Source: an uncultured bacterium (lineage in GTDB: Bacteria; CSSED10-310; CAZUFC01). From it: DNA of 64,000 nucleotides. The DNA lies in contig CAZUFC010000024.1 in assembly GCA_964619725.1 (NCBI GenBank), positions 1-64,000 of the forward strand, written 5' to 3'. The notes below the pieces were generated by a model. The model was not told the DNA's origin. It saw only the letters and a program-made list of their open reading frames with translations, and did no database searches. The translations under genes were made by a program, and so were the position numbers. Positions 1 to 64,000 of the stretch are shown here, one piece after another. Position 1 is the first letter of the stretch. Every line of letters begins with the position of its first letter.

Positions 1-23
1 TGCGGGAATCTGAACGCTCTCAC

Positions 24-52
24 TACGATTTTGTATGAGAAATCCGGGCTAA
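24..52. mobile_element. Terminal inverted-repeat end of an IS/MITE-like element (the rest probably lies left of the window)
   Basis: TACGATTTTGTATGAGAAATCCGGG (24-48) is the exact reverse complement of 49790-49814; like the right arm at ~49820-49845 it is followed by CTAAAT. Confidence 0.6.
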
Positions 53-220
53 ATGCGGAAGTTGGGTTGATTTTTTTCGTTCAATTTTTTAATTCTAACG
101 AGAATTTGGCTGTCGCCGGTAAAACGTTATTGCTGAAATGCGCTGACGTACAGTTATTTTAACCGTTGCCGGTCGGTTTGGGCGGATTATAATAAGCGGT
201 AAATTTTTAGTTCGTAAGGG

Positions 221-2956
221 TCATTCGGAATAACCGAAATCCCAGACATCGATATTGCTCAGGATATTGATCATTTTGGAATCGGTAATAGTGGCCAGGA
301 ATTTCAGATTGTAGGCATCGCCGGCGTCGTCGGGCCAGGTGAATTCATTGAGGACGGGCAACACCGTTCTTCCGACGGGGAGTCCGAAGACGAAGTAATC
401 CAGGTGTTCGGGAAAATGCTCCCAGCTCGGCGCTGTCCAGTATTCGCCGTAGACGTCCAGAACCACGAATATCAGGACCCAGTTTATGGGGTCGTTTGGA
501 TTTCTTATGATTGCTTCCAGGCTGCAAATGTCTCCTGGAGTATAGTGATGTGAGGGCATACTCAGCGATATATTTAGTTGATTGACTTGCGGGGTGAATG
601 TCGGCGCAGCCGTTTCTGCGGGCGTTGGGGTTGCCGGAGTCTGCGTGCTGGTCGGAAAAGCGGTCGGCGATGGAGTTACGTATGAACAAGTGATTGAAAA
701 ATCGGTTTCGCTTTCGTCTTCTGCTCTGTTCCATGATGGATCGTAAACAGCGCACCTGATCCTGCAGGCATCCGAATTAAGGCAGGGAATGGTCCACTCG
801 TATGTTCCGTTATTCTGATGCCCACCTTTGACTACGATGGGCCAGGTCTCTCCGGCATCGGTTGAAAGGAAAATATCGGCATACAGAATGTGCTCGTTAT
901 CCGTCGCTTCCCAGGTTATTTCATATGTTTGTCCGGCTTCAAGCGATTCTCCTCCGTCAGGTTGAATCAACGTGATGTCGGGAATTTGTTCGTCTATCGG
1001 CATCCATTTCCATAAACCTGAATCGAAAGTTCCGGCGTAGAAGTTTTCCTCCTGGTTTTCCACTCTTAATGCGATCTGATTCAGGGTGGGAAAGGAGAGT
1101 CCTGAGCAGGACTGCTGCCAGGTCTGACCTGCGTCTTCACTGAACCACAGGCCTTCAGCGGCTGCATAGACGGTCCCGTCAACGGGAGAAACTTTTATTT
1201 CTAAAACATCTCCTTCTATTTCAGCGCCCAGACCTGTCGTCCATGTGTCGCCTCCGTCGTCCGTTCTGCAGAGATTCAATTGCGAAACCATCATGTAGTA
1301 GCGTCCGGGAAATGTCGGGTCTGCGGCCAGGGGATATCCGATATACTCGAGCGGATTCCAGGAATTACCGTAATCCGTGCTTCTGATCATGCTGTGTGTA
1401 GGTCCGTTGTAGACTCTGGCTATGATGAAAGCCGGATCGGAAGGGTCCACGGCCATACAGGCAACATTGTCCTGATGTTTCCGCACGAAATACTGCCCCG
1501 TATCTGAAGAAATCCAGATGCCGAATGTATCCGAATATTGATATAATCCGGCATAAACGTAATTCGGGTTATCCCGGCAGAATAAAACATCACCTAAACT
1601 GGCGCTGCCGCTGATATTGGTGGGATTCCAGGAATTTCCGCCGTCCGTGCTTCTGTATAAATCCTTCGCTCCGCCGAGAATTATGGATGGGTCCTCCGGA
1701 TGATACGCTGCGCTCTGAGAATATCCTCCTCCAATGCCGGTAATTTCGCTCCAGTTCAAACCGTAACTGTTGCTGAACGCTAACTTTCGGCGCTGACGGC
1801 TGCCTGCCAGAACCGTCCATTCATCCGACGGATGCAATTCAATCTCCGAAACTTTGGTGGCGCATAAATAACGATGACTTAACCGCCAATTTTCTCCTCC
1901 GTCTTCGGTGATTAATAGTCCGTCTTCGATCTTCCCGACGTAAACTCTGTTCGGGTCCGCAGGGTCGACAGCCAGGCAGCTTCCCATACCGGTGAATTGA
2001 GTCTCTGAATTTTCCCAATTTTCACCGCTGTCCGTACTTCGGAAAATAAGAGTGGGGTCCCAGTCATAGCTTCCGCCTGTGGCCCATAAAACGTCAGTAT
2101 TTGACGGGTCTGCTTTGATCCTGTTGATGGGCTCAGATAAAACCGTTTCCCAGGTGAACCCTTCGTCAGTGCTCTTTTTGATGCTCCCTTCCAGGTTCCA
2201 TCGCCGCCCCGAGAATATGGTCAAGTCGCCGTCATAAATCGCTTCAATACTCCTGGTCGATACATTCTTTGAATTCGCATAGGACTCTGCATCATAACTT
2301 CCCCTGTTCTCCCAGGTAAAACCGCCGTCCGTGCTGACTGATATCCCCGTATCGTTCGTTGCGGCATAGATGCGGTCCGGATCGTTGGGATGCGACGTAA
2401 ATTCATAGTAATCATCAGTGAAATCCAGTGGAGTCCAGGAATCGCCGGAGTCTGTAGAAAGAAAAAGTCCGGCCTTGCCTCCTAAAAGAAGCCGCTCATT
2501 ATGCGTTTCATGCACCCAGACATCGCATAACTCATCCGTAATGCCGCAGTAACTCCACGATCCGCCGCCGTCCGTGCTGCGATAGATGCTCGTCGCCGGG
2601 TCGCCCGTCACCCTGATTCCGCCGGTTACGTAAAAAACCGAAGGATTCATAGGCGCCTGGCGAATATTCCTTAAGGCTCCTTCATCCATTAATCCTTCGC
2701 CGCTCGGCATCCAGGTCTCTCCGCCGTTTACTGAACGGTTGACTCCTGTTTTCGTGCAGACCAATATGTGATTGTGATCGGCGGAATCAATGCAGATCGA
2801 TGTGCATCCTCCGCCGAAAGGTCCGTTCAGACATCGCCAACTGTAATCTTTTCTTTTCAATAAGTCCGGCGAGGCTTCCATTGCCTTTACAATGAAAAAT
2901 AAATGCGTGAACATGAAAAGCATCCCAATAAACAAATTTTTCCTGGAAATATTCAT
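221..2956 (-). CDS. Secreted BNR/Asp-box (VPS10/YCF48-like) beta-propeller protein with Ig-like domain, Pro/Thr linker and conserved C-terminal domain
   Basis: N-terminal signal peptide; many S-T-D-x-G-x-T/S-W Asp-box repeats; PTAFPTSTQTPATPTP linker; C-terminal LDVYGEYW...FTWP...FGYSE domain. Confidence 0.85.
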   Translation of the reverse strand: MNISRKNLFIGMLFMFTHLFFIVKAMEASPDLLKRKDYSWRCLNGPFGGGCTSICIDSADHNHILVCTKTGVNRSVNGGETWMPSGEGLMDEGALRNIRQAPMNPSVFYVTGGIRVTGDPATSIYRSTDGGGSWSYCGITDELCDVWVHETHNERLLLGGKAGLFLSTDSGDSWTPLDFTDDYYEFTSHPNDPDRIYAATNDTGISVSTDGGFTWENRGSYDAESYANSKNVSTRSIEAIYDGDLTIFSGRRWNLEGSIKKSTDEGFTWETVLSEPINRIKADPSNTDVLWATGGSYDWDPTLIFRSTDSGENWENSETQFTGMGSCLAVDPADPNRVYVGKIEDGLLITEDGGENWRLSHRYLCATKVSEIELHPSDEWTVLAGSRQRRKLAFSNSYGLNWSEITGIGGGYSQSAAYHPEDPSIILGGAKDLYRSTDGGNSWNPTNISGSASLGDVLFCRDNPNYVYAGLYQYSDTFGIWISSDTGQYFVRKHQDNVACMAVDPSDPAFIIARVYNGPTHSMIRSTDYGNSWNPLEYIGYPLAADPTFPGRYYMMVSQLNLCRTDDGGDTWTTGLGAEIEGDVLEIKVSPVDGTVYAAAEGLWFSEDAGQTWQQSCSGLSFPTLNQIALRVENQEENFYAGTFDSGLWKWMPIDEQIPDITLIQPDGGESLEAGQTYEITWEATDNEHILYADIFLSTDAGETWPIVVKGGHQNNGTYEWTIPCLNSDACRIRCAVYDPSWNRAEDESETDFSITCSYVTPSPTAFPTSTQTPATPTPAETAAPTFTPQVNQLNISLSMPSHHYTPGDICSLEAIIRNPNDPINWVLIFVVLDVYGEYWTAPSWEHFPEHLDYFVFGLPVGRTVLPVLNEFTWPDDAGDAYNLKFLATITDSKMINILSNIDVWDFGYSE

Positions 2957-3302
2957 GGTTGAACCTGCCCATTAATTTTGCCGATAAGAATTTTCTTGCC
3001 GGCTATGTTGAAATTCGTACATCGTTCCTCACGAAAAGGCATGCGATGAAAGTTTCAATGTCATGCCGGAGTTGCTGTTCGTTTTTAGTGATTTCATTGA
3101 AAATTATAAGAGGTGTGAGTTTCCTTTATCATGAGAGACAAGCGATTAATTTTTTCACTTGTCGATCAAGATAAATAGACCAGAAAAGGGAAAAAAAGTC
3201 AAAATGCAGGAACTGAAATTCCGTGGCTCTATTCTGAACGATGAAGTGGAATATATCCGGGGCGATTAGGATGGGATTGAGTTTGGGTAGGGGCTTGATT
3301 AT

Positions 3303-3387
3303 AAGGGACAAAGGGACAAAGGGACAAAGGGACAAAGGGACAAAGGGACCTAAGAGACCTAAGGGACCTAAGGGACAGAAGGGACGA
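3303..3387. repeat. Short tandem repeat tract (AAGGGACA x5, then 9-nt AAGGGACCT-like units x5)
   Basis: Directly visible 8-nt and then 9-nt periodicity. Confidence 0.9.
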
Positions 3388-3724
3388 TTGGGGTATTAAA
3401 TCATTTGTATCATCAAAAACGGTCATCTGAAAATTAACCGTTTTCGGAAAGAAACGGAATTTTTGGACTGATCTTACCGGGGCAGCGCTTTTTCATAGAA
3501 CATTTGACTGATTGAAATACCTATTAAAAAACTGATCCTTGCCCATAATTATCTGTTTGACGATTTCATCGCTGTCATTTCATGGATGGGCATTTATATT
3601 TAATGGAAAAAGAAAAATGCTGTTGATCCTAACTCTTAACCCGCCAGCGTGGGGACTTTGCCTGTGAGCGCTGTTTGACTGTCTGATTTCGGCAGTTCAT
3701 TATTTTTGATCCTACGCAGCCTTT

Positions 3725-3765
3725 GTCGGGAATCGGAGTCGGCGTCGGCATCGCAATCGTAAATC
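3725..3765. repeat. Degenerate hexamer repeat (NRTCGG/NATCGN)
   Basis: GTCGGG AATCGG AGTCGG CGTCGG CATCGC AATCGT; a similar tract lies at 46414-46446. Confidence 0.6.
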
Positions 3766-3887
3766 AAATATACAGAATGGTTCCAATCGAACTCTTGTGT
3801 TACGTGTGTGTAATAGTCAGTTTAATTAAGGGGGGATTTCACAGCGCCGATTTTTTGAGTCAAATGTAAGCTGTGTTCGATCAGCCC

Positions 3888-3912
3888 CAAAATTTAATGC
3901 TGGACAGCCACT
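3888..3912. mobile_element. MITE-like element end shared with 15769-15793
   Basis: CAAAATTTAATGCTGGACAGCCACT matches 15769-15793 at 24 of 25 positions. Confidence 0.6.
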
Positions 3913-3914
3913 TG

Positions 3915-4060
3915 GGTTTTTGATCCATAAACGGGCGAATTTAACTTAAAGCAATTAAGACAAGGATTTGCGAGGCAGGGGTAATGCATATACGTTGACT
4001 GAGCAAATCCGCAGCCTGACGCAGTATTGGGGGAAATTCGCCGTTTATGGACAAAAACGA
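3915..4060. mobile_element. ~140-bp MITE-like element with terminal inverted repeats
   Basis: Left GTTTTTGATCCATAAACGGGCGAATTT versus reverse complement of right GTTTTTGTCCATAAACGGCGAATTT; no coding capacity. Confidence 0.7.
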
Positions 4061-4109
4061 GTTAGTTGACAGTCACCTAGTTATCAGTATTTTTTTTGCA
4101 TTGCCTCTT

Positions 4110-7100
4110 TTATCGGACGATCATGTAGGGCCATGTTTTGATATTGCCGGTATGGTCTACGGCCTGAATTTCGACGACCAGTTGCAGGGGATTTACTCCG
4201 GGTCCGAAGGGGAGCGTCATGGTGTAGAGGTAGTCTCCTGCGGTCATATCGCCGTTGGTTCCTTCGTCGTTGAGTTCCAGTCCCAGGGGTTCGCCCTGGT
4301 AGGCTATTTCCAGTTTTTCCAGGTCTTCATCCAGAGAAATGGCCATGAGGATCATATTTCCGCCGTCCTCGCTGGTTATTCTTGTGGTCCAGTAACCTCC
4401 GACCAGGATATTGGGCGGTGTGAGGTCCACGGTAATGAAAACGGGAGGTTTGGGAGTTTCCGCATTGCCGAGTTCGTCGACGGCCCTGGATTGGACTTCG
4501 AACAATCCTTCCTGCAACTGCCAAACATAGGTCCACTGCACGCTGCCAGAGGCTTGTTCCCAGGTTTGACCTCCGTCCGTGGATATTTCAACGTACTGTA
4601 CGCCGGCGCCGTCGTCAGAGGCTGTTCCTTCAATGATGAATTCTTCTGTTCCGCCGATGGTTTGTCCGTCTTCCAGGTTTTGAATGTCGGATTCGGGAGG
4701 AATGTTGTCTATCAGCACTTCTACCGTGGTGATGTCCGTCTGGACATTCGTGGCTATATCGGTGGCTCTGGATGATATTGTGACCATGCCCTGGTCCGGG
4801 AGGTTCCACACGTAGGACCAGTTTTCCAAACCCTGGGCCATGCTCCAGGTATCGCCTCCGTCCACGCTTATTTCCACTTTTTCGAGTCCGCAACCTTGAT
4901 CCTGCGCAGTTCCGGCGACGGTATAGGTTTCGCCTCCGATGGCGTCGCCGTTCTGCGGATCTACGATATCGGAATCCGGGGGTATGAGGTCGACTTCAAC
5001 CTCTCTACCGGGTTGCGGAGTTTCAATATTACCGGCTATATCCGTCGCCCTGCTTTTCAGGATATAATTTCCGTCGCCGGGTATGGTCCACTGGTAGCTC
5101 CAGTTTTCGGTTCCTTCGGCCTCATGCCAGGTCGCGCCGTCGTCTACGCTGATCTCGACTGTTTCCACGCTGGTAAGAGCGTCGGAAGCGGTTCCTTCAA
5201 TGGTATAGACTCCACCGCCCACGCAGCCGTCTTCGCCGGGGTGTGTAATGATCGATTGAGGCGGCGTTCTGTCGATGGTGACGGTATGTTCTGCCGGCGT
5301 TTCGATATTGCCGGCACTGTCCGTGGCTTTTGTGTAAAGCGTTACAGCGCCTTCTTCGCCGGGAAGTGTCCACTGGAAGGACCAGTTTTCGGTTCCGTCT
5401 ACAGGAAGCCACGTCATTCCGTTATCCGTGCTGATCTCAACTGAGTCGACCCCTGTCAAGTTATCTTCGGCCGTTCCTGTTATCGTATACTGATCGCCGT
5501 TGAGGGCTCCGCCGTCCGGGGGGTCGGTTATCAACGACGTCGGAGCGGTATTGTCTACGAATACGCCAACGCTTTCGCCGGGCGTTTCCTCATTGCCTCC
5601 GAAATCGGTCGCACGGGAAATCAGTTCATACTCGCCGTCTTCGGGCAACGTCCATTCCAGGCTCCAGCTATCGGTTCCCGTCGCCTGCAGCCAGGTCTGT
5701 CCGCCGTCGTAGCTGACCTCAACGATTTCCACGCCGGCCACATTATCCGAAGCCGTTCCCGTAATCGTATAAGTCGTGCCGCTCAGGAAAGCGCCGTCTT
5801 CCGGATCGGCAATATCGGACGCCGGGGCTATCGTATCCACGGTCACATTTACTGCAGGACCGGGCGATGTTTCTTCATTCGTCGCATTATCCACCGCGCG
5901 TGAAAGAATATGGTATACACCGTCTTCGCCGAGTTCCCAGAGGTAAGACCAGGATTCAGCGCCTTGAGCCATGTCCCAGGTTACGCCGTTATCCACGCTG
6001 ACTTCAACGAAATCGACGCCGGCGACATCATCGGAAGCCGTTCCCATTATGGTGCAGGTTTCTCCGCCAATGTAACTTCCTTCAATCGGGTCGGTGACGG
6101 CCGATTCCGGGGGAACCTGGTCTACGGTTACCCTATGGCCGTCTTCGGGCAGTTCGGTCCAGCCCGCCAGATCGGTCGCCTTGGACAGGATAGTGTAAGT
6201 CCCGGATTCCGGAAGAGTCCATTCATAGGACCACTGCTCGGTTCCAACTGCCGGATTGAATGTCTGTCCGCCGTCCGTGCTTACTTCGATGTAGTCTATC
6301 CCGGAGCACTGCGGCGAATCGTTGGCGCTACCGGTTATGGTATAAACCTCTCCGCCGCCGACATATCCTTCGTGCGGAGGATTAATGACGACCGAACTGG
6401 GAAGAGTTTTGTCGACGCACACCGTGATGATATATGGTTCGCTTTCATTGGATGCGTTATCCCGGGCTTTGCAGGCGATATCATATTCGCCGGGATTGAA
6501 GGGGCTCCAGTTTATCTCCCAGGTCCCGCCGGGCAATTGCCGCGCTATGTTCCAACTGGGCGGCCAGGTATTGACGTTCGCAAAGTATACCTTGTATATT
6601 CCCGATTCCCCATCAGACATGGTTCCCTCAACCGTGAAAGCTTCACCCGCCAGTATCTGTCCCGGTTCAGGATAGGTTATCTCCGCTTCAGGATCGGTTT
6701 CATCCAGGTCAGAACCCACGGTAAACGTATACGTTTCATCCAGCGTGTTGGGAGGGGACCACCTGTCGGATGCCTGTACCCGCACTTCCACGGTCGATCC
6801 CGCATCGAAAACGGTTTCATTATCGTGAAAGACATGATAATACCTGTCTAGATAGATGGGATAAATATCATCGATACTTACGGGAGCGCCGTTTACTTCT
6901 ATGGACACCGTATCCGGGTCCACTCCGGTCATTTCATCCTTCACATTCATGTAAATATCCGCATTTCTGTAGACGTTTCCGGCACTTTTTGCGGGAAAAT
7001 TCTGAGCCGTATAGGGCGCCGCCGAATCGACCGATATGGGGAAGGAATACTCGTAGAGCATGTAATTTTCCTCGGTGGAAAAATCATAGGCTTCTGCGAT

Positions 7101-9410
7101 AACCGTAACTTCCGAACCGGGTTCAAAATTCTCGTCGGGGGTGTAGCGGATGGGAATTTTAAACCTGTTTCCGCCGACAATGACGTCATAGGGGGCAACA
7201 GGTTCGCCGTTTTCCACAATTTGTATTCCGTCGACCGTCACGTTAAGGGTCGAACGGTCAATGCCCGCTTCAATATCCTTGACCCTCAGGTAAACGTCCG
7301 TATCAGGCGCTGCGCCTTCGCCCGGCTCCGGACTGTATTGGTCCACAACGGGAGCTTCCGTATCTTCTATCGAACCGGTATAAAAATCGTAAATAATGTC
7401 TCCTTCATTAGGCGGGTCAGCCTGGTCCGCCAGGTGCATCTCAACAGTCTGTTCATTATTGGGATCGAAATTTTGCGCAGGGGAATACACTACGATATAC
7501 TGGGTCTGATCGCCGTCAACGTCTGTAATCGTCACAAGTCCGCCGGTCAAATCTTCGCCGTTTTCAACGATCAGAAGGTCGTTCACAGACATATCGAATT
7601 CATTTATATCTACGCCCGATGCCTGATCATAAAATTCCGTCTGTATCTTTGTGTTGATCGCCACATCCGTTTCATTCAGTCCGGGAATGAATACTCCGGC
7701 ATAGGGAGCATTCACGTCTTTCGTCGTAAACCAGTAGGCATCCTGCGTCATCACTGCAGGAGGATCGGACAGGTCCTGGGCGTCAACCGTCACGTAAACG
7801 GTTTGATTATCTCCAAACCCGACCAGCGACGAATAACGCAATTCATAATCTGCAGGGCTTCCGGTAATTTCCACTGAAGCCTCTTCGCCATTGACGGTCA
7901 TTAATATGGAAGATTCATCCACGCCGTTGCCCTCGTCGTTGACGTGAACCACCAGGTCAGTGCGCGGATCGACGCCTTCTTCATACCTTTCCGGGTCATG
8001 ACGGTCCGTGAACGGAGGGGCCGTGTCATGAGATACCGCAAATTCTTCCACCAGATTCCCGTCTTCGTTCGGCGGCGACGCATTATCCTGAGCCCTCACC
8101 GTAACGAAATACAACGTTTCCTCTTCCAATCCCTCCAGGTTGTAGACCCAGGTTCCGCCTCTGTATTCGGCATCTACGAATTCAAGTTTCGTCCCGGCTA
8201 TGGCAGGCGATGTCTGGCTGTAATAAACGTTGAAGGATACAGGCGGCGAAGATGCATCCGACGCTTCCTCCCATCGAATCCGTATGCTGGTATCGGATGA
8301 GCCTTCGGCTGATTGCACCCCGATCATATCATCCCAGACCGGCGGTTCGATATCTTCCGTAGTTCCCGTCGTAAAAGAAAAATTGTATGTCGTCATCGCA
8401 TTGGGAGGGTCCTGCGCATCGCTTGCATCAACCTGCACGTCCACAACCTGCATCGCAGAAAAAGGTAAATCAGGATTATACCGAATCAGGTAGCTTTCCG
8501 CATCGCCTCTGAATTGAACGTTTCCTCCCGTCTGGTCCTGTCCGTTCTGGACGATATAGGTCCCTTCAACCGTGATGTCTATGGACTGAAGGTCCAATCC
8601 TATGCCGACGTCGCTCAACAGAACAATGACAGCCGTGTTCATCGATACTCCGTCAGCCCCGTTTTCCGGCGCCGTTCCATCCACCGTCGGGGCAAGTAAA
8701 TCTATCGTCGTAAATTCAACCGTTTCCAGCATGTAATTGTAAGTGTCGTTATCACGAGCCCTTACGCTGACCCTCACTTCCTCGTAAGTGTTCCATCCGC
8801 CAGGCGGAGAATACTCCACAAAATAATGATAAGGAGGATCAATCTCACTTACTATGCCCGATACCTCCTCATCGTTCACCTGCAACTGCAACGAACTTAA
8901 ATCCACTCCATTCCCGTCATCTTTTAAATCAAAATATATGTCCGCATCCAGGGGAACTCCCGTCTCTCCGTCCGCTGGATAAAATCCCTCCGTATAAGGC
9001 GGCTCAGGGTCCCACAGAATATATTTCTCCTCCATATTGTCGTCTTCATTGGGAGGATCAGCCGAATCCAGCGCCCTGACGCCGAAATAATATTCGTTGT
9101 TCGGCGTAATAGCCGTTATTAACGTGGAATACTCATAATCGCCGCCCGGTTCCGGCTCCGATTCCAATAAAAAAGAACCGGCAAACGGCGGCGACGTCTC
9201 CGAATAATATATCTTGTAGACGACCGGAGGCGATTGAGTATCGGTCGCTCCGTTCCAGAATACCCTCACGCCCGTTTCTTCGCCCGCTAAGGCCCTTACG
9301 CCTTCCGTAAAATCCCATTCCGGCGGAGTCGTATCCTGTGCCCCTGCCGGCGCATATATCAGGAGACTTAATGCAAGCGACATGATGAATATTGTCGACG
9401 TCCGTTTCAT
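4110..9410 (-). CDS. Large secreted Ig/Fn3-repeat surface protein (2 Fn3-like, 6 SbsA/Big_5-like and 8 tandem ~95-aa Ig-like repeats, C-terminal choice-of-anchor-X-like domain)
   Basis: Signal peptide (…PAGA-Q); repeats D-x-x-P-P-x-S-x-I-x-x-P…GTASD…VEVSxDxGxTW…WSYxW…ATDxAGN; C-terminal LNDEGTNGDMTAGDYLYT motif; GGAGG RBS. Confidence 0.85.
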   Translation of the reverse strand: MKRTSTIFIMSLALSLLIYAPAGAQDTTPPEWDFTEGVRALAGEETGVRVFWNGATDTQSPPVVYKIYYSETSPPFAGSFLLESEPEPGGDYEYSTLITAITPNNEYYFGVRALDSADPPNEDDNMEEKYILWDPEPPYTEGFYPADGETGVPLDADIYFDLKDDGNGVDLSSLQLQVNDEEVSGIVSEIDPPYHYFVEYSPPGGWNTYEEVRVSVRARDNDTYNYMLETVEFTTIDLLAPTVDGTAPENGADGVSMNTAVIVLLSDVGIGLDLQSIDITVEGTYIVQNGQDQTGGNVQFRGDAESYLIRYNPDLPFSAMQVVDVQVDASDAQDPPNAMTTYNFSFTTGTTEDIEPPVWDDMIGVQSAEGSSDTSIRIRWEEASDASSPPVSFNVYYSQTSPAIAGTKLEFVDAEYRGGTWVYNLEGLEEETLYFVTVRAQDNASPPNEDGNLVEEFAVSHDTAPPFTDRHDPERYEEGVDPRTDLVVHVNDEGNGVDESSILMTVNGEEASVEITGSPADYELRYSSLVGFGDNQTVYVTVDAQDLSDPPAVMTQDAYWFTTKDVNAPYAGVFIPGLNETDVAINTKIQTEFYDQASGVDINEFDMSVNDLLIVENGEDLTGGLVTITDVDGDQTQYIVVYSPAQNFDPNNEQTVEMHLADQADPPNEGDIIYDFYTGSIEDTEAPVVDQYSPEPGEGAAPDTDVYLRVKDIEAGIDRSTLNVTVDGIQIVENGEPVAPYDVIVGGNRFKIPIRYTPDENFEPGSEVTVIAEAYDFSTEENYMLYEYSFPISVDSAAPYTAQNFPAKSAGNVYRNADIYMNVKDEMTGVDPDTVSIEVNGAPVSIDDIYPIYLDRYYHVFHDNETVFDAGSTVEVRVQASDRWSPPNTLDETYTFTVGSDLDETDPEAEITYPEPGQILAGEAFTVEGTMSDGESGIYKVYFANVNTWPPSWNIARQLPGGTWEINWSPFNPGEYDIACKARDNASNESEPYIITVCVDKTLPSSVVINPPHEGYVGGGEVYTITGSANDSPQCSGIDYIEVSTDGGQTFNPAVGTEQWSYEWTLPESGTYTILSKATDLAGWTELPEDGHRVTVDQVPPESAVTDPIEGSYIGGETCTIMGTASDDVAGVDFVEVSVDNGVTWDMAQGAESWSYLWELGEDGVYHILSRAVDNATNEETSPGPAVNVTVDTIAPASDIADPEDGAFLSGTTYTITGTASDNVAGVEIVEVSYDGGQTWLQATGTDSWSLEWTLPEDGEYELISRATDFGGNEETPGESVGVFVDNTAPTSLITDPPDGGALNGDQYTITGTAEDNLTGVDSVEISTDNGMTWLPVDGTENWSFQWTLPGEEGAVTLYTKATDSAGNIETPAEHTVTIDRTPPQSIITHPGEDGCVGGGVYTIEGTASDALTSVETVEISVDDGATWHEAEGTENWSYQWTIPGDGNYILKSRATDIAGNIETPQPGREVEVDLIPPDSDIVDPQNGDAIGGETYTVAGTAQDQGCGLEKVEISVDGGDTWSMAQGLENWSYVWNLPDQGMVTISSRATDIATNVQTDITTVEVLIDNIPPESDIQNLEDGQTIGGTEEFIIEGTASDDGAGVQYVEISTDGGQTWEQASGSVQWTYVWQLQEGLFEVQSRAVDELGNAETPKPPVFITVDLTPPNILVGGYWTTRITSEDGGNMILMAISLDEDLEKLEIAYQGEPLGLELNDEGTNGDMTAGDYLYTMTLPFGPGVNPLQLVVEIQAVDHTGNIKTWPYMIVR

Positions 9411-9617
9411 TTGTATCCTCCCGGTAAAAAATTACCTGAAAAAATCTTTATACTCCGGCGTTCCCTGAACCCGGAAAAATCTTTCGTTTATGAATTGTGA
9501 ACTGTTCCGTCCAGTCCGGCTTTTCCGTTTGTGCCATGATTTCGGTTTCCTCAACCCGTTTGGAATTCAACCGTTTCTATTATAGCTTAAAAACCGGGAG
9601 AAGGAAAGGATGGGGTG

Positions 9618-9660
9618 GGAAGATTGGAAGAATGGAAAAATGAGAGATTGCAAGAGGGGA
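9618..9660. repeat. Degenerate octamer (GAAGATTG-like) purine tract
   Basis: GAAGATTG GAAGAATG GAAAAATG AGAGATTG CAAGAGGG. Confidence 0.6.
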
Positions 9661-9723
9661 TTGATCGTTTATGGGCGGGATTTTAGCTTTGGGGATATTT
9701 TTGGGGAACGCCGGCATTTCCGC

Positions 9724-10149
9724 TCAGATGAAGTTGACGTAAACCGCGGCGTCGGCGTCTTCGACTACCGCTGTAACTTTAGACGTCGCCGTGGTGAAGG
9801 AGCTTCTTAATACGGCGTAAACCATTCCCTGGCCGTTTGTTAACGGTATGTCCACAGCCGTCCATTCCTGGTTTTCCTCGTCGTACTGATATTCCGTGAG
9901 GTCTCCTTCTGTTGCCGTCATTACTACGGAGACTCCGGACACAGGCTCGTCGTCTTTGTCTTCCACTATGACGGTGATGATGGATTCGCTTTCACCGTCT
10001 GCAGGAATGGTTTCAGGGAATGCAGACATAATAATGGTATAGTCGGAAATGGATGAGGGACCGGAATGATCATCCTCGCTTGGAGTGCATGCGTAGAGAA
10101 GCAGAAAGCCGAGACAGGCTGCGGTAAAAAGGGTTAATTTTGGTTTCAT
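9724..10149 (-). CDS. Lipoprotein with invasin/Big_1-type Ig-like domain
   Basis: Lipobox LYA-C; IPADGESESIITVIVEDKDDEPVSGVSVVMTATEG is typical of Big_1. Start set at MKPKL (10149). Confidence 0.75.
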   Translation of the reverse strand: MKPKLTLFTAACLGFLLLYACTPSEDDHSGPSSISDYTIIMSAFPETIPADGESESIITVIVEDKDDEPVSGVSVVMTATEGDLTEYQYDEENQEWTAVDIPLTNGQGMVYAVLRSSFTTATSKVTAVVEDADAAVYVNFI

Positions 10150-10153
10150 GTGA

Positions 10154-11803
10154 TCATTCCCCCTGAGAAGATTCCTGATCATTTAAGTTATTATCTGGAT
10201 TGGCATCGAAATGTCGTTCTTTTTGAAACATTTTATGTTCCGGACCGAAATAGAAACCTTCCCGGCTTTTTTGTAATCGTTCGTCAAGTCTGTGAACTTC
10301 GTCGAAAGATGTCCGTTCATTCCAGATGATGCGGGGTTGAAGGAACAGGACAAGTTCAGAGTTTCTATGGGTCTGTATCGTTCTTCTGAAAAGCGTTCCT
10401 ATCCAGGGCAGGTTGCCCAGGCCCGGAACCAGGGAAACGGCTTCGGTTTTTTTTCTTTTCATGAGTCCGCCGATGACAGCGGCCTGATTATCGGAGACTT
10501 TAATGACGGTAGAGGCTTCCCGGACGTCGATGATGGGGAGCGGTGCAGCATTGGTGGTTCTGCCGGGATCGGTATACCCGACCAGTTCGGAAATGACGGG
10601 GTTGACGAAGAGGATTATTTGACCGGTTTCGCTGATCTGGGGAATGACCTGAACCTGAATGCCTGCCTGGGCGAAAGATATGTCCCAGCCGACGATTTTA
10701 TCGGTTTCGGTGCTGACCACTGCTGAGTAGTATGGAATCTGTTCCGTAACGTTAATATAGGCCGGTTGGTTGTTGAGGACGGCCAGCAGGGGTTTGCTGA
10801 GGATATTCAGTTTGCCCTGGGATCCGAGAGCATCCAGGAGGAGAGTCGCGTGATCGGAAGTTATTGTGAACTGATAGGCGCCGCCTCCTATTCCCAGAGA
10901 TTGAGTCATTCTTCCAGCAGTGTGAGGAGACAGCCAGTCAAGTCCGACATTGGAAAAAGACCAGTCAATGCCCATTTGATACTCATCATCCAATGCCAGC
11001 TCAACGATCAGGGCTTCAATCACGACCTGGCGCTGCACGCTTGACTGAAAGCGTTTTAAAAAGAGCTCCATACTGTCCAGTCTTTCCGGACTGTCTTTCA
11101 ATATAATGATGCCGGATACGGGATTGACCGTCACCAGTCCTCTGTCTGATTTCAACGATTTCAATGTCTCTTCAAGCGAGTCCCAGAAGTCCGTTTCCGT
11201 TCCCTGAGAACCTTGCTGCGAACTGCCGCCGCGACTGAAAGGACTGGAAAAAGAGCCCTGTCCTCCCCCGGCGCCGCTCTGTCCCCCGAATCCCAAACCT
11301 GCAGAAGCAGGATAATTAATCTGGTAGGCTCGCGTACCGGTTTCGGTTATGCGTATAACGTCGTCTTCTATGTCATACGCCAGATCAGCGGTTTTTAAAA
11401 TGCACTTCAACAAGGCGTCCAGGCGGACTTCTTCCATATTCAAACTCAGCGTCCGGTTCTCAATGTCAGCCCCGAATATGACATTCAAACCGCTCTGCGC
11501 TGCAATGCCCTGCAATACGGTCAGCAAATCCGCATCACGGAGCTGCACATTATAAGTTTTATCGCCGTTCGGGATTTCCATTGCAGGCATTGCAAGCCTT
11601 TGAATGCTTATTTCGGGGATTTCCTGCGTGCGCTTTTCCGAATCGTTCTGCGGATGCGAAGGAACAGGACTGGGAAAGGGAGCGTAAAAGCGGTCCTGAT
11701 CCCTTATTTTGCCTGTTTCCAGTTGAGTGACCGTTTTACAGGAAATGCACCATATAATCACAGATAAAACAATAATAATTTTAAATAACTTGTTATTCAA
11801 CAT
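10154..11803 (-). CDS. Secretin (MshL/GspD/PilQ family), lipoprotein type
   Basis: Lipobox IS-C; STN and N domains; secretin core QVVIEALIVEL…MGIDW…LSKPLLAVLNNQPAYI…VIGGLM…VPGLGNLPWIGTLF…ELVLFLQPRI. Confidence 0.92.
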   Translation of the reverse strand: MLNNKLFKIIIVLSVIIWCISCKTVTQLETGKIRDQDRFYAPFPSPVPSHPQNDSEKRTQEIPEISIQRLAMPAMEIPNGDKTYNVQLRDADLLTVLQGIAAQSGLNVIFGADIENRTLSLNMEEVRLDALLKCILKTADLAYDIEDDVIRITETGTRAYQINYPASAGLGFGGQSGAGGGQGSFSSPFSRGGSSQQGSQGTETDFWDSLEETLKSLKSDRGLVTVNPVSGIIILKDSPERLDSMELFLKRFQSSVQRQVVIEALIVELALDDEYQMGIDWSFSNVGLDWLSPHTAGRMTQSLGIGGGAYQFTITSDHATLLLDALGSQGKLNILSKPLLAVLNNQPAYINVTEQIPYYSAVVSTETDKIVGWDISFAQAGIQVQVIPQISETGQIILFVNPVISELVGYTDPGRTTNAAPLPIIDVREASTVIKVSDNQAAVIGGLMKRKKTEAVSLVPGLGNLPWIGTLFRRTIQTHRNSELVLFLQPRIIWNERTSFDEVHRLDERLQKSREGFYFGPEHKMFQKERHFDANPDNNLNDQESSQGE

Positions 11804-11917
11804 GGGGACTGCTCCTGGCGTGTCGGCACGCTTCCGCCGTTTCTTGAAAAGCCGTAAACTGTTATTTGGTTTCCTGTCGATAAATTCATCTTTACGTTCA
11901 TCACTGCGATCCTGAAT

Positions 11918-12472
11918 TCATTCGAATTTCCTGAAGGACAACAATTCCAGCAGACGTTCATCTCCCTTTTTATTCCTCAGCAGCGCCGCATCCTTCGATA
12001 TTTCCGCCACTTCAAACCCATCGATAAATTCTTTCTCATGTACCAGAACCCCGTTAATCACAGCCGATTTTTCAGTACTGCTGATAATTACTCCCTCCAG
12101 GTTGAAATTTTTCTCACTTGCATCGTCCGCAGTTTCCTCTTCATGCCTTTTTTCTTCGGTCATTCTCTTATCGTCGCCCGCAAAGGGATTTTGCAATTCT
12201 TCATCGATTTCCAGGAGTTCCGTTTTTTTCTCCCGTGAAAGGTCTCGAATCAAGGATGTGAGGTCCGACGATTTTGCCGGCGATTCTCCTGTATCGTTCT
12301 GCTGAAGAGATTTAGGCAATCGTATATTTTCGTTCGCGGTACCGCCGGGTATAAGGGATCGGCTCCTGTCCGGGGAACCGGAACCCGAAAATCCGAAATA
12401 GTAAACGTCATAAAGTATCACTAAAGCCAGAAGAAAGAATACGACAGCAATAAATGTCCTGTTTTTCAGCAA
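11918..12472 (-). CDS. MshK/GspB/PilP-like membrane-anchored accessory protein
   Basis: N-terminal TM; NPF motif followed by LEGVIISSTEKSAVINGVLVHEKEFIDGFEVAEI; position immediately before the secretin. Confidence 0.6.
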   Translation of the reverse strand: MLKNRTFIAVVFFLLALVILYDVYYFGFSGSGSPDRSRSLIPGGTANENIRLPKSLQQNDTGESPAKSSDLTSLIRDLSREKKTELLEIDEELQNPFAGDDKRMTEEKRHEEETADDASEKNFNLEGVIISSTEKSAVINGVLVHEKEFIDGFEVAEISKDAALLRNKKGDERLLELLSFRKFE

Positions 12473-12475
12473 AAT

Positions 12476-13063
12476 TCATATCCCCCAGACCGATTTTCTG
12501 GAATAAATTTTAACTTTCATCTCTATCCCCATCATATCGCCGGTCCTGTGTATCGTTAAATCGTTTATCTCCACTATTCGCTCAAAAGCCGTTAAATTAT
12601 TTAAAAAAGTAAAAAATGGCTTCACTTCAGATTTAAAACGCAACTGAACCGGTATTTCATGGACCGCTCCTACCGCTCCCGTATCAAGCCGGCTGCCCCC
12701 CGATAACGACTCGGCCGGTCTATCCCTTTCAATTACATAATTGAATTCTTTCAATCCTGTTTCATAAGCCGCATCCGCCAGTTCTGAAAGGAATCCTGAA
12801 ACATCGCCTCCGAAAGGAACACGTTTGTCGATCAGTTCCGTAACTCCCTCCAGGGAGTCCCTCTGAGCCTGAGTCAAAGTTTTATATGTCGAGCTTATTT
12901 CCAGGTCACGATTGATTCTTTCCTGTATATCTTGGGAAAGGTTTTTCCAATGTTCTATACTTCGTAGAGTCGGCAGGTAGGAAAATATAAGAAAAAAAGC
13001 GCCGATAACGGCCAATGCCGCCATAAAAACGGCCGGCCTTTTCCATTGCGACGGCTTTTCCAT
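12476..13063 (-). CDS. PilO/MshJ/GspM-like alignment protein
   Basis: Single TM, coiled coil, C-terminal ferredoxin-like region (IPVQLRF…FFTFLNNLTAFERIVEINDLTI); operon context. Confidence 0.75.
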   Translation of the reverse strand: MEKPSQWKRPAVFMAALAVIGAFFLIFSYLPTLRSIEHWKNLSQDIQERINRDLEISSTYKTLTQAQRDSLEGVTELIDKRVPFGGDVSGFLSELADAAYETGLKEFNYVIERDRPAESLSGGSRLDTGAVGAVHEIPVQLRFKSEVKPFFTFLNNLTAFERIVEINDLTIHRTGDMMGIEMKVKIYSRKSVWGI

Positions 13064-14631
13064 TAACTGTTCCTCAAAGCGCTGTCCTGTGTCCGGGTTT
13101 GGTTGATGTCAGCCAGAAGGCTTTCGATGCTGAAATGCAACTGAACGGGCATTTTTTGTTTTAAATCATCTGAAGAGGGCCGTTTTTTTCGCGTTCCGGC
13201 CGATTTTCTGTCTGTATTGACTTCGAGCTGTTTGATGTCAACAAGTGTGAAACGTCCCGAATCTTCAACTTTCTGATGAAATTCATTAAACCGTGATTGG
13301 GCTGCGGATGCATCAGGAGCGTAAATGTTTCCTTCGAGCAAAGCCGCCCAGCCGTTTTTTTGTTTTCTTATTTCCAGCTTGTCGAATTCCGAGCCGTCAG
13401 GGGCTTGTGCGAAAAAGACGTACAAGGCTGGTCTCAGATCGATTTCATTTTCCGACAGTCTGAGTATCTCTTCGATCTGGCGCTGATATTTTTGAATTTT
13501 TCTAACAGAACCGAGGTTTTTATCGATAGTGTCCTCGATACGCTGCAATGTTTTCTGTTGCTGTTCGCAGGAAGCTCGATAGGAGTGTTCCGCGTGTTTC
13601 AGGGCTGTCGAACCTGCGAAAAGCGCGATAAGAAAAAGAAGGGAAACGGCGATGTAGAAGGCTCTTCTTTTGCCCGTGTTTTTTGCTTCATAGTATTCAT
13701 AGGGGATAAGGTTCAGGGCTTTTTTTTGAGGTTCGAGGGCGGGGAGAATTACAGGATCGGCGATAGACCTTCGTTCTTCATTCGGTCCCAGGACTGTTTC
13801 ATCAAGGTAAAGGGGCGTTGCGGAATCGACATCCAGGGATTGACCGAAAACGTCCGCCATCTGGTATTCGTCGGCATATATACCTGCCAGGTAAACATGA
13901 GAAACGGTTTCCCCCGGCATTTTTTTTGCGTAGTATTGGAATGTGCGTTCCGTTTCAGCAATAACCTGTTTCAGCGCCTTCTGTTCAGCGTTATCTTTGG
14001 AGAAAGTTTCCATGCCGATAGGAATTTCTCTATGAAAAGAAAAGAGGGCGCCCTGAAAGATCATAACGTCCGTATGACGTGCAGCGGGGGCAATCACAGC
14101 GGACAACGCCGGCTGCTGAGACGTCCGGGACGACAGATAATCTCCGGTTGCCGCCGGCGCCGTGGTCATCCTGACAGGCGATATCCCGGCTGCGGTCAGC
14201 GTTTCCAGCCACAGACGCATCAATTCTACGGGATAGGTGGCCCATAGAATTTTCATGCGCTGCAATCCTTTCTCCCTGACCATGCCGACAACCTGGTAAT
14301 CCGAAACAAGAGGCTGATTCATGCGCTGTTCTTTCCGCAACCTTTCCCGGTGAAACACATGACGCAATTCCTTGTCGGCCATCGGCGGCACAGTCATAAC
14401 TTCATGTTCAAGCTCATTGCCGGACAACAGAATCAACGCCGCAGTTCCTGAACATCCGCAATCCTCAATAAAATCGACTATCCTGGCTTTAAAGGAAGGA
14501 TCGTTCGATTCGCCCGTTTCCAGCTCCATGCTGCGATCGATCAATACGTCTATCGCCCTGGAGCTCCTCTTTACGGAAAGCAGCCGAATGACATTATGCG
14601 AAATATGGAAAACCGAAAATGACTTTTTCAT
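13063..14631 (-). CDS. PilM-PilN-like fusion (MshI/GspL-type)
   Basis: Cytoplasmic actin-like PilM region (…FHREIPIG…IAETERTFQYY…VYLAG), conserved LNLIP motif, TM, periplasmic PilN-like domain. Confidence 0.75.
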   Translation of the reverse strand: MKKSFSVFHISHNVIRLLSVKRSSRAIDVLIDRSMELETGESNDPSFKARIVDFIEDCGCSGTAALILLSGNELEHEVMTVPPMADKELRHVFHRERLRKEQRMNQPLVSDYQVVGMVREKGLQRMKILWATYPVELMRLWLETLTAAGISPVRMTTAPAATGDYLSSRTSQQPALSAVIAPAARHTDVMIFQGALFSFHREIPIGMETFSKDNAEQKALKQVIAETERTFQYYAKKMPGETVSHVYLAGIYADEYQMADVFGQSLDVDSATPLYLDETVLGPNEERRSIADPVILPALEPQKKALNLIPYEYYEAKNTGKRRAFYIAVSLLFLIALFAGSTALKHAEHSYRASCEQQQKTLQRIEDTIDKNLGSVRKIQKYQRQIEEILRLSENEIDLRPALYVFFAQAPDGSEFDKLEIRKQKNGWAALLEGNIYAPDASAAQSRFNEFHQKVEDSGRFTLVDIKQLEVNTDRKSAGTRKKRPSSDDLKQKMPVQLHFSIESLLADINQTRTQDSALRNS

Positions 14632-14660
14632 CTAACTCGTTAAGATTTTCTTTTGCCCGG

Positions 14661-15680
14661 TTATTTCCAGATGTCGTCTCCGGACCAGGATGGCGGATAA
14701 CTCTCATCTACGCCGTTCGGACCCCAACTGTATATATAGAACCTGTTTTTGTAAACCTCATAATCGAACGGCGTCCCCCAGGAATCGCCGCTCAATATCA
14801 ATTGATGATTGACGTAAGGTCCTTGCCAGCCGTCCAAACCCGGATCGTCCACCAGCTCATCCAGATTCAGCGGTGTCTGCTTCGTGTCCTCTATGAAACT
14901 CTGTACAGCGCCGATCAGGTTCCGGCAACGCTCGCTCGTCGCCTTTACCTCTTCAGTCAGTCTTGTCTTGTAACTCACATAAAAAACGTTCCCCCGGGAA
15001 TCGATCAGCTCGCAACTGAAAGCATCATACTCCGGTTCATAACGATAACGGACGGCGCTTCCCCAGGCGTCGACAGCTATCTCTTCCTCGCTTACGCCGC
15101 TTATATAGGGCCCGTTCCACCATTCGTTCCCGTTCACGTTCTCCAGAAGCATCGACAAGGCGTCCCTCGTTCCCCGGGAAGAGACAGGAAATGTATGCAT
15201 ATCCGAATAATAATTCATTAAAGCCCTGGACACTGCCTCCATCTTCTCACGGTTGGCGTTCTCCTTCCGGTAAGTTTTGGACGGCGGCGCCACTATCGTA
15301 TAAACTATGTCCGTATCATAACTGCCCTGGTTGTCCGTTTCATCGCGTCCCCAACTGTAAAGAGTCAAAGTGTCCGAATCATAATCATAAGGATTGATCC
15401 AGGAATCCTCCTTGTAATCGTTCTCGTAAAATCCCCGGCTCATGTATGGAGGTTCGGATTCCACAAGAGCGTCAAGACTCTCCGGCCAATCCCCTTCTAT
15501 TTCATAATAACTCTCTATCGCTGAAATTATGTTCTCCATCTCCTCCTTGGTCGCGTTTTCCTTCTGAGTCGACCGCAGCAGGTCGACCAACGGCAGCGAA
15601 AGCGTCGCCAGCAGAGCCATAATGCCCATAACCACTATAATCTCTATGAACGTAAAGCCTCTTATTCTATATTCTCTCAT
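14661..15680 (-). CDS. Prepilin-type protein carrying three tandem GspG-like (T2SSG) domains
   Basis: Class III signal G|FTFIEIIVVMGIMALL; three repeats of (W-x-G)P-Y…D-x-W-(G)-x-P/A-x-x-Y. Start set at MREYRIRG (alternative 15710). Confidence 0.85.
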   Translation of the reverse strand: MREYRIRGFTFIEIIVVMGIMALLATLSLPLVDLLRSTQKENATKEEMENIISAIESYYEIEGDWPESLDALVESEPPYMSRGFYENDYKEDSWINPYDYDSDTLTLYSWGRDETDNQGSYDTDIVYTIVAPPSKTYRKENANREKMEAVSRALMNYYSDMHTFPVSSRGTRDALSMLLENVNGNEWWNGPYISGVSEEEIAVDAWGSAVRYRYEPEYDAFSCELIDSRGNVFYVSYKTRLTEEVKATSERCRNLIGAVQSFIEDTKQTPLNLDELVDDPGLDGWQGPYVNHQLILSGDSWGTPFDYEVYKNRFYIYSWGPNGVDESYPPSWSGDDIWK

Positions 15681-15738
15681 ATCTTTAACCTCCCTTACTT
15701 CTTGTATCATAATTACAGAAAAAAGAAAATCTCTAATC

Positions 15739-15793
15739 AGTGACCGTCCACAAACTCGATTCTCGATTCAAAATTTAATGCTGGACAGTCACT
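15739..15793. mobile_element. 55-bp MITE-like element (TIR AGTGAC(C/T)GTCCA)
   Basis: AGTGACCGTCCA…TGGACAGTCACT inverted repeat (1 mismatch); direct repeat CTAATCAG at 15733-15740 and 15792-15799. Confidence 0.6.
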
Positions 15794-15920
15794 AATCAGC
15801 GCTCTGTTTTCCTTATTTTTAGCCGGCATCCCCGTCGAATTTACTTTTGTTTTTTTACGCAATCCCGTATGATGCTCGATAAGGAGGATTTTTGACAACC
15901 AATCAACAGGAGAAGCGAAT

Positions 15921-16589
15921 ATGAAAAAATGGAGTATAATTTCAGGAGCAACGGCGATAATTCTGATTTTCGTTTCAGCGAACGCCGGAGCGATGGGTCT
16001 GGGTTTCGTGCTGCAGCATGAATCAGGTGAAATAGATATCGAGGAAGACAGCTACGAATGGGTTGAATACTTTGATGAAAAATTTGATGCGAAAAGAAAT
16101 CTGCTCGGTTTTACTCTTCAATCCTCCCCCATCGGAAGGGATATCTTCAATTACAAATTTGATCTCGGATTGGAGAGCGTCGTTCTGGACCCCGGTTATC
16201 AGTCGTGGGATTATGAGGGTTACGGACTCTCCATGAAGCATGCATTCGGTTTCGGCGTCGCCCGCACGCCCGCTTTTAAATTCTGGATCGGCCCGGCCAT
16301 GAGGCTATATTACGATTACCTGGAGAACGAGGATTACTACTGGTACGATGAAGGCGATTATAAAATGTGGCTGTTCGGATGGGGCTTAGGGCCAGAGCTG
16401 GGGTTCAATGTGCGCGCCGGCGGTTTCATGGTTCTCTCTTTCTCCGGGGGATTCAGTTATAACTACATTGTCAGCGCCGGCGATTATGATGAATACGACG
16501 ATTATTATGATTGGGAGGATGAAAGCTGGTGGGGCATCGAAACGATGGGTTATCTGGAGTTTTCCATGCTCTTTCTAACCGGTCCGTGA
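15921..16589 (+). CDS. Putative outer-membrane beta-barrel protein
   Basis: Signal peptide (ANA-GA), alternating hydrophobic beta-strand pattern, aromatic/acidic loops, AGGAG RBS. Confidence 0.65.
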   Translation: MKKWSIISGATAIILIFVSANAGAMGLGFVLQHESGEIDIEEDSYEWVEYFDEKFDAKRNLLGFTLQSSPIGRDIFNYKFDLGLESVVLDPGYQSWDYEGYGLSMKHAFGFGVARTPAFKFWIGPAMRLYYDYLENEDYYWYDEGDYKMWLFGWGLGPELGFNVRAGGFMVLSFSGGFSYNYIVSAGDYDEYDDYYDWEDESWWGIETMGYLEFSMLFLTGP

Positions 16590-17966
16590 TCCTCCCGCGT
16601 GAAAAGTGCGAAATTTGAGCGTTCCCTGTAACGGTCTGTCGTTCAGGGTCAGCAGGCTGTCGGGATAAGCTGTGAAAGGATCGAACCACAAGGTGTTGGA
16701 CGCGCCGGGAAGACCGTCGGGCGAGAATATCATCAGTTCGTAAATACGATTCTTTGATTTTTCTATTTTCTGGAAATTGAAGGAGAAATAGGCGTTATCC
16801 CTGATCTGGTCTCCAGGAATCTCTATTTCGCGCACCGTTTTTTCACCATCGCATGAGTTCAGCCGGAATTGCAGTTTCTGGCGGTTGGTTCTCATGTAGG
16901 TTGCCGTAAAGAGGTCTATGCGGCATAAACCGTCCAGGGGAGATTTGAATTTCTGTTTGACGGCGACCTCACGCGTAATTTCTCCTGTAACATCGGCGCC
17001 TATGTCCTGGTTTATGCCCAATTTTAATCCCTGTCCTGCTGTTCCTTCAATGATAAGCTGAAACATTTCCGCATCGCTTCGACGTCTCAGGCGTTGAACG
17101 GCAGCTCTTTTCTTCAGTATGCGCGGCAGGTGAAACATGTTGTACCGGAATGCTTTTCTAACATGAGGCGCTGCATTGGTCCAGAATATTTTCAGCAGGC
17201 GTCGCCGGTTCTGTTTAAGGGTCGTGAGTTCGTAATTTTTCAGAACGGTCTGAAGCGCGTATCTCATTCCGAGAGAGTCGCGCCATTCCGAGTTTGTGTT
17301 GAAGTTTCCACGCCGATGGCGCACCAGCGATGACGGGATATGGAGAACTTTGTATCCCGCAATCCATGCCCTCAAACCCAGGTCTACGTCCTCGTTGTAA
17401 AACCAGTAATCCGCGTCCAATCCGCCTATTTTCCTGTAATGTTCAGAGCGCATTAAGAGCGATGCTCCGCACGCATAGGCGGAATGGAAAGGGGCGGAAG
17501 CTTCGGATTCCCGGAAGGGGCGGTCCGCATATCCGCCGGCCGCTGTCAATGGATCGAACTGAGCGCCGTCGTTTTCGATCAGTGTGCCGTCCCAGGTGAG
17601 TATCCGGCTGCCGCAGACAGCCGCATCAGGATTCGATCCCGCTGCATGAAGCAGGTTCTCCAGCCAGCCGGGTTCCGTCTTCGTATCGTTGTTCAGCAAT
17701 ACGAAATATTGCGCTCCTTCGGATACAGCCTTCTCTATGCCGATGTTATTACCGCGGGCGAATCCCAGATTCCTGCGGCTTTCAATAAGCATGATGCGGT
17801 CTTTCCAGCTTTTCAGATAATCAATGCTCCCGTCGACGGAAGCGTTGTCCACGACTAGAACGACGAAATCGGAAACATCCTGACGGAAAAGCGATTCAAG
17901 ACAGTCAGGCAGACAATCCTCACCGTTGTAATTCAATATAATCACCCATGTTCGTAACGATTTCAT
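16575..17966 (-). CDS. Glycosyltransferase family 2 (rhamnosyltransferase-like) with extra C-terminal beta domain
   Basis: VIILNYNG…VVDNASVDGS…NLGFARGNN…LLNND…EDVDLGLR motifs. Start set at MKSLRT because the longer ORF overlaps the tRNA. Confidence 0.88.
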   Translation of the reverse strand: MKSLRTWVIILNYNGEDCLPDCLESLFRQDVSDFVVLVVDNASVDGSIDYLKSWKDRIMLIESRRNLGFARGNNIGIEKAVSEGAQYFVLLNNDTKTEPGWLENLLHAAGSNPDAAVCGSRILTWDGTLIENDGAQFDPLTAAGGYADRPFRESEASAPFHSAYACGASLLMRSEHYRKIGGLDADYWFYNEDVDLGLRAWIAGYKVLHIPSSLVRHRRGNFNTNSEWRDSLGMRYALQTVLKNYELTTLKQNRRRLLKIFWTNAAPHVRKAFRYNMFHLPRILKKRAAVQRLRRRSDAEMFQLIIEGTAGQGLKLGINQDIGADVTGEITREVAVKQKFKSPLDGLCRIDLFTATYMRTNRQKLQFRLNSCDGEKTVREIEIPGDQIRDNAYFSFNFQKIEKSKNRIYELMIFSPDGLPGASNTLWFDPFTAYPDSLLTLNDRPLQGTLKFRTFHAGGSRTG

Positions 17967-18125
17967 AGTTAACGGCCGGATTGAAAAGACGCTTCCTTTC
18001 TCCCGCAAAGAAACGATATTCTTCATTTTTTGGTATGTCAATGCAGCATTTCCTGCTTTACAACACTGCCGGAAAGGAAACGCCAAGCGGATTCCTGAAA
18101 AGTGCAATTTCACACGGATAGGGTA

Positions 18126-18154
18126 TTGACAAATGAATTCGACTGTTGGAGAAT
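18126..18154 (+). promoter_or_regulatory. Putative sigma70 promoter of tRNA-Leu
   Basis: TTGACA, 17-bp spacer, GAGAAT, ending 9 nt before the tRNA. Confidence 0.5.
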
Positions 18155-18163
18155 AGGATTCGG

Positions 18164-18248
18164 GCCGGAGTGGCGGAACTGGCAGACGCGCGGGACTCAA
18201 AATCCCGTGGTCCTTTGGGCTGTGTGGGTTCGATTCCCACCTCCGGCA
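18164..18248 (+). tRNA. tRNA-Leu (anticodon CAA)
   Basis: Acceptor stem GCCGGAG/CTCCGGC; D-arm GGCGGAACTGGCAGACGC; anticodon stem CGGGA-CTCAAAA-TCCCG; long variable arm; T-loop GGTTCGATTCC; CCA not encoded. Confidence 0.97.
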
Positions 18249-18474
18249 TTTTTTTTTACTTAAAAAACTGCAGCCAAGAACAGGCCGCCCCTGTTCTCAA
18301 TATGAAGCGAGTAATGACGATGAAGTTCTGCAAGATTGCGTGGGCGGTTCCGGTTATGAAATGCATCTTTTCAACCATCCGATTTTTGCCCCATCCATCC
18401 CTTCCCTATTTTCAACCAGACGGGATGAAATGCCTTCATGGAAGGGGACTCCAGTAATTTTTAGCGCCGATTGA

Positions 18475-18978
18475 ATGAAGCGGTTAAAATATCTTGTTCT
18501 TTGGGTATCGGTCATTTATGCGGCGCCTTGCATTATCCGTGTAAAAGCGGCGGATGATGCCGTTCCTCTGACGTCTCAAACTAAATCCGTACTTTTCCCT
18601 GGTTGGGGACAAATTTCCGAAGGCCATACATTAAAGGGTTTGACATTCATGACCTGTGAACTGGTTTCTATCGGACTGGCCATTCATTACGGCATGGAGG
18701 GCAGCGATTATTACGACCGTTACCGGAGAACGGACGATCCGAATGATGCTGAGCGTTTCCGGAACCTGACCGTTTTAAACGATAAAAGGAGGAACGCCGC
18801 CGTATTGTGCGGCATAGCCGTCTGGGGGCTGAATCTTCTGGACATCAACCTCGGAAAGCCGAAACCGGCAAGCTTTTCCGTTCAATCAACGGGAAGAGCT
18901 TTTCGATTAGATTCTTTTTCGGCGCTGCCCCATCCTTCGGGTATATTTTTTTCTTTGTCCTTCAGTTTAGAGATTTAG
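18475..18978 (+). CDS. Hypothetical membrane/exported protein (DUF5683-like)
   Basis: SVLFPGWGQ motif followed by hydrophobic helices and VWGLNLLD. Confidence 0.6.
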   Translation: MKRLKYLVLWVSVIYAAPCIIRVKAADDAVPLTSQTKSVLFPGWGQISEGHTLKGLTFMTCELVSIGLAIHYGMEGSDYYDRYRRTDDPNDAERFRNLTVLNDKRRNAAVLCGIAVWGLNLLDINLGKPKPASFSVQSTGRAFRLDSFSALPHPSGIFFSLSFSLEI

Positions 18979-19045
18979 GTTTATTTTATTCCTCTCTGAT
19001 GATATAAGGGAATGACAAAATATTTTTCGACTTGCGAGGACGCTG

Positions 19046-20866
19046 ATGAAAAAACTGATAATCAGGGAGCCCAACGGAAACCGTCGTTCAGTAATATTTT
19101 CCGGTCCCAAGCTGACGATCGGCAGGGATGATACTAATGATGTGGTATTGCTCGATCCGCAGGTATCCCGGCGTCATGCTGCGGTTTATATGGAAAACGG
19201 CGGTTTTTCCATAATCGACCAGCGCAGTTCAAACGGAACGTTCGTGGATAATGAGAAGATCGTCGGGAAGCGTTTTTTAAGAGGCGATGAAACCATAAAG
19301 GTGGCGGATTACGTCATCAGTCTGGCAGTGGAAGATGCGGATGACGATACGAACGGTTTTCGAGGGTCCCGGGCAAAAGTTGAGTCTAAAGCTCAGGAGA
19401 ATGCAATGAAGTCGCAGACGGTCCGGGTTCGAGCTGCTGAAGCGCCTAAATCCGCTCGCGGGGCAAGCCGTCCGGTCAAGCGAAATGAGGTAATGCCTGA
19501 AAAGAGAGGGGGGGGCAGGGGAGTAAAAGAGAAGTCAGAAAAACTGGACCTGAAGCGAGAAAACATTCTAATCGACATAAGGCGTGAGATACACGGGCGA
19601 CTGCTTCAGTATATGGACCTCCGGAAGATGGATTTCAACAAGATGAAGGACCAGCGGTTGAAGAAGGACGTCAAGTCGTTGATGGACGAGATAATCCTGG
19701 AGCTTGACAATGAGATACCATCCTGGGTGGACAGGGAGATTCTGAGCAAGAATGTACTTGATGAAGCGTTGGGATTGGGACCTTTGGAGGATTATCTGGC
19801 AGACGACACTGTGACGGAGATAATGGTGAACAACAAGGATAAAATATACGTGGAGCGTCATGGAAGATTGGAAAAGGTGTCGCGGCGTTTTTCATCGGAT
19901 GAAGCGGTGTTGTCGGTTATCGAACGGATTGTGGGTCCGATAGGGCGACGTATCGACGAGAGTTCTCCATATGTCGACGCGCGATTGAAGGACGGTTCCA
20001 GGGTCAACGCCATCATACCGCCCCTGGCTTTGACCGGACCGACCCTGACGATAAGAAAATTTTCCCGGGAACCTTTCAAGGTGAATGATTTAATATCGTT
20101 CGGTTCTTTGACGGGAGAGATGGCACAATTTCTGGAAGCATGCGTTCGGGCGCGGAAAAACGTAATCATTTCCGGCGGAACGGGATCGGGCAAGACGACG
20201 TTGCTGAATGTCGTTTCTTCTTACATTCCTGAGGGGGAGCGAATAGTAACGATAGAGGATGCGGCGGAATTGAAACTGCCGCAGGAGCATGTGGTTTCCC
20301 TGGAGGCGCGGCCTCCGAACATAGAGGGAAAGGGGGCCATCGTCATTCGGGACCTGGTTAAGAATTCGTTGAGGATGCGACCGGACCGCATAGTGGTGGG
20401 AGAATGTCGAGGAGGCGAGGCGCTGGATATGCTTCAGGCGATGAATACGGGGCACGACGGGTCCATAAGCACCATTCACGCCAATTCGCCTATAGACTCT
20501 TTGAACCGCCTGGAAACGATGGTGTTGATGTCGGGTATGGAATTGCCCAGCCGGGCGATCCGCGAGCAGATATCTGCAGCGATCAACATTATCGTTCAGA
20601 CTGCACGGTACTCAGACGGCACCCGTAAAATTTCCCATATATCCGAGACGCTGGGTTTTGATGAACTGGGCCGCATCAAGGTCGTCGATCTTTTCCGTTT
20701 TTACCAGGAAGGTCTGGATGAAGAGGGCGGAGTTATTGGAACATATTCAGCCACAGGCATCGCCCCGACTTTCATTGACGAATTCCGGTCCAAGGGCATA
20801 CCTTTCGATATGGAGATACTCAACAAAAAAACAGACAGAATCAAGGCGCAGGTCAACCGATCATGA
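19046..20866 (+). CDS. tadA: Tad/Flp pilus ATPase (CpaF/TadA) with N-terminal FHA domain
   Basis: FHA motifs IGR…VSRRHA…S-SNGTFV; GLGPLE…EIMVN; Walker A GGTGSGKTT; LRMRPDRIVVGECRG; MNTGHDGS. Confidence 0.93.
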   Translation: MKKLIIREPNGNRRSVIFSGPKLTIGRDDTNDVVLLDPQVSRRHAAVYMENGGFSIIDQRSSNGTFVDNEKIVGKRFLRGDETIKVADYVISLAVEDADDDTNGFRGSRAKVESKAQENAMKSQTVRVRAAEAPKSARGASRPVKRNEVMPEKRGGGRGVKEKSEKLDLKRENILIDIRREIHGRLLQYMDLRKMDFNKMKDQRLKKDVKSLMDEIILELDNEIPSWVDREILSKNVLDEALGLGPLEDYLADDTVTEIMVNNKDKIYVERHGRLEKVSRRFSSDEAVLSVIERIVGPIGRRIDESSPYVDARLKDGSRVNAIIPPLALTGPTLTIRKFSREPFKVNDLISFGSLTGEMAQFLEACVRARKNVIISGGTGSGKTTLLNVVSSYIPEGERIVTIEDAAELKLPQEHVVSLEARPPNIEGKGAIVIRDLVKNSLRMRPDRIVVGECRGGEALDMLQAMNTGHDGSISTIHANSPIDSLNRLETMVLMSGMELPSRAIREQISAAINIIVQTARYSDGTRKISHISETLGFDELGRIKVVDLFRFYQEGLDEEGGVIGTYSATGIAPTFIDEFRSKGIPFDMEILNKKTDRIKAQVNRS

Positions 20867-21720
20867 TTGAAAATATTCCTCTTGTCGTAAACGCCGTCGT
20901 TTTCGTTTCAGTCGTTCTGTTCATTACTGCAGGATGGAGCGTTTTTAGAAAAGGCTTCAAACGTTATGAAGAGAAATATCTCACCAGGACGGCTCAATCT
21001 CTGGATGAGATGTTTCTGGTATTCACTGCCGAACAGATTCTGTATTTGAACCTGTTATCCGTTTTCGTTTTCGGGGCTCTGATTTTTTTCATATCTGGAA
21101 GCTGGCAGTGGATGATCTTCGGCGCCCTGTTCGGATGGCTCCTTCCCAAGATGATCCTCAGGATAATAAAAAAGAAACGTCTGAAGAATTTCGAAGAGCA
21201 GCTCCTGACGGCTTTATCGACTCTTTCCAGTTCTCTGCGGGCCGGATTCAGCCTGGTCCAGGCCCTGGAAATGATCAGCCGTGAAATGAACCCCCCTATA
21301 TCGCAGGAATTCGGGCTTATGCTGAGAGAAAACAAGCTGGGCGTGCATTTGGATAAGGCACTGCAGAACATGACCGAGAGGGTCAAATCCTCCAATCTTG
21401 ATCTTATGATCACATCGATCATTATCGCCAGATCATCGGGAGGCAATTTAGCTGAAATTTTCGAACGCATTTCCAATACCATTCGGGAAATCAACCGCCT
21501 GGAAGGAAAGATAAACGCTCTAACCGCTCAGGGACGTTTGCAGGGCATCATAATAGGTTTGCTGCCCATCGTCCTGGGTTATATTATTTACCTTTTCGAT
21601 CCTGAAATGATGATGCTTATGTTCAACGATCCCATAGGCTGGGGCATATTAGGCATCATAGTCATTTTTGAGGCGCTGGGAGTCTATTTTATTTGGCGCA
21701 TTATTTCTATAGATATTTAA
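20863..21720 (+). CDS. tadB: TadB-like inner-membrane platform protein (T2SSF family)
   Basis: SSLRAGFSLVQAL…EFG…GGNLAEIFE…ALTAQGRLQG; multiple TMs; overlaps the tadA stop. Confidence 0.9.
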   Translation: MIENIPLVVNAVVFVSVVLFITAGWSVFRKGFKRYEEKYLTRTAQSLDEMFLVFTAEQILYLNLLSVFVFGALIFFISGSWQWMIFGALFGWLLPKMILRIIKKKRLKNFEEQLLTALSTLSSSLRAGFSLVQALEMISREMNPPISQEFGLMLRENKLGVHLDKALQNMTERVKSSNLDLMITSIIIARSSGGNLAEIFERISNTIREINRLEGKINALTAQGRLQGIIIGLLPIVLGYIIYLFDPEMMMLMFNDPIGWGILGIIVIFEALGVYFIWRIISIDI

Positions 21721-21732
21721 GGAAGGACGACG

Positions 21733-22680
21733 ATGATTGATCTTCTGGTAGGCGATACGCGATCTTTACTTTTTTTGATAGCTATTTCTGCTTTCCTGTT
21801 CGGGAGTATTTTTCTGCTGGTGATATCATTCCGCCCGCGTCAACTGCTCCAGGAAATAGATTATGTTCCGGTAAGGTATCGGGGTCATCTCGGCCGTATC
21901 CGGGAAGATTTGAAGAAGAAGAATCCGTTATACCGGATTATGCTTCCTTTGATTTCTTTTCTCGGTTTTTTAATCGACAAGATACCCATGAAAAATTTAA
22001 AGAAAAAACTGGATAAAAAACTCATCATGGCCGGCAATCCCGGCGCTTTTTCTCCTTCTGAATATATGGCAGTCGTCATCATCGTGACCGTGGCTGTGCC
22101 GACAGCGGTTTATTTCATCATGCTTATGCTTTTCGGAAAGGCCCATCCCATAGCCATTTTCGCAGCCTGCCTACTGGGATTCATGTACACCATTATGTGG
22201 TTGAGCGACGCGGTTACGAAACGTTCCCGTTCCATCAACAGGTCCCTGCCGTATACTCTCGATCTGCTCACCCTCTCTATCGAAGCCGGACTTGATTTCA
22301 TCGCAGCGGTGGAGAGGATCGTTACCAAAAAGAAAGAAAGGGGACCTTTGACGGAAGAACTGTTTCAAATGCTGCAGGAATTGAAAATGGGCAAAACCAG
22401 AAGAGAAGCTTTACGCGACATGAGCGCCCGGGTTAACCTGGAGAACCTTAATTCCGTGGTCAGCGCTCTGATACAGGCCGATCAGTTGGGATCGAGTCTA
22501 GGACCTGTATTGAGGATTCAATCGGAAATGCTTCGGTTGCGTCGTTCGCAGAGAGCGGAAAAACTTGCCATGGAAGCGCCCGTAAAAATGACTTTCCCAT
22601 TGCTCCTGATATTCACCAGCGTTTTTCTTTTATTATTCGGGCCGATTATCATAAAATTCATCAGAGGAGGAATTTTCTAA
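21733..22680 (+). CDS. tadC: TadC-like inner-membrane platform protein
   Basis: LPYTLDLLTLSIEAGLDF…GKTRREAL…LIQADQLGSSLGPVLR…AEKLAMEAPVKMTFPL. Confidence 0.92.
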   Translation: MIDLLVGDTRSLLFLIAISAFLFGSIFLLVISFRPRQLLQEIDYVPVRYRGHLGRIREDLKKKNPLYRIMLPLISFLGFLIDKIPMKNLKKKLDKKLIMAGNPGAFSPSEYMAVVIIVTVAVPTAVYFIMLMLFGKAHPIAIFAACLLGFMYTIMWLSDAVTKRSRSINRSLPYTLDLLTLSIEAGLDFIAAVERIVTKKKERGPLTEELFQMLQELKMGKTRREALRDMSARVNLENLNSVVSALIQADQLGSSLGPVLRIQSEMLRLRRSQRAEKLAMEAPVKMTFPLLLIFTSVFLLLFGPIIIKFIRGGIF

Positions 22681-22685
22681 CGGAA

Positions 22686-23936
22686 ATGAGAGCTAAACTG
22701 ATCATTATTGAAGGAGCCAATCCGGGCGCTGATTTCACGCTTAATTATCCTCAAATTCGTATCGGCCGTTCCGTCGATTCTGAGATAATATTGAACGACA
22801 AGACCGTTTCCAGGGTTCATGCCGTCATCAGTCAGAGTGAGAACGGGTGGGAAATCAGAGACAACGACAGTCAAAACGGCACTTTCGTAGGCGATGAGAG
22901 AATCGAAGAGGCGCCGTTGGATGACGGAGACGAAATAAAGATCGGCGCCACAGTTTTTCAATTCCAGTTGATAAAAGAGAAGGGGGCTCGGAACTTATTC
23001 GGAGGCAAGGGCAAATCGGGCGATTTAGGCGAGAAATGGGGTAATGCGGACCAGAAGAGGAAGGGGCTGTTGCCTTCCCGACCGGTATTAATCACTTTTT
23101 TTCTTATATGTATTGTTCTGGCGCCTTTATTTATATGGAAAGAATTCATTGTGAAGCCGGAGGTTGATGCCAAGCCGCTGTTGTTGCCGTATCAGTTTTC
23201 GGTAGGATATATGCCGAAGGGGGACCAGGGTCACAGGAATCATGCGGAGTTGATTTTCAGCGCGGAAACGGAGGACCTGGAATTGTGGTTCAAGGTATGG
23301 GATGTGGACGATGAGGATGAGTTGGATATTCTTCTTAACGGTGAGAAGATAGCGGATGTGGAGACGACGGGTAGCGGCAACTGGAGCGGCGAGCGTCATA
23401 TCCGTCTGCCTTCGGGATTAATCAACGTGGGAAGGGACAACTCGGTCGTTTTCGATAATTATTACAATCCGCCGAAGAGTCAATTCTGGGGAGTAAGCGA
23501 TATACGTGTGGTGCCGGTTACTGCTTTCGAATGCAATACGGAAGCGGCGCAGGATGCTTATGAAGTGGGAAAAGCGCTTTTCGATTCATATAAAATACGA
23601 CCGCGGAACCTGTTCGATTCGATGAAAAAACTCGAGGCTTCGCTGAACTATATGAAAAACTGTGGGGATAAACCTCCGTTTTACATTGAAGTTCAGGAGC
23701 TTCATCAGGAAGTAAAAAGCAAGTTGGATACGGAGATTAAGAATCTGTTTTTTACGGCGGCCAAGAATCGGCATTTGAAAAGATTCGATGAAGCGGAGAC
23801 CGCTCTTTTGAAGATCATGGCGATGATTCCTTCGCCCAATTCGGAGGAGTACGTGCGCGCCAACCGGGAACTGATAAGGTTGAGGGGGACTATGCGCAAG
23901 TCAAGAAAGAAGGGCGGGAGTTCCGTATTGCCGTAA
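22686..23936 (+). CDS. FHA-domain membrane protein with periplasmic beta-sandwich and helical domain
   Basis: IGRS…VSRVHA…SQNGTFV FHA motif; TM at about residues 133-150. Confidence 0.8.
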   Translation: MRAKLIIIEGANPGADFTLNYPQIRIGRSVDSEIILNDKTVSRVHAVISQSENGWEIRDNDSQNGTFVGDERIEEAPLDDGDEIKIGATVFQFQLIKEKGARNLFGGKGKSGDLGEKWGNADQKRKGLLPSRPVLITFFLICIVLAPLFIWKEFIVKPEVDAKPLLLPYQFSVGYMPKGDQGHRNHAELIFSAETEDLELWFKVWDVDDEDELDILLNGEKIADVETTGSGNWSGERHIRLPSGLINVGRDNSVVFDNYYNPPKSQFWGVSDIRVVPVTAFECNTEAAQDAYEVGKALFDSYKIRPRNLFDSMKKLEASLNYMKNCGDKPPFYIEVQELHQEVKSKLDTEIKNLFFTAAKNRHLKRFDEAETALLKIMAMIPSPNSEEYVRANRELIRLRGTMRKSRKKGGSSVLP

Positions 23937-24012
23937 GTGGTCCGGAGGAATCAGGCCGGGAACGGTTTGAAGTTTTGAACAGACATTAAAAAAGGAGACA
24001 GGCGAAAGATCA

Positions 24013-26433
24013 ATGGCGGGATTATTGTTTATATCAGATTCGCAGGATTCCAGAGAATATATAATCGAAAGCGACGCAACGAGCATAGGAAGCGACGAAG
24101 CGAATGCGCTGGTATTGAAGGGAGAAGGTGTCGCTCCTTTTCATTCCGAGATTCGGAAAGAAGACGCTCGATATATATTGCATGCCACCGACGAGGAAGC
24201 CTCTACTTACGTCAATGCTATCCGCACGGAAGAATGCGAATTGACGGACGGCGATCAGATACAGATCGGAGCGCACATATTCCTGTTTCAAAGCGAACTT
24301 GATAATGAAAAAGCAGGCGCCCCTCCAGCCAATGTTTTTGATGCTGAAAAGACTATCGCTCAATTGGACGACGCTCCTTTAGCGGAACCGCGCGGAAAAC
24401 TGACGGTATTTCAGGCGGGTTCTCTGGTGAACGAATTGTATTTATATGACGAGCCTGTGTTTTTGGGGCGTGAGGATACGAACCAGCTTGTTCTGCCGGA
24501 CAAGAATATCAGCCGCCGCCATGCCAAGGTGCTGCCCGTTGAAAGCGGTTATGCGGTGATTGATCTGGACAGCAGCAACGGTACCTTCGTCAACCGGCGA
24601 CGGATATACGAAAGGACGGCGCTGGAATCGAACGATGAGATTCGTGTAGGTGGTTATGACGTTTTATTTCAAATGCTGGATCAGGCCGTTTCCGGAGAAC
24701 GAACGGTGGTTGCGGATGAGGCGATTGAAGATGAAAATACGATTGCAGTTGAGACGGAAGAAGAGTTGCAGGCGGTTATTGAACGGCAGTATCCCAAACT
24801 GATCGTCATCAGCGAAAATAATTATGGTACCGAATACGAATTAAGAGAGTCTTTCATGACTATCGGCCGAGCAAGGGGAAACCATATCGTTATAGCCGAC
24901 GATTCCATATCGCGGGAGCACGCTGCTTTAAGAATCTCCGGGGAAAAGGTCAAAGTCGATGATATGGGCAGTACGAACGGCATCCTGGTGAACGGGCAGC
25001 AGAAAGAATCGGCTGTGTTGAATCCGAATGATGTTCTGACTGTGGGAGATATACACCTCCAATATGCTGCCCCGGGCGCTGCTTTTCAGTTGCGGGATGC
25101 CGGGGATACAGTTGATCTGACTGATCAGGATAAAAGCCGGCGAAAAAAGAAACTTTCTTCAAGTATGCCGAAGCTCCTCATTTTCGCAGCGTTGATCGTA
25201 GTGGCTGCGGGTTTCATCGGGGCTGCTCTTTTTCGTTATATAGGAGGACCGTCCGGCGGATCGTCACGCAACACCAGCGGAAAAAGCGGCCTGTCCTTGA
25301 GTGAAAGTAAGAACGCGGTCATCGATCCTGAAGCCGCCAATATAAATCTTTATCAAACCATGACCCAGGGCCGGCAATTCCTGGACCAATATCAATGGAA
25401 TGCTGCAATTCAGGAATTCGATAAGGTCCTGGCCGCACAACCGGATAATGCTGAAGCCGTTGAATTAAGGAATAACGCTGTCGCTGAAAAAGAATACCTT
25501 CAAAAACTCGATTTCGCCATCGCCAGGTTCGACAGCGGGCAGGATAACGCAGCCCGGGAACTGTTCGAAGTAATTCCTGAAAAAAGCGTCTATTATTCCA
25601 GGGCCCGGGAATACATCGAGAGCATGAATGAATCCGCTGCAGCAGAATATCTCGACAGCGGCCTGGCTTTGATGAGAAGAGGAAATTACGGGCAGGCCGT
25701 CAACCGTTTCGATGCCGCTCTCGATATTGATCCCGGCAATCAGGAAGCATTGAGCGCCAGGAGAAGAGCTCTTCAGGCATTGAACGCTCCCCAAATCGAA
25801 AAACCCAAACGCGATCCCGGCGCGCTCAGAAGAAAAGCGGAGGCGCTTGTCGATCAAGCCATAAACGCTTATGTTGAAGGAGAACCTGAAAAAGCGGAAA
25901 ACCGCCTTAACGGAGTCATGGCCCTGGACCTGAATCCCGGCGATCAAATCGTCAGAGAAGCCCAGACGCTATTGAGCAGAATTAAACAGGTCAAATCACA
26001 TTTTCAGGCCGGAAAAAACGCTTTTCAGCGGAATGAAAATGAAAAAGGCCTGAACGATTACCTGAACGTAATAGAAATAGACAGGCAAATCACCGATAAG
26101 AAAAACAGCTACTATTATACGGAAGTTAAAGGAACCGCTGTTGAAGAATTGTTGAATCAGGGTCGCGCATATGAAGATTCTCAACAATTCTGCAAGGCGT
26201 TCAGAAATTACCGGGAAATCTTAAAAATCGATCCGGACAACTGGAAGGCCGAGAAATATATTGAAGCCATCGAGAAGAAAGCGATTGACATCTACAGGGT
26301 CGGTTATAGTCAGCAGGATTTCAATCCGCGTCTCACAGCTAGCCGGTATAAGGAAGTTATGAATCTGCTGTGCCCCGAACACGAATATTATAAAAAGGCG
26401 CAGCAGGGTATCGAAGAAATTATGAACAGGTGA
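24013..26433 (+). CDS. Triple-FHA, TM and periplasmic TPR protein
   Basis: One degenerate and two canonical FHA domains (LGR…ISRRHA…SSNGTFVN; IGR…ISREHA…STNG); TM; TPR helices. Confidence 0.85.
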   Translation: MAGLLFISDSQDSREYIIESDATSIGSDEANALVLKGEGVAPFHSEIRKEDARYILHATDEEASTYVNAIRTEECELTDGDQIQIGAHIFLFQSELDNEKAGAPPANVFDAEKTIAQLDDAPLAEPRGKLTVFQAGSLVNELYLYDEPVFLGREDTNQLVLPDKNISRRHAKVLPVESGYAVIDLDSSNGTFVNRRRIYERTALESNDEIRVGGYDVLFQMLDQAVSGERTVVADEAIEDENTIAVETEEELQAVIERQYPKLIVISENNYGTEYELRESFMTIGRARGNHIVIADDSISREHAALRISGEKVKVDDMGSTNGILVNGQQKESAVLNPNDVLTVGDIHLQYAAPGAAFQLRDAGDTVDLTDQDKSRRKKKLSSSMPKLLIFAALIVVAAGFIGAALFRYIGGPSGGSSRNTSGKSGLSLSESKNAVIDPEAANINLYQTMTQGRQFLDQYQWNAAIQEFDKVLAAQPDNAEAVELRNNAVAEKEYLQKLDFAIARFDSGQDNAARELFEVIPEKSVYYSRAREYIESMNESAAAEYLDSGLALMRRGNYGQAVNRFDAALDIDPGNQEALSARRRALQALNAPQIEKPKRDPGALRRKAEALVDQAINAYVEGEPEKAENRLNGVMALDLNPGDQIVREAQTLLSRIKQVKSHFQAGKNAFQRNENEKGLNDYLNVIEIDRQITDKKNSYYYTEVKGTAVEELLNQGRAYEDSQQFCKAFRNYREILKIDPDNWKAEKYIEAIEKKAIDIYRVGYSQQDFNPRLTASRYKEVMNLLCPEHEYYKKAQQGIEEIMNR

Positions 26434-26480
26434 CGAGCGGAGCTTCCGTCGCAGGTTTGAAAAGTCAAGAGGCCGGCATT

Positions 26481-27464
26481 ATGAGTGAAAAAATCGACAG
26501 CATCAAACTCATGAAAATGAGCAATATTTTATTGATTTTATTGATTTTGGTTATTTCGGCATGCAGGCATAAGACTCCCGGTCCTTATGATGGGGAAGGC
26601 ATGGCCCCGGATGAAAAAGAACTCGTTAAAGAAGTTACCGATAATCCTGACGACTATGAAGCTCATTACAGGCTGGGCTGTTTTTATATGGATAACGGTC
26701 GCCCGACAGACGCGATAGAAGAATTCAACGCGGCGCTCTTTTTGAATCCGAATTCATTCAAATCCTGGTTCAGGTTGGGTTATGCCAAAATGCTTCAGTC
26801 CCGTTTTTACGATGCCGTCATGCCCCTGGAAAATGCTGTCGCCCTGTCGCCCGATTCCACAATAGCCCGAAATAATCTGGGTTACGTATACATCCAGATT
26901 GGAGAATTCGGTAAGGCGGAAGATCAGTTTAATGCTGTATTGAGCATAGAACCCGATTCTCCGGAAGCTCACAGGAATTTGGCCGTCATCTATACGCACT
27001 TCAATAAAAACCTGGAAAAAGCGCTTCATCACAACCGGGAATTCGTTAAACTTGCCCCCGACGATCCTAGGACTCCCAGGCTGAAACAGTGGATTCTGTC
27101 AAAGGAAAAACTTGTGGAGGAACCTCCAGAACCTTATTCCGGAGAGCCGTCCGAAGCTGCAGAGCAGCAGATGGCTTTGGCGTCCAAACATTACGCCGAC
27201 GGCCTGGATGCTCTGAAGGCAGGGCGTGACAGAGATGCTTACCGTTATTTTATGATGGCCCTGGCTGAGAATCCCTGGCATGAAGAAGCAAACTATAAAA
27301 TGGCTGAATTTTATGCGTCCAAAAATCCGCCTGCTCCTGCTGCAGCCTTGCAATGCATCCGCAGAGCGTTGACTATGGCTCCCGATTCCGAAAGATACAA
27401 AGAATTGGAAGAGAAAATACTGGAACTGGTAGAAGAAAAAGCGGCAAAAAGCAAATCGAATTAA
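26481..27464 (+). CDS. TPR-repeat lipoprotein (TadD-like position)
   Basis: Lipobox ISA-C; several TPR motifs (AHYRLG…, ARNNLGYVY…). Start uncertain (26481/26511/26518). Confidence 0.75.
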   Translation: MSEKIDSIKLMKMSNILLILLILVISACRHKTPGPYDGEGMAPDEKELVKEVTDNPDDYEAHYRLGCFYMDNGRPTDAIEEFNAALFLNPNSFKSWFRLGYAKMLQSRFYDAVMPLENAVALSPDSTIARNNLGYVYIQIGEFGKAEDQFNAVLSIEPDSPEAHRNLAVIYTHFNKNLEKALHHNREFVKLAPDDPRTPRLKQWILSKEKLVEEPPEPYSGEPSEAAEQQMALASKHYADGLDALKAGRDRDAYRYFMMALAENPWHEEANYKMAEFYASKNPPAPAAALQCIRRALTMAPDSERYKELEEKILELVEEKAAKSKSN

Positions 27465-27572
27465 ATCATAACACCTGTTGCAGGAAAGTATAAAAACATT
27501 TTTTGACTCTAAGTCCGATACGCATGAAACGGAGGATGCGTTCATCGGGGATTTCTTTCCGATAAATTTTGC

Positions 27573-27601
27573 TTGACAGTATTTTTTCTTTTATCTATAT
27601 T
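27573..27601 (+). promoter_or_regulatory. Putative sigma70 promoter of rplM-rpsI
   Basis: TTGACA, 17-bp spacer, TATATT. Confidence 0.6.
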
Positions 27602-27651
27602 GTGCAATTCGACATCACTGGAACAGATGTCGGTAAAGGAGCGAGCGAGGT

Positions 27652-28122
27652 ATGAAAACCTATACGGCAAAGAAGGAAGAAATACAGCGACAATGGTTCG
27701 TTATCGATGCTTCAAGCGTTCCGTTGGGACGTTTGGCTTCTATGGCGGCCTACATTCTTCGCGGAAAGCACAAACCTGAATATACGCCTCACATCGATAC
27801 AGGCGACCATGTAATAGTTACAAATTCGGAGAAGGTGAAGATCACCGGAAAGAAACTTAGCGATAAATTTTATTATCGTCATACAGGATATCCGGGCGGC
27901 ATCCGTAAAAAACATTTGGGACTTTTGATGGAGGAAAGCCCTGAAAAAGTAGTCAAGAATGCAGTACGAGGCATGCTTCCCAAAAATATTTTAGGACGAA
28001 ATATGCTGAAAAAATTGAAGGTATATAAAGGATCGGAGCATCCGCATGCCGCTCAGAAACCCATTCCTGTCGATTACGATCAAAAGCGAATGAATTTGGG
28101 AATGGAAGACAAGGAGGAATAA
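27652..28122 (+). CDS. rplM: 50S ribosomal protein L13
   Basis: WFVIDA…LGRLAS…[17 protein letters not shown]…RHTGYPGG…GMLPKN. Confidence 0.98.
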
Positions 28123-28126
28123 TCGC

Positions 28127-28522
28127 GTGGACAGGACCGACAGATACTATGGAACGGGACGAAGGAAATCGTCCGTCGCTCGAGTATGGTTAAAGCCCGG
28201 AACAGGGCGTATGCTTATCAATAACCGTGATGCTGATAATTATTTCCCGCGAGAAACGCTTCGCATGATCATTTCTTATCCTTTTGAGTTGACTCAGACG
28301 GTAGGAAAATTCGATTTGCAGGTGAACGTTAACGGCGGCGGCGATTCCGGTCAGGCCGGCGCTATACGTCACGGCATTTCGCGGGCGTTGCTCAATTACA
28401 ACAACGGATTCCGCTCTATACTGAAAAAGAATGGTCTTTTGACGAGAGACCCGCGAGCTGTGGAACGGAAAAAATACGGTCAGCGGGGAGCTCGGGCGAG
28501 ATTCCAGTTTTCCAAACGATAA
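28127..28522 (+). CDS. rpsI: 30S ribosomal protein S9
   Basis: [13 protein letters not shown]…[14 protein letters not shown]…ERKKYG…FQFSKR. Confidence 0.98.
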
Positions 28523-28529
28523 ATTTATC

Positions 28530-28575
28530 GGACAATTCTTTCCGAATTTGTCGGCAAAAGAGTTGTCCTTTTTCT
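28530..28575 (+). terminator. Putative intrinsic terminator after rpsI
   Basis: GGACAATTCTTT…AAAAGAGTTGTCC hairpin followed by a T-run. Confidence 0.55.
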
Positions 28576-28579
28576 TATT

Positions 28580-28672
28580 TCACAAATTCGCCGTCCCGCG
28601 AAACGGTGCTTGAACGGAGCGAGAGGCGCGGAGCCAGGCGGCGGGTTGAGGTATTAACCGTGCATCAGGAGG
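28580..28672 (+). promoter_or_regulatory. Probable rpsB (S2) autoregulatory leader RNA
   Basis: Structured GC-rich 5' UTR with CAC…GGTGC…GAGG-TATTAACC elements similar to known S2 leaders. Confidence 0.5.
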
Positions 28673-28679
28673 AAACTCT

Positions 28680-29753
28680 ATGGCTCTTGTGACAATGCGG
28701 CAATTGTTGGAGACGGGAGTCCATTTCGGTCATCAGACCAAACGATGGAACCCCCGAATGAAACCCTATATTTTTGGGGAACGAAATGGAATCTATATTA
28801 TTGATCTCCAGCAAACCATGCAGAAATTCAAAGCCGCATATAATTTCATCAGGGAAACCTCTGCAAACGGAGGAAATCTTTTATTCATCGGGACAAAAAA
28901 GCAGGCACAGAGCGCCGTACAGGAAGAGGCGTTACGGTGCGGAATGTATTACGTCAATCAGAGATGGTTGGGCGGCATGTTGACCAATTTCACCACTATC
29001 AGGCGATCGGTCAATAAATTGAAGAAGCTCGAAGAGATGAAAAACGAAGGCGGCTATGAAAAGCTGACGAAGAAGGAAGCGATGCGCTTTGAGAAGGAGC
29101 GGTTGAAGCTGGAGCGGAATTTAAGCGGTATAAGGGATATGAATTCGTTGCCTGCCGCCGTGTTTATCATTGATCCTAAAAGAGAGAAAATTGCGGTTAG
29201 AGAAGCCATAAAACTGAATTTGCCTATTGTCGCCATTTTGGACACCAATTGCGATCCTACCGAAATTACCTATCCCATTCCGGGAAATGACGACGCTATA
29301 AGGGCTATTCGACTCATTACTTCAAAAATGGCCGACGCAATACTCGAAGGAAATTCGATTAGACAGAGCCAATTGAGTACGGATGAGGAAATTGAAAAGA
29401 AGAGGCCTGCTGTTTCTGTTTCGGAAAAGGAAGACAGGGAAGCGGCGCAAAAGCCTGGGAAACCTGAAGCGCCTGAAGAAGTGAAAGAGCCTGAACCTGC
29501 AGCGGAACCGGCTGCTGCTGCTGAACAAGCTGAACAAGCGTCGGTAAAAGCTGAAGAGGATGTCGCAGGGGTTCCTGAAGAGGAAAGCTCAGAGGACGTG
29601 GAGGTTAAAGCGGAAGAGCCTGAAGAAGATGTTGAAAATAAAGTAGAGAAAACTGAAGGCGAAGCTGAAGAGCCGGTTGAAATAACGGAAGAAGTCGAAG
29701 CTCCGGCGGCTGAGGAAGAAGAAGAGGATTCTTCAGAAGAAAAAACCGAATAA
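28680..29753 (+). CDS. rpsB: 30S ribosomal protein S2 with long acidic C-terminal tail
   Basis: [19 protein letters not shown]…[10 protein letters not shown]…DTNCDP…[10 protein letters not shown]. Confidence 0.98.
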
Positions 29754-29856
29754 ACCTGAATTCTATCTTCGACTGATTGAAGCAAAGAAGCATTTGACGC
29801 TGAAATTTGTCGTCTGAAAGCAAAGAAGCAACAGGAAAAATAATAAGGAGAAGATA

Positions 29857-30456
29857 ATGGAAATAAATGCGAAAATGGTTAAGGAACTGAGGGAGAAAAC
29901 CGGCATTGGCATAATGAAATGTAAGGAAGCTCTCAAAGAGTCTTCCGGCGATATGGAAAAAGCGATTGAATATTTAAGGAAAAAGGGTCTTTCTGATGCG
30001 TCCAAGCGCATGGGCAGAAGCGTGAAAGAAGGAAAGATCGATGCATACATACATTTCGGCGGCAAGGTCGGCGCTATGGCAGAACTATACTGCGAATCCG
30101 ATTTCGTCGCTAAAACGGAAGACTTCCAGCAATTACTGAAAGACATCCTTATGCAGATAGCCTCTGAAAATCCCTTATACCTGCAACCGGAGGATATACC
30201 GGAAGAAGTGCTTGAGAAAGAAAAGGAAATCTATAAAGCGCAGATGGCGGACAGCGGCAAACCGGACCATATCCTGGATAAAATCGCTGAGGGCAAGTTA
30301 AAGAAGTTTTATCAGCAGGTCTGTTTACTGGATCAACCTTTCATAAAAGATAATGATGTGACTATCCGTGAACTGATCAAGGGCAAAATCGCCAAAATAG
30401 GCGAAAACATCAAGGTCGGTCGATTCGCCCGGTTCAGGATCGGAGAGGAGAGCTGA
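29857..30456 (+). CDS. tsf: Elongation factor Ts (short form)
   Basis: VKELREKTGIGIMKCKEAL…ELYCESDFVA…LLDQPFIKD. Confidence 0.97.
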   Translation: MEINAKMVKELREKTGIGIMKCKEALKESSGDMEKAIEYLRKKGLSDASKRMGRSVKEGKIDAYIHFGGKVGAMAELYCESDFVAKTEDFQQLLKDILMQIASENPLYLQPEDIPEEVLEKEKEIYKAQMADSGKPDHILDKIAEGKLKKFYQQVCLLDQPFIKDNDVTIRELIKGKIAKIGENIKVGRFARFRIGEES

Positions 30457-30462
30457 TACTTT

Positions 30463-31188
30463 GTGAAGAGAAATACCGGACGTTTTAAAAGGATTCTCTT
30501 GAAAATAAGCGGAGAAGCTGTTTTTTCAGAGGGAGCGTCCGGTATTTCTTCTTCGGGTTTTAAATCCCTGATTGAAGAATTAAAACGGTTAGTAGACAGG
30601 CAATATGAGGTAGCCGTGGTTCTGGGCGCCGGCAATATTTTTCGCGGCGCGGAAATGCGACAGGAGGGACTTCTGTCACGTGTTACGGCCGATCAGATCG
30701 GAATGCTCGGAACAGTCATCAACGGATTGGCATTCAGGGATATTCTCAAGCGGTTCGGCATTCCTGCAATTATTCAATCTGCGGTTGAAATAACGGGAAT
30801 AGTCTATCCGATTGATCATTCTGCAGCCGACGATTTTTTGAGTTCCGGCGGGATCGTTTTATTCGTCGGCGGAACCGGGAATCCTTTTTTTTCAACCGAT
30901 ACAGCAGCAGCGGTAAGGGCTCTGGAAATTAACGCGGATGCATTGTTTAAAGCGACTAAAGTCGACGGCGTTTATTCGCACGATCCGGTTGAACGGAAAG
31001 AAGCGGAATTTTATCCGGAGATAACTTGCGACGAATATATAAAAAAGGGCTTAAAAGTCATGGATACTGCCGCCGTAGCGCTTTGCGGGGAAAACAACCT
31101 GCCTGCGGCGATTTTCAATATAAATGTTGAAGGAAGCATTACCCGAATCCTTAATGGAGAAAAAACAGGATCAATCATTACACCGTAA
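30463..31188 (+). CDS. pyrH: UMP kinase
   Basis: RILLKISGEA…GAGNIFRG…GTGNPFFSTDTAA…KVDGVY. Confidence 0.97.
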   Translation: MKRNTGRFKRILLKISGEAVFSEGASGISSSGFKSLIEELKRLVDRQYEVAVVLGAGNIFRGAEMRQEGLLSRVTADQIGMLGTVINGLAFRDILKRFGIPAIIQSAVEITGIVYPIDHSAADDFLSSGGIVLFVGGTGNPFFSTDTAAAVRALEINADALFKATKVDGVYSHDPVERKEAEFYPEITCDEYIKKGLKVMDTAAVALCGENNLPAAIFNINVEGSITRILNGEKTGSIITP

Positions 31189-31199
31189 AGGAGTATCCC

Positions 31200-31757
31200 A
31201 TGTTGAAAGAAATATATGAAGAAATGGAACTCGAAGCGGAAGACACTTTGGAACATATCAAAAGGGAATATAACGGCATCAGAACAGGACGGGCTTCAAC
31301 TTCCCTTCTTGATGCCATAAAGGTGGATTATTACGGTTCATCAATGCCGATCAAGCAGACGGCATCCGTATCAACGCCCGAAAGCAACCTCATAGTGATT
31401 CAGCCCTGGGACGCCTCGATTACTTCTGAAATTGAAAAAGCCATCTTGAAGTCTGATCTGGGCATTACCCCGCAATCAGACGGAAAAATCATTCGACTCG
31501 TTATTCCGCCCTTGACCGAAGAGCGACGTATACAACTGGCGAAACTGGTGAAAAAAATCGCTGAAGAAAGCAGAATTTCTATACGGAACGTCAGAAGAGA
31601 TAAAAATGATGAAATAAAAAAGCTTCTGAAGGATAAGGAAATCAGCGAGGACGATGCTCACAAAGGCTATGATAAAATTCAGGAAATAACCGATGAATAC
31701 ATCAAAAAAGTCGATGAAATGATGGAAAAAAAGGAAAAGGAAGTTCTGGAATCATAA
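31200..31757 (+). CDS. frr: Ribosome recycling factor
   Basis: IRTGRAS…VDYYG…IQPWD…PPLTEERR. Confidence 0.98.
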   Translation: MLKEIYEEMELEAEDTLEHIKREYNGIRTGRASTSLLDAIKVDYYGSSMPIKQTASVSTPESNLIVIQPWDASITSEIEKAILKSDLGITPQSDGKIIRLVIPPLTEERRIQLAKLVKKIAEESRISIRNVRRDKNDEIKKLLKDKEISEDDAHKGYDKIQEITDEYIKKVDEMMEKKEKEVLES

Positions 31758-31934
31758 CTCAGAGGCTTATGATACCTTCAAGGTTGATTTAATTTATGCA
31801 ATCACTGCGGCTGAAAGCATGCTTCATCATTTTTTCTGCAAGCGCTATTATTTTTCTGTATTGGCGCATTGCTTGCGATTGAGCAAGTTCAGGTCGAATG
31901 GCGTTTCTTCGCCGGCAACAAGCGATAAATTTTC

Positions 31935-32693
31935 ATGAGTAAAAAGAACAGGGATTATAATGAATTGGATGCTGAGAATATGCCCGGGCATATCGGCATA
32001 ATCATGGACGGCAACGGCAGATGGGCCAGAAAAAGGGGTATGCCCAGAAAAGCGGGGCATATTGCGGGCGTCAAGACTGTTAAAAAAATAGTTGAGGAGG
32101 CTGTAAGGCTGAAAATCAAATATTTGACGCTTTATACATTCTCCAAGGAGAACTGGAAGCGACCAAGAACGGAAGTTTCAGCGCTGATGAATCTGCTGTA
32201 CGAACAACTGATCAAACAGAAGAAACTCATTTTAGATAACCGGATAAAATTCAAAATACTGGGTGAAACGACCGGTCTGCCGGACAAGGTTCGACAAAAA
32301 ATACAGGAAATGATCGAAACGACGAAAAATTTTGATCGTATGACGTTGAATCTTGCTCTCAATTATGGAAGTCGCCAGGAAATTATGGATGGAATCAAAA
32401 AGCTCTGCCGGGAGTGCCTGGACAGCGGCAGGAATCCTGATGAGTTGAAGGAAGAGTCGTTTTCAGAGTATCTTTATACTTCGGGGCAACCGGACCCTGA
32501 TTTGATCATCAGGACGAGCGGAGAATATCGCATCAGCAATTTTTTATTGTGGCAGGCTGCTTATTCAGAGTTCTATTTTACTTCGACCTACTGGCCGGAT
32601 TTTAATGAAAGGGAATTAAGAAAGGCCATTCAAGATTTTCAGAAACGATTACGCCGGTTCGGGGGCGTTGATTCAAAAGGAAACAAACAATGA
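31935..32693 (+). CDS. uppS: Undecaprenyl diphosphate synthase
   Basis: HIGIIMDGNGRWA…FSKENWKRP…PDLIIRTSGEYRISNFLLWQ. Confidence 0.97.
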   Translation: MSKKNRDYNELDAENMPGHIGIIMDGNGRWARKRGMPRKAGHIAGVKTVKKIVEEAVRLKIKYLTLYTFSKENWKRPRTEVSALMNLLYEQLIKQKKLILDNRIKFKILGETTGLPDKVRQKIQEMIETTKNFDRMTLNLALNYGSRQEIMDGIKKLCRECLDSGRNPDELKEESFSEYLYTSGQPDPDLIIRTSGEYRISNFLLWQAAYSEFYFTSTYWPDFNERELRKAIQDFQKRLRRFGGVDSKGNKQ

Positions 32694-33541
32694 TAAAGCG
32701 CTATTTAACGGCCGCGGTTTTAATTCCTGTTATGGTATATCTTCTGGAATACCGCAGCCCGATATATTTTAATGTTTTTGTTTTTGCAGCAATGATAGCG
32801 GCGTTGATCGAATACGCCGGTATTATGAAAAAAAAATCAGGTACTGTTGATTTCCTGCCGTTAATCACAGCCGGAGCCTTTTCAGCGGGCATTATCACCT
32901 TTGGAGGCGGACCCCATGTAATCGTATCGGGCGTTGCCTGGTTTCTTCCGCTGCTCATCGTTTCTTTCTGGGCCTTGTTTTCACGCCGGGAACCTGAAAA
33001 GAAAATGATTACGATCGCTCATAATTTTTTCCCTTCGGTTTTTATCTGTGTGACGGTCGGGCACATCTGCCTTCTGAGAAAATTGGGCCTGGGCGGAGAT
33101 TTGCTCAACAGGGCAATTGATTACCAGGAATTCAGCCGGGACATTTTATTTTATCTCTTCGCTGTCGTCTGGCTTGCTGACACGGCCGCGTATCATATCG
33201 GGAAAACCTACGGAAAGCATAAACTAGCGCCTGTTCTAAGTCCTAAAAAGACGGTTGAAGGCTTCTTCGCGGGTATCGCCGGAGGAATAATCGTTTCCTT
33301 TGCGTTCAGTTGGTGGCTGGGTATGGAGATAGCCATGATTCACCGGTTGATATTGGGAATTGCTTTACCTTTATTCGGGCTGTTCGGGGATTTGACTGAA
33401 TCAGTTTTTAAAAGAGGAGTCAAAATTAAAGACTCCAGTTCTCTTATTCCCGGTCACGGCGGGATGTTCGACCGTCTCGACAGTGCGTACTTTACGGCTC
33501 CCTTTTTGTATTATTACTGCCGCTTAATTCTTAATGTCTGA
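32690..33541 (+). CDS. cdsA: Phosphatidate cytidylyltransferase
   Basis: DTAAY…SPKKTVEG…GDLTESVFKRGVKIKDSSSLIPGHGGMFDRLDS. Confidence 0.96.
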   Translation: MIKRYLTAAVLIPVMVYLLEYRSPIYFNVFVFAAMIAALIEYAGIMKKKSGTVDFLPLITAGAFSAGIITFGGGPHVIVSGVAWFLPLLIVSFWALFSRREPEKKMITIAHNFFPSVFICVTVGHICLLRKLGLGGDLLNRAIDYQEFSRDILFYLFAVVWLADTAAYHIGKTYGKHKLAPVLSPKKTVEGFFAGIAGGIIVSFAFSWWLGMEIAMIHRLILGIALPLFGLFGDLTESVFKRGVKIKDSSSLIPGHGGMFDRLDSAYFTAPFLYYYCRLILNV

Positions 33542-33558
33542 TATTCAAGGATAGCGTT

Positions 33559-34731
33559 TTGAAAAATTTATGCATTCTTGGCTCCACAGGCTCCATAGGT
33601 CTTAATACGCTGGAAATAGTCAGGAATCATTCCGATCTTTATAATGTTGCGGCTCTTGCCGTTGGCTCCAACATAGCGGAGCTGGAAAAACAGATACGTG
33701 AGTTCCGTCCGGTTATGGCGGCAGTGGGCGACGCGCGGGCTGCCGCTGATTTGAGCAACAGGGTCGACGATTTGCCGGTAAGAATATTTAAAGGAACAGA
33801 CGGTATCGTCGATATGGTGGAGGCATGTGTAGAGGTTGATGTTGTAGTTTCCGCAATAGTGGGAAGCGCGGGGATGTTGCCGACTATAAAGGCTCTGGAA
33901 TGCGACAAAAGGGTTGCTCTGGCCAATAAGGAAACCCTGGTGGCGGCGGGCGAACTGGTCATGAATATTGTCAGAAAACAACAGAAAGGCAATATTATTC
34001 CCGTCGACAGCGAACACAGCGCCGTATTCCAGTGTATTCAGGGAGAAAAATTAAATACGGTCGAAAAAATCATATTGACGGCTTCCGGAGGTCCCTTCAG
34101 CCTGAAATCCGAAGTAAATCTTGAGGATGTGACGCCGGAACAGGCTCTTGAGCATCCCAACTGGGATATGGGTTCCAAAATAACCATTGATTCGGCTACT
34201 CTGATTAACAAGGGACTGGAAATAATTGAAGCGTGCCGTTTATTCGATATGCCCCCCGACAGAATAGAGGCCGTTATACACCCTCAGAGCATAATTCATT
34301 CCATGGCGGCATTTCACGACGGGTCCGTCATAGCTCAGATGGGTCTGCCGGACATGAAGCTCCCCATTTTGTATGCGCTGGCCTATCCGGAAAGAATCAA
34401 AACGGGTTTTAAAAGAATGGACCTGTTTGAAATTTCGAAACTGGAATTTTTCCCGGTCGACAGAAAACGATTTCCGGGGCTGGACCTCTGCATCAGCGCA
34501 GCGGAAACAGGCGGAACGGCTCCGGCAGCGCTCAACGCCGCCGACGAAATAGCCGTGGCCTCATTTCTCAACCGTGAAATCAGATTTATGGATATCCCTG
34601 TCGTGATCGAACATGTTCTGGACAATATTCGGCATTATCCCCTGGAATCGCCGGAACAGGTTCTGGATATCGACAGAGAAGCCAGGCGCAAAGCCGGAGA
34701 AATAATAAAATCATTGAAAATCGACACATGA
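33559..34731 (+). CDS. dxr: 1-deoxy-D-xylulose-5-phosphate reductoisomerase
   Basis: LGSTGSIG…LANKETLV…PVDSEHSA…HPNWDMGSKITIDSAT. Confidence 0.97.
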   Translation: MKNLCILGSTGSIGLNTLEIVRNHSDLYNVAALAVGSNIAELEKQIREFRPVMAAVGDARAAADLSNRVDDLPVRIFKGTDGIVDMVEACVEVDVVVSAIVGSAGMLPTIKALECDKRVALANKETLVAAGELVMNIVRKQQKGNIIPVDSEHSAVFQCIQGEKLNTVEKIILTASGGPFSLKSEVNLEDVTPEQALEHPNWDMGSKITIDSATLINKGLEIIEACRLFDMPPDRIEAVIHPQSIIHSMAAFHDGSVIAQMGLPDMKLPILYALAYPERIKTGFKRMDLFEISKLEFFPVDRKRFPGLDLCISAAETGGTAPAALNAADEIAVASFLNREIRFMDIPVVIEHVLDNIRHYPLESPEQVLDIDREARRKAGEIIKSLKIDT

Positions 34732-34823
34732 GCTCAAAGCGATTGAATCGATACCGGGTGATCTTCGGCCGGGTATGATAAAACAGGAAATATTGCATAA
34801 AAACAGCATTTTGAACGTAAAAT

Positions 34824-35891
34824 ATGGATGCCATAGAGAGAAAAAAGACCAAACCGGTCAAAGTGGGCAATTTACACATCGGTTATCCCTATCCCGTCAT
34901 TGTCCAATCAATGACAAACACGCCCACGGAAGATGTTGAAAAAACGATCGCTCAAATTCATGAACTTCAGAAGGCCGGCTGTGAACTCGTCAGAGTCGCA
35001 GTTCCCACCATGAGAGCAGCGCGCAGCCTGAGTGAGATTATCGCTTCGATCGATATACCTTTGGTTGCAGACATTCATTTCAACTATAAACTGGCGCTGG
35101 AAGCGGTCAGTCAGGGTGTTCATAAATTGCGGCTGAATCCGGGAAACATTGAATCCAAGGAACACGTCAGGGCAGTAGCTGAAGCGGCAAACGACCGTTC
35201 GATTCCTATCAGGATCGGCGTTAATGCCGGATCGCTGCCCCGGGATATCATGGATAAATATGGAGGTCCCGTGCCGGAAGCCATGGTTGAAGCTTTACTC
35301 AGACACGTCAGGTTGCTGGAAGGTATGGAGTTTTTCAATATCGTGGTATCGCTGAAATCATCGGATGTAATAACGACCGTCAGGGCTAACAGGTTGCTGG
35401 CGGAACAATGCCTCTATCCTATTCACCTGGGAATCACAGAAGCCGGACCGCCACAGACCGGCATCGTCAAATCCGCTGTGGGAATCGGGATTCTGCTCCA
35501 TGAAGGAATTGGAGACACCATCAGGGTTTCTTTAACCGGCAATCCCGCAGCAGAATTGCCTGCAGCCTGGGAAATACTTAAAAGCCTGGGTATCAGGCAA
35601 AGAGGTATCGAGCTGATATCATGCCCTACCTGCGGGCGATGCCGTATCGACATGGAATGCGTTATCTCCCGATTACTGAAAAGAATGCCCGCTGAATGCA
35701 GAAATATTAAAGTCGCTGTCATGGGTTGCGTCGTCAACGGCCCGGGGGAAGCCAAAGAAGCCGATGTGGGAATCGCAGGCGGTAAAAATTGCGCTTTTCT
35801 CTTTAAAAAAGGTAAGGTTCTCGGCAAAATCGATGAAAATCAAATCGTTGATGCCCTTATACGCGAAATTGAAAAGATGAATGCCGGATGA
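34824..35891 (+). CDS. ispG: (E)-4-hydroxy-3-methylbut-2-enyl-diphosphate synthase
   Basis: VQSMTNT…ADIHF…RLNPGNI…HLGITEAG…ISCPTCGR…MGCVVNGPGEA. Confidence 0.97.
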   Translation: MDAIERKKTKPVKVGNLHIGYPYPVIVQSMTNTPTEDVEKTIAQIHELQKAGCELVRVAVPTMRAARSLSEIIASIDIPLVADIHFNYKLALEAVSQGVHKLRLNPGNIESKEHVRAVAEAANDRSIPIRIGVNAGSLPRDIMDKYGGPVPEAMVEALLRHVRLLEGMEFFNIVVSLKSSDVITTVRANRLLAEQCLYPIHLGITEAGPPQTGIVKSAVGIGILLHEGIGDTIRVSLTGNPAAELPAAWEILKSLGIRQRGIELISCPTCGRCRIDMECVISRLLKRMPAECRNIKVAVMGCVVNGPGEAKEADVGIAGGKNCAFLFKKGKVLGKIDENQIVDALIREIEKMNAG

Positions 35892-36339
35892 TCAAGAGTT
35901 TCATGCAGTAATTACAGACCTGTTTGAACCGGCTGACTATCACGCCGCTCGTATTTTTATTGGGAACGACAAAAAAAACGGCGCAATACATTCTCCCATT
36001 TACAAAGGCATAGTTTTAGACGCACTCGTTACAAGAATTCAGCCGGGATCGGTATCGAAATAGAAGCAAATAGTGCCGGGAGCTTTACGCAAAAAAAAAA
36101 CGGATGTTTATCAGGCGATGATGAAGCATTTTGGGTTTAATTGCACTGTGAGTAATTGAGTGACAATGCCTTTGCTTTTTTTTGAATATTTTGACACAGT
36201 GCACAATTATCAGTATTTGATGAAGAGATGGCCTTTTATGCGAGGCTGCTTAGCTTTTTTTGAGACTGCTTGCGTTTCATTTATAATATGGTTTTTCGGT
36301 GAAAAAAACGAAAAGTAATATTTTATGACGGAGGAGAGG

Positions 36340-38640
36340 ATGAAAAAATTATCGACGTTTTTTGTTTTTCTAGGCGTATTATTGACTGCCGCATTCGTGC
36401 ATGCGGCAATACCTCAAACGGTTAACTACCAGGGATATCTGACTGATGCCGACGGCCTGGCGCTTAACGGCGCTTTTTCCATGGAATTCCAGATTTATGA
36501 TGCGGAGATTGAGGGAACGCTTCTGTGGTCAGAGCAGCAAACGGAGGTGGCGGTTGATTCCGGATTATTTCATGTGCTGCTGGGTGATGCCGTCCCGATA
36601 GATTTGACGTTTGACGAACCATATTGGCTGGAGATCATAGTGGAAGGCGAACCTTTATATCCCCGGCAAGCGTTGACGAGCGTGGGCCAGGCATTTAAAG
36701 CGGCTGATGCGGATGATGTTTACGGTAGAGACATTAATCCCGGCAGTATCTCCATTGAAGAATACGGACTAGTAATTGACGAAACAGGACAATGGGTAGG
36801 CGATCCCACCGGTTTAACGGGTCCGCAGGGCGACACCGGTCCGACAGGCCCTCAAGGCGACACAGGTCCGATAGGCCCTCAAGGCGAAACCGGCCCGATA
36901 GGTCCCCAAGGCGAAACCGGTCCGGTAGGTTCTCAAGGCGATACCGGCCCGATAGGTCCTCAAGGCGACACCGGTCCGATAGGCCCTCAAGGTGATACCG
37001 GTCCGATAGGTCCCCAAGGCGATACCGGTCCGATAGGCCCTCAAGGCGACACCGGTCCAGTAGGTCCTCAAGGCGACACCGGTCCGATAGGCCCTCAAGG
37101 CGACACCGGTCCGATAGGTCCCCAAGGTGAAACCGGCCCAATGGGCCTCCAGGGTGATACTGGTCCGATTGGTCCCCAAGGCGACACCGGTCCGATAGGT
37201 CCTCAAGGCGATACCGGCCCAATAGGTCCCCAAGGTGACACCGGTCCAATGGGACTTCAGGGTGATACTGGTCCGATTGGTCCCCAAGGCGACACCGGTC
37301 CGATAGGTCCTCAAGGCGATACCGGCCCAATAGGTCCCCAAGGCGATACCGGCCCAATAGGTCTCCAAGGTGAAACCGGCCCAATGGGCCTCCAGGGTGA
37401 AACCGGCCCGATAGGCCCTCAAGGCGAAACCGGCCCAATGGGACTCCAGGGTGAAACCGGCCCGATGGGCCCGCAAGGCGATACGGGTCCTCAAGGTCCG
37501 CAGGGTCCGCCAGGTCCGCAAGGTTTGACGGGTCCGCAGGGTCCCACCGGTCCGCAAGGAATGCAAGGCGACCAGGGACCTATAGGTCCACAGGGGCCGA
37601 CGGGGCCACAAGGCGAACAGGGCCCGACTGGTCCCCAGGGTCCGCAAGGACCGACAGGTCCGGTTGCAGGTTCAGACAATCAAATGATCTACAATGACAA
37701 CGGAAGCGCCGGCGGCGCCGAAATCTATTATGACGACGCGACCGGTAACCTGGGCATAGGGACAAACGATCCCCAAACAGCGCTTCATGTAGAAGGCGTA
37801 ATATATAACCCTGCTAAATCTTTTTCTTTTTATCTGCGTGACGATACGCGTCTGGGACTGCAGTATGAAGGGGCCCAGACGAACGGACAGTTTATCGTCG
37901 ATTGGATTTTTTCCGAAGATTTCATTACCGATACAGGATGTGATCCGTCGGTCGATATTATATGGATGTATAAGAACGGCCATTGGTATGCTTCTGACGG
38001 ACCCGGCGGAGGACCTGACGATATAGGTTCCGGGACCGTCATAGACAACGGCGACACTTTCTATGTGTTTTTATCCTCTTCCAGCAGTTGCTACGGTCTC
38101 ATACACTGGCCTGGTTCTTACAGTCTGGGATACGGATGGCAGGATATTATCGTCAGAGACGTCAGCGCATACGATATTTCAGCCGACGGTAATGTCGGCG
38201 TCGGTTATGCGGCGGGCGGCGGCGCCGAATTAGCCGTTGACGGCAATGTCGCCATCGGAACAAACAGCGCATCCAATCCCATAACTATGGGCGGAGGAGC
38301 CTACTGCACCGGTTCTGCCTGGGTGAATTCCTCCTCCCGGGAATACAAGCAAAATATTCAGGAATTACCTTTAAACAAGGCATTACAGGCATTGCCGGAA
38401 CTAAAACCGGTCACATTCAACTACAAAAATGATCCGGAAGAACAATGGACTGGCTTTATCTCAGAAGAACTGCCGGAACTCGCTCAAGTCCATGAAGGAA
38501 AAGGCGCCAGCGCTCTCGACATCGTCGCCATTCTGACGAGAATCGTGCAGGACCAGCAGAAACGTCTTGAAGAACAACAGGCATTGCTGGAACGACAAAC
38601 GAAAGAAATAGAGGAACTGAAATCCAGGTTGAAACCTTGA
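36340..38640 (+). CDS. Secreted collagen-like trimeric fibre protein with C-terminal peptidase S74 (intramolecular chaperone) domain, paralog 1
   Basis: Signal peptide (VHA-A); [14 protein letters not shown]-terminal domain; 95 G-X-Y triplets; [14 protein letters not shown] beta repeats; SSREYKQNI…GFISEE…coiled coil typical of S74. Confidence 0.9.
36811..37665 (+). repeat. Collagen-coding 27-bp tandem repeat ([12 protein letters not shown])
   Basis: In-frame 9-aa periodicity, 855 bp. Confidence 0.95.
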
Positions 38641-38791
38641 ATGGAATAAGTCAGCGTCTTTCCGGGAAGTTCATGTAACCGGAATATCCGTTGACGGTCC
38701 GGCGCTTTTTAATGATGGGGAGCTTGCTCAAAAGGCAAGTCATAATATATATCCGAAGAGACAAAAGAAATATTTTATGATGGAGGAAAAG

Positions 38792-40975
<2,184 letters not shown>

Positions 40976-41013
40976 TAAGCTATCTCAAATCATTTCTCTC
41001 TCAAGAAAGGGCC

Positions 41014-42336
41014 TCATACATCTAAATTTTCCAGGAATGCCGGCGTATATTTAAACGCTTTCTTATCCAGAAACTCGATCAAACGGTTCAACCGGTCTGA
41101 TTTTTCAATAACGGCATTATTCCTGTAAAGACACGTTCCCGGCAATATCTGTGCAGGATTGACCTGGGCTATTTTGGGTATGAAAGCTTGGTTGCGGCTT
41201 AAAAATTCGAGGGTTTCACAGAAGTTTTCCTCGCTTTCTCCGGGATAATCCGTTATCAGGCTGATTTCACAGTGCAACCCAGCCTGTTTCAATTTTTTCA
41301 GAAGTCCTGACGCTGTTTCTGAATCGAAGCCCTTGTTCATGAATTTTAACGTTCTGTCGGAGCCGCTTTCGAGTCCTATGAAAACGTTATAACAGCCGCT
41401 TTTTTTCATTTTTTGAAAGAGTTCCAGCGTCATATTCCTTCTAATCATCAACTGACCTTCCCATTTCAGTCGGATATCACGGCGTATTATAAGATCGCAG
41501 AAGCGTTCGAGTTTATCCGGATCGCCGTTTATCAGGGAATCGTGAAAAACAAAGTTTCTCGCATCATATTTTCGTTGCAGTCCCTCTATTTCTTCAATCA
41601 CATTTTCAGGCGTTCGCATACGGAAACGGGAAGAAAGCAGTCGTTCCGAACAAAAAGAACAGCGACGCAGACATCCTCGACTGAAAAGGATCGAAAATGT
41701 TTTCTGTTGCAGATAGTCCGACAAGGGGAAATCAAGGTATTGAGGATAGGGCGCATGATCGAGGTTTTTATGTTCCTGATGAGAAATGAAGCGTTGGTTC
41801 GCCTCTGATTTCAGTATCGCCTCAAGCGGCTTTTCTCCTTCGCCGGCGACGATGTGACTGATATGTTCGTAGGCCGCTAATGCTGATTCACTTTTATAAT
41901 CATTCGCATCGAAAAGTATTTGCGGTCCTCCGGCAATGATCTTTGCATTCCCGTTTTGCCTTTTCAAAGAATCGATTATCCTGAGAGAAGGTTTCCTGTT
42001 AGCGGCATAGATGCTGAAACAATAATGATTCGCATTGAATGCCGTCAATTCGTCTATCATTTCCTTTTTTCTATGTGCTAGTTCGGCCAGCGTCCAGTCG
42101 TAAACCTGCGTCATGGCCGGCTTTTTTGCTGACAGCCATAATTTTTGAATACATTTCGGCGCTTTTTTGAAGAACTCTATGTTCCAGTCGAAAACCTTAT
42201 AAGGAATTCCCGCGCTCAGAAGGGTAGATTCCAGAAAAGCCAGGCCCAATGGCGGACGCTGATGCCAGAAGGGCGGACAGAGAATAAGCGCTGCGGAAGG
42301 GTTCATTTTAAGCAACAAAACTTCCTTATGGTTCAA
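41014..42336 (-). CDS. B12-binding-domain radical SAM protein
   Basis: PPLGLAFL N-terminal region; SRGCLRRCSFC (CxxxCxxC); GLESGS motif. Start may be at MNPSAA (42306). Confidence 0.88.
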   Translation of the reverse strand: MNHKEVLLLKMNPSAALILCPPFWHQRPPLGLAFLESTLLSAGIPYKVFDWNIEFFKKAPKCIQKLWLSAKKPAMTQVYDWTLAELAHRKKEMIDELTAFNANHYCFSIYAANRKPSLRIIDSLKRQNGNAKIIAGGPQILFDANDYKSESALAAYEHISHIVAGEGEKPLEAILKSEANQRFISHQEHKNLDHAPYPQYLDFPLSDYLQQKTFSILFSRGCLRRCSFCSERLLSSRFRMRTPENVIEEIEGLQRKYDARNFVFHDSLINGDPDKLERFCDLIIRRDIRLKWEGQLMIRRNMTLELFQKMKKSGCYNVFIGLESGSDRTLKFMNKGFDSETASGLLKKLKQAGLHCEISLITDYPGESEENFCETLEFLSRNQAFIPKIAQVNPAQILPGTCLYRNNAVIEKSDRLNRLIEFLDKKAFKYTPAFLENLDV

Positions 42337-42483
42337 AAGAAATTTATTTTTTTCAACGCCGGAGTTTAAATAAATCTATTCCTTGCAGCCGGCAGGAATC
42401 ATCGGGGATTATTTTCTTATATGAGCTTCTACGATAGAGTTCAAATTCTCCCTGTTCTGATCAGACGGGTATTTTATCCGTGT

Positions 42484-45400
42484 TTATTCATAACCGAAAC
42501 TGACGACATCGAATTCGCCGACAAGTATGCTGCTCTGGGGATGCAGGAATGCGCCCCAGAACTTCAATCCTTCGGCAGCCCCGACGTTTTCCGTGGGCCA
42601 GTCGAATTGAAGCCGGGTTTGATGGTCGTATTCGTAAGAGGGCAGTTCGACGAGGGCGCAATCCGGTTCGACGGACCAGTCGGGCCAGAACCAGTAGCTT
42701 CCGTAGACGTCAAGGATGATCCATTCGTCCAGTTCCATAGTTCCGTGAGGGTTCCAGCCGGTTCGGGTCAGGATGAATTCGTCTCCGGCATGAAAGGTTT
42801 CATGATTGAGGTTGAGGTTCATGACCACGTGGTCCGGGTGATCTTCCGGTGTTGAAGTAGGCGTGAGCGTCGAGGGCGGTTCCGGCGTGAAGGAAGGATA
42901 GAAGGTCGGAGTAGGCGTAGTTGGAGAGAAAGTGGGGTACATGGTAGCTGTGGGAGTAATGGGAGTATCGGTCGGGGTCCTGGTCGGCGAGCAGGTCGGT
43001 GTCGAAGTAGGGGTAAAGGTGGGTTCAGGGGTAGGCGTAAAGGGCGGAATTGTGGGCGTCGGAGGAATGCATTCGGATGTATAAGAGACCAGTACGTCAT
43101 CAATGTTCCATCCGCAGAACCGCCATCCTGAATCCGTGGGACCCATGCCCCAGCGTATCTTGACGTTGAAATGCCCTGCAGCCCATTGCGTCAGATCATA
43201 TTCGACGAATTCCCATTCTCCGCCGTTCATAGTGGTCGTATTTTCCCAGAATACATCCCAGGATGATCCGCCGTTGCTGCTGACCTCGATATAAGCGTGA
43301 TCGTAAGTAGGCTGTTCCACTCCCAGCCATCTCCAGAAAGAAAGATAAACCTGTTCCGCTCCTGAACAGTCAATTGCACCCGTGGTCATATAGCGCGTAT
43401 TGTACATGTTGTTGGGATAATCCCCGTTCAGATTGTAGCCGCATACGTTATTGCCCGTGTAACCGCTCGTTGGATCAGGTTCGCCGTAATCACCGCCGTT
43501 GCCCGTGGGTTGCCCCCAGTCCCAGTCGCCGTCCATGGACCATCCCGGATTCATATTCATGTCCTGCCAGAGGATAACATGAAGCTCAAGCGTGGTAAAA
43601 TCGTAATAATATCCGTCATTGTCATCGACGATCATGTTGCCTGCAGCGTCAGAGGACTGAACTTCAAAATAATAGACCGAACAGTCATCGAGGCCGTTCA
43701 ATACCGCCTGGTGTTCCTCGACGTCGAATTCGTCAAAATACAGGATGGAAGGAGGATATGTCGTCCCGTATCGAACGACGGTATCGGCAGGTTCATCGGT
43801 TGTCCAGGAAATAATCGCTCTTTCGTGCGAGACATCCTCTACCGTCACATTGGAAATGGCCGGAGCAACGCAATCGACCTGCGCCGTCATTTCCACCGGT
43901 TGCGGTTCGCCCTGACAATCCGCATCTTCGTAAAGCACATAAACCAGGTCGCCGTGAGTCACCTGGACCGTTCCCGGTGAAGAATAGGCGGACAATGCCG
44001 CTGTTCCTTCGAAAGTCCCCGTATTCGCTCCCGTTTCGGTTAATGTGAAATACTCGCCCGAAGGATCGGTATCACTGGTCACTGAAACTTGCGCTGTTTC
44101 AAACTCCATGGGATTCGCGTTCAAGTCCTGGTCAATCAGATTGATCCCGATTTCCGATTCGCAGCCGTATTTCGTGCTGTCTAGCGTTAAAAAACCGCAG
44201 CCGGGAATGATATGAGTCGTCACTACGGCATCCAGGTCGAAACCGGGGTCCGGAGCGCTTGATGAACCGTCGCCGTCATCGACGATTTTTACGTAACGGG
44301 CCGTTTCCAGTCCTGTGCCGTAAATGTCGAATGAAGATGTTCCCGTTCCGGAACCCACCGATTGCCAGGGACCTCGCCAATCATTACCCACATAAACATC
44401 GTATCCTTCCTCCGTCCCCGTCGCTTCGTGAATTGTGAAGTCATCATCTTCACTGTCCCAGATTTCCGTTCCTGCTCCCATGTCGAGAACAATGTATCCG
44501 TCCACGCCGATTGAATAATAATAATCGTCGGGCGGTCCCAATGCCTCGAATGTCAACGTCTCGTTCGTATCTCCGTAACTCGTGTCATTGCATATTATCG
44601 TCCGGTAAGCATAGCCGTCCGCTGCCGCCGTCAATTCCACGTCTAGCTCAGCGACCTCTCCGTTGACCACCATTACGCCGCCTATCGTCTGCAGCTCATA
44701 ATCATTGGCCCATATCTGAACAGTATATGTCCCCGCCCTCAGATACTTATGATAATCGCCCAGCGACGGATCGCCGTATCCTATGTCGCGTAATCCGACA
44801 TACATCCCTTCTACGCGAATTACCGCAGGAACAGGCTCACCTGTGGCGGCATCGGTTACCATGCCCTGGAGTCCATATCCGGCCTCTTCTATCATGAATA
44901 ATGATGCCTCACGGTTCCGTTCAAAATATCCATCAATCTGAGATGCCGGCGGCGTCTTCGTATAAGATATTTCCACACATTGACCCAAAGCCCCGTTTAT
45001 GCCCAGATCATAATCCATCGAACCGCCGTTCACTTGGTAAAGAACATGGCCGCATTGCCCGCCTGTATATGAGGACAATGCCGAATATTCATTCTGAACA
45101 TACTCATGCTCAAGATAATTCGGAGCACGGTCGTTCGTATAACACCACGAATACAGAAACATCTCCGTCCCTGAATGATACGTCATCGACATCGAATAAG
45201 GACGCGCCAGAATATATTCCGCCATCGCCTGCGTTTCCGGCTGCGATAACGGGGAAGGACTGCCGCCGTCTCCGTTCCATTGATATCCATAGTCGCGGTT
45301 GCAATCAACATAATTGGCGTTGTAACGCATCCCCATCTCCATGCCGTCAGGATTCACGCACGGCAATATCCAGATTTCCCGCGTATTCACCAGCTCGGTT

Positions 45401-45996
45401 ATTAAAGGGTCTGTCCCATAACCTTCCACCAACAACTCCGTCAATAGATAAGCTACTTCCTGTCCGATCTTTTCATCTCCATGGATGTTGCCGTCGAATC
45501 GTATCTCAGCCTCATTTTCATTCGCAGACACATTATCCGAAATTTTCATCAACCATAAATCACGTCCCTGCACGCTCGTTCCCATCGACGACATGGCGCA
45601 TATGTCCGGATAATTCGTCGCCAATGCCTCAAGATCGCTCGTCAGCTCTGTGTAACTGTGATATTCAGACTTCTCTCCGTCCCCTATCGCTCGAATCCGC
45701 TCCCACTCCTGCTTTAAATCTGATACAACCACTCTCGCATCAAATCCGGCCGCCCTCAGTTCACTCAAACCTTCCTCGTCAACATCAGACAAAAAGTCAC
45801 CCGCTTCATTTATTCCTACTAAATATATCCCGTGCTTATACAATCCCTCCAACTCCGAAGGAACGTCTAAAGAAACAGCCACACGCATCGTAGGCGGCCA
45901 TCCGGCCCATGCCGCCGGGTTGTAAGTTACCGTAAAAAATATCGTTAATACCAATAAAATGAATATCCCGTTGCCGATCAGCCGATAAGTTTTCAT
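42484..45996 (-). CDS. Secreted M14 zinc carboxypeptidase with accessory Ig/Fn3 domains, Pro/Thr linker and conserved C-terminal domain
   Basis: Signal peptide; HGDE, NPDG, RYNANYVDCNRD, YHS M14 motifs; carboxypeptidase regulatory-like domain; PTPT linker; LDVYGSYWFWP…FGYE. Confidence 0.9.
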   Translation of the reverse strand: MKTYRLIGNGIFILLVLTIFFTVTYNPAAWAGWPPTMRVAVSLDVPSELEGLYKHGIYLVGINEAGDFLSDVDEEGLSELRAAGFDARVVVSDLKQEWERIRAIGDGEKSEYHSYTELTSDLEALATNYPDICAMSSMGTSVQGRDLWLMKISDNVSANENEAEIRFDGNIHGDEKIGQEVAYLLTELLVEGYGTDPLITELVNTREIWILPCVNPDGMEMGMRYNANYVDCNRDYGYQWNGDGGSPSPLSQPETQAMAEYILARPYSMSMTYHSGTEMFLYSWCYTNDRAPNYLEHEYVQNEYSALSSYTGGQCGHVLYQVNGGSMDYDLGINGALGQCVEISYTKTPPASQIDGYFERNREASLFMIEEAGYGLQGMVTDAATGEPVPAVIRVEGMYVGLRDIGYGDPSLGDYHKYLRAGTYTVQIWANDYELQTIGGVMVVNGEVAELDVELTAAADGYAYRTIICNDTSYGDTNETLTFEALGPPDDYYYSIGVDGYIVLDMGAGTEIWDSEDDDFTIHEATGTEEGYDVYVGNDWRGPWQSVGSGTGTSSFDIYGTGLETARYVKIVDDGDGSSSAPDPGFDLDAVVTTHIIPGCGFLTLDSTKYGCESEIGINLIDQDLNANPMEFETAQVSVTSDTDPSGEYFTLTETGANTGTFEGTAALSAYSSPGTVQVTHGDLVYVLYEDADCQGEPQPVEMTAQVDCVAPAISNVTVEDVSHERAIISWTTDEPADTVVRYGTTYPPSILYFDEFDVEEHQAVLNGLDDCSVYYFEVQSSDAAGNMIVDDNDGYYYDFTTLELHVILWQDMNMNPGWSMDGDWDWGQPTGNGGDYGEPDPTSGYTGNNVCGYNLNGDYPNNMYNTRYMTTGAIDCSGAEQVYLSFWRWLGVEQPTYDHAYIEVSSNGGSSWDVFWENTTTMNGGEWEFVEYDLTQWAAGHFNVKIRWGMGPTDSGWRFCGWNIDDVLVSYTSECIPPTPTIPPFTPTPEPTFTPTSTPTCSPTRTPTDTPITPTATMYPTFSPTTPTPTFYPSFTPEPPSTLTPTSTPEDHPDHVVMNLNLNHETFHAGDEFILTRTGWNPHGTMELDEWIILDVYGSYWFWPDWSVEPDCALVELPSYEYDHQTRLQFDWPTENVGAAEGLKFWGAFLHPQSSILVGEFDVVSFGYE

Positions 45997-46217
45997 TCAG
46001 TCCCCCGTTGCTTCATTAAATTCACGTTCTGCAGCTTTCCATGCTGCACCCAAAAAAGCCAATGGGAAAATTTATGGATAAAAATCCCAATGCCCGCTTG
46101 CCGTAATTTGCATTATGTTATTCATATTCACTGATTCTACCCAGCCTCACTTAATTCCATGAAGTGAAACTCCGCTTTAGTTATTAACATATTGAAACCG
46201 AAAAAGAAAGAAAAGGG

Positions 46218-46365
46218 GGAAGATTGGAAGGGGGAAGATTGGAAGAATGGAGGATTGTGAAGGTGTAGGATTGGAATAATGAGAGGATTGGAAGATTGGA
46301 GGATTGTAGGATGGCTGGATTGGAAGAGGGGAAGATTTAAGGATTTGAAAATTGGAGGGGATTGA
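46218..46365. repeat. Degenerate octamer tandem array (consensus GAAGATTG), ~18 units
   Basis: GAAGATTG GAAGAATG GAGGATTG … TAGGATTG … GAAGATTG GAGGATTG visible directly. Confidence 0.8.
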
Positions 46366-46572
46366 TCAAAACGGGGTTACAGTTCTTTCAAGATTTTCGA
46401 CAGTTTGTTTCAGTAATCGGGGTCGGTATCGTAATCTAAATCGAAACTGAATGATGGGATATTCGGAAGAAATGTAACCTCAAAAGACCTGTTTTTGATC
46501 AATGCCAATTATTGAGTTAATGAGGCTGGATTTCGTTTGCTTAGAGAATTAATTGCCTGAATTGAATCAAAT

Positions 46573-47925
46573 TTATTGCCTGAATCCTGATTTATCGCCC
46601 CCTTCAGCATCTTCATCACTCAAAAACCATTCCCACGCCGGTATTATTTCTATCCTTAATTCATCCGCCCTTTCTTCCCTTTTCGCATCTCCGGTTATTA
46701 TTAATCCTCGCCGAAGTCCCAATTCCCTCATCCCTGAAACAAGCGCTCTTTTCTCTCGATCGTATGTTTCGATTCTGTCCATATTCAGACATACCTGAAT
46801 CAAATTCTTTTCCTCTCCTCTCTCCGTCAGAAAATCTATCTCATAACCGGCCTTCGTCTTATAATAACATAATGAATATCCTCGCCGCCTCAATTCAAGA
46901 AAAACCATGTTTTCCAATACTCGTCCCCTGTTTTTAGAAAGCTGTAAATTCAGATAATTATGCATTCCGTGATCGATTATATAGAACTTTTTCGGGTTTA
47001 CCTGGCGCCTTCTTTCTGACTCCGCACAAATATTCAACATAAATCCGAAATATATCTCCTCACAATATCCCGTAAATTCGCTTAATGTAGTCTTCGATAA
47101 TTTTATTCCTCGGGATTTGTAGTCCTTTTCCACTTTGCTCAAGCTGACCATCGAAGAAATATTGGACAACAACGTGTGCAGCCATTGGCGAAGCAATTCA
47201 TGATTCTTTATGCCGTATCGCTCCACCAGATCACGAAACATGATCGCATTGAAGTAATCCTGAAGCATCCTGACGCGCATCGAATCTTCCTGCATAAAAA
47301 CGATTTCCGGATATCCGCCCGACTCGAAATACGAATCGAATTCCGCTTTCAGCCGAAATCTCTTTTTTCCATAAATATCATCAGCCGTCCAGAATACGCC
47401 TGCTGCCGTTAAAATTTCCGAAAACGAAAAAGGCAACAATTCATACGTCAGCGTTCTCCCTCTTAAGGATGTCGCAATATCACGGCTCAAAAATTTGGAA
47501 TTAGACCCTGTTATGAATATTCTGTATCCCTGTTCGTTCAACCTTCTTACAAATTTATCCCAGTTTTCAATATTCTGAATTTCATCAAAAAAAAGAAATG
47601 GCTTTCGCTCCCGGTCATATAATTCAAAATAAGCTTCCAGGATTATCCCTAAATCTTCCGCTCTCAAAGGCAATATCCGTTCATCTTCAAAATTGATATG
47701 CAGAATATCCGTGATCTTCCCATTCCCGGACAGCAACCTTTTCATCATCTGAAAAGAAAAAAAAGTCTTACCGGCTCTTCTCGGTCCGACAACGGTTATT
47801 ATTTTGTTTACCCGCGCATTAAAAAAATCGTAATCAATCTCTAATTCCCTCTCGACTAATTCAGGCAGACTTGCCTCATGAAACTCTTTTATGATTATTT
47901 TTATTTTTTCTTTTAATGAAGCCAT
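46573..47925 (-). CDS. AAA_14 / DUF4143 ATP-binding protein
   Basis: GPRRAGKT Walker A; FFDEIQN; ITGSNS; GGYPE; KKFYIIDHG; LENMVFLEL…EIDF…LIQVC. Start at MASLKE with GGAG RBS. Confidence 0.9.
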   Translation of the reverse strand: MASLKEKIKIIIKEFHEASLPELVERELEIDYDFFNARVNKIITVVGPRRAGKTFFSFQMMKRLLSGNGKITDILHINFEDERILPLRAEDLGIILEAYFELYDRERKPFLFFDEIQNIENWDKFVRRLNEQGYRIFITGSNSKFLSRDIATSLRGRTLTYELLPFSFSEILTAAGVFWTADDIYGKKRFRLKAEFDSYFESGGYPEIVFMQEDSMRVRMLQDYFNAIMFRDLVERYGIKNHELLRQWLHTLLSNISSMVSLSKVEKDYKSRGIKLSKTTLSEFTGYCEEIYFGFMLNICAESERRRQVNPKKFYIIDHGMHNYLNLQLSKNRGRVLENMVFLELRRRGYSLCYYKTKAGYEIDFLTERGEEKNLIQVCLNMDRIETYDREKRALVSGMRELGLRRGLIITGDAKREERADELRIEIIPAWEWFLSDEDAEGGDKSGFRQ

Positions 47926-48339
47926 TAGGTTTCTCCTTTTTTGTTTTTTGCAAAAAACAAAAAACCTTATTTTTGAATTATAAGGCATCCAAGATTGTAA
48001 GATCAAATGATGCATTCGTCAATCCTGATTCCGTATCCAAAAACTGGGTTTGTCCGCCAGGCCGGCAAGAACCGCTGCGTCCTCTGTTTACCAATGTCGG
48101 GTCTTTCCGCCGTTCATTTTGATCATCATGAAAAATATCAGCGATTGACAGTCTCGCAGCGTCCCGGTAATTTGTTCGTATGAATCGGGTTTGCTTCTGA
48201 CCGCATATTTTAATGCGTTCACCAAGGTACAAGTAAATTCCTGTTCGGAAGGCTGAGGGGTTTGTGATCTGAAAGCGGAGGACTTTCCCGGATTTCGGGA
48301 CTGATAAAACCGGTGTTACACTTCATTCAAAACTTGTAA

Positions 48340-49668
48340 CCGTTTGTTTCAGTTTTTACTCCCCTTATCAGCGATTCCCCGGCCAAACTTCTGACGGTTC
48401 GAGTTTTGGTACAGGACGGCGCGGGAGGCGGCGCTACATCCAATTTTAACCTTAAAATCTGGGAGGATACCGGCGGACTTCAACCGGGAGCGCTCCTGCT
48501 GGACCGGCAGGTCTCTCTGGTAGCTCAAAACAGTTGGAACGACATCGATATATCTGCCGATAACATCATCGTCAGCAGCGGTTCTGTACGCGTAGGACTT
48601 GAATTTCACACGGACCCTCCGCCCAGTTTTTGTCGTGACGGCGATGGAAATATCCAATATCATCGTAATCTGATCAAGGCTGTCCCCGGCGGGTGGTTCT
48701 GGTCGGAATTTTTCGGGTTGCAGGGCGACTGGATTCTGCGGCTGCAGATCGACGGCAATTACGGAGCGCAAACCGCGACTCCCGCGCCGACCCGGACGCC
48801 GACAAAAACCCCGACAATGCCGGGACCGACGGCGACCTTTACACCGACTCAGCCGGGACCGACGGCCACTTTCACGCCCACGATGCCCGGAGTCACCTAT
48901 ACGCCGACATGGATGCCGACCACGACTATTACTCCTACTCAGTCGACTTCAGAAGGAACGATAGAGTGGGATGCCGGTCAGTACTTCGGACTGGATGCAC
49001 ACGCCAGGATAACCGTTACCGATCCGGACCTGGATATTGATCCCGGCGCTCAGCAGCAACTCGACGTCCGGGTATGGAGCGAGTCCGACCCGTATCCGTC
49101 GGGAATCAATGTGACTCTTTACGAAACGGGCCTGTCCAGCGATACCTTCCAGTCGGTCTACCCCCATGTGAGTTTCTCAGAGACCGCCGGCGACGACGAC
49201 GAGGATATGATATTTGTCGAAGATGGAGACCTTGTCTATGCAAGATACATAGATGAGAATCCGGTTGGAGAAAGGATCGCTTCGGCGCAATGGTTCGCAT
49301 CGCAAGGCATCACGCTGGAACTCGTCATGCCCGATGATCGCTTCGGCGACGGTGAACTGTGTTACCTGAATATGAATTTTACCAATTCCGGAGACACCCA
49401 GGAAGTGGACCTCTACGCGCTGCTCAACGTTTTCGGCGATTACTTCTGTTACCCCAGTTGGCAAAACATCAACCTTGGATTGGACCATGACGACATGTTC
49501 GTTCCCGCAGATTACCAGGGAACCCTGGAACTGATTGAAGAATTCGCCATGCCGCCCGTGGACCCGGTTGGACCCCTGTTTTTCCACGCCGCCATGTTTC
49601 AGGACGGTCAACTCACCCTGGAAACACTGGCCGCCGATCCCGATTCATTCGAGTTCTATCTGGAGTAG
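48340..49668 (+). pseudogene. Apparently 5'-truncated remnant of a secreted Pro/Thr-linker protein with the conserved C-terminal domain
   Basis: The frame is open from the TAA at 48337-39 with no ATG, RBS or signal peptide near its 5' end; it begins mid-domain (FVSVFTPLISDSPAKLLTVRV…); the C-terminal domain is homologous to those of 221-2956 and 42484-45996. Confidence 0.6.
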
Positions 49669-49789
49669 ACTGAAGACGAAAGATATTATTAGTCCATTTT
49701 CGGGATTTCTATTCTTGTCCATAAAACGGTAAGGCATTTCGATACAAGAGGATAATTTCGCAGTCCTGTTAATCCGCCGGGTCATCTAC

Positions 49790-49843
49790 CCCGGATTTCT
49801 CATACAAAATCGTAACAGGTTTTGTATGAGAAATGCGGGCTAA
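49790..49843. mobile_element. Minimal (~50 bp) element made of two terminal inverted repeats
   Basis: CCCGGATTTCTCATACAAAA … TTTTGTATGAGAAATGCGGG (19/20 inverted match); the left arm is identical to the reverse complement of 24-48. Confidence 0.7.
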
Positions 49844-49989
49844 ATCCCCCGGTTGAATCTAAAGACAAATTCGATGATCAACCCGGCGTAAAGAAAAGGA
49901 CTTTGGAATCGACAGAAAACAATTTGCATTAATGGTTCATTTGATTTATCTTTTTCAGGTGAACCGGGGATTCTTGAAGGGGAGTCCGG

Positions 49990-51453
49990 ATGTATGACGT
50001 AGCGATTGTGGGCGGCGGTGTCATCGGTTGTGCTGTTGCCCGTTTTCTTTCACAGTATGAAGTTTCCGGCGTACTGCTTGAGAAGTATGAGGAAGTCGGT
50101 TTCGGGACATCCAAATCCAACAGCGGTATAATACATGCTGGACATCACAGTTCTCCCGATACATTGAAGGGAAGGCTGGCGGTGCCCGGCAACAGGATGT
50201 TCGATCGGTTGAGCGAAGAGCTGAAGTTTGCTTTCAAGCGGATAGGGGAGCTTGTCGTTGCAGCCGGCGAAGAAGAAATTGCCGTTTTGCGGAAATTGAA
50301 GTTGCAGGGGGAACAGAAGGGCGTGCCGGGTATGGAGATGTGGGACAGGGAACGCCTTCGAAGGGAAGAGCCTAACCTGTCGAAGCGCCTGATCGCAGCC
50401 TTGCATGTGCCCACTGCCGGTGTGATTAATCCGTACGAGTTCTGCTTTGCCCTGGTAGAAAATGCCGTGGACAACGGTTTTGAATTGAAGATCAACGCTG
50501 AAGTCACAGGAATAAGATATGAGAAGGATTCCTTCCTGATAGAAACGAACGAGGAAACCGTCAAAAGCCGGTTCGTGATAAACAGCGCGGGTCTTTGGGC
50601 CGACAAGGTTGCCGGAATGGCAGGCATTGACGAATTTACCATTCATCCTCGCAAGGGTGAAGAATATATGCTGGACAAACGTCTGCAGGGATTGGTGAAA
50701 CGCCTTATATTTCCGGTTCCCCGAAAAAACAGCAAAGGCACATTAATCATTCCGACTTACGACGGCACCATGATGGTCGGACCGACTGCCGAAGATGTGG
50801 ACGACAGAAACGATCTGACTACGACCCGGCCAGGCGCCGAAAAAGTTTTTCAGTCTGTGAAAAAACTCTGCCCTTCCATCGACAAACGGGACACCATCGC
50901 TGAATTCGCCGGATTAAGGGCCGTCAGCAATACCAATGATTTCATCATCGGCCCTTCTTCCAGGAAGGGTTTCATCAATGCCGCCGGCATCCAGTCTCCA
51001 GGATTGACGGCAGCCCCCGCCATAGCTGAATACATCCTGGAAATATTACAGCAGCAGGGCCTCAAATTAATCAAAAAGAAAGATTTCAATCCTTCGGTCA
51101 AGGGTCCTGCCAGATTCGCCCTGCAAAATCCTAAACGCCGCCGGGAACTGATTCGGGAAAACCCCGGATTCGCCAGGGTCGTTTGTCGATGCGAATTGGT
51201 TACCGAAGCGGAAATTCACGAAGCCGTCGATCACGGCGCCAGGACTCTGGACGGCATTAAATTCAGAACAAGAGCAGGTATGGGACGATGCAACGGCGGC
51301 TTTTGCACCTACAGATGTATGAAAATACTTTCGGAACGTTTGAATAAGCCCCTGCATGAGATAACAAAAAGAGGCGACGATTCGCAGGTTATTTATCCGC
51401 GTGCCGAATATACGAACGATCCGGCGAGTGAACCTCCGGCCGGTTATGAATGA
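49990..51453 (+). CDS. FAD-dependent oxidoreductase, glycerol-3-phosphate dehydrogenase/LhgO-like, with C-terminal BFD-like [2Fe-2S] domain
   Basis: [37 protein letters not shown]…[14 protein letters not shown]. Confidence 0.88.
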
Positions 51454-52769
51454 CGGAACGATTACCCTGGTTGAACGACAGGAAAGAGAGCATGTTCGGA
51501 CGATTACAAAGGAAATATGATGTGGCGGTCATCGGCGGCGGGCCTGCAGGATTGGCTGCGGCCATCGGAGCCCGGGATGCAGGAGTCGACAAAGTGCTGG
51601 TGACGGACCGGGAACCCGAAATGGGAGGCATCTTACTCCAATGCATCCATCCGGGATTCGGCCTGCATTATTTCAAGGATGAGCTCACCGGTCCTGAATA
51701 TGCCGAACGTTTTATCCGTAAGACAATCGATCACGATATAGATTTTATTACGGATTCTTACGTTTCATGGATATCTGCCGAAGGAGACGACGTTATCCGT
51801 ATCCAGGTTTTGAACGAGCATTACGGACTGAAAACAGTAGCCTGTCGTTCCGTCGTGCTGGCTATGGGATGCCGGGAACGAACACGCGGCGCTATTCTGA
51901 TTCCCGGTACGAGACCTTCCGGAGTCCTCACCGCGGGATTGGCGCAGAAGATGGTGAATATGCTGGGCTATCTGCCGGGAAAGAAAATAACCATACTGGG
52001 TTCAGGCGATATCGGACTCATTATGGCGCGACGGTTGACGCTTGAAGGCTGCGAAGTGAAAGGCGTATTCGAGATTATGCCCTATTCGAGCGGATTAACC
52101 AGGAATATCGTTCAATGTCTCGATGATTTCGATATTCCATTGTACCTTTCCACGACCGTGACGATGATTCATGGTCGAAACAGAGTCGAAAAAGTCACCG
52201 TGGCTCCCGTCGATGAAAACTTGATGCCGGACGAATCCAGAAGCCGGGATGTCGAATGCGATACTCTGCTGCTGTCCATAGGGCTTATTCCGGAAAATGA
52301 ACTGTCGCAAAACCTCGGACTCCAAATGGATGTTGTAACCAAAGGCCCTGTCGTTTCAAGCGATATGCAGACCTCCATGCCCGGAGTATTCGCCTGCGGT
52401 AATGTGCTCCATGTTCATGACCTGGCTGATTTCGTCACCCGAGAAGCTCTTCTGGCTGGCCGATTCGCCGGTGAATGGGCTCAGAATATCAGGAGACCTC
52501 GCGACAACATAAGAATTATTCCTGGAGAAAACGTCAATTACTGCGTTCCGCATACTATCAGTTCGGAAAGAGAACATACCCTTTACATGCGATGCTCTAA
52601 ACCCATGAAACCTTGCATCCTCAAAGCCGGAAACGTGCTCGAAAAAAAACTCCGCATCGCCGTACCCGCTGAAATGATTACTCTGAAACTTAAACCGGAC
52701 CTGCTGGATTCATTTCATGGAAATATGCTCAAACTCGACATCTTGCCCGTGGAGACCCAGAATGCCTGA
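51450..52769 (+). CDS. NAD(P)/FAD-dependent (pyridine nucleotide-disulfide type) oxidoreductase
   Basis: [55 protein letters not shown]. Start may be 51492. Confidence 0.88.
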
Positions 52770-53145
52770 AACGAAAAAGATAACCTGTATCAGTTGCCCT
52801 GTCGGTTGTCCTATAGAACTCGTGCATGAAGGCGATAAAATCCTGGAAATTAAAAATCATATCTGTCCCCGCGGCGAAAAATACGCCAGGCAGGAATTCA
52901 TCGACCCTAGACGCTCACTCACGACCACGGCGCTCATAAAAGGAGCCCTCTGGAATAGAATACCCGTTAAAGTAACCCGGCCGCTGCCTAAAAACAGAAT
53001 CATGGATGCCGTAAAAATCATCCATAACCTGACCGTTGCAGCTCCTGTGCAAATGGGACAAATTCTGCTCAAAGATATTCTGAATCAAAAAAATGCTGAC
53101 GTCATCGCTACCAGAAGCATGAAAAAAATCAACGACGGTGATTAG
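52762..53145 (+). CDS. DUF1667 / CxxC metal-binding small subunit
   Basis: [10 protein letters not shown]…[11 protein letters not shown]…PRRSLTT. Confidence 0.85.
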
Positions 53146-53301
53146 AGCCTTTTAGGACGGGTTGAAAGCGATCAGTTTTATGTTTCAGTCACGGATGGAT
53201 AGGGATCAAGATTAAGGAATAATGGTAAACTGATGGGTGAATCAGCGGATGGGGTCGAATACGGGAGTATCCCCCCGGAGACTGTTTTACTCCTCAAGCC
53301 T

Positions 53302-54834
53302 TCAACAGGCCCGGCATTTCTGACTCATTTTGTAATTGTGGATGGACTCGTTGATCTTATCTACCAGGTCCATTAAATCGAACGGTTTAGCTACGAATTG
53401 AGTCGAAGAATTTTTCAGAGCGTTTCTGATCGGTTCGTCCTTGCCGTAACCGCTGCAAAGTATCACCGGTAAGTCCTTTTCTTTCTGCCTGATTTCCGAT
53501 AAAACTTCCAGGCCGTCCATAAACGGCATCCCGATATCCAGAAGAATCAAATCGATCTTATCCTTCATCTTATTATACGCTTCCATGGTTTCCAATCCGT
53601 CAGCAGATTCAATGATCTGAAAACCGCTCGCTTTCAGACATTCTACCGCCATCTCCCGGACCATCTCGTCGTCATCTGCAACCAGAATTAAAGAATCGGA
53701 ATAGTCCAAATCCATGTCAGATTCCTTTTTCTTCTCTAATTCCGTCTTTTCAAGAGGAAAATCGATAACAATTCTCGTGCCCCTGTCTATGTAACTGTCG
53801 ACCGAAATCTTACCCTCGTGACCCTTCACTATGCCCGCTACCGCTGCCAGGCCCATCCCGCGCCCGATGCCCTTCGTGCTGAAAAACGGCTCGAATATCC
53901 GATCCAGGGTTTCCCTTTCCATCCCTTTTCCCGTATCAGATATCCTTATTCTCGCATAATCACGCTTCTGCTTGCGGTTTCGTCCTCGCCATTCCGTGTG
54001 CTTCGACAGATCAATGTGAACATGACCCTCGTCGCTCATCGCTTCCGCTGAATTCAGGAATATGTTCCACATTAATTGCTGTATCTGACTGATGTCGGCC
54101 TTGATGATCAAAGACTCGTCAATCGTCGTCAACCTCATGCTTATATTGCTCCGAAACGATGAGCGTATCGTCTTTAATATCCGCCCTATCTCCTCCTTCA
54201 AATCAAAACTCACCATTACGAAACGGCCCTCTCGCGTATATGCCAGCAACTGCTTCGTCAATAATGCCGCCTGCTCAACTGCCTGCTTCGCAAGTGAATA
54301 CGAACGATTCAACGTCACCTGCGCCACGTTCTCCATCCTCGCTAATGCCAGATAACCGTTTATCGCCGCAAGCAAATTGTTGAAATCGTGCGAAAGTCCT
54401 CGCGCTATGCGACCGATGATCTCCATCTTTTGCACTTCATGCTGCGAATTCTGTATCTTCATCCGCTTCGATATGTCTCGTACTACGAAAACCGTTAACT
54501 CACCATCACCATATGACGCTGATGATATTCCCGCCTCGAATATCTTCTTGGCTCCTGATTGAGTCAATAATCCCAATTCAATGATATCAGACTCCACTGC
54601 ACCCTCTTCAACCAGTTTCTCCACGCCGTCCAAAAACTCCGGCGACATCAATGACGATATGTCGCTTTCAAGCAAATCCTCTCTTGAAAATCCCGTCATA
54701 CGGCATAAAGCATCATTTACATATATTATCTTCTTCGCCTGAATCCCTAATATGCCGTCAAAAGCCGTTTCCGTTATTGTGCAAGCAAGTTCGGAAGGAA
54801 CGTTCTCCTCCTTCCCGCGACTTAAATCTCTCAC
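53302..54834 (-). CDS. PAS-domain hybrid sensor histidine kinase/response regulator
   Basis: PAS domain; H-box HDFNNLL; G-boxes DTGKGM, FEPFFSTK, GMGLA; C-terminal receiver LLDIGMP. Confidence 0.93.
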   Translation of the reverse strand: MRDLSRGKEENVPSELACTITETAFDGILGIQAKKIIYVNDALCRMTGFSREDLLESDISSLMSPEFLDGVEKLVEEGAVESDIIELGLLTQSGAKKIFEAGISSASYGDGELTVFVVRDISKRMKIQNSQHEVQKMEIIGRIARGLSHDFNNLLAAINGYLALARMENVAQVTLNRSYSLAKQAVEQAALLTKQLLAYTREGRFVMVSFDLKEEIGRILKTIRSSFRSNISMRLTTIDESLIIKADISQIQQLMWNIFLNSAEAMSDEGHVHIDLSKHTEWRGRNRKQKRDYARIRISDTGKGMERETLDRIFEPFFSTKGIGRGMGLAAVAGIVKGHEGKISVDSYIDRGTRIVIDFPLEKTELEKKKESDMDLDYSDSLILVADDDEMVREMAVECLKASGFQIIESADGLETMEAYNKMKDKIDLILLDIGMPFMDGLEVLSEIRQKEKDLPVILCSGYGKDEPIRNALKNSSTQFVAKPFDLMDLVDKINESIHNYKMSQKCRAC

Positions 54835-55050
54835 GTATAAACCTCCAACCTTTGCGAATATTCAGCTCCGCATTTATTTCCTCGCCCACACCTCAGTTTT
54901 ATAGTTCCGCCCCGCATTTCAATATACGACTTTTGCCTCATATTACAAGCGAAAAACCCCCCTTATTTCTTACTTTTTTAAAAAAATAAAAATATAATAA
55001 TCGACAATATAAAAGAAAAGTTACATTTTATTTTTAACTGATAATAAAGT

Positions 55051-55905
55051 TTACTTTTTTGAAATATCTGCGACAATATTGTCGATCAGTCTGACTTTTC
55101 CCAGAAAAACGGCTGCGGCTATCAGGACTTTATCTTCGATTTTCTGAAGCGGCGTCAATTCATGAGGATCGCAGATTTCGAGATATTGGATGTCGAATTG
55201 AGGGAATTTATTGATCATGTCAGACATTTTTTTCCGGACGATTACCGGGTCTGTTTCGCCCTGTAGAATCATTTTTGCGCCGTGCTGCAGGGCCTTATAA
55301 ATTTGAGGCGCTATTTTTCTTTCCTCTTCAGTCAAGTTGTCATTTCTGGAACTCATGGCCAGTCCGTCGTCTTCACGAACGGTAGGCAAGACAACGATTT
55401 CCGTATCGATATTGAGGTCTTCCGTCATTTGTTCGATAATGCGGGCTTGCTGATAATCCTTACTGCCGAAGAATGCCTGATGGGGTTTGACGATGTTGAA
55501 CAATTTAAGAACGACAGTGGCGACTCCGTCGAAATGTCCCGGCCGGAAAGGTCCGCAGAGGTAATTGGTAAGGTCTTTAACATGGACGAAGGATTTGTAG
55601 TTTTTCGGGTACACTTTTTCATCAGCGGGTGTGAACAGAAAATCAACGCCCAGGTTCAGCGCCAGCGCTTTATCGCGGTTCATATCTCTGGGATAAATCT
55701 GGTAATCCTCATTCGGGCCGAACTGAGTCGGGTTGACGAAAATGCTTACGATAAGGATATCGTTTTTTCTTTTAGCTTCTTTCATAAGGCTGATATGCCC
55801 GTCATGGAAGTAACCCATGGTGGGAACGAAGCCTATCGCTTTTCCGGACTTGCGCAAATTGCCGGTAATAAGCTGCATTTCAGGGATTTCATGAATTGTT
55901 CTCAT
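55051..55905 (-). CDS. panC: Pantoate-beta-alanine ligase
   Basis: FVPTMGYFHDGH…FVNPTQF…RPGHFDGV…KDYQQ…GLAMSSRN…RLIDN. Confidence 0.97.
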   Translation of the reverse strand: MRTIHEIPEMQLITGNLRKSGKAIGFVPTMGYFHDGHISLMKEAKRKNDILIVSIFVNPTQFGPNEDYQIYPRDMNRDKALALNLGVDFLFTPADEKVYPKNYKSFVHVKDLTNYLCGPFRPGHFDGVATVVLKLFNIVKPHQAFFGSKDYQQARIIEQMTEDLNIDTEIVVLPTVREDDGLAMSSRNDNLTEEERKIAPQIYKALQHGAKMILQGETDPVIVRKKMSDMINKFPQFDIQYLEICDPHELTPLQKIEDKVLIAAAVFLGKVRLIDNIVADISKK

Positions 55906-56752
55906 CGTTTATTTTATCCTTGTTTAGGGCATTTATGAGTTTTTCAGGGAGTTCATAGCTATGTTCGATTTGAGGGAAGCGTTCGTTTTTAACATCATGG
56001 ATATAGGATTTTACGGCTTCATTCATAATTGAGTGAAGTTGTGCGAATTGTTTAACGAATTTGGCAGGGGGATCAAAGAGGATACCGAGCATGTCGTGCA
56101 GCACGAGGACTTGTCCGTCGCAACGTGGACCGGCTCCGATACCGATGGTGGGAACATCGACGATTTGGGTGATTTTTTCAGCGACGGGCCACGGTATTCC
56201 TTCCAGGACGATGCTGAAGACTCCTGCCTGGGCAATGGACCTGGCATCGTTAAGCAGTTTTTTAACGGAAGGAAGCGTTTTTCCCTGGACGCGATAACCG
56301 CCCATCTGGTGGACGGATTGCGGCGTCAGACCGATATGGCCCATCACGGGAATACCGTTGGAGACGAGCCGTGAAATCGTTTCGGTTTTTTCTTCTCCGC
56401 CTTCCAGTTTAACCGCTTCAGCCCCGCCTTCCTTCATAAAACGCCCAGCATTTTTCATCGTATCTTCAATGCTCACGTGAAAAGACATGAAGGGCATATC
56501 GCCGACCAGAAGCGCTCTTTTGACGCCCCGTCTGACGGCTTTCAAATGGTGGAGCATTTCATCCATGGTAACGGGAATGGTGCTTGAATACCCCAGCATG
56601 ACATTGGCGAGACTGTCGCCGACAAGAACGACGTCGATTCCCGCCTCATCGACGATTCTGGCTGTCGGATAGTCGTAGGCCGTCAGCATGGTTATTTTGT
56701 TTTTCTTCTTTTTTTTGCGTATGAGGTCGCGAATGGTGATTTTATCTTTCAT
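55889..56752 (-). CDS. panB: 3-methyl-2-oxobutanoate hydroxymethyltransferase
   Basis: MLTAYD…LVGDSL…VKLEGG…GHIGLTPQS…IGIGAG…DGQVLV. Confidence 0.97.
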   Translation of the reverse strand: MKDKITIRDLIRKKKKKNKITMLTAYDYPTARIVDEAGIDVVLVGDSLANVMLGYSSTIPVTMDEMLHHLKAVRRGVKRALLVGDMPFMSFHVSIEDTMKNAGRFMKEGGAEAVKLEGGEEKTETISRLVSNGIPVMGHIGLTPQSVHQMGGYRVQGKTLPSVKKLLNDARSIAQAGVFSIVLEGIPWPVAEKITQIVDVPTIGIGAGPRCDGQVLVLHDMLGILFDPPAKFVKQFAQLHSIMNEAVKSYIHDVKNERFPQIEHSYELPEKLINALNKDKINDENNS

Positions 56753-56761
56753 TTTTACGTT

Positions 56762-57310
56762 TCAACAGACTGTTGTTCGATTACTTTGTTTCACAGGAAT
56801 GACTTTTTCCCGGCGAGGGCATTCGTTTTTCAATTGCTCGAAAGTTTTTCCAATCACGGGATGCTTCTGATGCGGTATCAGATCGCAAAGCGGAACAAGA
56901 ACGAAAAGTCTGAGAGATATTTCAGGATGCGGAATCGTCAGATGCGGTCTATTCATAACGATATCATTGAAAAGCAGAATGTCCAGGTCTATTAGTCTCG
57001 GTTTTTTTTTGTTTTTATCTTCGGCTTTTCGCCCCATCGTGAACTCGATATCCTGACACACGTCCAGCAGAGTTTCAGGGTCTCTGCGAAAGAGAATTTC
57101 AACGGCAGCATTGACGTACCAGGGATGATTTTGTTCAACCTGGAGCGGTTCGGTCTGATAGAAGGGGGATTTTCTCAATACGGAAGCGTTCGGATTTTCG
57201 TCGATGAGAGCCAGGGCACGGAGGCAATTATGGAGAGGATTTCCCAGGTTTGAACCCAGTCCTATGTAAGCTTTATGGGCTTTGCGATCTATTTTTTCTT
57301 CATTGGGCAT
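56762..57310 (-). CDS. folK: 2-amino-4-hydroxy-6-hydroxymethyldihydropteridine diphosphokinase
   Basis: AYIGLGSNLG…YVNAA…PRLIDLDILLF…LTIPHP…FVLVPL. Confidence 0.95.
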   Translation of the reverse strand: MPNEEKIDRKAHKAYIGLGSNLGNPLHNCLRALALIDENPNASVLRKSPFYQTEPLQVEQNHPWYVNAAVEILFRRDPETLLDVCQDIEFTMGRKAEDKNKKKPRLIDLDILLFNDIVMNRPHLTIPHPEISLRLFVLVPLCDLIPHQKHPVIGKTFEQLKNECPRREKVIPVKQSNRTTVC

Positions 57311-57368
57311 AATATTTTGAAAATGCAGAAGCGTGACTGAAATTTTATTTTCAAGAGGTTCATAAGAT

Positions 57369-58598
57369 TCATTTCATATTTTGAGCGACTGTTTTATAGA
57401 AATCGAGCACATGCGGCGGGCAACCCGGGATAAAAATGGGTTTCAACCGACAATTTTGACTGGAAAAGACCAGGTCTGCAGCGCAGTTTCCGAGCAGGTA
57501 TAAATTTTCGCCTTTCCAGGCGCTGAGTGTTTTGATGTTGGGCATTATTTTACCGAGGAAAACGGAGCATTCCGGCATTTTTTGAATCATGTTTTCGAAT
57601 TGAAGTTTATCGACGGAATGCCGGAGAGCGGAAAGGCATCCGGAGCACGCTCCACCTTCGACGACATGGAGGTTGGGAAAAAGGCCGGCGCTGCCCAGCA
57701 CAGGCCTTTCAAAAGGTCTTTGCACGATGTCTTCCGGATCGACGCCGCACAAATTTTCTTTTTCCAGTTTTATGGAGCCCAGATTCATCTGCGCTGCGAT
57801 TCTCAGGTGATCTACTTCAACAGGTCGAATGCTCATAAGATGAGCGGCCCAGGCATCGAGCGCCAGGGCTGACGTGCCGCACAACAGGATGTTGGAATCC
57901 CGAACGGTATTACCGAAGAACGGGGCCTGTCCTTCCATGGCCCATATTCCGTCAATAATCGTAAAGTCGGGTTTAACCGCGCAAAAAACATCGACGATTT
58001 TCTGATGTATGTCCGATCTATGAAAGATTCTTCTCTGAGGGTCCAGCAGTATGCCTTGAAGGTTTTTCAATCCCAGGGATACGAGCGTATGCATGTGAGT
58101 TTTCATTTTCGGCAGATTGACGAACAGGTCGTTTTCGAGGACGGATTCAGCGGCATAAACGCGTTTCATTAAAATTCCGTCCGGATTCTCGATCCTTACG
58201 ACTTTTTCTTCGTCAAAAAAGGAAAGCCGCACATTCGTTTTTTTCAGTTCATCCAGAAGCATTCCTTCTTTAAAGGCTCGTTCAGCCGGAAAACCGTAAC
58301 CCGGATTCTCGCCTACGGTGATCGTTGATGCTCCTAAATCTCTGAAGACCCTTATCGCGGCTGTGACCACACGGGGATCGGTCGACGCCGCAGGCTGCTT
58401 CGGCAGGTCCGGCCTCACCAGATTCGGCTTAATCAGTATTGAACTGTTTCTGAAAAAACCGCGGGAGACGTCCAGGCCGGATATCCCTTCTTCAAGCATT
58501 TCCTGAATTATGGAAACGCTTTTCTCGGAATAATCGAAAGGCTTTTCCGGAATGTTCGACCTGTGTAATAGCGATACAGTCTTTTTCTGTTCAACCAT
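57369..58598 (-). CDS. DUF362 family (Fe-S-associated) protein
   Basis: ILIKPNLV…TDPRVV…NLPKMKTH…LGLKNLQG…IIDGIWAMEG; ACSGC and GCPP C-terminal motifs. Confidence 0.85.
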   Translation of the reverse strand: MVEQKKTVSLLHRSNIPEKPFDYSEKSVSIIQEMLEEGISGLDVSRGFFRNSSILIKPNLVRPDLPKQPAASTDPRVVTAAIRVFRDLGASTITVGENPGYGFPAERAFKEGMLLDELKKTNVRLSFFDEEKVVRIENPDGILMKRVYAAESVLENDLFVNLPKMKTHMHTLVSLGLKNLQGILLDPQRRIFHRSDIHQKIVDVFCAVKPDFTIIDGIWAMEGQAPFFGNTVRDSNILLCGTSALALDAWAAHLMSIRPVEVDHLRIAAQMNLGSIKLEKENLCGVDPEDIVQRPFERPVLGSAGLFPNLHVVEGGACSGCLSALRHSVDKLQFENMIQKMPECSVFLGKIMPNIKTLSAWKGENLYLLGNCAADLVFSSQNCRLKPIFIPGCPPHVLDFYKTVAQNMK

Positions 58599-60123
58599 TA
58601 CCGTTCCTTTTTTGACTCATTTTCGCTAATTTTTTCAACGATACTTTTCCCGATGCAGTCCTGGGGAAATCCTCAACATAAGTGAAATACTTGGGAATTT
58701 TGTAACGGGCGATGTTTTTCTGAAGATAACGGATCATTTCAATCTCTTCAGGAGGACGCGCCCCTTCCTTGCATATTAAATAAGCATGGTAAACTTCACC
58801 GCGCAATTCGTCTTCCGCCGGCGCCACCACAGCGTCCCGGACTGCAGGATGAGATATTATCGCGCATTCCACTTCGCGAGGATAGACTTTAAGTCCTCCG
58901 ATTTTAATCAGTGCATCTTTTCGACCCATGAAATAATGCCATCCCTGGGCATCTTTTTGAAAGAGGTCGCGGGTGGAATACCATCCGTCTTCCAGGAAAG
59001 GAAGGAATCTGTCTGCCGATTCGCTGTAATACTCCGTTACGGCAGGTCCCTTTATCTGGAGCTCCCCTGTTTCTCCTTCAGGAACCTCTTTCCGATCGTC
59101 ATCCACTATTCTTACGTCGTAATGCGGACAGGGTTTGCCGACGGAATCCAGGGGAAAGACGCCCGACAGAGGGGTCGCCAGGGCGATTCCTGTGGTTTCC
59201 GTACTTCCCCAAACCGGATGTATGGAGAGCCCGAAAACATCGCGAAACAACCGGTTCAATTCCGGAGGAGTGGCCATACCTCCCGATTCCGCCAGCCGCA
59301 GAGTATTGGAGGACAAACCTTTCCTGCCGGCATAATCGGCCAACAGGCGGTAAAGAGCCGCTACGCCCATGATACAGGTTATTTTTTCTTTCAAGATAAT
59401 TTCCATCAGTTGCCGGGGATTGGCCGTCTCGGTTAATACCGTCGTTCCGCCGGTAACCAGAGACCTCATGAAAAGTTCATGAGGATGCGAAAAAACGGCA
59501 AATAACGGCAGATGAATGTCTTCTTCAGTCAGATCGAACGCCTTAATTGAGGCTTCAGTATTCCACCAGAGCTGCTTGTGGTTGCATATGGCCGCCTTCG
59601 GTTCTCCGGTCGATCCCGACGTAAAGTTGTAATAGATTAGTTCATCTTCATGCAACGATACAGGCGGCGGCGTATCGGGATATTGCTCGATGGCGCGCTC
59701 CCAAGCTTTTTTATCCGCAGATTTATCCGAATCGACGTTTATAATCACTGCCGACGCTGATGCGGGAAATCCTGATTCGATCAGCTCCTTCAATTCCCTG
59801 AGCCGCTCGTCAAGCAATACGGCCCTCGGCGGAAAAAGGTTCAGGAATTTCTTTTGATCCTCCAACGGCAGGCGGTAATTGACCGGCAAAGCGACCGCCC
59901 CGATCGCAGCCGCGCTGAGCATCCCGATGATGACCTCCGGAGTTTTCCTCACGGCCATATGAATCAGATCGCCCTTTTCCGCTCCATGGTCCTTGAGAAA
60001 CCAGGCGAGCCGGTTAACCGTCTGAGCCAGTTCCTCATAAGTGATACGACGCTCCTCGCAGACGACTGCCGTGACGTCCGGTCTGTTCTTCCTCTGTTTT
60101 TCGACGATGTCCCTTAATATCAT
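58591..60123 (-). CDS. AMP-binding acyl-CoA synthetase-like enzyme (class I adenylate-forming)
   Basis: FTSGSTGEPK; WGSTETTG; GELQIKGP; GRKDALIKIGG; PRTASGK. Confidence 0.9.
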   Translation of the reverse strand: MILRDIVEKQRKNRPDVTAVVCEERRITYEELAQTVNRLAWFLKDHGAEKGDLIHMAVRKTPEVIIGMLSAAAIGAVALPVNYRLPLEDQKKFLNLFPPRAVLLDERLRELKELIESGFPASASAVIINVDSDKSADKKAWERAIEQYPDTPPPVSLHEDELIYYNFTSGSTGEPKAAICNHKQLWWNTEASIKAFDLTEEDIHLPLFAVFSHPHELFMRSLVTGGTTVLTETANPRQLMEIILKEKITCIMGVAALYRLLADYAGRKGLSSNTLRLAESGGMATPPELNRLFRDVFGLSIHPVWGSTETTGIALATPLSGVFPLDSVGKPCPHYDVRIVDDDRKEVPEGETGELQIKGPAVTEYYSESADRFLPFLEDGWYSTRDLFQKDAQGWHYFMGRKDALIKIGGLKVYPREVECAIISHPAVRDAVVAPAEDELRGEVYHAYLICKEGARPPEEIEMIRYLQKNIARYKIPKYFTYVEDFPRTASGKVSLKKLAKMSQKRNGNG

Positions 60124-61253
60124 CTCGTTAACCCGCGTTTCTCCAATTCCTCTTTAGCTTTTTCAAATCCGTCCTCGGCGCTTTGCTGCGCCACCCAACC
60201 CGTTAATTCTTCCAGACCGTCTTCAAACCTGGTTCCGGGTTCATATCCCAGCTTCTCCTTTATCTTGGATATGTCGGCATAACAATGCCTGATGTCGCCT
60301 TCTCTGTATTTTTGAGCGATGACGGGTTCCAGTTTTCCCGGTTTCAGTTTTTTAATCAACAAACGGCCGACTTCTTCAATCGTTAAATTACGGCCGGTTC
60401 CCACATTGAAAACTTCATAATCAGCCGTCGGTTTTTCCATTGCCAGTATATTGGCCTGCGCGATATCTCCGACATGCACAAAATCACGGCTTTGCCGTCC
60501 GTCTTCATAGATCACTGGAGGATTGTCGTTGAGAATCCTGGATGAAAATATGGCGGCCACTCCCGTGTAAGGATTGGACAGGGCCTGCCTGGGTCCGTAT
60601 ACATTGAAATACCTCAGCGCTACGGTTGGAATTTTATAGCTCCTGCCCACACTCAAAAACATCTCTTCATGATCCCTTTTGGTTACAGCATAAATCGAAG
60701 TCGGGAACAGCGGCTTGTCTTCATCAGTGGCCAGCGCTTCCGCTGTCTTTGAACAATGAGGACAGTGGACTTCCCAGTCTTTCCGCTTCATTTGTTCGTC
60801 CGGCCTCAATTTTGGCGCGATAAGACCGCATTGGGCGCATTTGTATCTTCCCTCTCCGTAAATGGACATGGAAGAAGCCACGATCAATTTCTCGATTTTG
60901 TCGCGAAGCGCCGGAGTGTTTATCACCAAATCCAATAAGACGGCGCCGCCCAGCGAATTATATTCCGTATACCGGCTGATCTCATACATGGACTGACCCA
61001 CGCCGACAGCCGCAGCCTCATGGAAAACTATTTCCTTGCCGAGCATGGCTTTCTTTAACTCTTCCGCGTTTCTTACGTCTCCCTGGATGAATTCCGCATC
61101 TTTGTTCAGATATTCCGGAATTTTCTGCTCCGGTCCGTGCACCTGAGGATCGAGATTATCGAAAATAGTTACATCATGACCTTCGGCAACTAACTGATCA
61201 ACTATATGCGATCCAATGAAGCCTGCGCCCCCGGTTACCAGAATCTTCTTCAT
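60120..61253 (-). CDS. NAD-dependent nucleotide-sugar epimerase/dehydratase
   Basis: TGGAGFIGS; ASSMSIYGEG; YAVTK; LRYFNVYGPRQ. Confidence 0.93.
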   Translation of the reverse strand: MKKILVTGGAGFIGSHIVDQLVAEGHDVTIFDNLDPQVHGPEQKIPEYLNKDAEFIQGDVRNAEELKKAMLGKEIVFHEAAAVGVGQSMYEISRYTEYNSLGGAVLLDLVINTPALRDKIEKLIVASSMSIYGEGRYKCAQCGLIAPKLRPDEQMKRKDWEVHCPHCSKTAEALATDEDKPLFPTSIYAVTKRDHEEMFLSVGRSYKIPTVALRYFNVYGPRQALSNPYTGVAAIFSSRILNDNPPVIYEDGRQSRDFVHVGDIAQANILAMEKPTADYEVFNVGTGRNLTIEEVGRLLIKKLKPGKLEPVIAQKYREGDIRHCYADISKIKEKLGYEPGTRFEDGLEELTGWVAQQSAEDGFEKAKEELEKRGLTR

Positions 61254-61310
61254 TATCTCAAAGCTCCTTTCCTGAAGAACGTCATATTAACTCAGCCCTT
61301 TGAACCGGTA

Positions 61311-62051
61311 TTATTCAACCTTCGACAATACCGGATTCGCATGTTCATCGTCTTTGAATCGTAATTTAAACAGAAAAATGAGATTCTTGACCCCGTCATC
61401 CCATAAATTCAATTTGCTGGGTCCGATTCTTTCCACATATTTGAATTGAATAGGAACTTCACGGCTCGAAATGTCGGCGTGACGGAAAACTTTGATTTTG
61501 AATTCTTCGGAAAACGGCATTCCGTCGCTGTTGACGCTTACTTTGTCCAGCACAGGCTTTCTGAATACCCACATGCCCGACTGACTGTCCCGCAACCGGA
61601 TCAGAAACAACAGAAATACCGTGAACGTCAGAACGATGTTGCCGAACCATCTCTGGATCATATTAAAATCATGGAAGAATTGTATGGGTATTCTTGCCGC
61701 AGAAATGAAATCCAGATCGTCGATAAGCAGAATCTCGATTAAATAGGAAATAGCGTACGTCGGATAGGTCCCGTCGCCGTCCATTGTGACGATGATGTCG
61801 CCCGTCGCTGCCTTCAGCCCCGTCTTGTAAGCGCGCCCGTATCCCTGACGCTTTTCGAATATCACGCGCGCTCCCTTCGATTTCGCTATTTCAGAAGTCC
61901 TGTCAGTCGAATTGTTGTCGACGACCAGCTTTTCATCGACGAATTCCGGCATGCGATCCAAAACTTTGGCGATACCGTCCTCCTCATTATAACAAGGAAT
62001 AACTACCGATACGGTTTTACCTCGATACATCTCTCTTGTCCCTTTCTCCAT
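61311..62051 (-). CDS. Glycosyltransferase family 2 (polyprenol-phosphate glycosyltransferase-like)
   Basis: VVIPCYNEE…VVDNNSTD…GYG…MDGDGTY…DSQSG. Start may be 62030. Confidence 0.9.
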   Translation of the reverse strand: MEKGTREMYRGKTVSVVIPCYNEEDGIAKVLDRMPEFVDEKLVVDNNSTDRTSEIAKSKGARVIFEKRQGYGRAYKTGLKAATGDIIVTMDGDGTYPTYAISYLIEILLIDDLDFISAARIPIQFFHDFNMIQRWFGNIVLTFTVFLLFLIRLRDSQSGMWVFRKPVLDKVSVNSDGMPFSEEFKIKVFRHADISSREVPIQFKYVERIGPSKLNLWDDGVKNLIFLFKLRFKDDEHANPVLSKVE

Positions 62052-63162
62052 TCCTTCGTCTGGCGAGGTTTCGTTTCCATTTCAACCGGAAAAATTCCGA
62101 AAAAACCCTGGGCAGCATGCGAGGCGTAAAAAGTATGCTGTTAGTCAAAAAACATTCATAAGTGCACCAGCATTTCGAATTTTTTATTTTTTTTCGGATA
62201 CTTTCCGCTTTGTCCGAAAACCATATTTTTCTCAGATCATAATCCTGCTCTCTTAAAGAGCCCATTTTATCGTTTAAAAGTTCACACGGATAAACTTCGC
62301 CCGTGGGATATATCACTCCGCTCAAATTTCCGGCATAACAGGGAACCTGCTGTGCCTGACGGTTCAAAGTATCCGCAATGATCTCCTGACGAATGTTCTT
62401 CATCGCATTGATCATGTCGCTGAATGGAAAATCATGATAACCGCTGATGCTCTTCTCAAACGTATCACGCGTAATCATGCGGCTGAACTCCAGATATTTA
62501 TCCAGATGAACCAACCCGGCTTCCTCTTCTCGCGGCTCTCCTCTCACTAAAAGCTGATTTATGGTTTTCACTCCCAAGTCATCCCGCAAAAATTCATAAA
62601 GCGGCTCAAGTTTGTCCTCATTATAGGAAGAAACCGTTACAGCAACGTTAAGATTAAAATTGGGATGATGTTTTTGAAGTTTTTCCAATTCTCTATACGT
62701 CTGAATCGCTTTATCGAACAAACCCGGCAGACGGCGGATATCGTCATGATCCTTGCCTATTCCGTCAATGGAAATGTCTACGGCAAAGTCCAGGTCAGGG
62801 CAATCCATCAATATTTTTTCAGAGCTTCTAACCACATTATCGATCAATGATCCGTTTGTGGGCATTCCCAGGTTCCTGACGCGGTTGTTTTTATAAAATA
62901 TTTTGGCTATTTCCGGGACGTCCTTGCGAATAAAAGGATCTCCCCCCGTCAGCAGCAGAAACAGCAGATCATCCATACTGCCTGATATTTTTTCGATTTC
63001 TTCCAGCGATAATTCATCCCTGGGCGGTATCCTGTTCCCCAGAAGACAATGACGGCAGCGCGCCAGGCAGCGTTCCGTGATGAAAAAGACCAGGTACAGG
63101 GGCAGAGCGTTTTTTTTCCTGAATATTCTCCCGGCAAACTTCAAATATTCACGACGCTTCAT
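62017..63162 (-). CDS. Radical SAM protein with SPASM/twitch-type C-terminal domain
   Basis: CLARCRHC; TGGDPF; ISIDG; CYAG…GEVYPCE…CWCTYEC. Start set at MKRREY. Confidence 0.88.
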   Translation of the reverse strand: MKRREYLKFAGRIFRKKNALPLYLVFFITERCLARCRHCLLGNRIPPRDELSLEEIEKISGSMDDLLFLLLTGGDPFIRKDVPEIAKIFYKNNRVRNLGMPTNGSLIDNVVRSSEKILMDCPDLDFAVDISIDGIGKDHDDIRRLPGLFDKAIQTYRELEKLQKHHPNFNLNVAVTVSSYNEDKLEPLYEFLRDDLGVKTINQLLVRGEPREEEAGLVHLDKYLEFSRMITRDTFEKSISGYHDFPFSDMINAMKNIRQEIIADTLNRQAQQVPCYAGNLSGVIYPTGEVYPCELLNDKMGSLREQDYDLRKIWFSDKAESIRKKIKNSKCWCTYECFLTNSILFTPRMLPRVFSEFFRLKWKRNLARRRNGERDKRDVSR

Positions 63163-63166
63163 TTCA

Positions 63167-64000
63167 TCAATCCCCCGGCTCCTCATGAGTTTCTTCTGAG
63201 GAAGCATCATCTTCAATATAGCCCAGGGCTTTCATCATATCTCTCGTTTCATCATCCAGGATAATTTTCGTTCCCACAGAAGCGTTTTCGGCATTTTTGA
63301 AGCCGTTAACGGTTGCGGATTTCATCGATTCGACGCGATCAGGGTGCTCTCCGGCGATATTATCCAACTCAAAGGGGTCCCGCGTCAAATCATATAATTC
63401 CGTAATTTCGGATTGTTCGGGCGAATAGATGAATTTCCAGTCTTCATAACGCAGGCCATGGAGTTTAACAGCCAGGGGGTCCAGGACGATGCCCTTGTTC
63501 TCTATAAGCGCCGGCAACAACTCTTCGGCGGGTTCTGGGCTCTGTTCCTGCAACACGTTATGCCCTTCGAAGGATTCAAAGTCATTATATCCCAATTCAT
63601 TTAGTATAATCGACGGAATGTCTATCAGGCGCGTCTGCGCATTCCATACGATGTTTTTTCTGTCCGGTACCGTACTGATGTATATAAAAGGAGTTTTGAC
63701 GGAGACCTCGTATAAATAACGGCCGTGAGAGTAGTAATAGTCATGTTCGCCCAGGCTTTCGCCGTGATCGGCGCAGAAGGCCATAATAGTATTGTCCCGT
63801 ATCTGAAGCCTTTCCAGTTCATTGACGATTTTGCCCAGCATCGCGTCCATGAAGGACATTTCACCCGCGTATCTTTCCAAAGGCAGCGCCTTATACGCCC
63901 TATCCTGCGGTTTTAAACGGCATACTTCACGGATTTTCCTCTCCAGGTTTTCATCCATCATATCATCCGAGTCGGGCAACCTTATTTCATCCTTATACAT
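63167..64000 (-). CDS. Sulfatase-family protein (C-terminal part; gene starts beyond the window)
   Basis: Y-x-GE…D…ADHGESLGEH…HG…LYE…P; ELYDLTRDPFE; ALGYI C-terminal motif. Confidence 0.88.
   Translation of the reverse strand: MYKDEIRLPDSDDMMDENLERKIREVCRLKPQDRAYKALPLERYAGEMSFMDAMLGKIVNELERLQIRDNTIMAFCADHGESLGEHDYYYSHGRYLYEVSVKTPFIYISTVPDRKNIVWNAQTRLIDIPSIILNELGYNDFESFEGHNVLQEQSPEPAEELLPALIENKGIVLDPLAVKLHGLRYEDWKFIYSPEQSEITELYDLTRDPFELDNIAGEHPDRVESMKSATVNGFKNAENASVGTKIILDDETRDMMKALGYIEDDASSEETHEEPGD

Follow-up and report, generated by a model that had tools for sequence, protein, structure and literature searches.

T9SS cargo includes C25, S8 and M6 peptidases as well as beta-helix, FG-GAP and LTD proteins; the PorU sortase removes its C-terminal domain, and the cargo becomes attached to anionic LPS. 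IPTL-CTERM and PEP-CTERM tails are signals of ~30 residues, composed of a motif, a helix and a basic stretch, that are processed in the membrane. Dockerins are helical calcium-binding repeats, SLH domains are also helical, and the PPC domain is a small C-terminal beta-sandwich found on secreted peptidases in bacteria that have no T9SS. Enzymes that carry a CBM usually combine Pro/Thr linkers with terminal beta-sandwich modules. Here we describe a tail of ~120 residues, carried by over 200 exported enzymes and adhesins in one bacterium of the rare phylum CSSED10-310. Judged from sequence comparisons, the domain is a previously unnamed one that matches no characterised family, and in most of the phylum it marks exported proteins that serve degradation and adhesion.

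The window, a stretch of 64,000 nucleotides from a 9.2-Mb genome, contains three genes with this C-terminal domain (CTD). The first, at 221..2956 on the minus strand, encodes a BNR/Sortilin-type propeller protein of 911 aa, which matched Sortilin-Vps10 (4.7e-35) and BNR in Pfam and the F510_1955 family glycosylhydrolase in NCBIfam (4.1e-53). Its CTD aligns at 224..595 (minus strand), ends 0 residues from the stop and was matched by a 29-copy profile with an E of 1.3e-43 at C24:227-595. A Pro/Thr-rich linker, which reads VTPSPTAFPTSTQTPATPTPAETAAPT in translation, precedes the CTD at 599..680 (minus strand), and the N-terminus, encoded at about 2873-2956 on the same strand, is signal-peptide-like (MNISRKNLFIGMLFMFTHLFFIVKAMEA). 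The second gene, at 42484..45996 on the minus strand, encodes an M14 zinc carboxypeptidase of 1170 aa (Pfam Peptidase_M14, 9.6e-51). It also has a signal-peptide-like N-terminus (about 45904-45996, minus strand; MKTYRLIGNGIFILLVLTIFFTVTYNPAAWA), a Pro/Thr-rich linker of ~79 aa (42832..43068, minus strand; IPPTPTIPPFTPTPEPTFTPTSTPT...TLTPTSTPEDHPD) and a CTD at 42487..42846 (minus strand; profile match E 2.6e-39). In both proteins, as read from the sequence, the N-terminus opens with basic residues and continues with a hydrophobic stretch in the manner of a Sec signal peptide, consistent with what had been claimed for the two intact genes, and the translations place the linker immediately before the domain, again as claimed.

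The third gene is a 5'-truncated remnant without a signal peptide at 48340..49668 on the plus strand; the stop-to-stop frame runs from 48340, and within it an ORF of 420 aa starts at a TTG (48406-49668, plus strand). No Pfam or NCBIfam family matched this gene. Its CTD aligns at 49291..49665 (plus strand; iterated-profile E 2.3e-23) and reaches the stop, and in the translation a Pro/Thr run is present farther upstream, at about 48775-48960 (plus strand). The N-terminal part of the protein corresponds to part of a paralogue (residues 83-209 of 284) that is encoded on contig C5 and does have a signal peptide. By tblastn, no trace of residues 1-82 of the paralogue was detected in any frame upstream of the third gene, which adjoins a divergent AAA_14/DUF4143 gene at 46573-48015.

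The original prediction was that these three proteins end in a homologous domain. Pairwise BLASTP of the tails gave E values of 7e-10 (BNR versus M14), 2e-10 (third versus BNR) and 1e-6 (third versus M14), indicating that the likeness reflects homology and not chance, and 18 columns are invariant in the alignment of the last ~120 residues. The tail had not been recognised as a T9SS CTD, a PEP-CTERM tail, an SLH domain or a dockerin; indeed, searches with the three tails gave no match in Pfam (E<=1), NCBIfam (E<=10) or the PDB sequences, nor to the T9SS CTD profiles TIGR04183, TIGR04131 and Por_Secre_tail.

An iterated profile of the tails, run on six-frame ORFs of the genome, revealed 228 copies of the domain, which are spread over 126 of its 344 contigs; about 3.6% of the gene-like ORFs encode a domain-bearing protein. 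The motif proposed from the window alone (L-x-M/L, F-x-x-GD, N, LDVYG-x-YW-x-x-P-x-W, F-x-WP, FGY-E*) is in line with the consensus built from 214 genomic copies. The distance to the stop was 0-3 aa for 212 of the 228 copies, 4-10 aa for 4, 11-30 aa for 6 and more than 30 aa for 6. Likewise, the domain lies within 10 aa of the C-terminal end in 199 of the 206 public proteins that carry it. Thus, the expectation of a strictly C-terminal position holds for nearly all copies, with a few exceptions: well-conserved copies directly follow a signal peptide in two proteins of the genome (C153, E 2e-39, and C40) and are internal in three others (C179, C104 and C112). In 5 of the 7 non-terminal public cases, the CTD leads into another Pro/Thr linker and then a further domain.

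To obtain a structure, we used an AlphaFold2 model in which the M14 CTD was the first sequence of the alignment (A2). The model has eight strands (pLDDT 96.0, pTM 0.86), and the domain is confidently predicted to be an autonomous Ig-like beta-sandwich of ~120 residues. Its fold matches were generic only and included a porphyran-binding CBM and the Wzt carbohydrate-binding domain. The domain has a median net charge of -13, and it closes with an acidic beta-strand (for example FGYE).

Genome-wide, proline, threonine and serine account for a median of 47.5% of the 40 residues that precede the domain compared to 19.5% of the rest of the protein, and these upstream residues reach at least 40% P+T+S in 126 of 202 proteins. 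Co-occurrence with signal peptides was also borne out: using a crude, home-made heuristic on stop-to-stop ORFs, we scored a signal-peptide-like N-terminus in 124-160 of 201 CTD ORFs versus 875-1200 of 3784 other ORFs, so that 23-32% of the latter are also positive. Lipobox-like starts were not enriched (13 of 201 versus 154 of 3784). Among 54 proteins scanned for cargo families, 15 were peptidases (five C25, four S8, three M6, with M14, C13 and C11 also represented), 10 had Beta_helix or NosD, 6 FG-GAP and 4 LTD, and 18 matched no family. BNR proteins and TlpA-like redoxins are also among the carriers.

Within phylum CSSED10-310, 11 of the 14 genomes contain the domain, at 57 to more than 107 copies each, and the few relatives that are named bear out the earlier statement that such tails occur in this group. 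Outside the phylum, only weak matches were observed, in 4 of 387 sampled genomes, and weaker C-terminal relatives of the domain are present in Ca. Coatesbacteria. Among 1.84 billion proteins, 2476 cluster representatives carry the domain.

Related proteins revealed what else can fill the C-terminal slot. For the window BNR cargo, all nine complete relatives from other phyla have a type A T9SS sorting domain at their C-terminal end, seven of them above the curated cut-off for that domain, and a TlpA-like redoxin with a T9SS CTD parallels the TlpA-like redoxins with the new domain. Among 12 C25-peptidase ORFs fetched from G001, a CSSED10-310 genome without the domain, eight close with a VPTLS-type motif followed by a hydrophobic helix and a basic tail. 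Of the 25 C25 peptidases in the window's own genome, 14 have the domain and 6 have a Pro/Thr linker with a transmembrane tail, and the 284-aa paralogue of the third window protein ends in a transmembrane sorting tail. The two kinds of ending are not mutually exclusive, since a transmembrane-tail model gave weak matches in 9 of the 11 domain-bearing genomes. These comparisons support the idea that, in homologous cargo, the domain occupies the slot of T9SS CTDs or transmembrane sorting tails. That it is found where other bacteria place a secretion or anchoring signal points to an undescribed surface-sorting route.

We then looked for machinery. SprA/Sov, PorV and GldM/PorM belong to the translocon and motor of the T9SS. 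SprA_N was detected in none of the 14 CSSED10-310 genomes and in none of the four outlying genomes, while the same search was positive in both of two T9SS-type control genomes. The best PorV match scored 17.5 bits against a cut-off of 250 and GldM gave no match, in searches whose positive control covered SprA_N only and with an own genome that is 90.9% complete. Nothing matched the T9SS CTD model TIGR04183 in this genome or in five genomes of the phylum. No receptor, translocon or processing enzyme emerged; clustering of 633 neighbours of CTD genes yielded no recurrent partner, and secretins and FadL-family barrels are present in 14 of 14 genomes, those with the domain and those without it alike. 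The window itself has a secretin, a PilO-like protein, a pseudopilin, a T2SSE ATPase and two T2SSF genes at 10-27 kb, together with the FHA-domain and Tad-like parts that are typical of pilus systems. The other 13 genomes of the phylum, 10 of them domain-bearing, contain no close orthologue of this secretin (best match about 28-31% identity, in the secretin domain only), and secretins that resemble it to this degree are found in each of the 14 genomes, the 3 without the domain among them.

Taking these results together, we consider it quite probable that the domain serves, in one way or another, as a lineage-specific tag for sorting to or anchoring at the cell surface. This much of the original prediction stands, given the terminal position, the exported type of the carriers and the slot shared with sorting signals; the part that tied the tag to the window secretin is not supported. 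As to the primary role, we lean towards anchoring rather than translocation, at somewhat short of an even chance. In such a scheme, ordinary signal peptides, not of the lipoprotein type, would direct the cargo through the inner membrane by the Sec pathway, as the heuristics suggest. The extended Pro/Thr-rich stalk keeps cargo apart from tail, and one common receptor in the cell envelope would recognise the folded tail as a unit, so that very different cargoes could share one fate. Once a type II secretion system or some unknown route had brought the protein through the outer membrane, it would be held by non-covalent binding of the domain to an outer-membrane or surface component, either protein or glycan, thereby retaining the enzymes on the cell. 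A signal that is read only at a free C-terminus accounts less well for the few conserved N-terminal and internal copies than does a module for binding or anchoring. However, 93-97% terminal position is the pattern expected of a translocation signal and is stricter than binding modules usually show; furthermore, the nearest analogue in the same slot, the T9SS CTD, is primarily a translocation signal, and neighbourhood clustering did not provide a partner.

For these reasons, the domain could instead be an outer-membrane translocation signal for an undiscovered, lineage-specific translocon analogous to type IX, and be cleaved afterwards, in which case the cargo might also become covalently attached to the surface. 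We regard this as possible but doubtful. The extreme C-terminal position, the T9SS CTD in the slot of the same cargo families in T9SS phyla, the tens to hundreds of copies per genome and a cargo spectrum resembling that of T9SS are all consistent with it, and since no T9SS was found, a different route must serve these large proteins. Yet neither the neighbourhoods nor the secretins and FadL-family barrels of the 14 genomes yielded a candidate translocon, copies at the N-terminus or between linkers would be unworkable for a signal read from the C-terminal end, and in sequence the domain is unrelated to T9SS CTDs (hhalign against eight true T9SS CTDs gave a probability of 0.2%). That CSSED10-310, and distantly Ca. 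Coatesbacteria, evolved their own counterpart of type IX with the domain as its address label is a speculative proposal that we think equally doubtful. If true, an undescribed outer-membrane machine would move, and perhaps attach, 60 to more than 250 large proteins per cell.

Considerably less probable is a module that binds external substrates, like a CBM or adhesin, and targets the enzymes to environmental particles or polymers instead of the cell's own surface. A Pro/Thr linker beside a terminal beta-sandwich is the layout of enzyme-CBM proteins, aromatic residues are more frequent in the domain than in the cargo (17.4% versus 11.6%), two of the fold matches bind carbohydrates, the position is occasionally flexible, and TonB-dependent receptors adjoin CTD genes in four cases. 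Nevertheless, peptidases, adhesin-like repeats and redoxins, not glycoside hydrolases, dominate the cargo, for which a single external ligand is hard to picture; the tail matches no CBM family, and it is cell-anchoring or sorting signals that fill the slot in paralogues and relatives. A folding aid or prodomain similar to PPC, removed after export and without any role in sorting, is more improbable still: the domain is terminal on many secreted peptidases, on which PPC domains are likewise small beta-sandwiches, but it is found equally on beta-helix, FG-GAP, LTD and BNR proteins and TlpA-like redoxins, gives no PPC match in Pfam and lies beyond long flexible linkers from its cargo, an arrangement that speaks against intramolecular chaperoning. 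Lastly, an outer-membrane route is needed and the window cluster could offer one, but we give almost no credence to the claim that its secretin reads the tag, given the lack of close orthologues in domain-bearing genomes, equally similar secretins in genomes without the domain, the pilus-like parts of the cluster and a nearness that is expected by chance when CTD genes lie on 126 contigs.

Among known systems, the type A T9SS CTD (TIGR04183/Por_Secre_tail) shares most with the surface tag favoured here. Both are folded, all-beta, Ig-like domains at the extreme C-terminus of signal-peptide proteins, on tens to hundreds of cargoes of similar kinds per genome. They differ in size (a 72-position model versus ~120 aa and eight strands) and in sequence, and the new domain, unlike the T9SS CTD, usually follows a Pro/Thr linker, is occasionally N-terminal or internal and occurs in genomes without SprA in which PorV and GldM were not found. 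Tails of the IPTL-CTERM/PEP-CTERM type (TIGR04174 and kin) share with it the slot behind a Pro/Thr linker, cargo families and phylum, and the presumed task of both is to hold exported proteins at the envelope; however, the new domain is a soluble, acidic beta-sandwich of 120 residues with no hydrophobic helix and no NCBIfam match.

Generic Ig-like sandwiches, such as CARDB (PF07705), the MG domains of complement and alpha-2-macroglobulin, transglutaminase C-terminal barrels and the Ig-like domains of dextranase and GH2/GH3 enzymes, gave fold scores in the range common for unrelated sandwiches; the Pfam search with the tails matched none of these sequence families, and none of them is a terminal tag. 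Compared to PPC, it shows no profile match, has many non-peptidase carriers and is far more numerous per genome. Modules of the dockerin, SLH and CBM2 type are likewise mostly, not always, terminal and often lie behind a Pro/Thr linker, and they tether a variety of enzymes to a single scaffold or polymer, as the new domain may do in outline, but their folds and sequences differ and none was matched by the tails in Pfam at E<=1. By analogy, we infer that the new domain works like the sorting tags of the T9SS CTD, IPTL/PEP-CTERM and SLH kinds while belonging to none of them.

The three open reading frames (ORFs) whose ends had been singled out in the original prediction exist as described there. 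They encode a BNR/Sortilin-type propeller protein of 911 aa (221-2956, minus strand), an M14 carboxypeptidase of 1170 aa (42484-45996, minus strand), and a 5'-truncated product (48340/48406-49668, plus strand). In the first two, the N-terminal parts match Pfam and NCBIfam families, whereas the third has no match; the tails of all three are covered by no family (Pfam, E ≤ 1; NCBIfam, E ≤ 10), in agreement with the earlier view, in which they were not recognised as T9SS CTDs, PEP-CTERM tails, SLH domains, or dockerins. Alignment of the last ~120 residues contains 18 invariant columns, and pairwise BLASTP of the tails gave E values of 7e-10, 2e-10, and 1e-6, indicating that the tails are homologous. 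As was also predicted, both intact genes encode signal-peptide-like starts, judged from sequence, and Pro/Thr runs directly N-terminal to the tail (~27 residues in the BNR protein, ~79 in the M14 protein). The third ORF corresponds to positions 83-209 of a paralogue of 284 aa with a signal peptide; no counterpart of the missing 82 residues was found upstream of the ORF. Its truncated 5' end is abutted by a gene for an AAA_14/DUF4143 ATPase (46573-48015, minus strand), which might be of a mobile or defence type and have disrupted its neighbour. Directly downstream of the M14 carboxypeptidase gene, on the same strand, lies a gene for a B12-binding radical SAM protein (41014-42336).

A profile of the three tails matched at least 150 places in the 9.17-Mb source assembly (90.9% complete, 6.5% contamination). 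Iterated once and run against a six-frame, stop-to-stop translation (53,820 ORFs of at least 60 aa), it identified 228 copies of the C-terminal domain (CTD) at i-E ≤ 1e-3, distributed over 126 of the 344 contigs. The distance from the end of the copy to the stop codon is 0-3 residues in 212 of the 228 copies, 4-10 in four, 11-30 in six, and greater in six. The chain stops 0-3 residues beyond the end of the consensus, LxLxMP/LNxxxFxxGDxFxLxaxixNPG...vpLFvlLDVYGeYWFwPsWt...iDxxxxxLPxG...ileFtWPexaGxaxgLkFwaAlldp...llGeiDsveFGYe. CTD genes make up ~3.6% of the 6251 gene-like ORFs, and the direct neighbour is another CTD gene for 47 of 218. The proteins have a median length of 726 aa (range 256-2016), measured on stop-to-stop frames with guessed gene starts. 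A tree of 208 copies had no deep split into subtypes.

The 40 residues preceding the domain have a median Pro+Thr+Ser content of 47.5%, versus 19.5% in the rest of the protein. The expected co-occurrence with signal peptides was also observed: a signal-peptide-like start was scored, with a crude heuristic, in 62-80% of CTD ORFs, compared to 23-32% of other ORFs of at least 250 aa. Lipobox-like starts, scored like the signal peptides with a home-made test, were not enriched among CTD ORFs, and lipoprotein cargo was rejected. When 54 public domain-bearing proteins were scanned with Pfam at E ≤ 1e-8, 15 proved to be peptidases (C25, S8, M6, M14, C13, C11), 10 had Beta_helix or NosD, six FG-GAP, and four LTD, and 18 had no family; VWA, Kelch, cohesin, DJ-1, and FGE-sulfatase were also present. 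Further cargo in precomputed annotations comprises sialidase-type BNR, peptidyl-arginine deiminase, papain, and redoxin proteins, with no Pfam family common to all annotated members. The cargo is an extracellular, degradative and adhesive repertoire. The domain has a median net charge of -13 per 115 residues (-5 or lower in 203 of 208 copies), yet acidity was discarded as a clue to its role because the cargo is very acidic too (median pI 4.3 in the source genome); both may reflect a saline or alkaline habitat. We conclude that this Ig-like module is large, autonomous, and lineage-restricted, and that it terminates exported proteins, with a flexible stalk in front of it.

Strict C-terminal position, as originally proposed, holds for most copies but not for all. 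In public collections, the copy lies within 10 residues of the end in 199 of 206 domain-bearing proteins; in five of the other seven it is followed by another Pro/Thr linker and an additional domain of ~100 residues. The 12 copies in the source genome that lie more than 10 residues from the end comprise four with C-terminal extensions of 11-31 residues, three fragments, and five that are truly non-terminal. Two of these five directly follow a signal peptide, one on contig C153 (E 2e-39), which precedes an FGE-sulfatase domain, and one on C40, which precedes a 5'-nucleotidase domain. The remaining three are internal: between FGE-sulfatase domains (C179), after a neprosin domain (C104), and on C112. 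FGE-sulfatase proteins repeatedly hold non-terminal copies (C153:3829-6570, C179:522-2942, and the public protein P0005, which has one internal and one terminal copy). The FGE-sulfatase fold is that of the type IX secretion system (T9SS) ring protein GldK/PorK.

The few named members are annotated as hypothetical proteins from 'candidate division CSSED10-310 bacterium', which bears out the link to this lineage that had been suggested earlier, with taxon names based on a handful of named proteins. Ten of 13 other genomes of the phylum contain the domain, with 57 to at least 107 matches each (first-look candidates, up to 263), and three have no match (96, 87, and 93% complete). Among 387 sampled genomes of other phyla, 383 had no match and four had weak ones (E 1e-7 to 1e-10). 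These four (G053, G221, G371, and G057; loci L070-L085) carry a distant C-terminal form, for which each genome has 4-20 matches at E ≤ 0.01. The first three are members of a single family, and proteins closely related to theirs bear the name Ca. Coatesbacteria. In the outlying copies the core motif vDlYvALexnGxlxfwPsW is kept, and 13 of the 16 inspected stop no more than 10 residues short of the ORF end; the form is found, for example, on ~300-aa TlpA-like redoxins, and the copy at L076 is N-terminal behind a signal peptide. Of 1.84 billion cluster representatives, 2476 match the profile at E ≤ 1e-3, a number consistent with a family restricted to a few small lineages. The ESM Atlas returned unnamed clusters only, and a sequence search of the PDB gave a single chance match (E 1.6). 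In the portions of the literature consulted on CSSED10-310, Coatesbacteria secretion, novel C-terminal sorting domains, and T9SS in candidate phyla, the domain was not found, nor is it mentioned in the main text of PMC8248873.

To our knowledge, T9SS is the one machinery described so far that handles folded C-terminal domains. No relation between the new domain and T9SS CTDs could be detected (NCBIfam, E ≤ 10; hhalign probability 0.2%), and these CTDs were not found in the phylum genomes searched. SprA_N was absent from all 14 phylum genomes and all four outlying genomes, and the same search found it once in each of two control genomes whose BNR proteins carry T9SS CTDs. We relied on SprA_N since the long SprA model TIGR04189, which also gave no match, had no working positive control. 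PorV and GldM were not found in the source genome either, in searches without a positive control. With SprA, PorV, GldM, and T9SS CTDs all not found, a T9SS in disguise was rejected.

In other phyla, this C-terminal position is occupied by T9SS tails. A scan of genome contigs, which matched just the BNR part, supplied relatives of the BNR cargo from WOR-3, Bacteroidota, Cloacimonadota, and Balneolales. Nine of nine complete ORFs terminate in a T9SS type A sorting domain, seven above the curated cut-off; a tenth, which ran off its locus, was left unscored. Likewise, the TlpA-like redoxin P0228 bears a T9SS CTD, mirroring the TlpA-like redoxins with the new domain. G001, a CSSED10-310 genome without the domain, has 14 C25 peptidases, and eight of 12 fetched C25 ORFs terminate with a VPTLS-like motif followed by a hydrophobic helix and then a basic tail, an IPTL-CTERM-like signal for which TIGR04174 was above cut-off in one case. 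The ORFs that follow two of the fetched C25 ORFs have Cys-rich C-termini.

Such transmembrane tails, in which an [IV]P[TAV]-type motif follows a Pro/Thr linker and precedes a hydrophobic helix with a basic end, occur at L056-L066 in G001 and on contigs C5, C11, C232, C39, C1, C92, and C109 of the source genome. Of the latter's 25 C25 peptidases, 14 have the new domain, six a Pro/Thr linker with a transmembrane tail, three another shared tail, and two neither. The paralogue of the third window protein also ends in a Pro/Thr linker and transmembrane tail, and weak matches lie at the ends of giant ORFs (2576-4272 aa). The idea that the domain and VPTLS/IPTL-type tails exclude each other was rejected, as weak tail matches occur in nine of 11 domain-bearing genomes too; in G001 the tail model gave only 11 matches, seven of them training rows. 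One exosortase-family gene was above cut-off in the source genome (C134), relevant to the transmembrane tails rather than as a partner of the new domain. The finding of different tails on the same cargo indicates that sorting or anchoring devices are interchangeable in the slot that follows the stalk, and the new domain is its commonest occupant in the source genome.

The additional tail on three of the 25 C25 peptidases, ~75 aa long, also ends a 1766-aa Big_7 protein with a signal-peptide-like start in the window (4110-9410, minus strand) and occurs in 14 other ORFs of the genome, e.g., C70:1673-4955, C69:23975-27275, and C72:2240-5870 (contig coordinates, own strand). A regular expression found 16 ORFs, 15 of which share the motif vElyYdG-PTGv-L-DdG--gD--aGDG-f ... 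y-leI-A-D--Gn-s--WPYL-V(E)* at the very end. No Pfam family covers this module, which may be a second lineage-specific tag.

A single common receptor would read the new domain. The original suggestion that this is the secretin encoded at 10-15 kb was not supported, given that this secretin lacks close orthologues in the other genomes of the phylum, and that secretins are present in all 14 phylum genomes, with no co-distribution with the domain. The secretin belongs to a pilus or type II secretion-like cluster (9724-27464) that also encodes an invasin-like Ig protein, a PilO-like protein, a long pseudopilin of 349 aa, an FHA-domain-containing T2SSE ATPase, two T2SSF proteins, two more FHA-domain proteins, and TPR proteins. 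FadL/PorV-like barrels, found in 14 of 14 genomes, gave no signal.

Clustering of 633 neighbours of CTD genes yielded no partner family. Families found nearby are collagen-like proteins and shadow ORFs, giant repeat proteins, sigma-54 activators, STAND/NACHT proteins, TonB-dependent receptors, sulfatases, glycosyltransferases, and AAA_14 ATPases, none of which is a convincing partner. Collagen-like ORFs (63 with at least 20 GXX repeats in the source genome) were not clearly enriched, 13 lying within two genes of a CTD gene versus ~9 expected. Two adjacent collagen-triple-helix proteins in the window (36325-38640 and 38777-40975, both plus strand) have a Peptidase_S74 (endosialidase chaperone) domain at their C-terminus. 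The AAA_14/DUF4143 ATPase family has at least four members encoded no more than two genes away from CTD genes. Genes for TonB-dependent receptors adjoin CTD genes at C145:7899-10094, C3:29950-32136, C125:15613-17676, and C225:2353-4623; these pairs are reminiscent of polymer-utilisation loci, in which surface enzymes feed an outer-membrane importer.

Taking into account the conserved N-terminal and internal copies, and that the other occupants of the slot in the phylum are membrane anchors, we tentatively favour the idea that the domain retains proteins at the cell surface. That it is instead purely a translocation signal for a novel machine seems less likely, although the near-absolute terminal position and the parallel with T9SS keep this explanation strong. 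A substrate-binding module, which fits the breadth of the cargo less well, is improbable, and a folding prodomain, which shares this shortcoming, is more improbable still.

The domain marks 3-4% of genes in an uncultured diderm phylum without T9SS. It provides a ready catalogue of the surface and secreted proteome of CSSED10-310 as well as a concrete handle on the receptor or translocon. Its profile could name ~2500 protein clusters that are now hypothetical. If the receptor is a new outer-membrane machine, it would represent a new secretion or attachment system. Whole secretion or anchoring pathways were first revealed by shared C-terminal tags in the cases of sortase/LPXTG, exosortase/PEP-CTERM, and the T9SS CTDs.

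Follow-up and report, generated by a model that had tools for sequence, protein, structure and literature searches.

What kind of machine an FHA-rich Tad operon serves, and how close a relative of the Myxococcus xanthus Kil system that machine is, are the questions raised by six genes in the window (the whole stretch of DNA analysed, 64,000 nucleotides). The genes form a tight operon at 19046-27464 on the forward strand, in which neighbours overlap by 4 bases or are separated by 5-76 bases. We consider, with a probability of about 0.7, that the genome has one complete Tad (type IVc, Flp) pilus machine of the FHA-rich lineage of Kil, with the operon supplying its cytoplasmic and inner-membrane half, and we propose that this machine is gated by phosphorylation.

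The operon and its FHA domains

Pfam confirmed the initial annotation of a six-gene, FHA-rich Tad operon with five FHA domains. The features are as follows.

18164-18248, forward strand: tRNA-Leu(CAA) (ARAGORN), at the 5′ edge of the operon and outside the machine
18475-18978, forward strand: 167-aa ORF with an N-terminal hydrophobic stretch; operon membership uncertain
19046-20866, forward strand: FHA-TadA/CpaF motor ATPase, 606 aa (Pfam FHA at aa 24-78, T2SSE at 242-518)
20863-21720, forward strand: TadB-type inner-membrane platform protein, 285 aa (one T2SSF domain, Pfam 6.9e-22)
21733-22680, forward strand: TadC-type inner-membrane platform protein, 315 aa (one T2SSF domain, Pfam 6.1e-16)
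22686-23936, forward strand: bitopic FHA-TM protein, 416 aa (Pfam FHA at 24-87)
24013-26433, forward strand: bitopic 3xFHA-TM-TPR protein, 806 aa (Pfam, three FHA stretches and TPR)
26430-27464, forward strand: TPR lipoprotein, 344-aa ORF (Pfam TPR families)

An ORF at 18146-18457 is considered spurious because its translation runs through the tRNA-Leu. The 167-aa ORF has a weak DUF5683 match under the Pfam cut-off and no NCBIfam match, and no homologue of it was seen adjoining tadA in related loci.

The motor ATPase combines an N-terminal FHA domain, a linker and a hexameric ATPase of CpaF type. Its best solved relative is CpaF (E 1.1e-118), and the Walker A motif (GGTGSGKTT, residues 377-385) and the other ATPase motifs occupy invariant alignment columns. 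TadB and TadC are 57% and 55% identical, respectively, to their homologues in G013, another genome of the same phylum. Both genes are single copies whose genome matches are confined to the operon; an extra orphan CpaF-like ATPase is located on contig C86.

A hydropathy scan identified one TM helix in each bitopic protein (133-151 in the 416-aa protein and 388-406 in the 806-aa protein). In the former, a cytoplasmic FHA domain (1-99) is followed by a disordered linker, and AlphaFold models (pLDDT 89.1 and 94.8) place a beta-sandwich at about 165-278 and a TPR-like helical domain at 285-409 on the periplasmic side. The modelled beta-sandwich resembles the carbohydrate-binding domain of BcsB (Z 9.4, rmsd 2.4, 99 aligned) as well as CBM35 and CBM51. 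The periplasmic part matches proteins in the same position in G013 (3e-42), G019 (6e-27) and G021 (4e-23). The periplasmic TPR-rich domain of the 806-aa protein (about 440-806) matches proteins of the loci L016 (990 aa, 4e-28), L019 (722 aa, 2e-23), L098 (638 aa, 8e-15) and L114 (892 aa, 1e-15 and 6e-08), which also have one predicted TM helix between their FHA and TPR parts. The signal peptide of the TPR lipoprotein ends in an ISAC lipobox (Cys45), and its true start is probably Met28 at 26511. In NCBIfam it matches PilW (8.4e-18) and Tgl (2.8e-15), both under the cut-off, and TPR proteins occupy the equivalent position in G013 (L016), G011 (L115) and G091 (L103). This protein may serve as a pilotin or as a tether to the outer membrane, like proteins of the TadD/PilW/Tgl type.

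According to the initial annotation, the phosphothreonine-binding motif is intact in four of the five FHA domains, and an alignment of all five bears this out. The residues G-R, S-x-x-H and N-G are kept in four domains, including that of TadA and the second and third of the 806-aa protein, and the first domain of the latter is degenerate (GS / APFH / AS). These residues bear on the explanation that the operon belongs to an ordinary adhesion or biofilm pilus, in which the FHA domains would be structural scaffolds, as in SctD/YscD of type III secretion systems, rather than phosphothreonine readers. Adhesion is the general role of Tad pili, every FHA match of the operon also matches the Pfam family Yop-YscD_cpl, the operon includes no kinase gene, and the degenerate domain would suit a scaffold. 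However, the four intact motifs argue against it, and the modelled FHA domain of the 416-aa protein is closer to the phosphothreonine-binding GarA/OdhI type (Z 20.1, rmsd 0.9, 95 aligned, 38% identity) than to YscD (Z 12.4, 19% identity). Furthermore, when the flanks of 80 Tad loci from named genomes were searched with a home-made FHA HMM (5 seeds, E<=1e-3), extra FHA ORFs were found beside 4 of the 16 loci with FHA on TadA and beside 1 of the 64 loci without it. Because 63 of these 64 have no flanking FHA ORF, the FHA load represents a specialisation and not the default, in agreement with the earlier statement that canonical Tad loci lack it. We therefore regard a purely structural role in an ordinary adhesion pilus as improbable.

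The remainder of the machine

The initial annotation described the module as lacking Flp, prepilin peptidase, CpaB, TadZ and RcpA. This description holds for the operon, in which Pfam detected no Flp, prepilin peptidase, CpaB, TadZ or CpaC, but not for the genome. A genome search for RcpA, CpaB, Flp pilins and Ser/Thr kinases recovered cpaB-cpaC on contig C52, two flp genes on contig C22 and 34 Pkinase matches. CpaB of C52 meets the NCBIfam equivalog cut-off, and the single RcpC match of the genome adjoins a protein with pil_N and Secretin domains. The set Flp, Flp, TadV, Flp-like, TadE, TadG, TadE occurs on C22 only and contains the one minor-pilin triad (TadE-TadG-TadE) of the genome. None of the three tad loci (the operon, C22 and C52) contains a TadZ gene, and the TadZ-TadA fusion type, which is present in the phylum (G011, G013), is absent from the host genome.

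In G013, the order is CpaB-CpaC-FHA-TadA-TadB-TadC-FHA/TM-3xFHA/TPR-TPR, and in the Myxococcota genomes G025 and G092 it is Flp-Flp-TadV-TadE-TadG-x-CpaB-CpaC-FHA-TadA-TadB-TadC-FHA/TM-TadA2. Because relatives hold all three blocks in one cluster, we consider the three loci of the host to be one complete Tad machine, which, like Kil, is divided over loci. Judged from these gene orders, the ancestral Tad cluster was contiguous.

A different explanation is that the operon is a remnant, orphaned or in decay, that no longer builds a pilus, or that the parts on C22 and C52 come from another organism in the bin. The tRNA-Leu lies exactly at the site where relatives have cpaB-cpaC (directly upstream of tadA in L016, L101 and L102), and the genome bin comprises 344 contigs, with 6.5% contamination. 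No RNA runs holding the operon stretch were found, which we count in favour of a remnant and against our preferred explanation. However, none of the six reading frames is interrupted, their motifs are conserved, and each missing part is present once and intact, CpaB (1e-54) and CpaC (6e-80) being most similar to their homologues in G013. Because the loci lie on separate contigs of a contaminated bin, their common origin rests on this single-copy complementarity, on synteny and on composition; C22, C24 (the contig of the operon) and C52 are alike in GC (0.476-0.479), and their tetranucleotide distances are under the bin median. Moreover, Kil itself functions from split loci (eLife paper). A remnant or a foreign origin of the parts is thus highly improbable, and one machine split over three loci is the reading that we retain.

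Relationship to Kil and other Tad systems

In phylogenies of TadA and of concatenated TadA, TadB and TadC, the operon falls in a well-supported FHA-TadA clade, apart from the canonical Tad ATPases. The FastTree phylogeny of TadA (133 rows) contains an FHA clade of 43 rows (support 97), with the operon TadA inside a 17-row clade (99). In the quick IQ-TREE phylogeny (65 rows), the corresponding clades contain 35 rows (98) and 17 rows (98), and a 53-row ingroup of FHA, TadZ-TadA and related sequences is split from 12 canonical rows (95). In the concatenated tree (40 rows, 1004 columns), the operon groups with G013 (99), the one genome of its own small phylum beside it, and this pair is joined by 11 Myxococcota rows (99) as the sister systems. 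Both lie in a 28-row ingroup (100), composed of FHA-TadA rows and two non-FHA rows (L007 and L083), apart from the 12 canonical rows. These trees hold no sequences of M. xanthus, Bradymonas, Bdellovibrio HD100 or Caulobacter, and Kil is anchored in them by Myxococcaceae proteins (Archangium, Cystobacter, Corallococcus) and by one genome recognised by gene order.

The comparison with Kil (MXAN_3102-3108 and MXAN_4648-4661) was likewise made through stand-in sequences instead of those of M. xanthus itself. The gene orders of Kil clusters 1 and 2 are given in a supplementary table of the eLife paper, and the operon order TadB-TadC-FHA/TM-multiFHA/TPR agrees with cluster 2. The Myxococcota genome G021 reproduces both clusters on separate contigs, in the orders CpaC-FHA-TadA-FHA/TPR and CpaB-TadB-TadC-FHA/TM-FHA/TPR, and both FHA membrane proteins of the operon match their counterparts in G021 beyond the FHA domains. 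By position and sequence similarity, the 416-aa protein is the counterpart of the FHA protein beside KilH (the MXAN_4649 position), and the 806-aa protein that of the FHA and TPR proteins at the KilD and MXAN_4648 positions, KilD being a second kind of FHA and TPR protein in Kil. In both Kil and the host, an FHA domain is fused to the CpaF-type ATPase, and the platform genes precede a gene for an FHA protein and then one for an FHA and TPR protein. Both also have CpaB, a CpaC-type secretin whose only domains are pil_N and Secretin, Flp pilins, a short prepilin peptidase, a minor-pilin triad and genes divided among loci. In contrast to Kil, the host lies outside Myxococcota, has three loci instead of two, keeps tadA with tadB-tadC and has one protein with three FHA domains, and its operon ends in a TPR lipoprotein; Kil, according to the eLife paper, lacks the pilotin TadD.

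The Kil-related reading is therefore supported by the trees, the gene order and accessory homology beyond the FHA domains, but the Myxococcota systems closest to the operon form a subclade other than the Myxococcaceae one that is expected to hold KilF. This sister subclade comprises contiguous clusters (MAG.506 L019; G025, G092 and G043), which come nearest to the operon among systems of other phyla, both by TadA and in the concatenated tree (99), and for which we found no functional study in the literature. They share with the operon the order of all blocks and the FHA/TM protein after tadC, and L019 also has a multi-FHA TPR protein (2xFHA-TPR). They differ in holding all parts in one cluster and in a second short ATPase after the FHA genes (356-390 aa in most loci, a 907-aa ORF in L019), which the operon does not have.

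FHA-TadA had also been taken as a mark of Myxococcota and Bdellovibrionota, which does not hold. The clade includes loci of Burkholderiales, Thauera, Acidithiobacillus, Chromatiales, Oleiphilus and Spirochaetaceae without extra FHA genes, and it is therefore not predator-specific. Class III CpaF, with an N-terminal FHA domain and mostly from betaproteobacteria such as Achromobacter, has already been described (PMC12019362); it shares the FHA-IDR-CpaF architecture and the clade (Burkholderiales, Thauera and Quisquiliibacterium rows), but in these loci the genes after tadC encode DUF192, a small TPR protein and TadE, with no further FHA genes. In Bdellovibrio, the tad genes are likewise dispersed and have genes for FHA and TPR proteins near them, but the ATPase bears a ParA/MinD-like TadZ domain instead of FHA, and this TadZ-TadA type is the sister group to the FHA-TadA clade. 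The canonical Tad/Cpa systems (Caulobacter CpaF, CpaG/H, CpaB, CpaC, CpaA and PilA; the Aggregatibacter tad locus) have the same core set. The host differs from them in the lack of TadZ/CpaE in its loci, in the five FHA domains and two additional bitopic membrane proteins, and in an ATPase and platform proteins outside the canonical clade.

Proposed phospho-gating and the biology of the host

The operon encodes no kinase, phosphatase or obvious phospho-acceptor, so the switch that we propose is derived from FHA chemistry. One or more of the many Ser/Thr kinases of the host would phosphorylate a machine component or linker; the four intact FHA domains would read the phosphothreonines and recruit the TadA motor to the platform or release it; and a signal would determine where and when pilus extension and retraction are turned on. 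The periplasmic domains of both FHA proteins and the lipoprotein may connect the platform with the cell wall and with CpaB/CpaC. One of the 34 Pkinase matches is an Hsp70-like/kinase fusion located 3 kb upstream of cpaB. The analogy for such a switch is the role of FHA proteins in T6SS firing, and a switch has also been proposed for Kil. T6SS Fha/TagH with PpkA-PppA and T3SS SctD/YscD likewise have cytoplasmic FHA domains that are part of a membrane machine or adjoin it, and TagH is a weak match of TadA. These are nevertheless different machines, alike in mechanism only, and in the model the FHA-TM protein has a beta-sandwich and helical repeats on its periplasmic side. We consider phospho-gated pilus assembly the likely mechanism, and contact-triggered assembly is also likely.

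A stronger proposal is that the system is a true functional analogue of Kil, in which a pilus tipped by TadE-TadG-TadE assembles at contact and kills prey, and the host is an unrecognised predator. The homologous accessory proteins, the sister position to Myxococcota systems and the split organisation are consistent with this proposal, as are the single triad, which resembles the Kil 'Tip', the myxobacterium-like inventory (9.2 Mb, 34 Pkinase matches, 27 T2SSE matches with 25 over the cut-off, and 7 secretins) and the dense microbial mat habitat. However, the FHA-TadA clade includes numerous lineages that are not known to be predatory, the closest relatives in Myxococcota have contiguous clusters with two ATPases, and the Kil tip genes are, by sequence, restricted to Myxococcota (Nat Commun paper). 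In addition, no T3SS*-like cluster was recognised in the genome, in which a lone FHIPEP gene is located on C16, and the module is patchy in the phylum: of 13 further genomes, 1 was found to have a full-length FHA-TadA and 1 the periplasmic region of the FHA-TM protein. We found no record of predation in the literature for this small uncultured phylum, as the initial annotation had suspected. A functional equivalent of Kil is thus doubtful, and we retain the broader reading of a probably phospho-gated Tad pilus of the Kil lineage.

By sequence comparison, the operon adds a new case, from outside Myxococcota and Bdellovibrionota, to the FHA-rich Tad lineage related to Kil. Candidate outputs of the machine are adhesion, sensing of surface or cell contact, and prey killing, and predation by the host is possible.

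The operon and its setting

The operon lies on the plus strand at 19046-27464 and consists of six open frames, which overlap by 4 bases or are separated by gaps of 5 to 76 bases. Its genes and its neighbors are listed below.

Gene content of the operon and its flanks (domains by Pfam; transmembrane (TM) helices by hydropathy scan)
Upstream, 18164-18248: tRNA-Leu(CAA)
ORF 1, + strand, 606 aa: FHA and T2SSE (FHA-TadA)
ORF 2, + strand, 285 aa: T2SSF, single domain (TadB)
ORF 3, + strand, 315 aa: T2SSF, single domain (TadC)
ORF 4, + strand, 416 aa: FHA; one TM helix at 133-151 (FHA-TM protein)
ORF 5, + strand, 806 aa: three FHA and TPR; one TM helix at 388-406
ORF 6, + strand, 344 aa: TPR; lipoprotein-type signal ending in ISAC, with Cys45
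Downstream: rplM, rpsI, rpsB, tsf, pyrH, frr, uppS, cdsA, dxr, ispG

The initial annotation had described this arrangement from the sequence, and Pfam, the hydropathy scan and an alignment of the FHA domains bear it out on every point that concerns the operon. The ATPase, whose T2SSE match in Pfam is 9.6e-64, belongs to the CpaF/TadA type. Among solved structures, those of CpaF come closest (E 1.1e-118), and 17 aligned relatives show no variation in the columns of the Walker A, Asp, Walker B and His boxes. When searched with phmmer against the ORFs of the genome, TadB and TadC each have the other as sole paralogue. The G-R, S-x-x-H and N-G residues are kept in four of the five FHA domains in the alignment and are lost in the first FHA domain of the 806-aa protein. 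The true start of the TPR lipoprotein is probably Met28.

The tRNA gene lies directly 5′ of the operon, where relatives have cpaB-cpaC. It marks the point at which cpaC and tadA are separated in this genome, a possible site of rearrangement or integration. An ORF at 18146-18457 was rejected as a gene because it is a read-through of the tRNA. The 167-aa ORF at 18475-18978 has a weak, sub-threshold match to DUF5683 in Pfam and no counterpart in the related loci. Between 17800 and 27800, promoter-like sites show no excess (12 vs. 12.5 in shuffles), and terminator-like sites number 17 vs. 11.1 in shuffles; the operon boundaries are based on neither.

Two other genes of the window encode large surface or secreted proteins: a Sortilin/BNR protein of 911 aa (221-2956, minus strand) and one of 1766 aa in which bacterial Ig-like, fn3 and BNR domains are numerous (4110-9410, minus strand). 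Furthermore, adjacent proteins of 771 and 732 aa at 36325-40975 combine collagen triple-helix repeats with a C-terminal Peptidase_S74 (endosialidase chaperone) domain, an architecture seen in surface fibre or phage tail-fibre-like proteins.

The remainder of the machine on other contigs

The source bin (G000) comprises 9.17 Mb in 344 contigs, with a completeness of 90.9% and a contamination of 6.5%. The outer components and the pilin, which the initial annotation had noted as absent from the operon, were found elsewhere in this genome, with CpaB and a secretin on contig C52 and Flp on contig C22. The sole RcpC/CpaB match of the genome is a SAF and RcpC protein of 309 aa on C52 (NCBIfam CpaB, 165.8 bits; cut-off 71), and a pil_N and Secretin protein of 488 aa follows it. 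Flp-like matches in the genome occur on C22 only. Two small ORFs there, of 82 and 67 aa, carry the processing motif GQGMTEYIL; the first scores 22.7 bits against Flp_Fap, below the cut-off of 32.2, and the second has a weak Flp1_like match (15.8 bits). A further Flp-like ORF of 207 aa scores 28.0 bits against Flp_Fap, also below 32.2. In addition, C22 carries a Peptidase_A24 protein of the short TadV/CpaA type (176 aa, 2.6e-16) and TadE, TadG and TadE, followed by two unknown ORFs. This ORF pair (330 and 151 aa; C22:68740-72625, or L004:13741-17626 in the fetched locus) has a near-identical repeat 2.5 kb downstream, which is either a duplication or an assembly repeat.

These features of a Tad/Flp (type IVc) system are present across the genome: the CpaF/TadA ATPase, TadB and TadC, CpaB with a secretin, Flp and the short peptidase. 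The parts of one Tad machine are spread over C24 (the contig of the window), C52 and C22, each part in a single copy, and phmmer against the genome ORFs found no second copy of TadB, TadC, CpaB, TadV, TadE or TadG. The three contigs have GC contents of 0.476-0.479 (bin mean 0.472, sd 0.013) and tetranucleotide distances below the bin median. No TadZ/CpaE match occurs within the three loci, and a TadZ HMM that we built from five TadZ-TadA N-termini matches only ParA/MinD-like ORFs in the genome (C7, C87 and others). An extra CpaF-like ATPase of 430 aa stands alone on C86 with no tad neighbors.

Gene order in relatives connects these loci. Two Myxococcota genomes (G025 and G092) carry Flp-Flp-TadV-TadE-TadG-x-CpaB-CpaC-FHA-TadA-TadB-TadC-FHA/TM-short second ATPase, which corresponds to C22, C52 and C24 of our genome joined in a row. 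A full-length FHA-TadA occurs in one of the 13 other genomes of the phylum, G013, where the genes run CpaB-CpaC-FHA-TadA-TadB-TadC-FHA/TM (475 aa)-3xFHA/TPR (990 aa)-TPR (389 aa). Judged by the gene order in these relatives, the three loci are pieces of one cluster.

A separate type IV filament module lies in the window at 10154-15710 on the minus strand. It encodes a secretin of 549 aa, a PilO-like protein of 195 aa, a pseudopilin of 349 aa (N_methyl and T2SSG) and proteins of 184 and 522 aa that have no Pfam match. We set this cluster aside as the outer part of the machine because relatives pair the operon with CpaB-CpaC, which is present on C52, and because the C52 CpaC matches the secretin of the cluster at only 1e-05. 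The genome has 27 T2SSE and 7 secretin matches in total. Another FHA-linked, platform-like pair, which has no ATPase beside it, occurs at C12:20454-22780 (L002:8455-10781), where a 333-aa protein with two T2SSF domains precedes one of 436 aa whose FHA domain is C-terminal.

Relation to the Kil system

The initial annotation had proposed a Kil-like, phosphothreonine (pThr)-regulated contact apparatus, Kil being the Tad-like machine with which Myxococcus xanthus kills prey on contact. According to the available text of PMC8460266, Kil cluster 1 encodes an FHA protein, KilA (peptidase), KilC (secretin), KilF (FHA and ATPase) and KilD (FHA and TPR), and cluster 2 encodes MXAN_4648 (FHA and TPR), MXAN_4649 (FHA, PrgH-like), KilH and KilG (GspF), KilB (CpaB) and pilins.

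The TadA core was placed by FastTree in a tree of 133 rows, from which the long-branch row L015 had been removed. The rows comprise 80 Tad loci from genome contigs, further loci of Myxococcota and of the phylum, and 17 of 120 listed proteins. Within an FHA-bearing clade (43 rows, support 97), a 17-row subclade (99) unites the window with the proteins P0004, P0005 and P0007 (the last from candidate division CSSED10-310), G013 and 12 Myxococcota rows. The named Myxococcaceae (Archangium, Cystobacter, Corallococcus, Hyalangium and Vitiosangium) form a separate subclade, which adjoins G021 (Myxococcota), G019 and a proteobacterial group composed of Acidithiobacillus, Thauera, Burkholderiales, Quisquiliibacterium, Chromatiales, Oleiphilus and one Spirochaetaceae MAG. 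The idea that Myxococcaceae hold two FHA-TadA paralogues was rejected, as all 11 named rows fall in one clade. A quick IQ-TREE search (LG+G4) on 65 of the 133 rows, which left out most canonical rows and seven of the named or MAG-derived protein rows (P0044, P0071, P0073, P0080, P0092, P0095 and P0103), agrees: the corresponding groups have 35 rows (98) and 17 rows (98), and the FHA/TadZA group is split from 12 canonical rows (95). In a concatenated tree of TadA, TadB and TadC (40 of the 73 available triplets, 1004 columns), the window joins G013 (99) and then 11 Myxococcota rows (99) within a 28-row clade (100) that stands against 12 canonical rows. All of these trees are quick searches without bootstraps, and they were built without sequences of M. 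xanthus, Bradymonas, B. bacteriovorus and Caulobacter.

In these trees the operon lies within the FHA/TadZA group, apart from the 12 canonical rows, and its sister is a Myxococcota subclade other than the named Myxococcaceae. The FHA-TadA clade of the FastTree analysis holds Myxococcota and also Proteobacteria not known as predators, and is not specific to predators. FHA-bearing "class III" CpaF proteins are described, mostly from betaproteobacteria, in the available part of PMC12019362, and a TadA match at E<=1e-100 occurs in 46 of the 81 sampled Myxococcota genomes.

The accessory proteins were compared with a stand-in, G021, one of these 46 Myxococcota genomes, rather than with the M. xanthus sequences. 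One G021 contig carries CpaC-FHA-TadA-2xFHA/TPR (638 aa) and the other carries TadE, TadG and CpaB-TadB-TadC-FHA/TM (476 aa)-FHA/TPR (892 aa), a split that is exactly the published division into Kil clusters 1 and 2. The matches to these proteins lie outside the FHA domains. Residues 131-390 of the FHA-TM protein match the 476-aa protein at the MXAN_4649 position (iE 4e-23), and residues 454-753 of the 806-aa protein match the protein at the KilD position (iE 8e-15). The 806-aa protein also matches the protein at the MXAN_4648 position (residues 238-591, iE 1e-15; residues 648-802, iE 6e-08). In each of its FHA/TPR homologues, a single TM helix is predicted to separate the FHA part from the TPR part.

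The window shares with Kil an N-terminal FHA domain on the ATPase, which is not exclusive to Kil, and extra FHA proteins at the MXAN_4649, MXAN_4648 and KilD positions, as tested against the stand-ins; the genome also shares the distribution of the genes of one machine over separate loci. The Kil secretin is short and has no N0 domain, and the C52 secretin ORF has only T2SS-T3SS_pil_N and Secretin by Pfam. Kil has a single ATPase; our genome has one in the operon and the orphan CpaF-like gene on C86. Kil has the tip minor pilins KilL/M/N and a needle-less T3SS*; our genome has a TadE-TadG-TadE triad and two FHIPEP (FlhA/SctV) genes. The second of these genes (C16:28697-30817; L118:9698-11818) stands without recognised T3SS neighbors: no other Pfam match to flagellar or T3SS families occurs in the surrounding 10 kb, and upstream lie a TPR protein (185 aa) and a DUF1521-like protein (477 aa). 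It deserves notice given that Kil operates together with a needle-less T3SS in M. xanthus.

Which features mark a Kil-like system can be judged from other Tad loci. Extra FHA ORFs occur in 4 of 16 FHA-TadA loci vs. 1 of 64 other Tad loci; the proteobacterial FHA-TadA loci have DUF192, a small TPR protein and TadE after tadC and no further FHA gene. Outside Myxococcota, FHA-rich loci were found in two Lentisphaerota (L023 and L085), an unclassified MAG (L031) and Oligoflexia (L064). The FHA-TadA fusion by itself is widespread; it is therefore the bitopic FHA pair, and not the FHA domain of the motor, that tracks the Kil-like kind. The ATPases of the Bdellovibrio type (716-725 aa) are fusions of a ParA/MinD-like domain with T2SSE, in contrast to the FHA fusion of the window; the available text of a 2026 Bdellovibrio preprint names this fusion TadZA. 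Such fusions also occur in the phylum of the window, in G011 (757 aa; L115, G011:C219:24000-43999) and G013 (767 aa; L116, G013:C3). The G011 locus has CpaB, CpaC, TadB and TadC with its ATPase; three membrane proteins of one FHA domain each come next, along with a TPR protein.

Searched with HMMER against 1.84 billion representatives, the FHA-TM protein retrieves 48,441 matches at E<=0.001, mostly through its FHA domain, and 84 matches at 1e-30. Full-length proteins, some 400-450 aa long, account for about 30 of the top 150. With the periplasmic part as query, a word-indexed search returned two proteins only (itself and one relative), and full HMMER found more. This part occurs in 2 of 14 phylum genomes, counting our own, and in 6 of 81 Myxococcota genomes, with the helical part only in four of the six. 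The AlphaFold models reach pLDDT 89.1 for the full protein (32 sequences) and pLDDT 94.8 with pTM 0.81 for the periplasmic part alone (35 sequences). The modelled FHA domain resembles pThr readers of the GarA/OdhI type (Z 20.1, rmsd 0.9, 95 aligned, 38% identity) and, at Z 12.4, the cytoplasmic domain of YscD. In the model, the periplasmic part starts with an eight-stranded beta-sandwich that resembles, at the level of fold only, the BcsB carbohydrate-binding domain (Z 9.4, rmsd 2.4, 99 aligned) as well as chains bearing CBM35, CBM51 and CBM32 (Foldseek E 1e-6 to 1e-3). Residues of about 165-280 (window 23178-23525), which recur 2-15 times in tandem in many long proteins, form this sandwich, a widespread repeat domain that has no Pfam name. 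Five long helices follow in the model, with Z up to 10.3; since this value is within the stated noise range for helical repeats, we read them as "TPR-like" only. That the protein is PrgH/YscD-like throughout found no support, as no SctD/PrgH periplasmic chain is among the matches listed for the periplasmic model.

The trees and the accessory-protein homology support the structural part of the proposal, a Kil-like FHA-rich Tad machine. The feature is real and complete, and the operon adds a member to the Kil-related FHA-rich Tad lineage, from a phylum not known to have one. The Kil papers (including PMC8460266) and a 2025 review confine Kil-like systems to three predatory orders, the Myxococcales, Bradymonadales and Bdellovibrionales; a survey in PMC12075869 counted generic kil homologues in 47 of 64 phyla.

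Proposed mechanism, host and significance

With the parts, topology and homology of the machine demonstrated, we propose that a TadA hexamer docks on TadB/TadC. The FHA domain of TadA and those of the two membrane proteins would read phosphothreonines written by the Ser/Thr kinase(s) of the genome, and the beta-sandwich, the TPR domains and the TPR lipoprotein may connect the platform with CpaB/CpaC and the wall. The TadE-TadG-TadE set would prime the Flp pilus, and phosphorylation would decide the place and time of its extension. The same role has been proposed for the Kil FHA proteins, and FHA-gated T6SS firing follows the same known logic, as far as the available text of PMC8460266 and, for the former, of the 2025 review describes them. 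The genome has 34 Pkinase matches, none of them in the operon. A candidate writer for the FHA domains is an Hsp70-like ATPase/Ser/Thr kinase fusion of 683 aa (C52:24300-26351; L001:4301-6352), which lies 3 kb upstream of cpaB-cpaC and has two paralogues, on C93 and C29.

The host has no close named relative by rpsB. The one named match that covers much of this query comes from candidate division CSSED10-310, at 61% across 78% of its length; the nearest named relative of its TadA is a CSSED10-310 MAG (58%). The phylum sample comprised 14 species genomes of 2.6-9.2 Mb. The stretch occurs in four DNA runs of one microbial mat study, with no RNA runs among them. CSSED10-310 is linked to sulfite respiration in an abstract, and none of the papers listed for it mentions predation. 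The patchy occurrence of the module, together with its sister relation to Myxococcota, fits transfer or wide loss. Contact killing is a minority possibility. To the full reading, that this large-genome mat bacterium is a contact-dependent predator or cell-cell attacker with a Kil-like, pThr-gated Tad pilus obtained by transfer from Myxococcota or by shared descent, we assign a probability of about 0.2.

The full FHA-rich module, consisting of FHA-TadA, the platform, the FHA-TM protein and the multi-FHA-TPR protein, is documented here in a candidate phylum, and two markers can be told apart: bitopic FHA proteins are useful for recognizing Kil-like systems, and an FHA domain on the ATPase is unspecific. 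The compact, co-linear version of the module and the unsplit cluster of G013 may lend themselves better to modelling or expression than the scattered genes of M. xanthus. Moreover, the FHA-TM model, in which an FHA domain, a TM helix, a carbohydrate-binding-like beta-sandwich and a TPR-like domain succeed one another, suggests a way in which a periplasmic or cell-wall signal could be coupled to the cytoplasmic motor. If the host is predatory, one more phylum would be counted among the contact-dependent predators, and the FHA-rich Tad module would then amount to a portable contact-weapon cassette of Myxococcota, Bdellovibrionota, Lentisphaerota and the phylum of the window rather than a deltaproteobacterial speciality.
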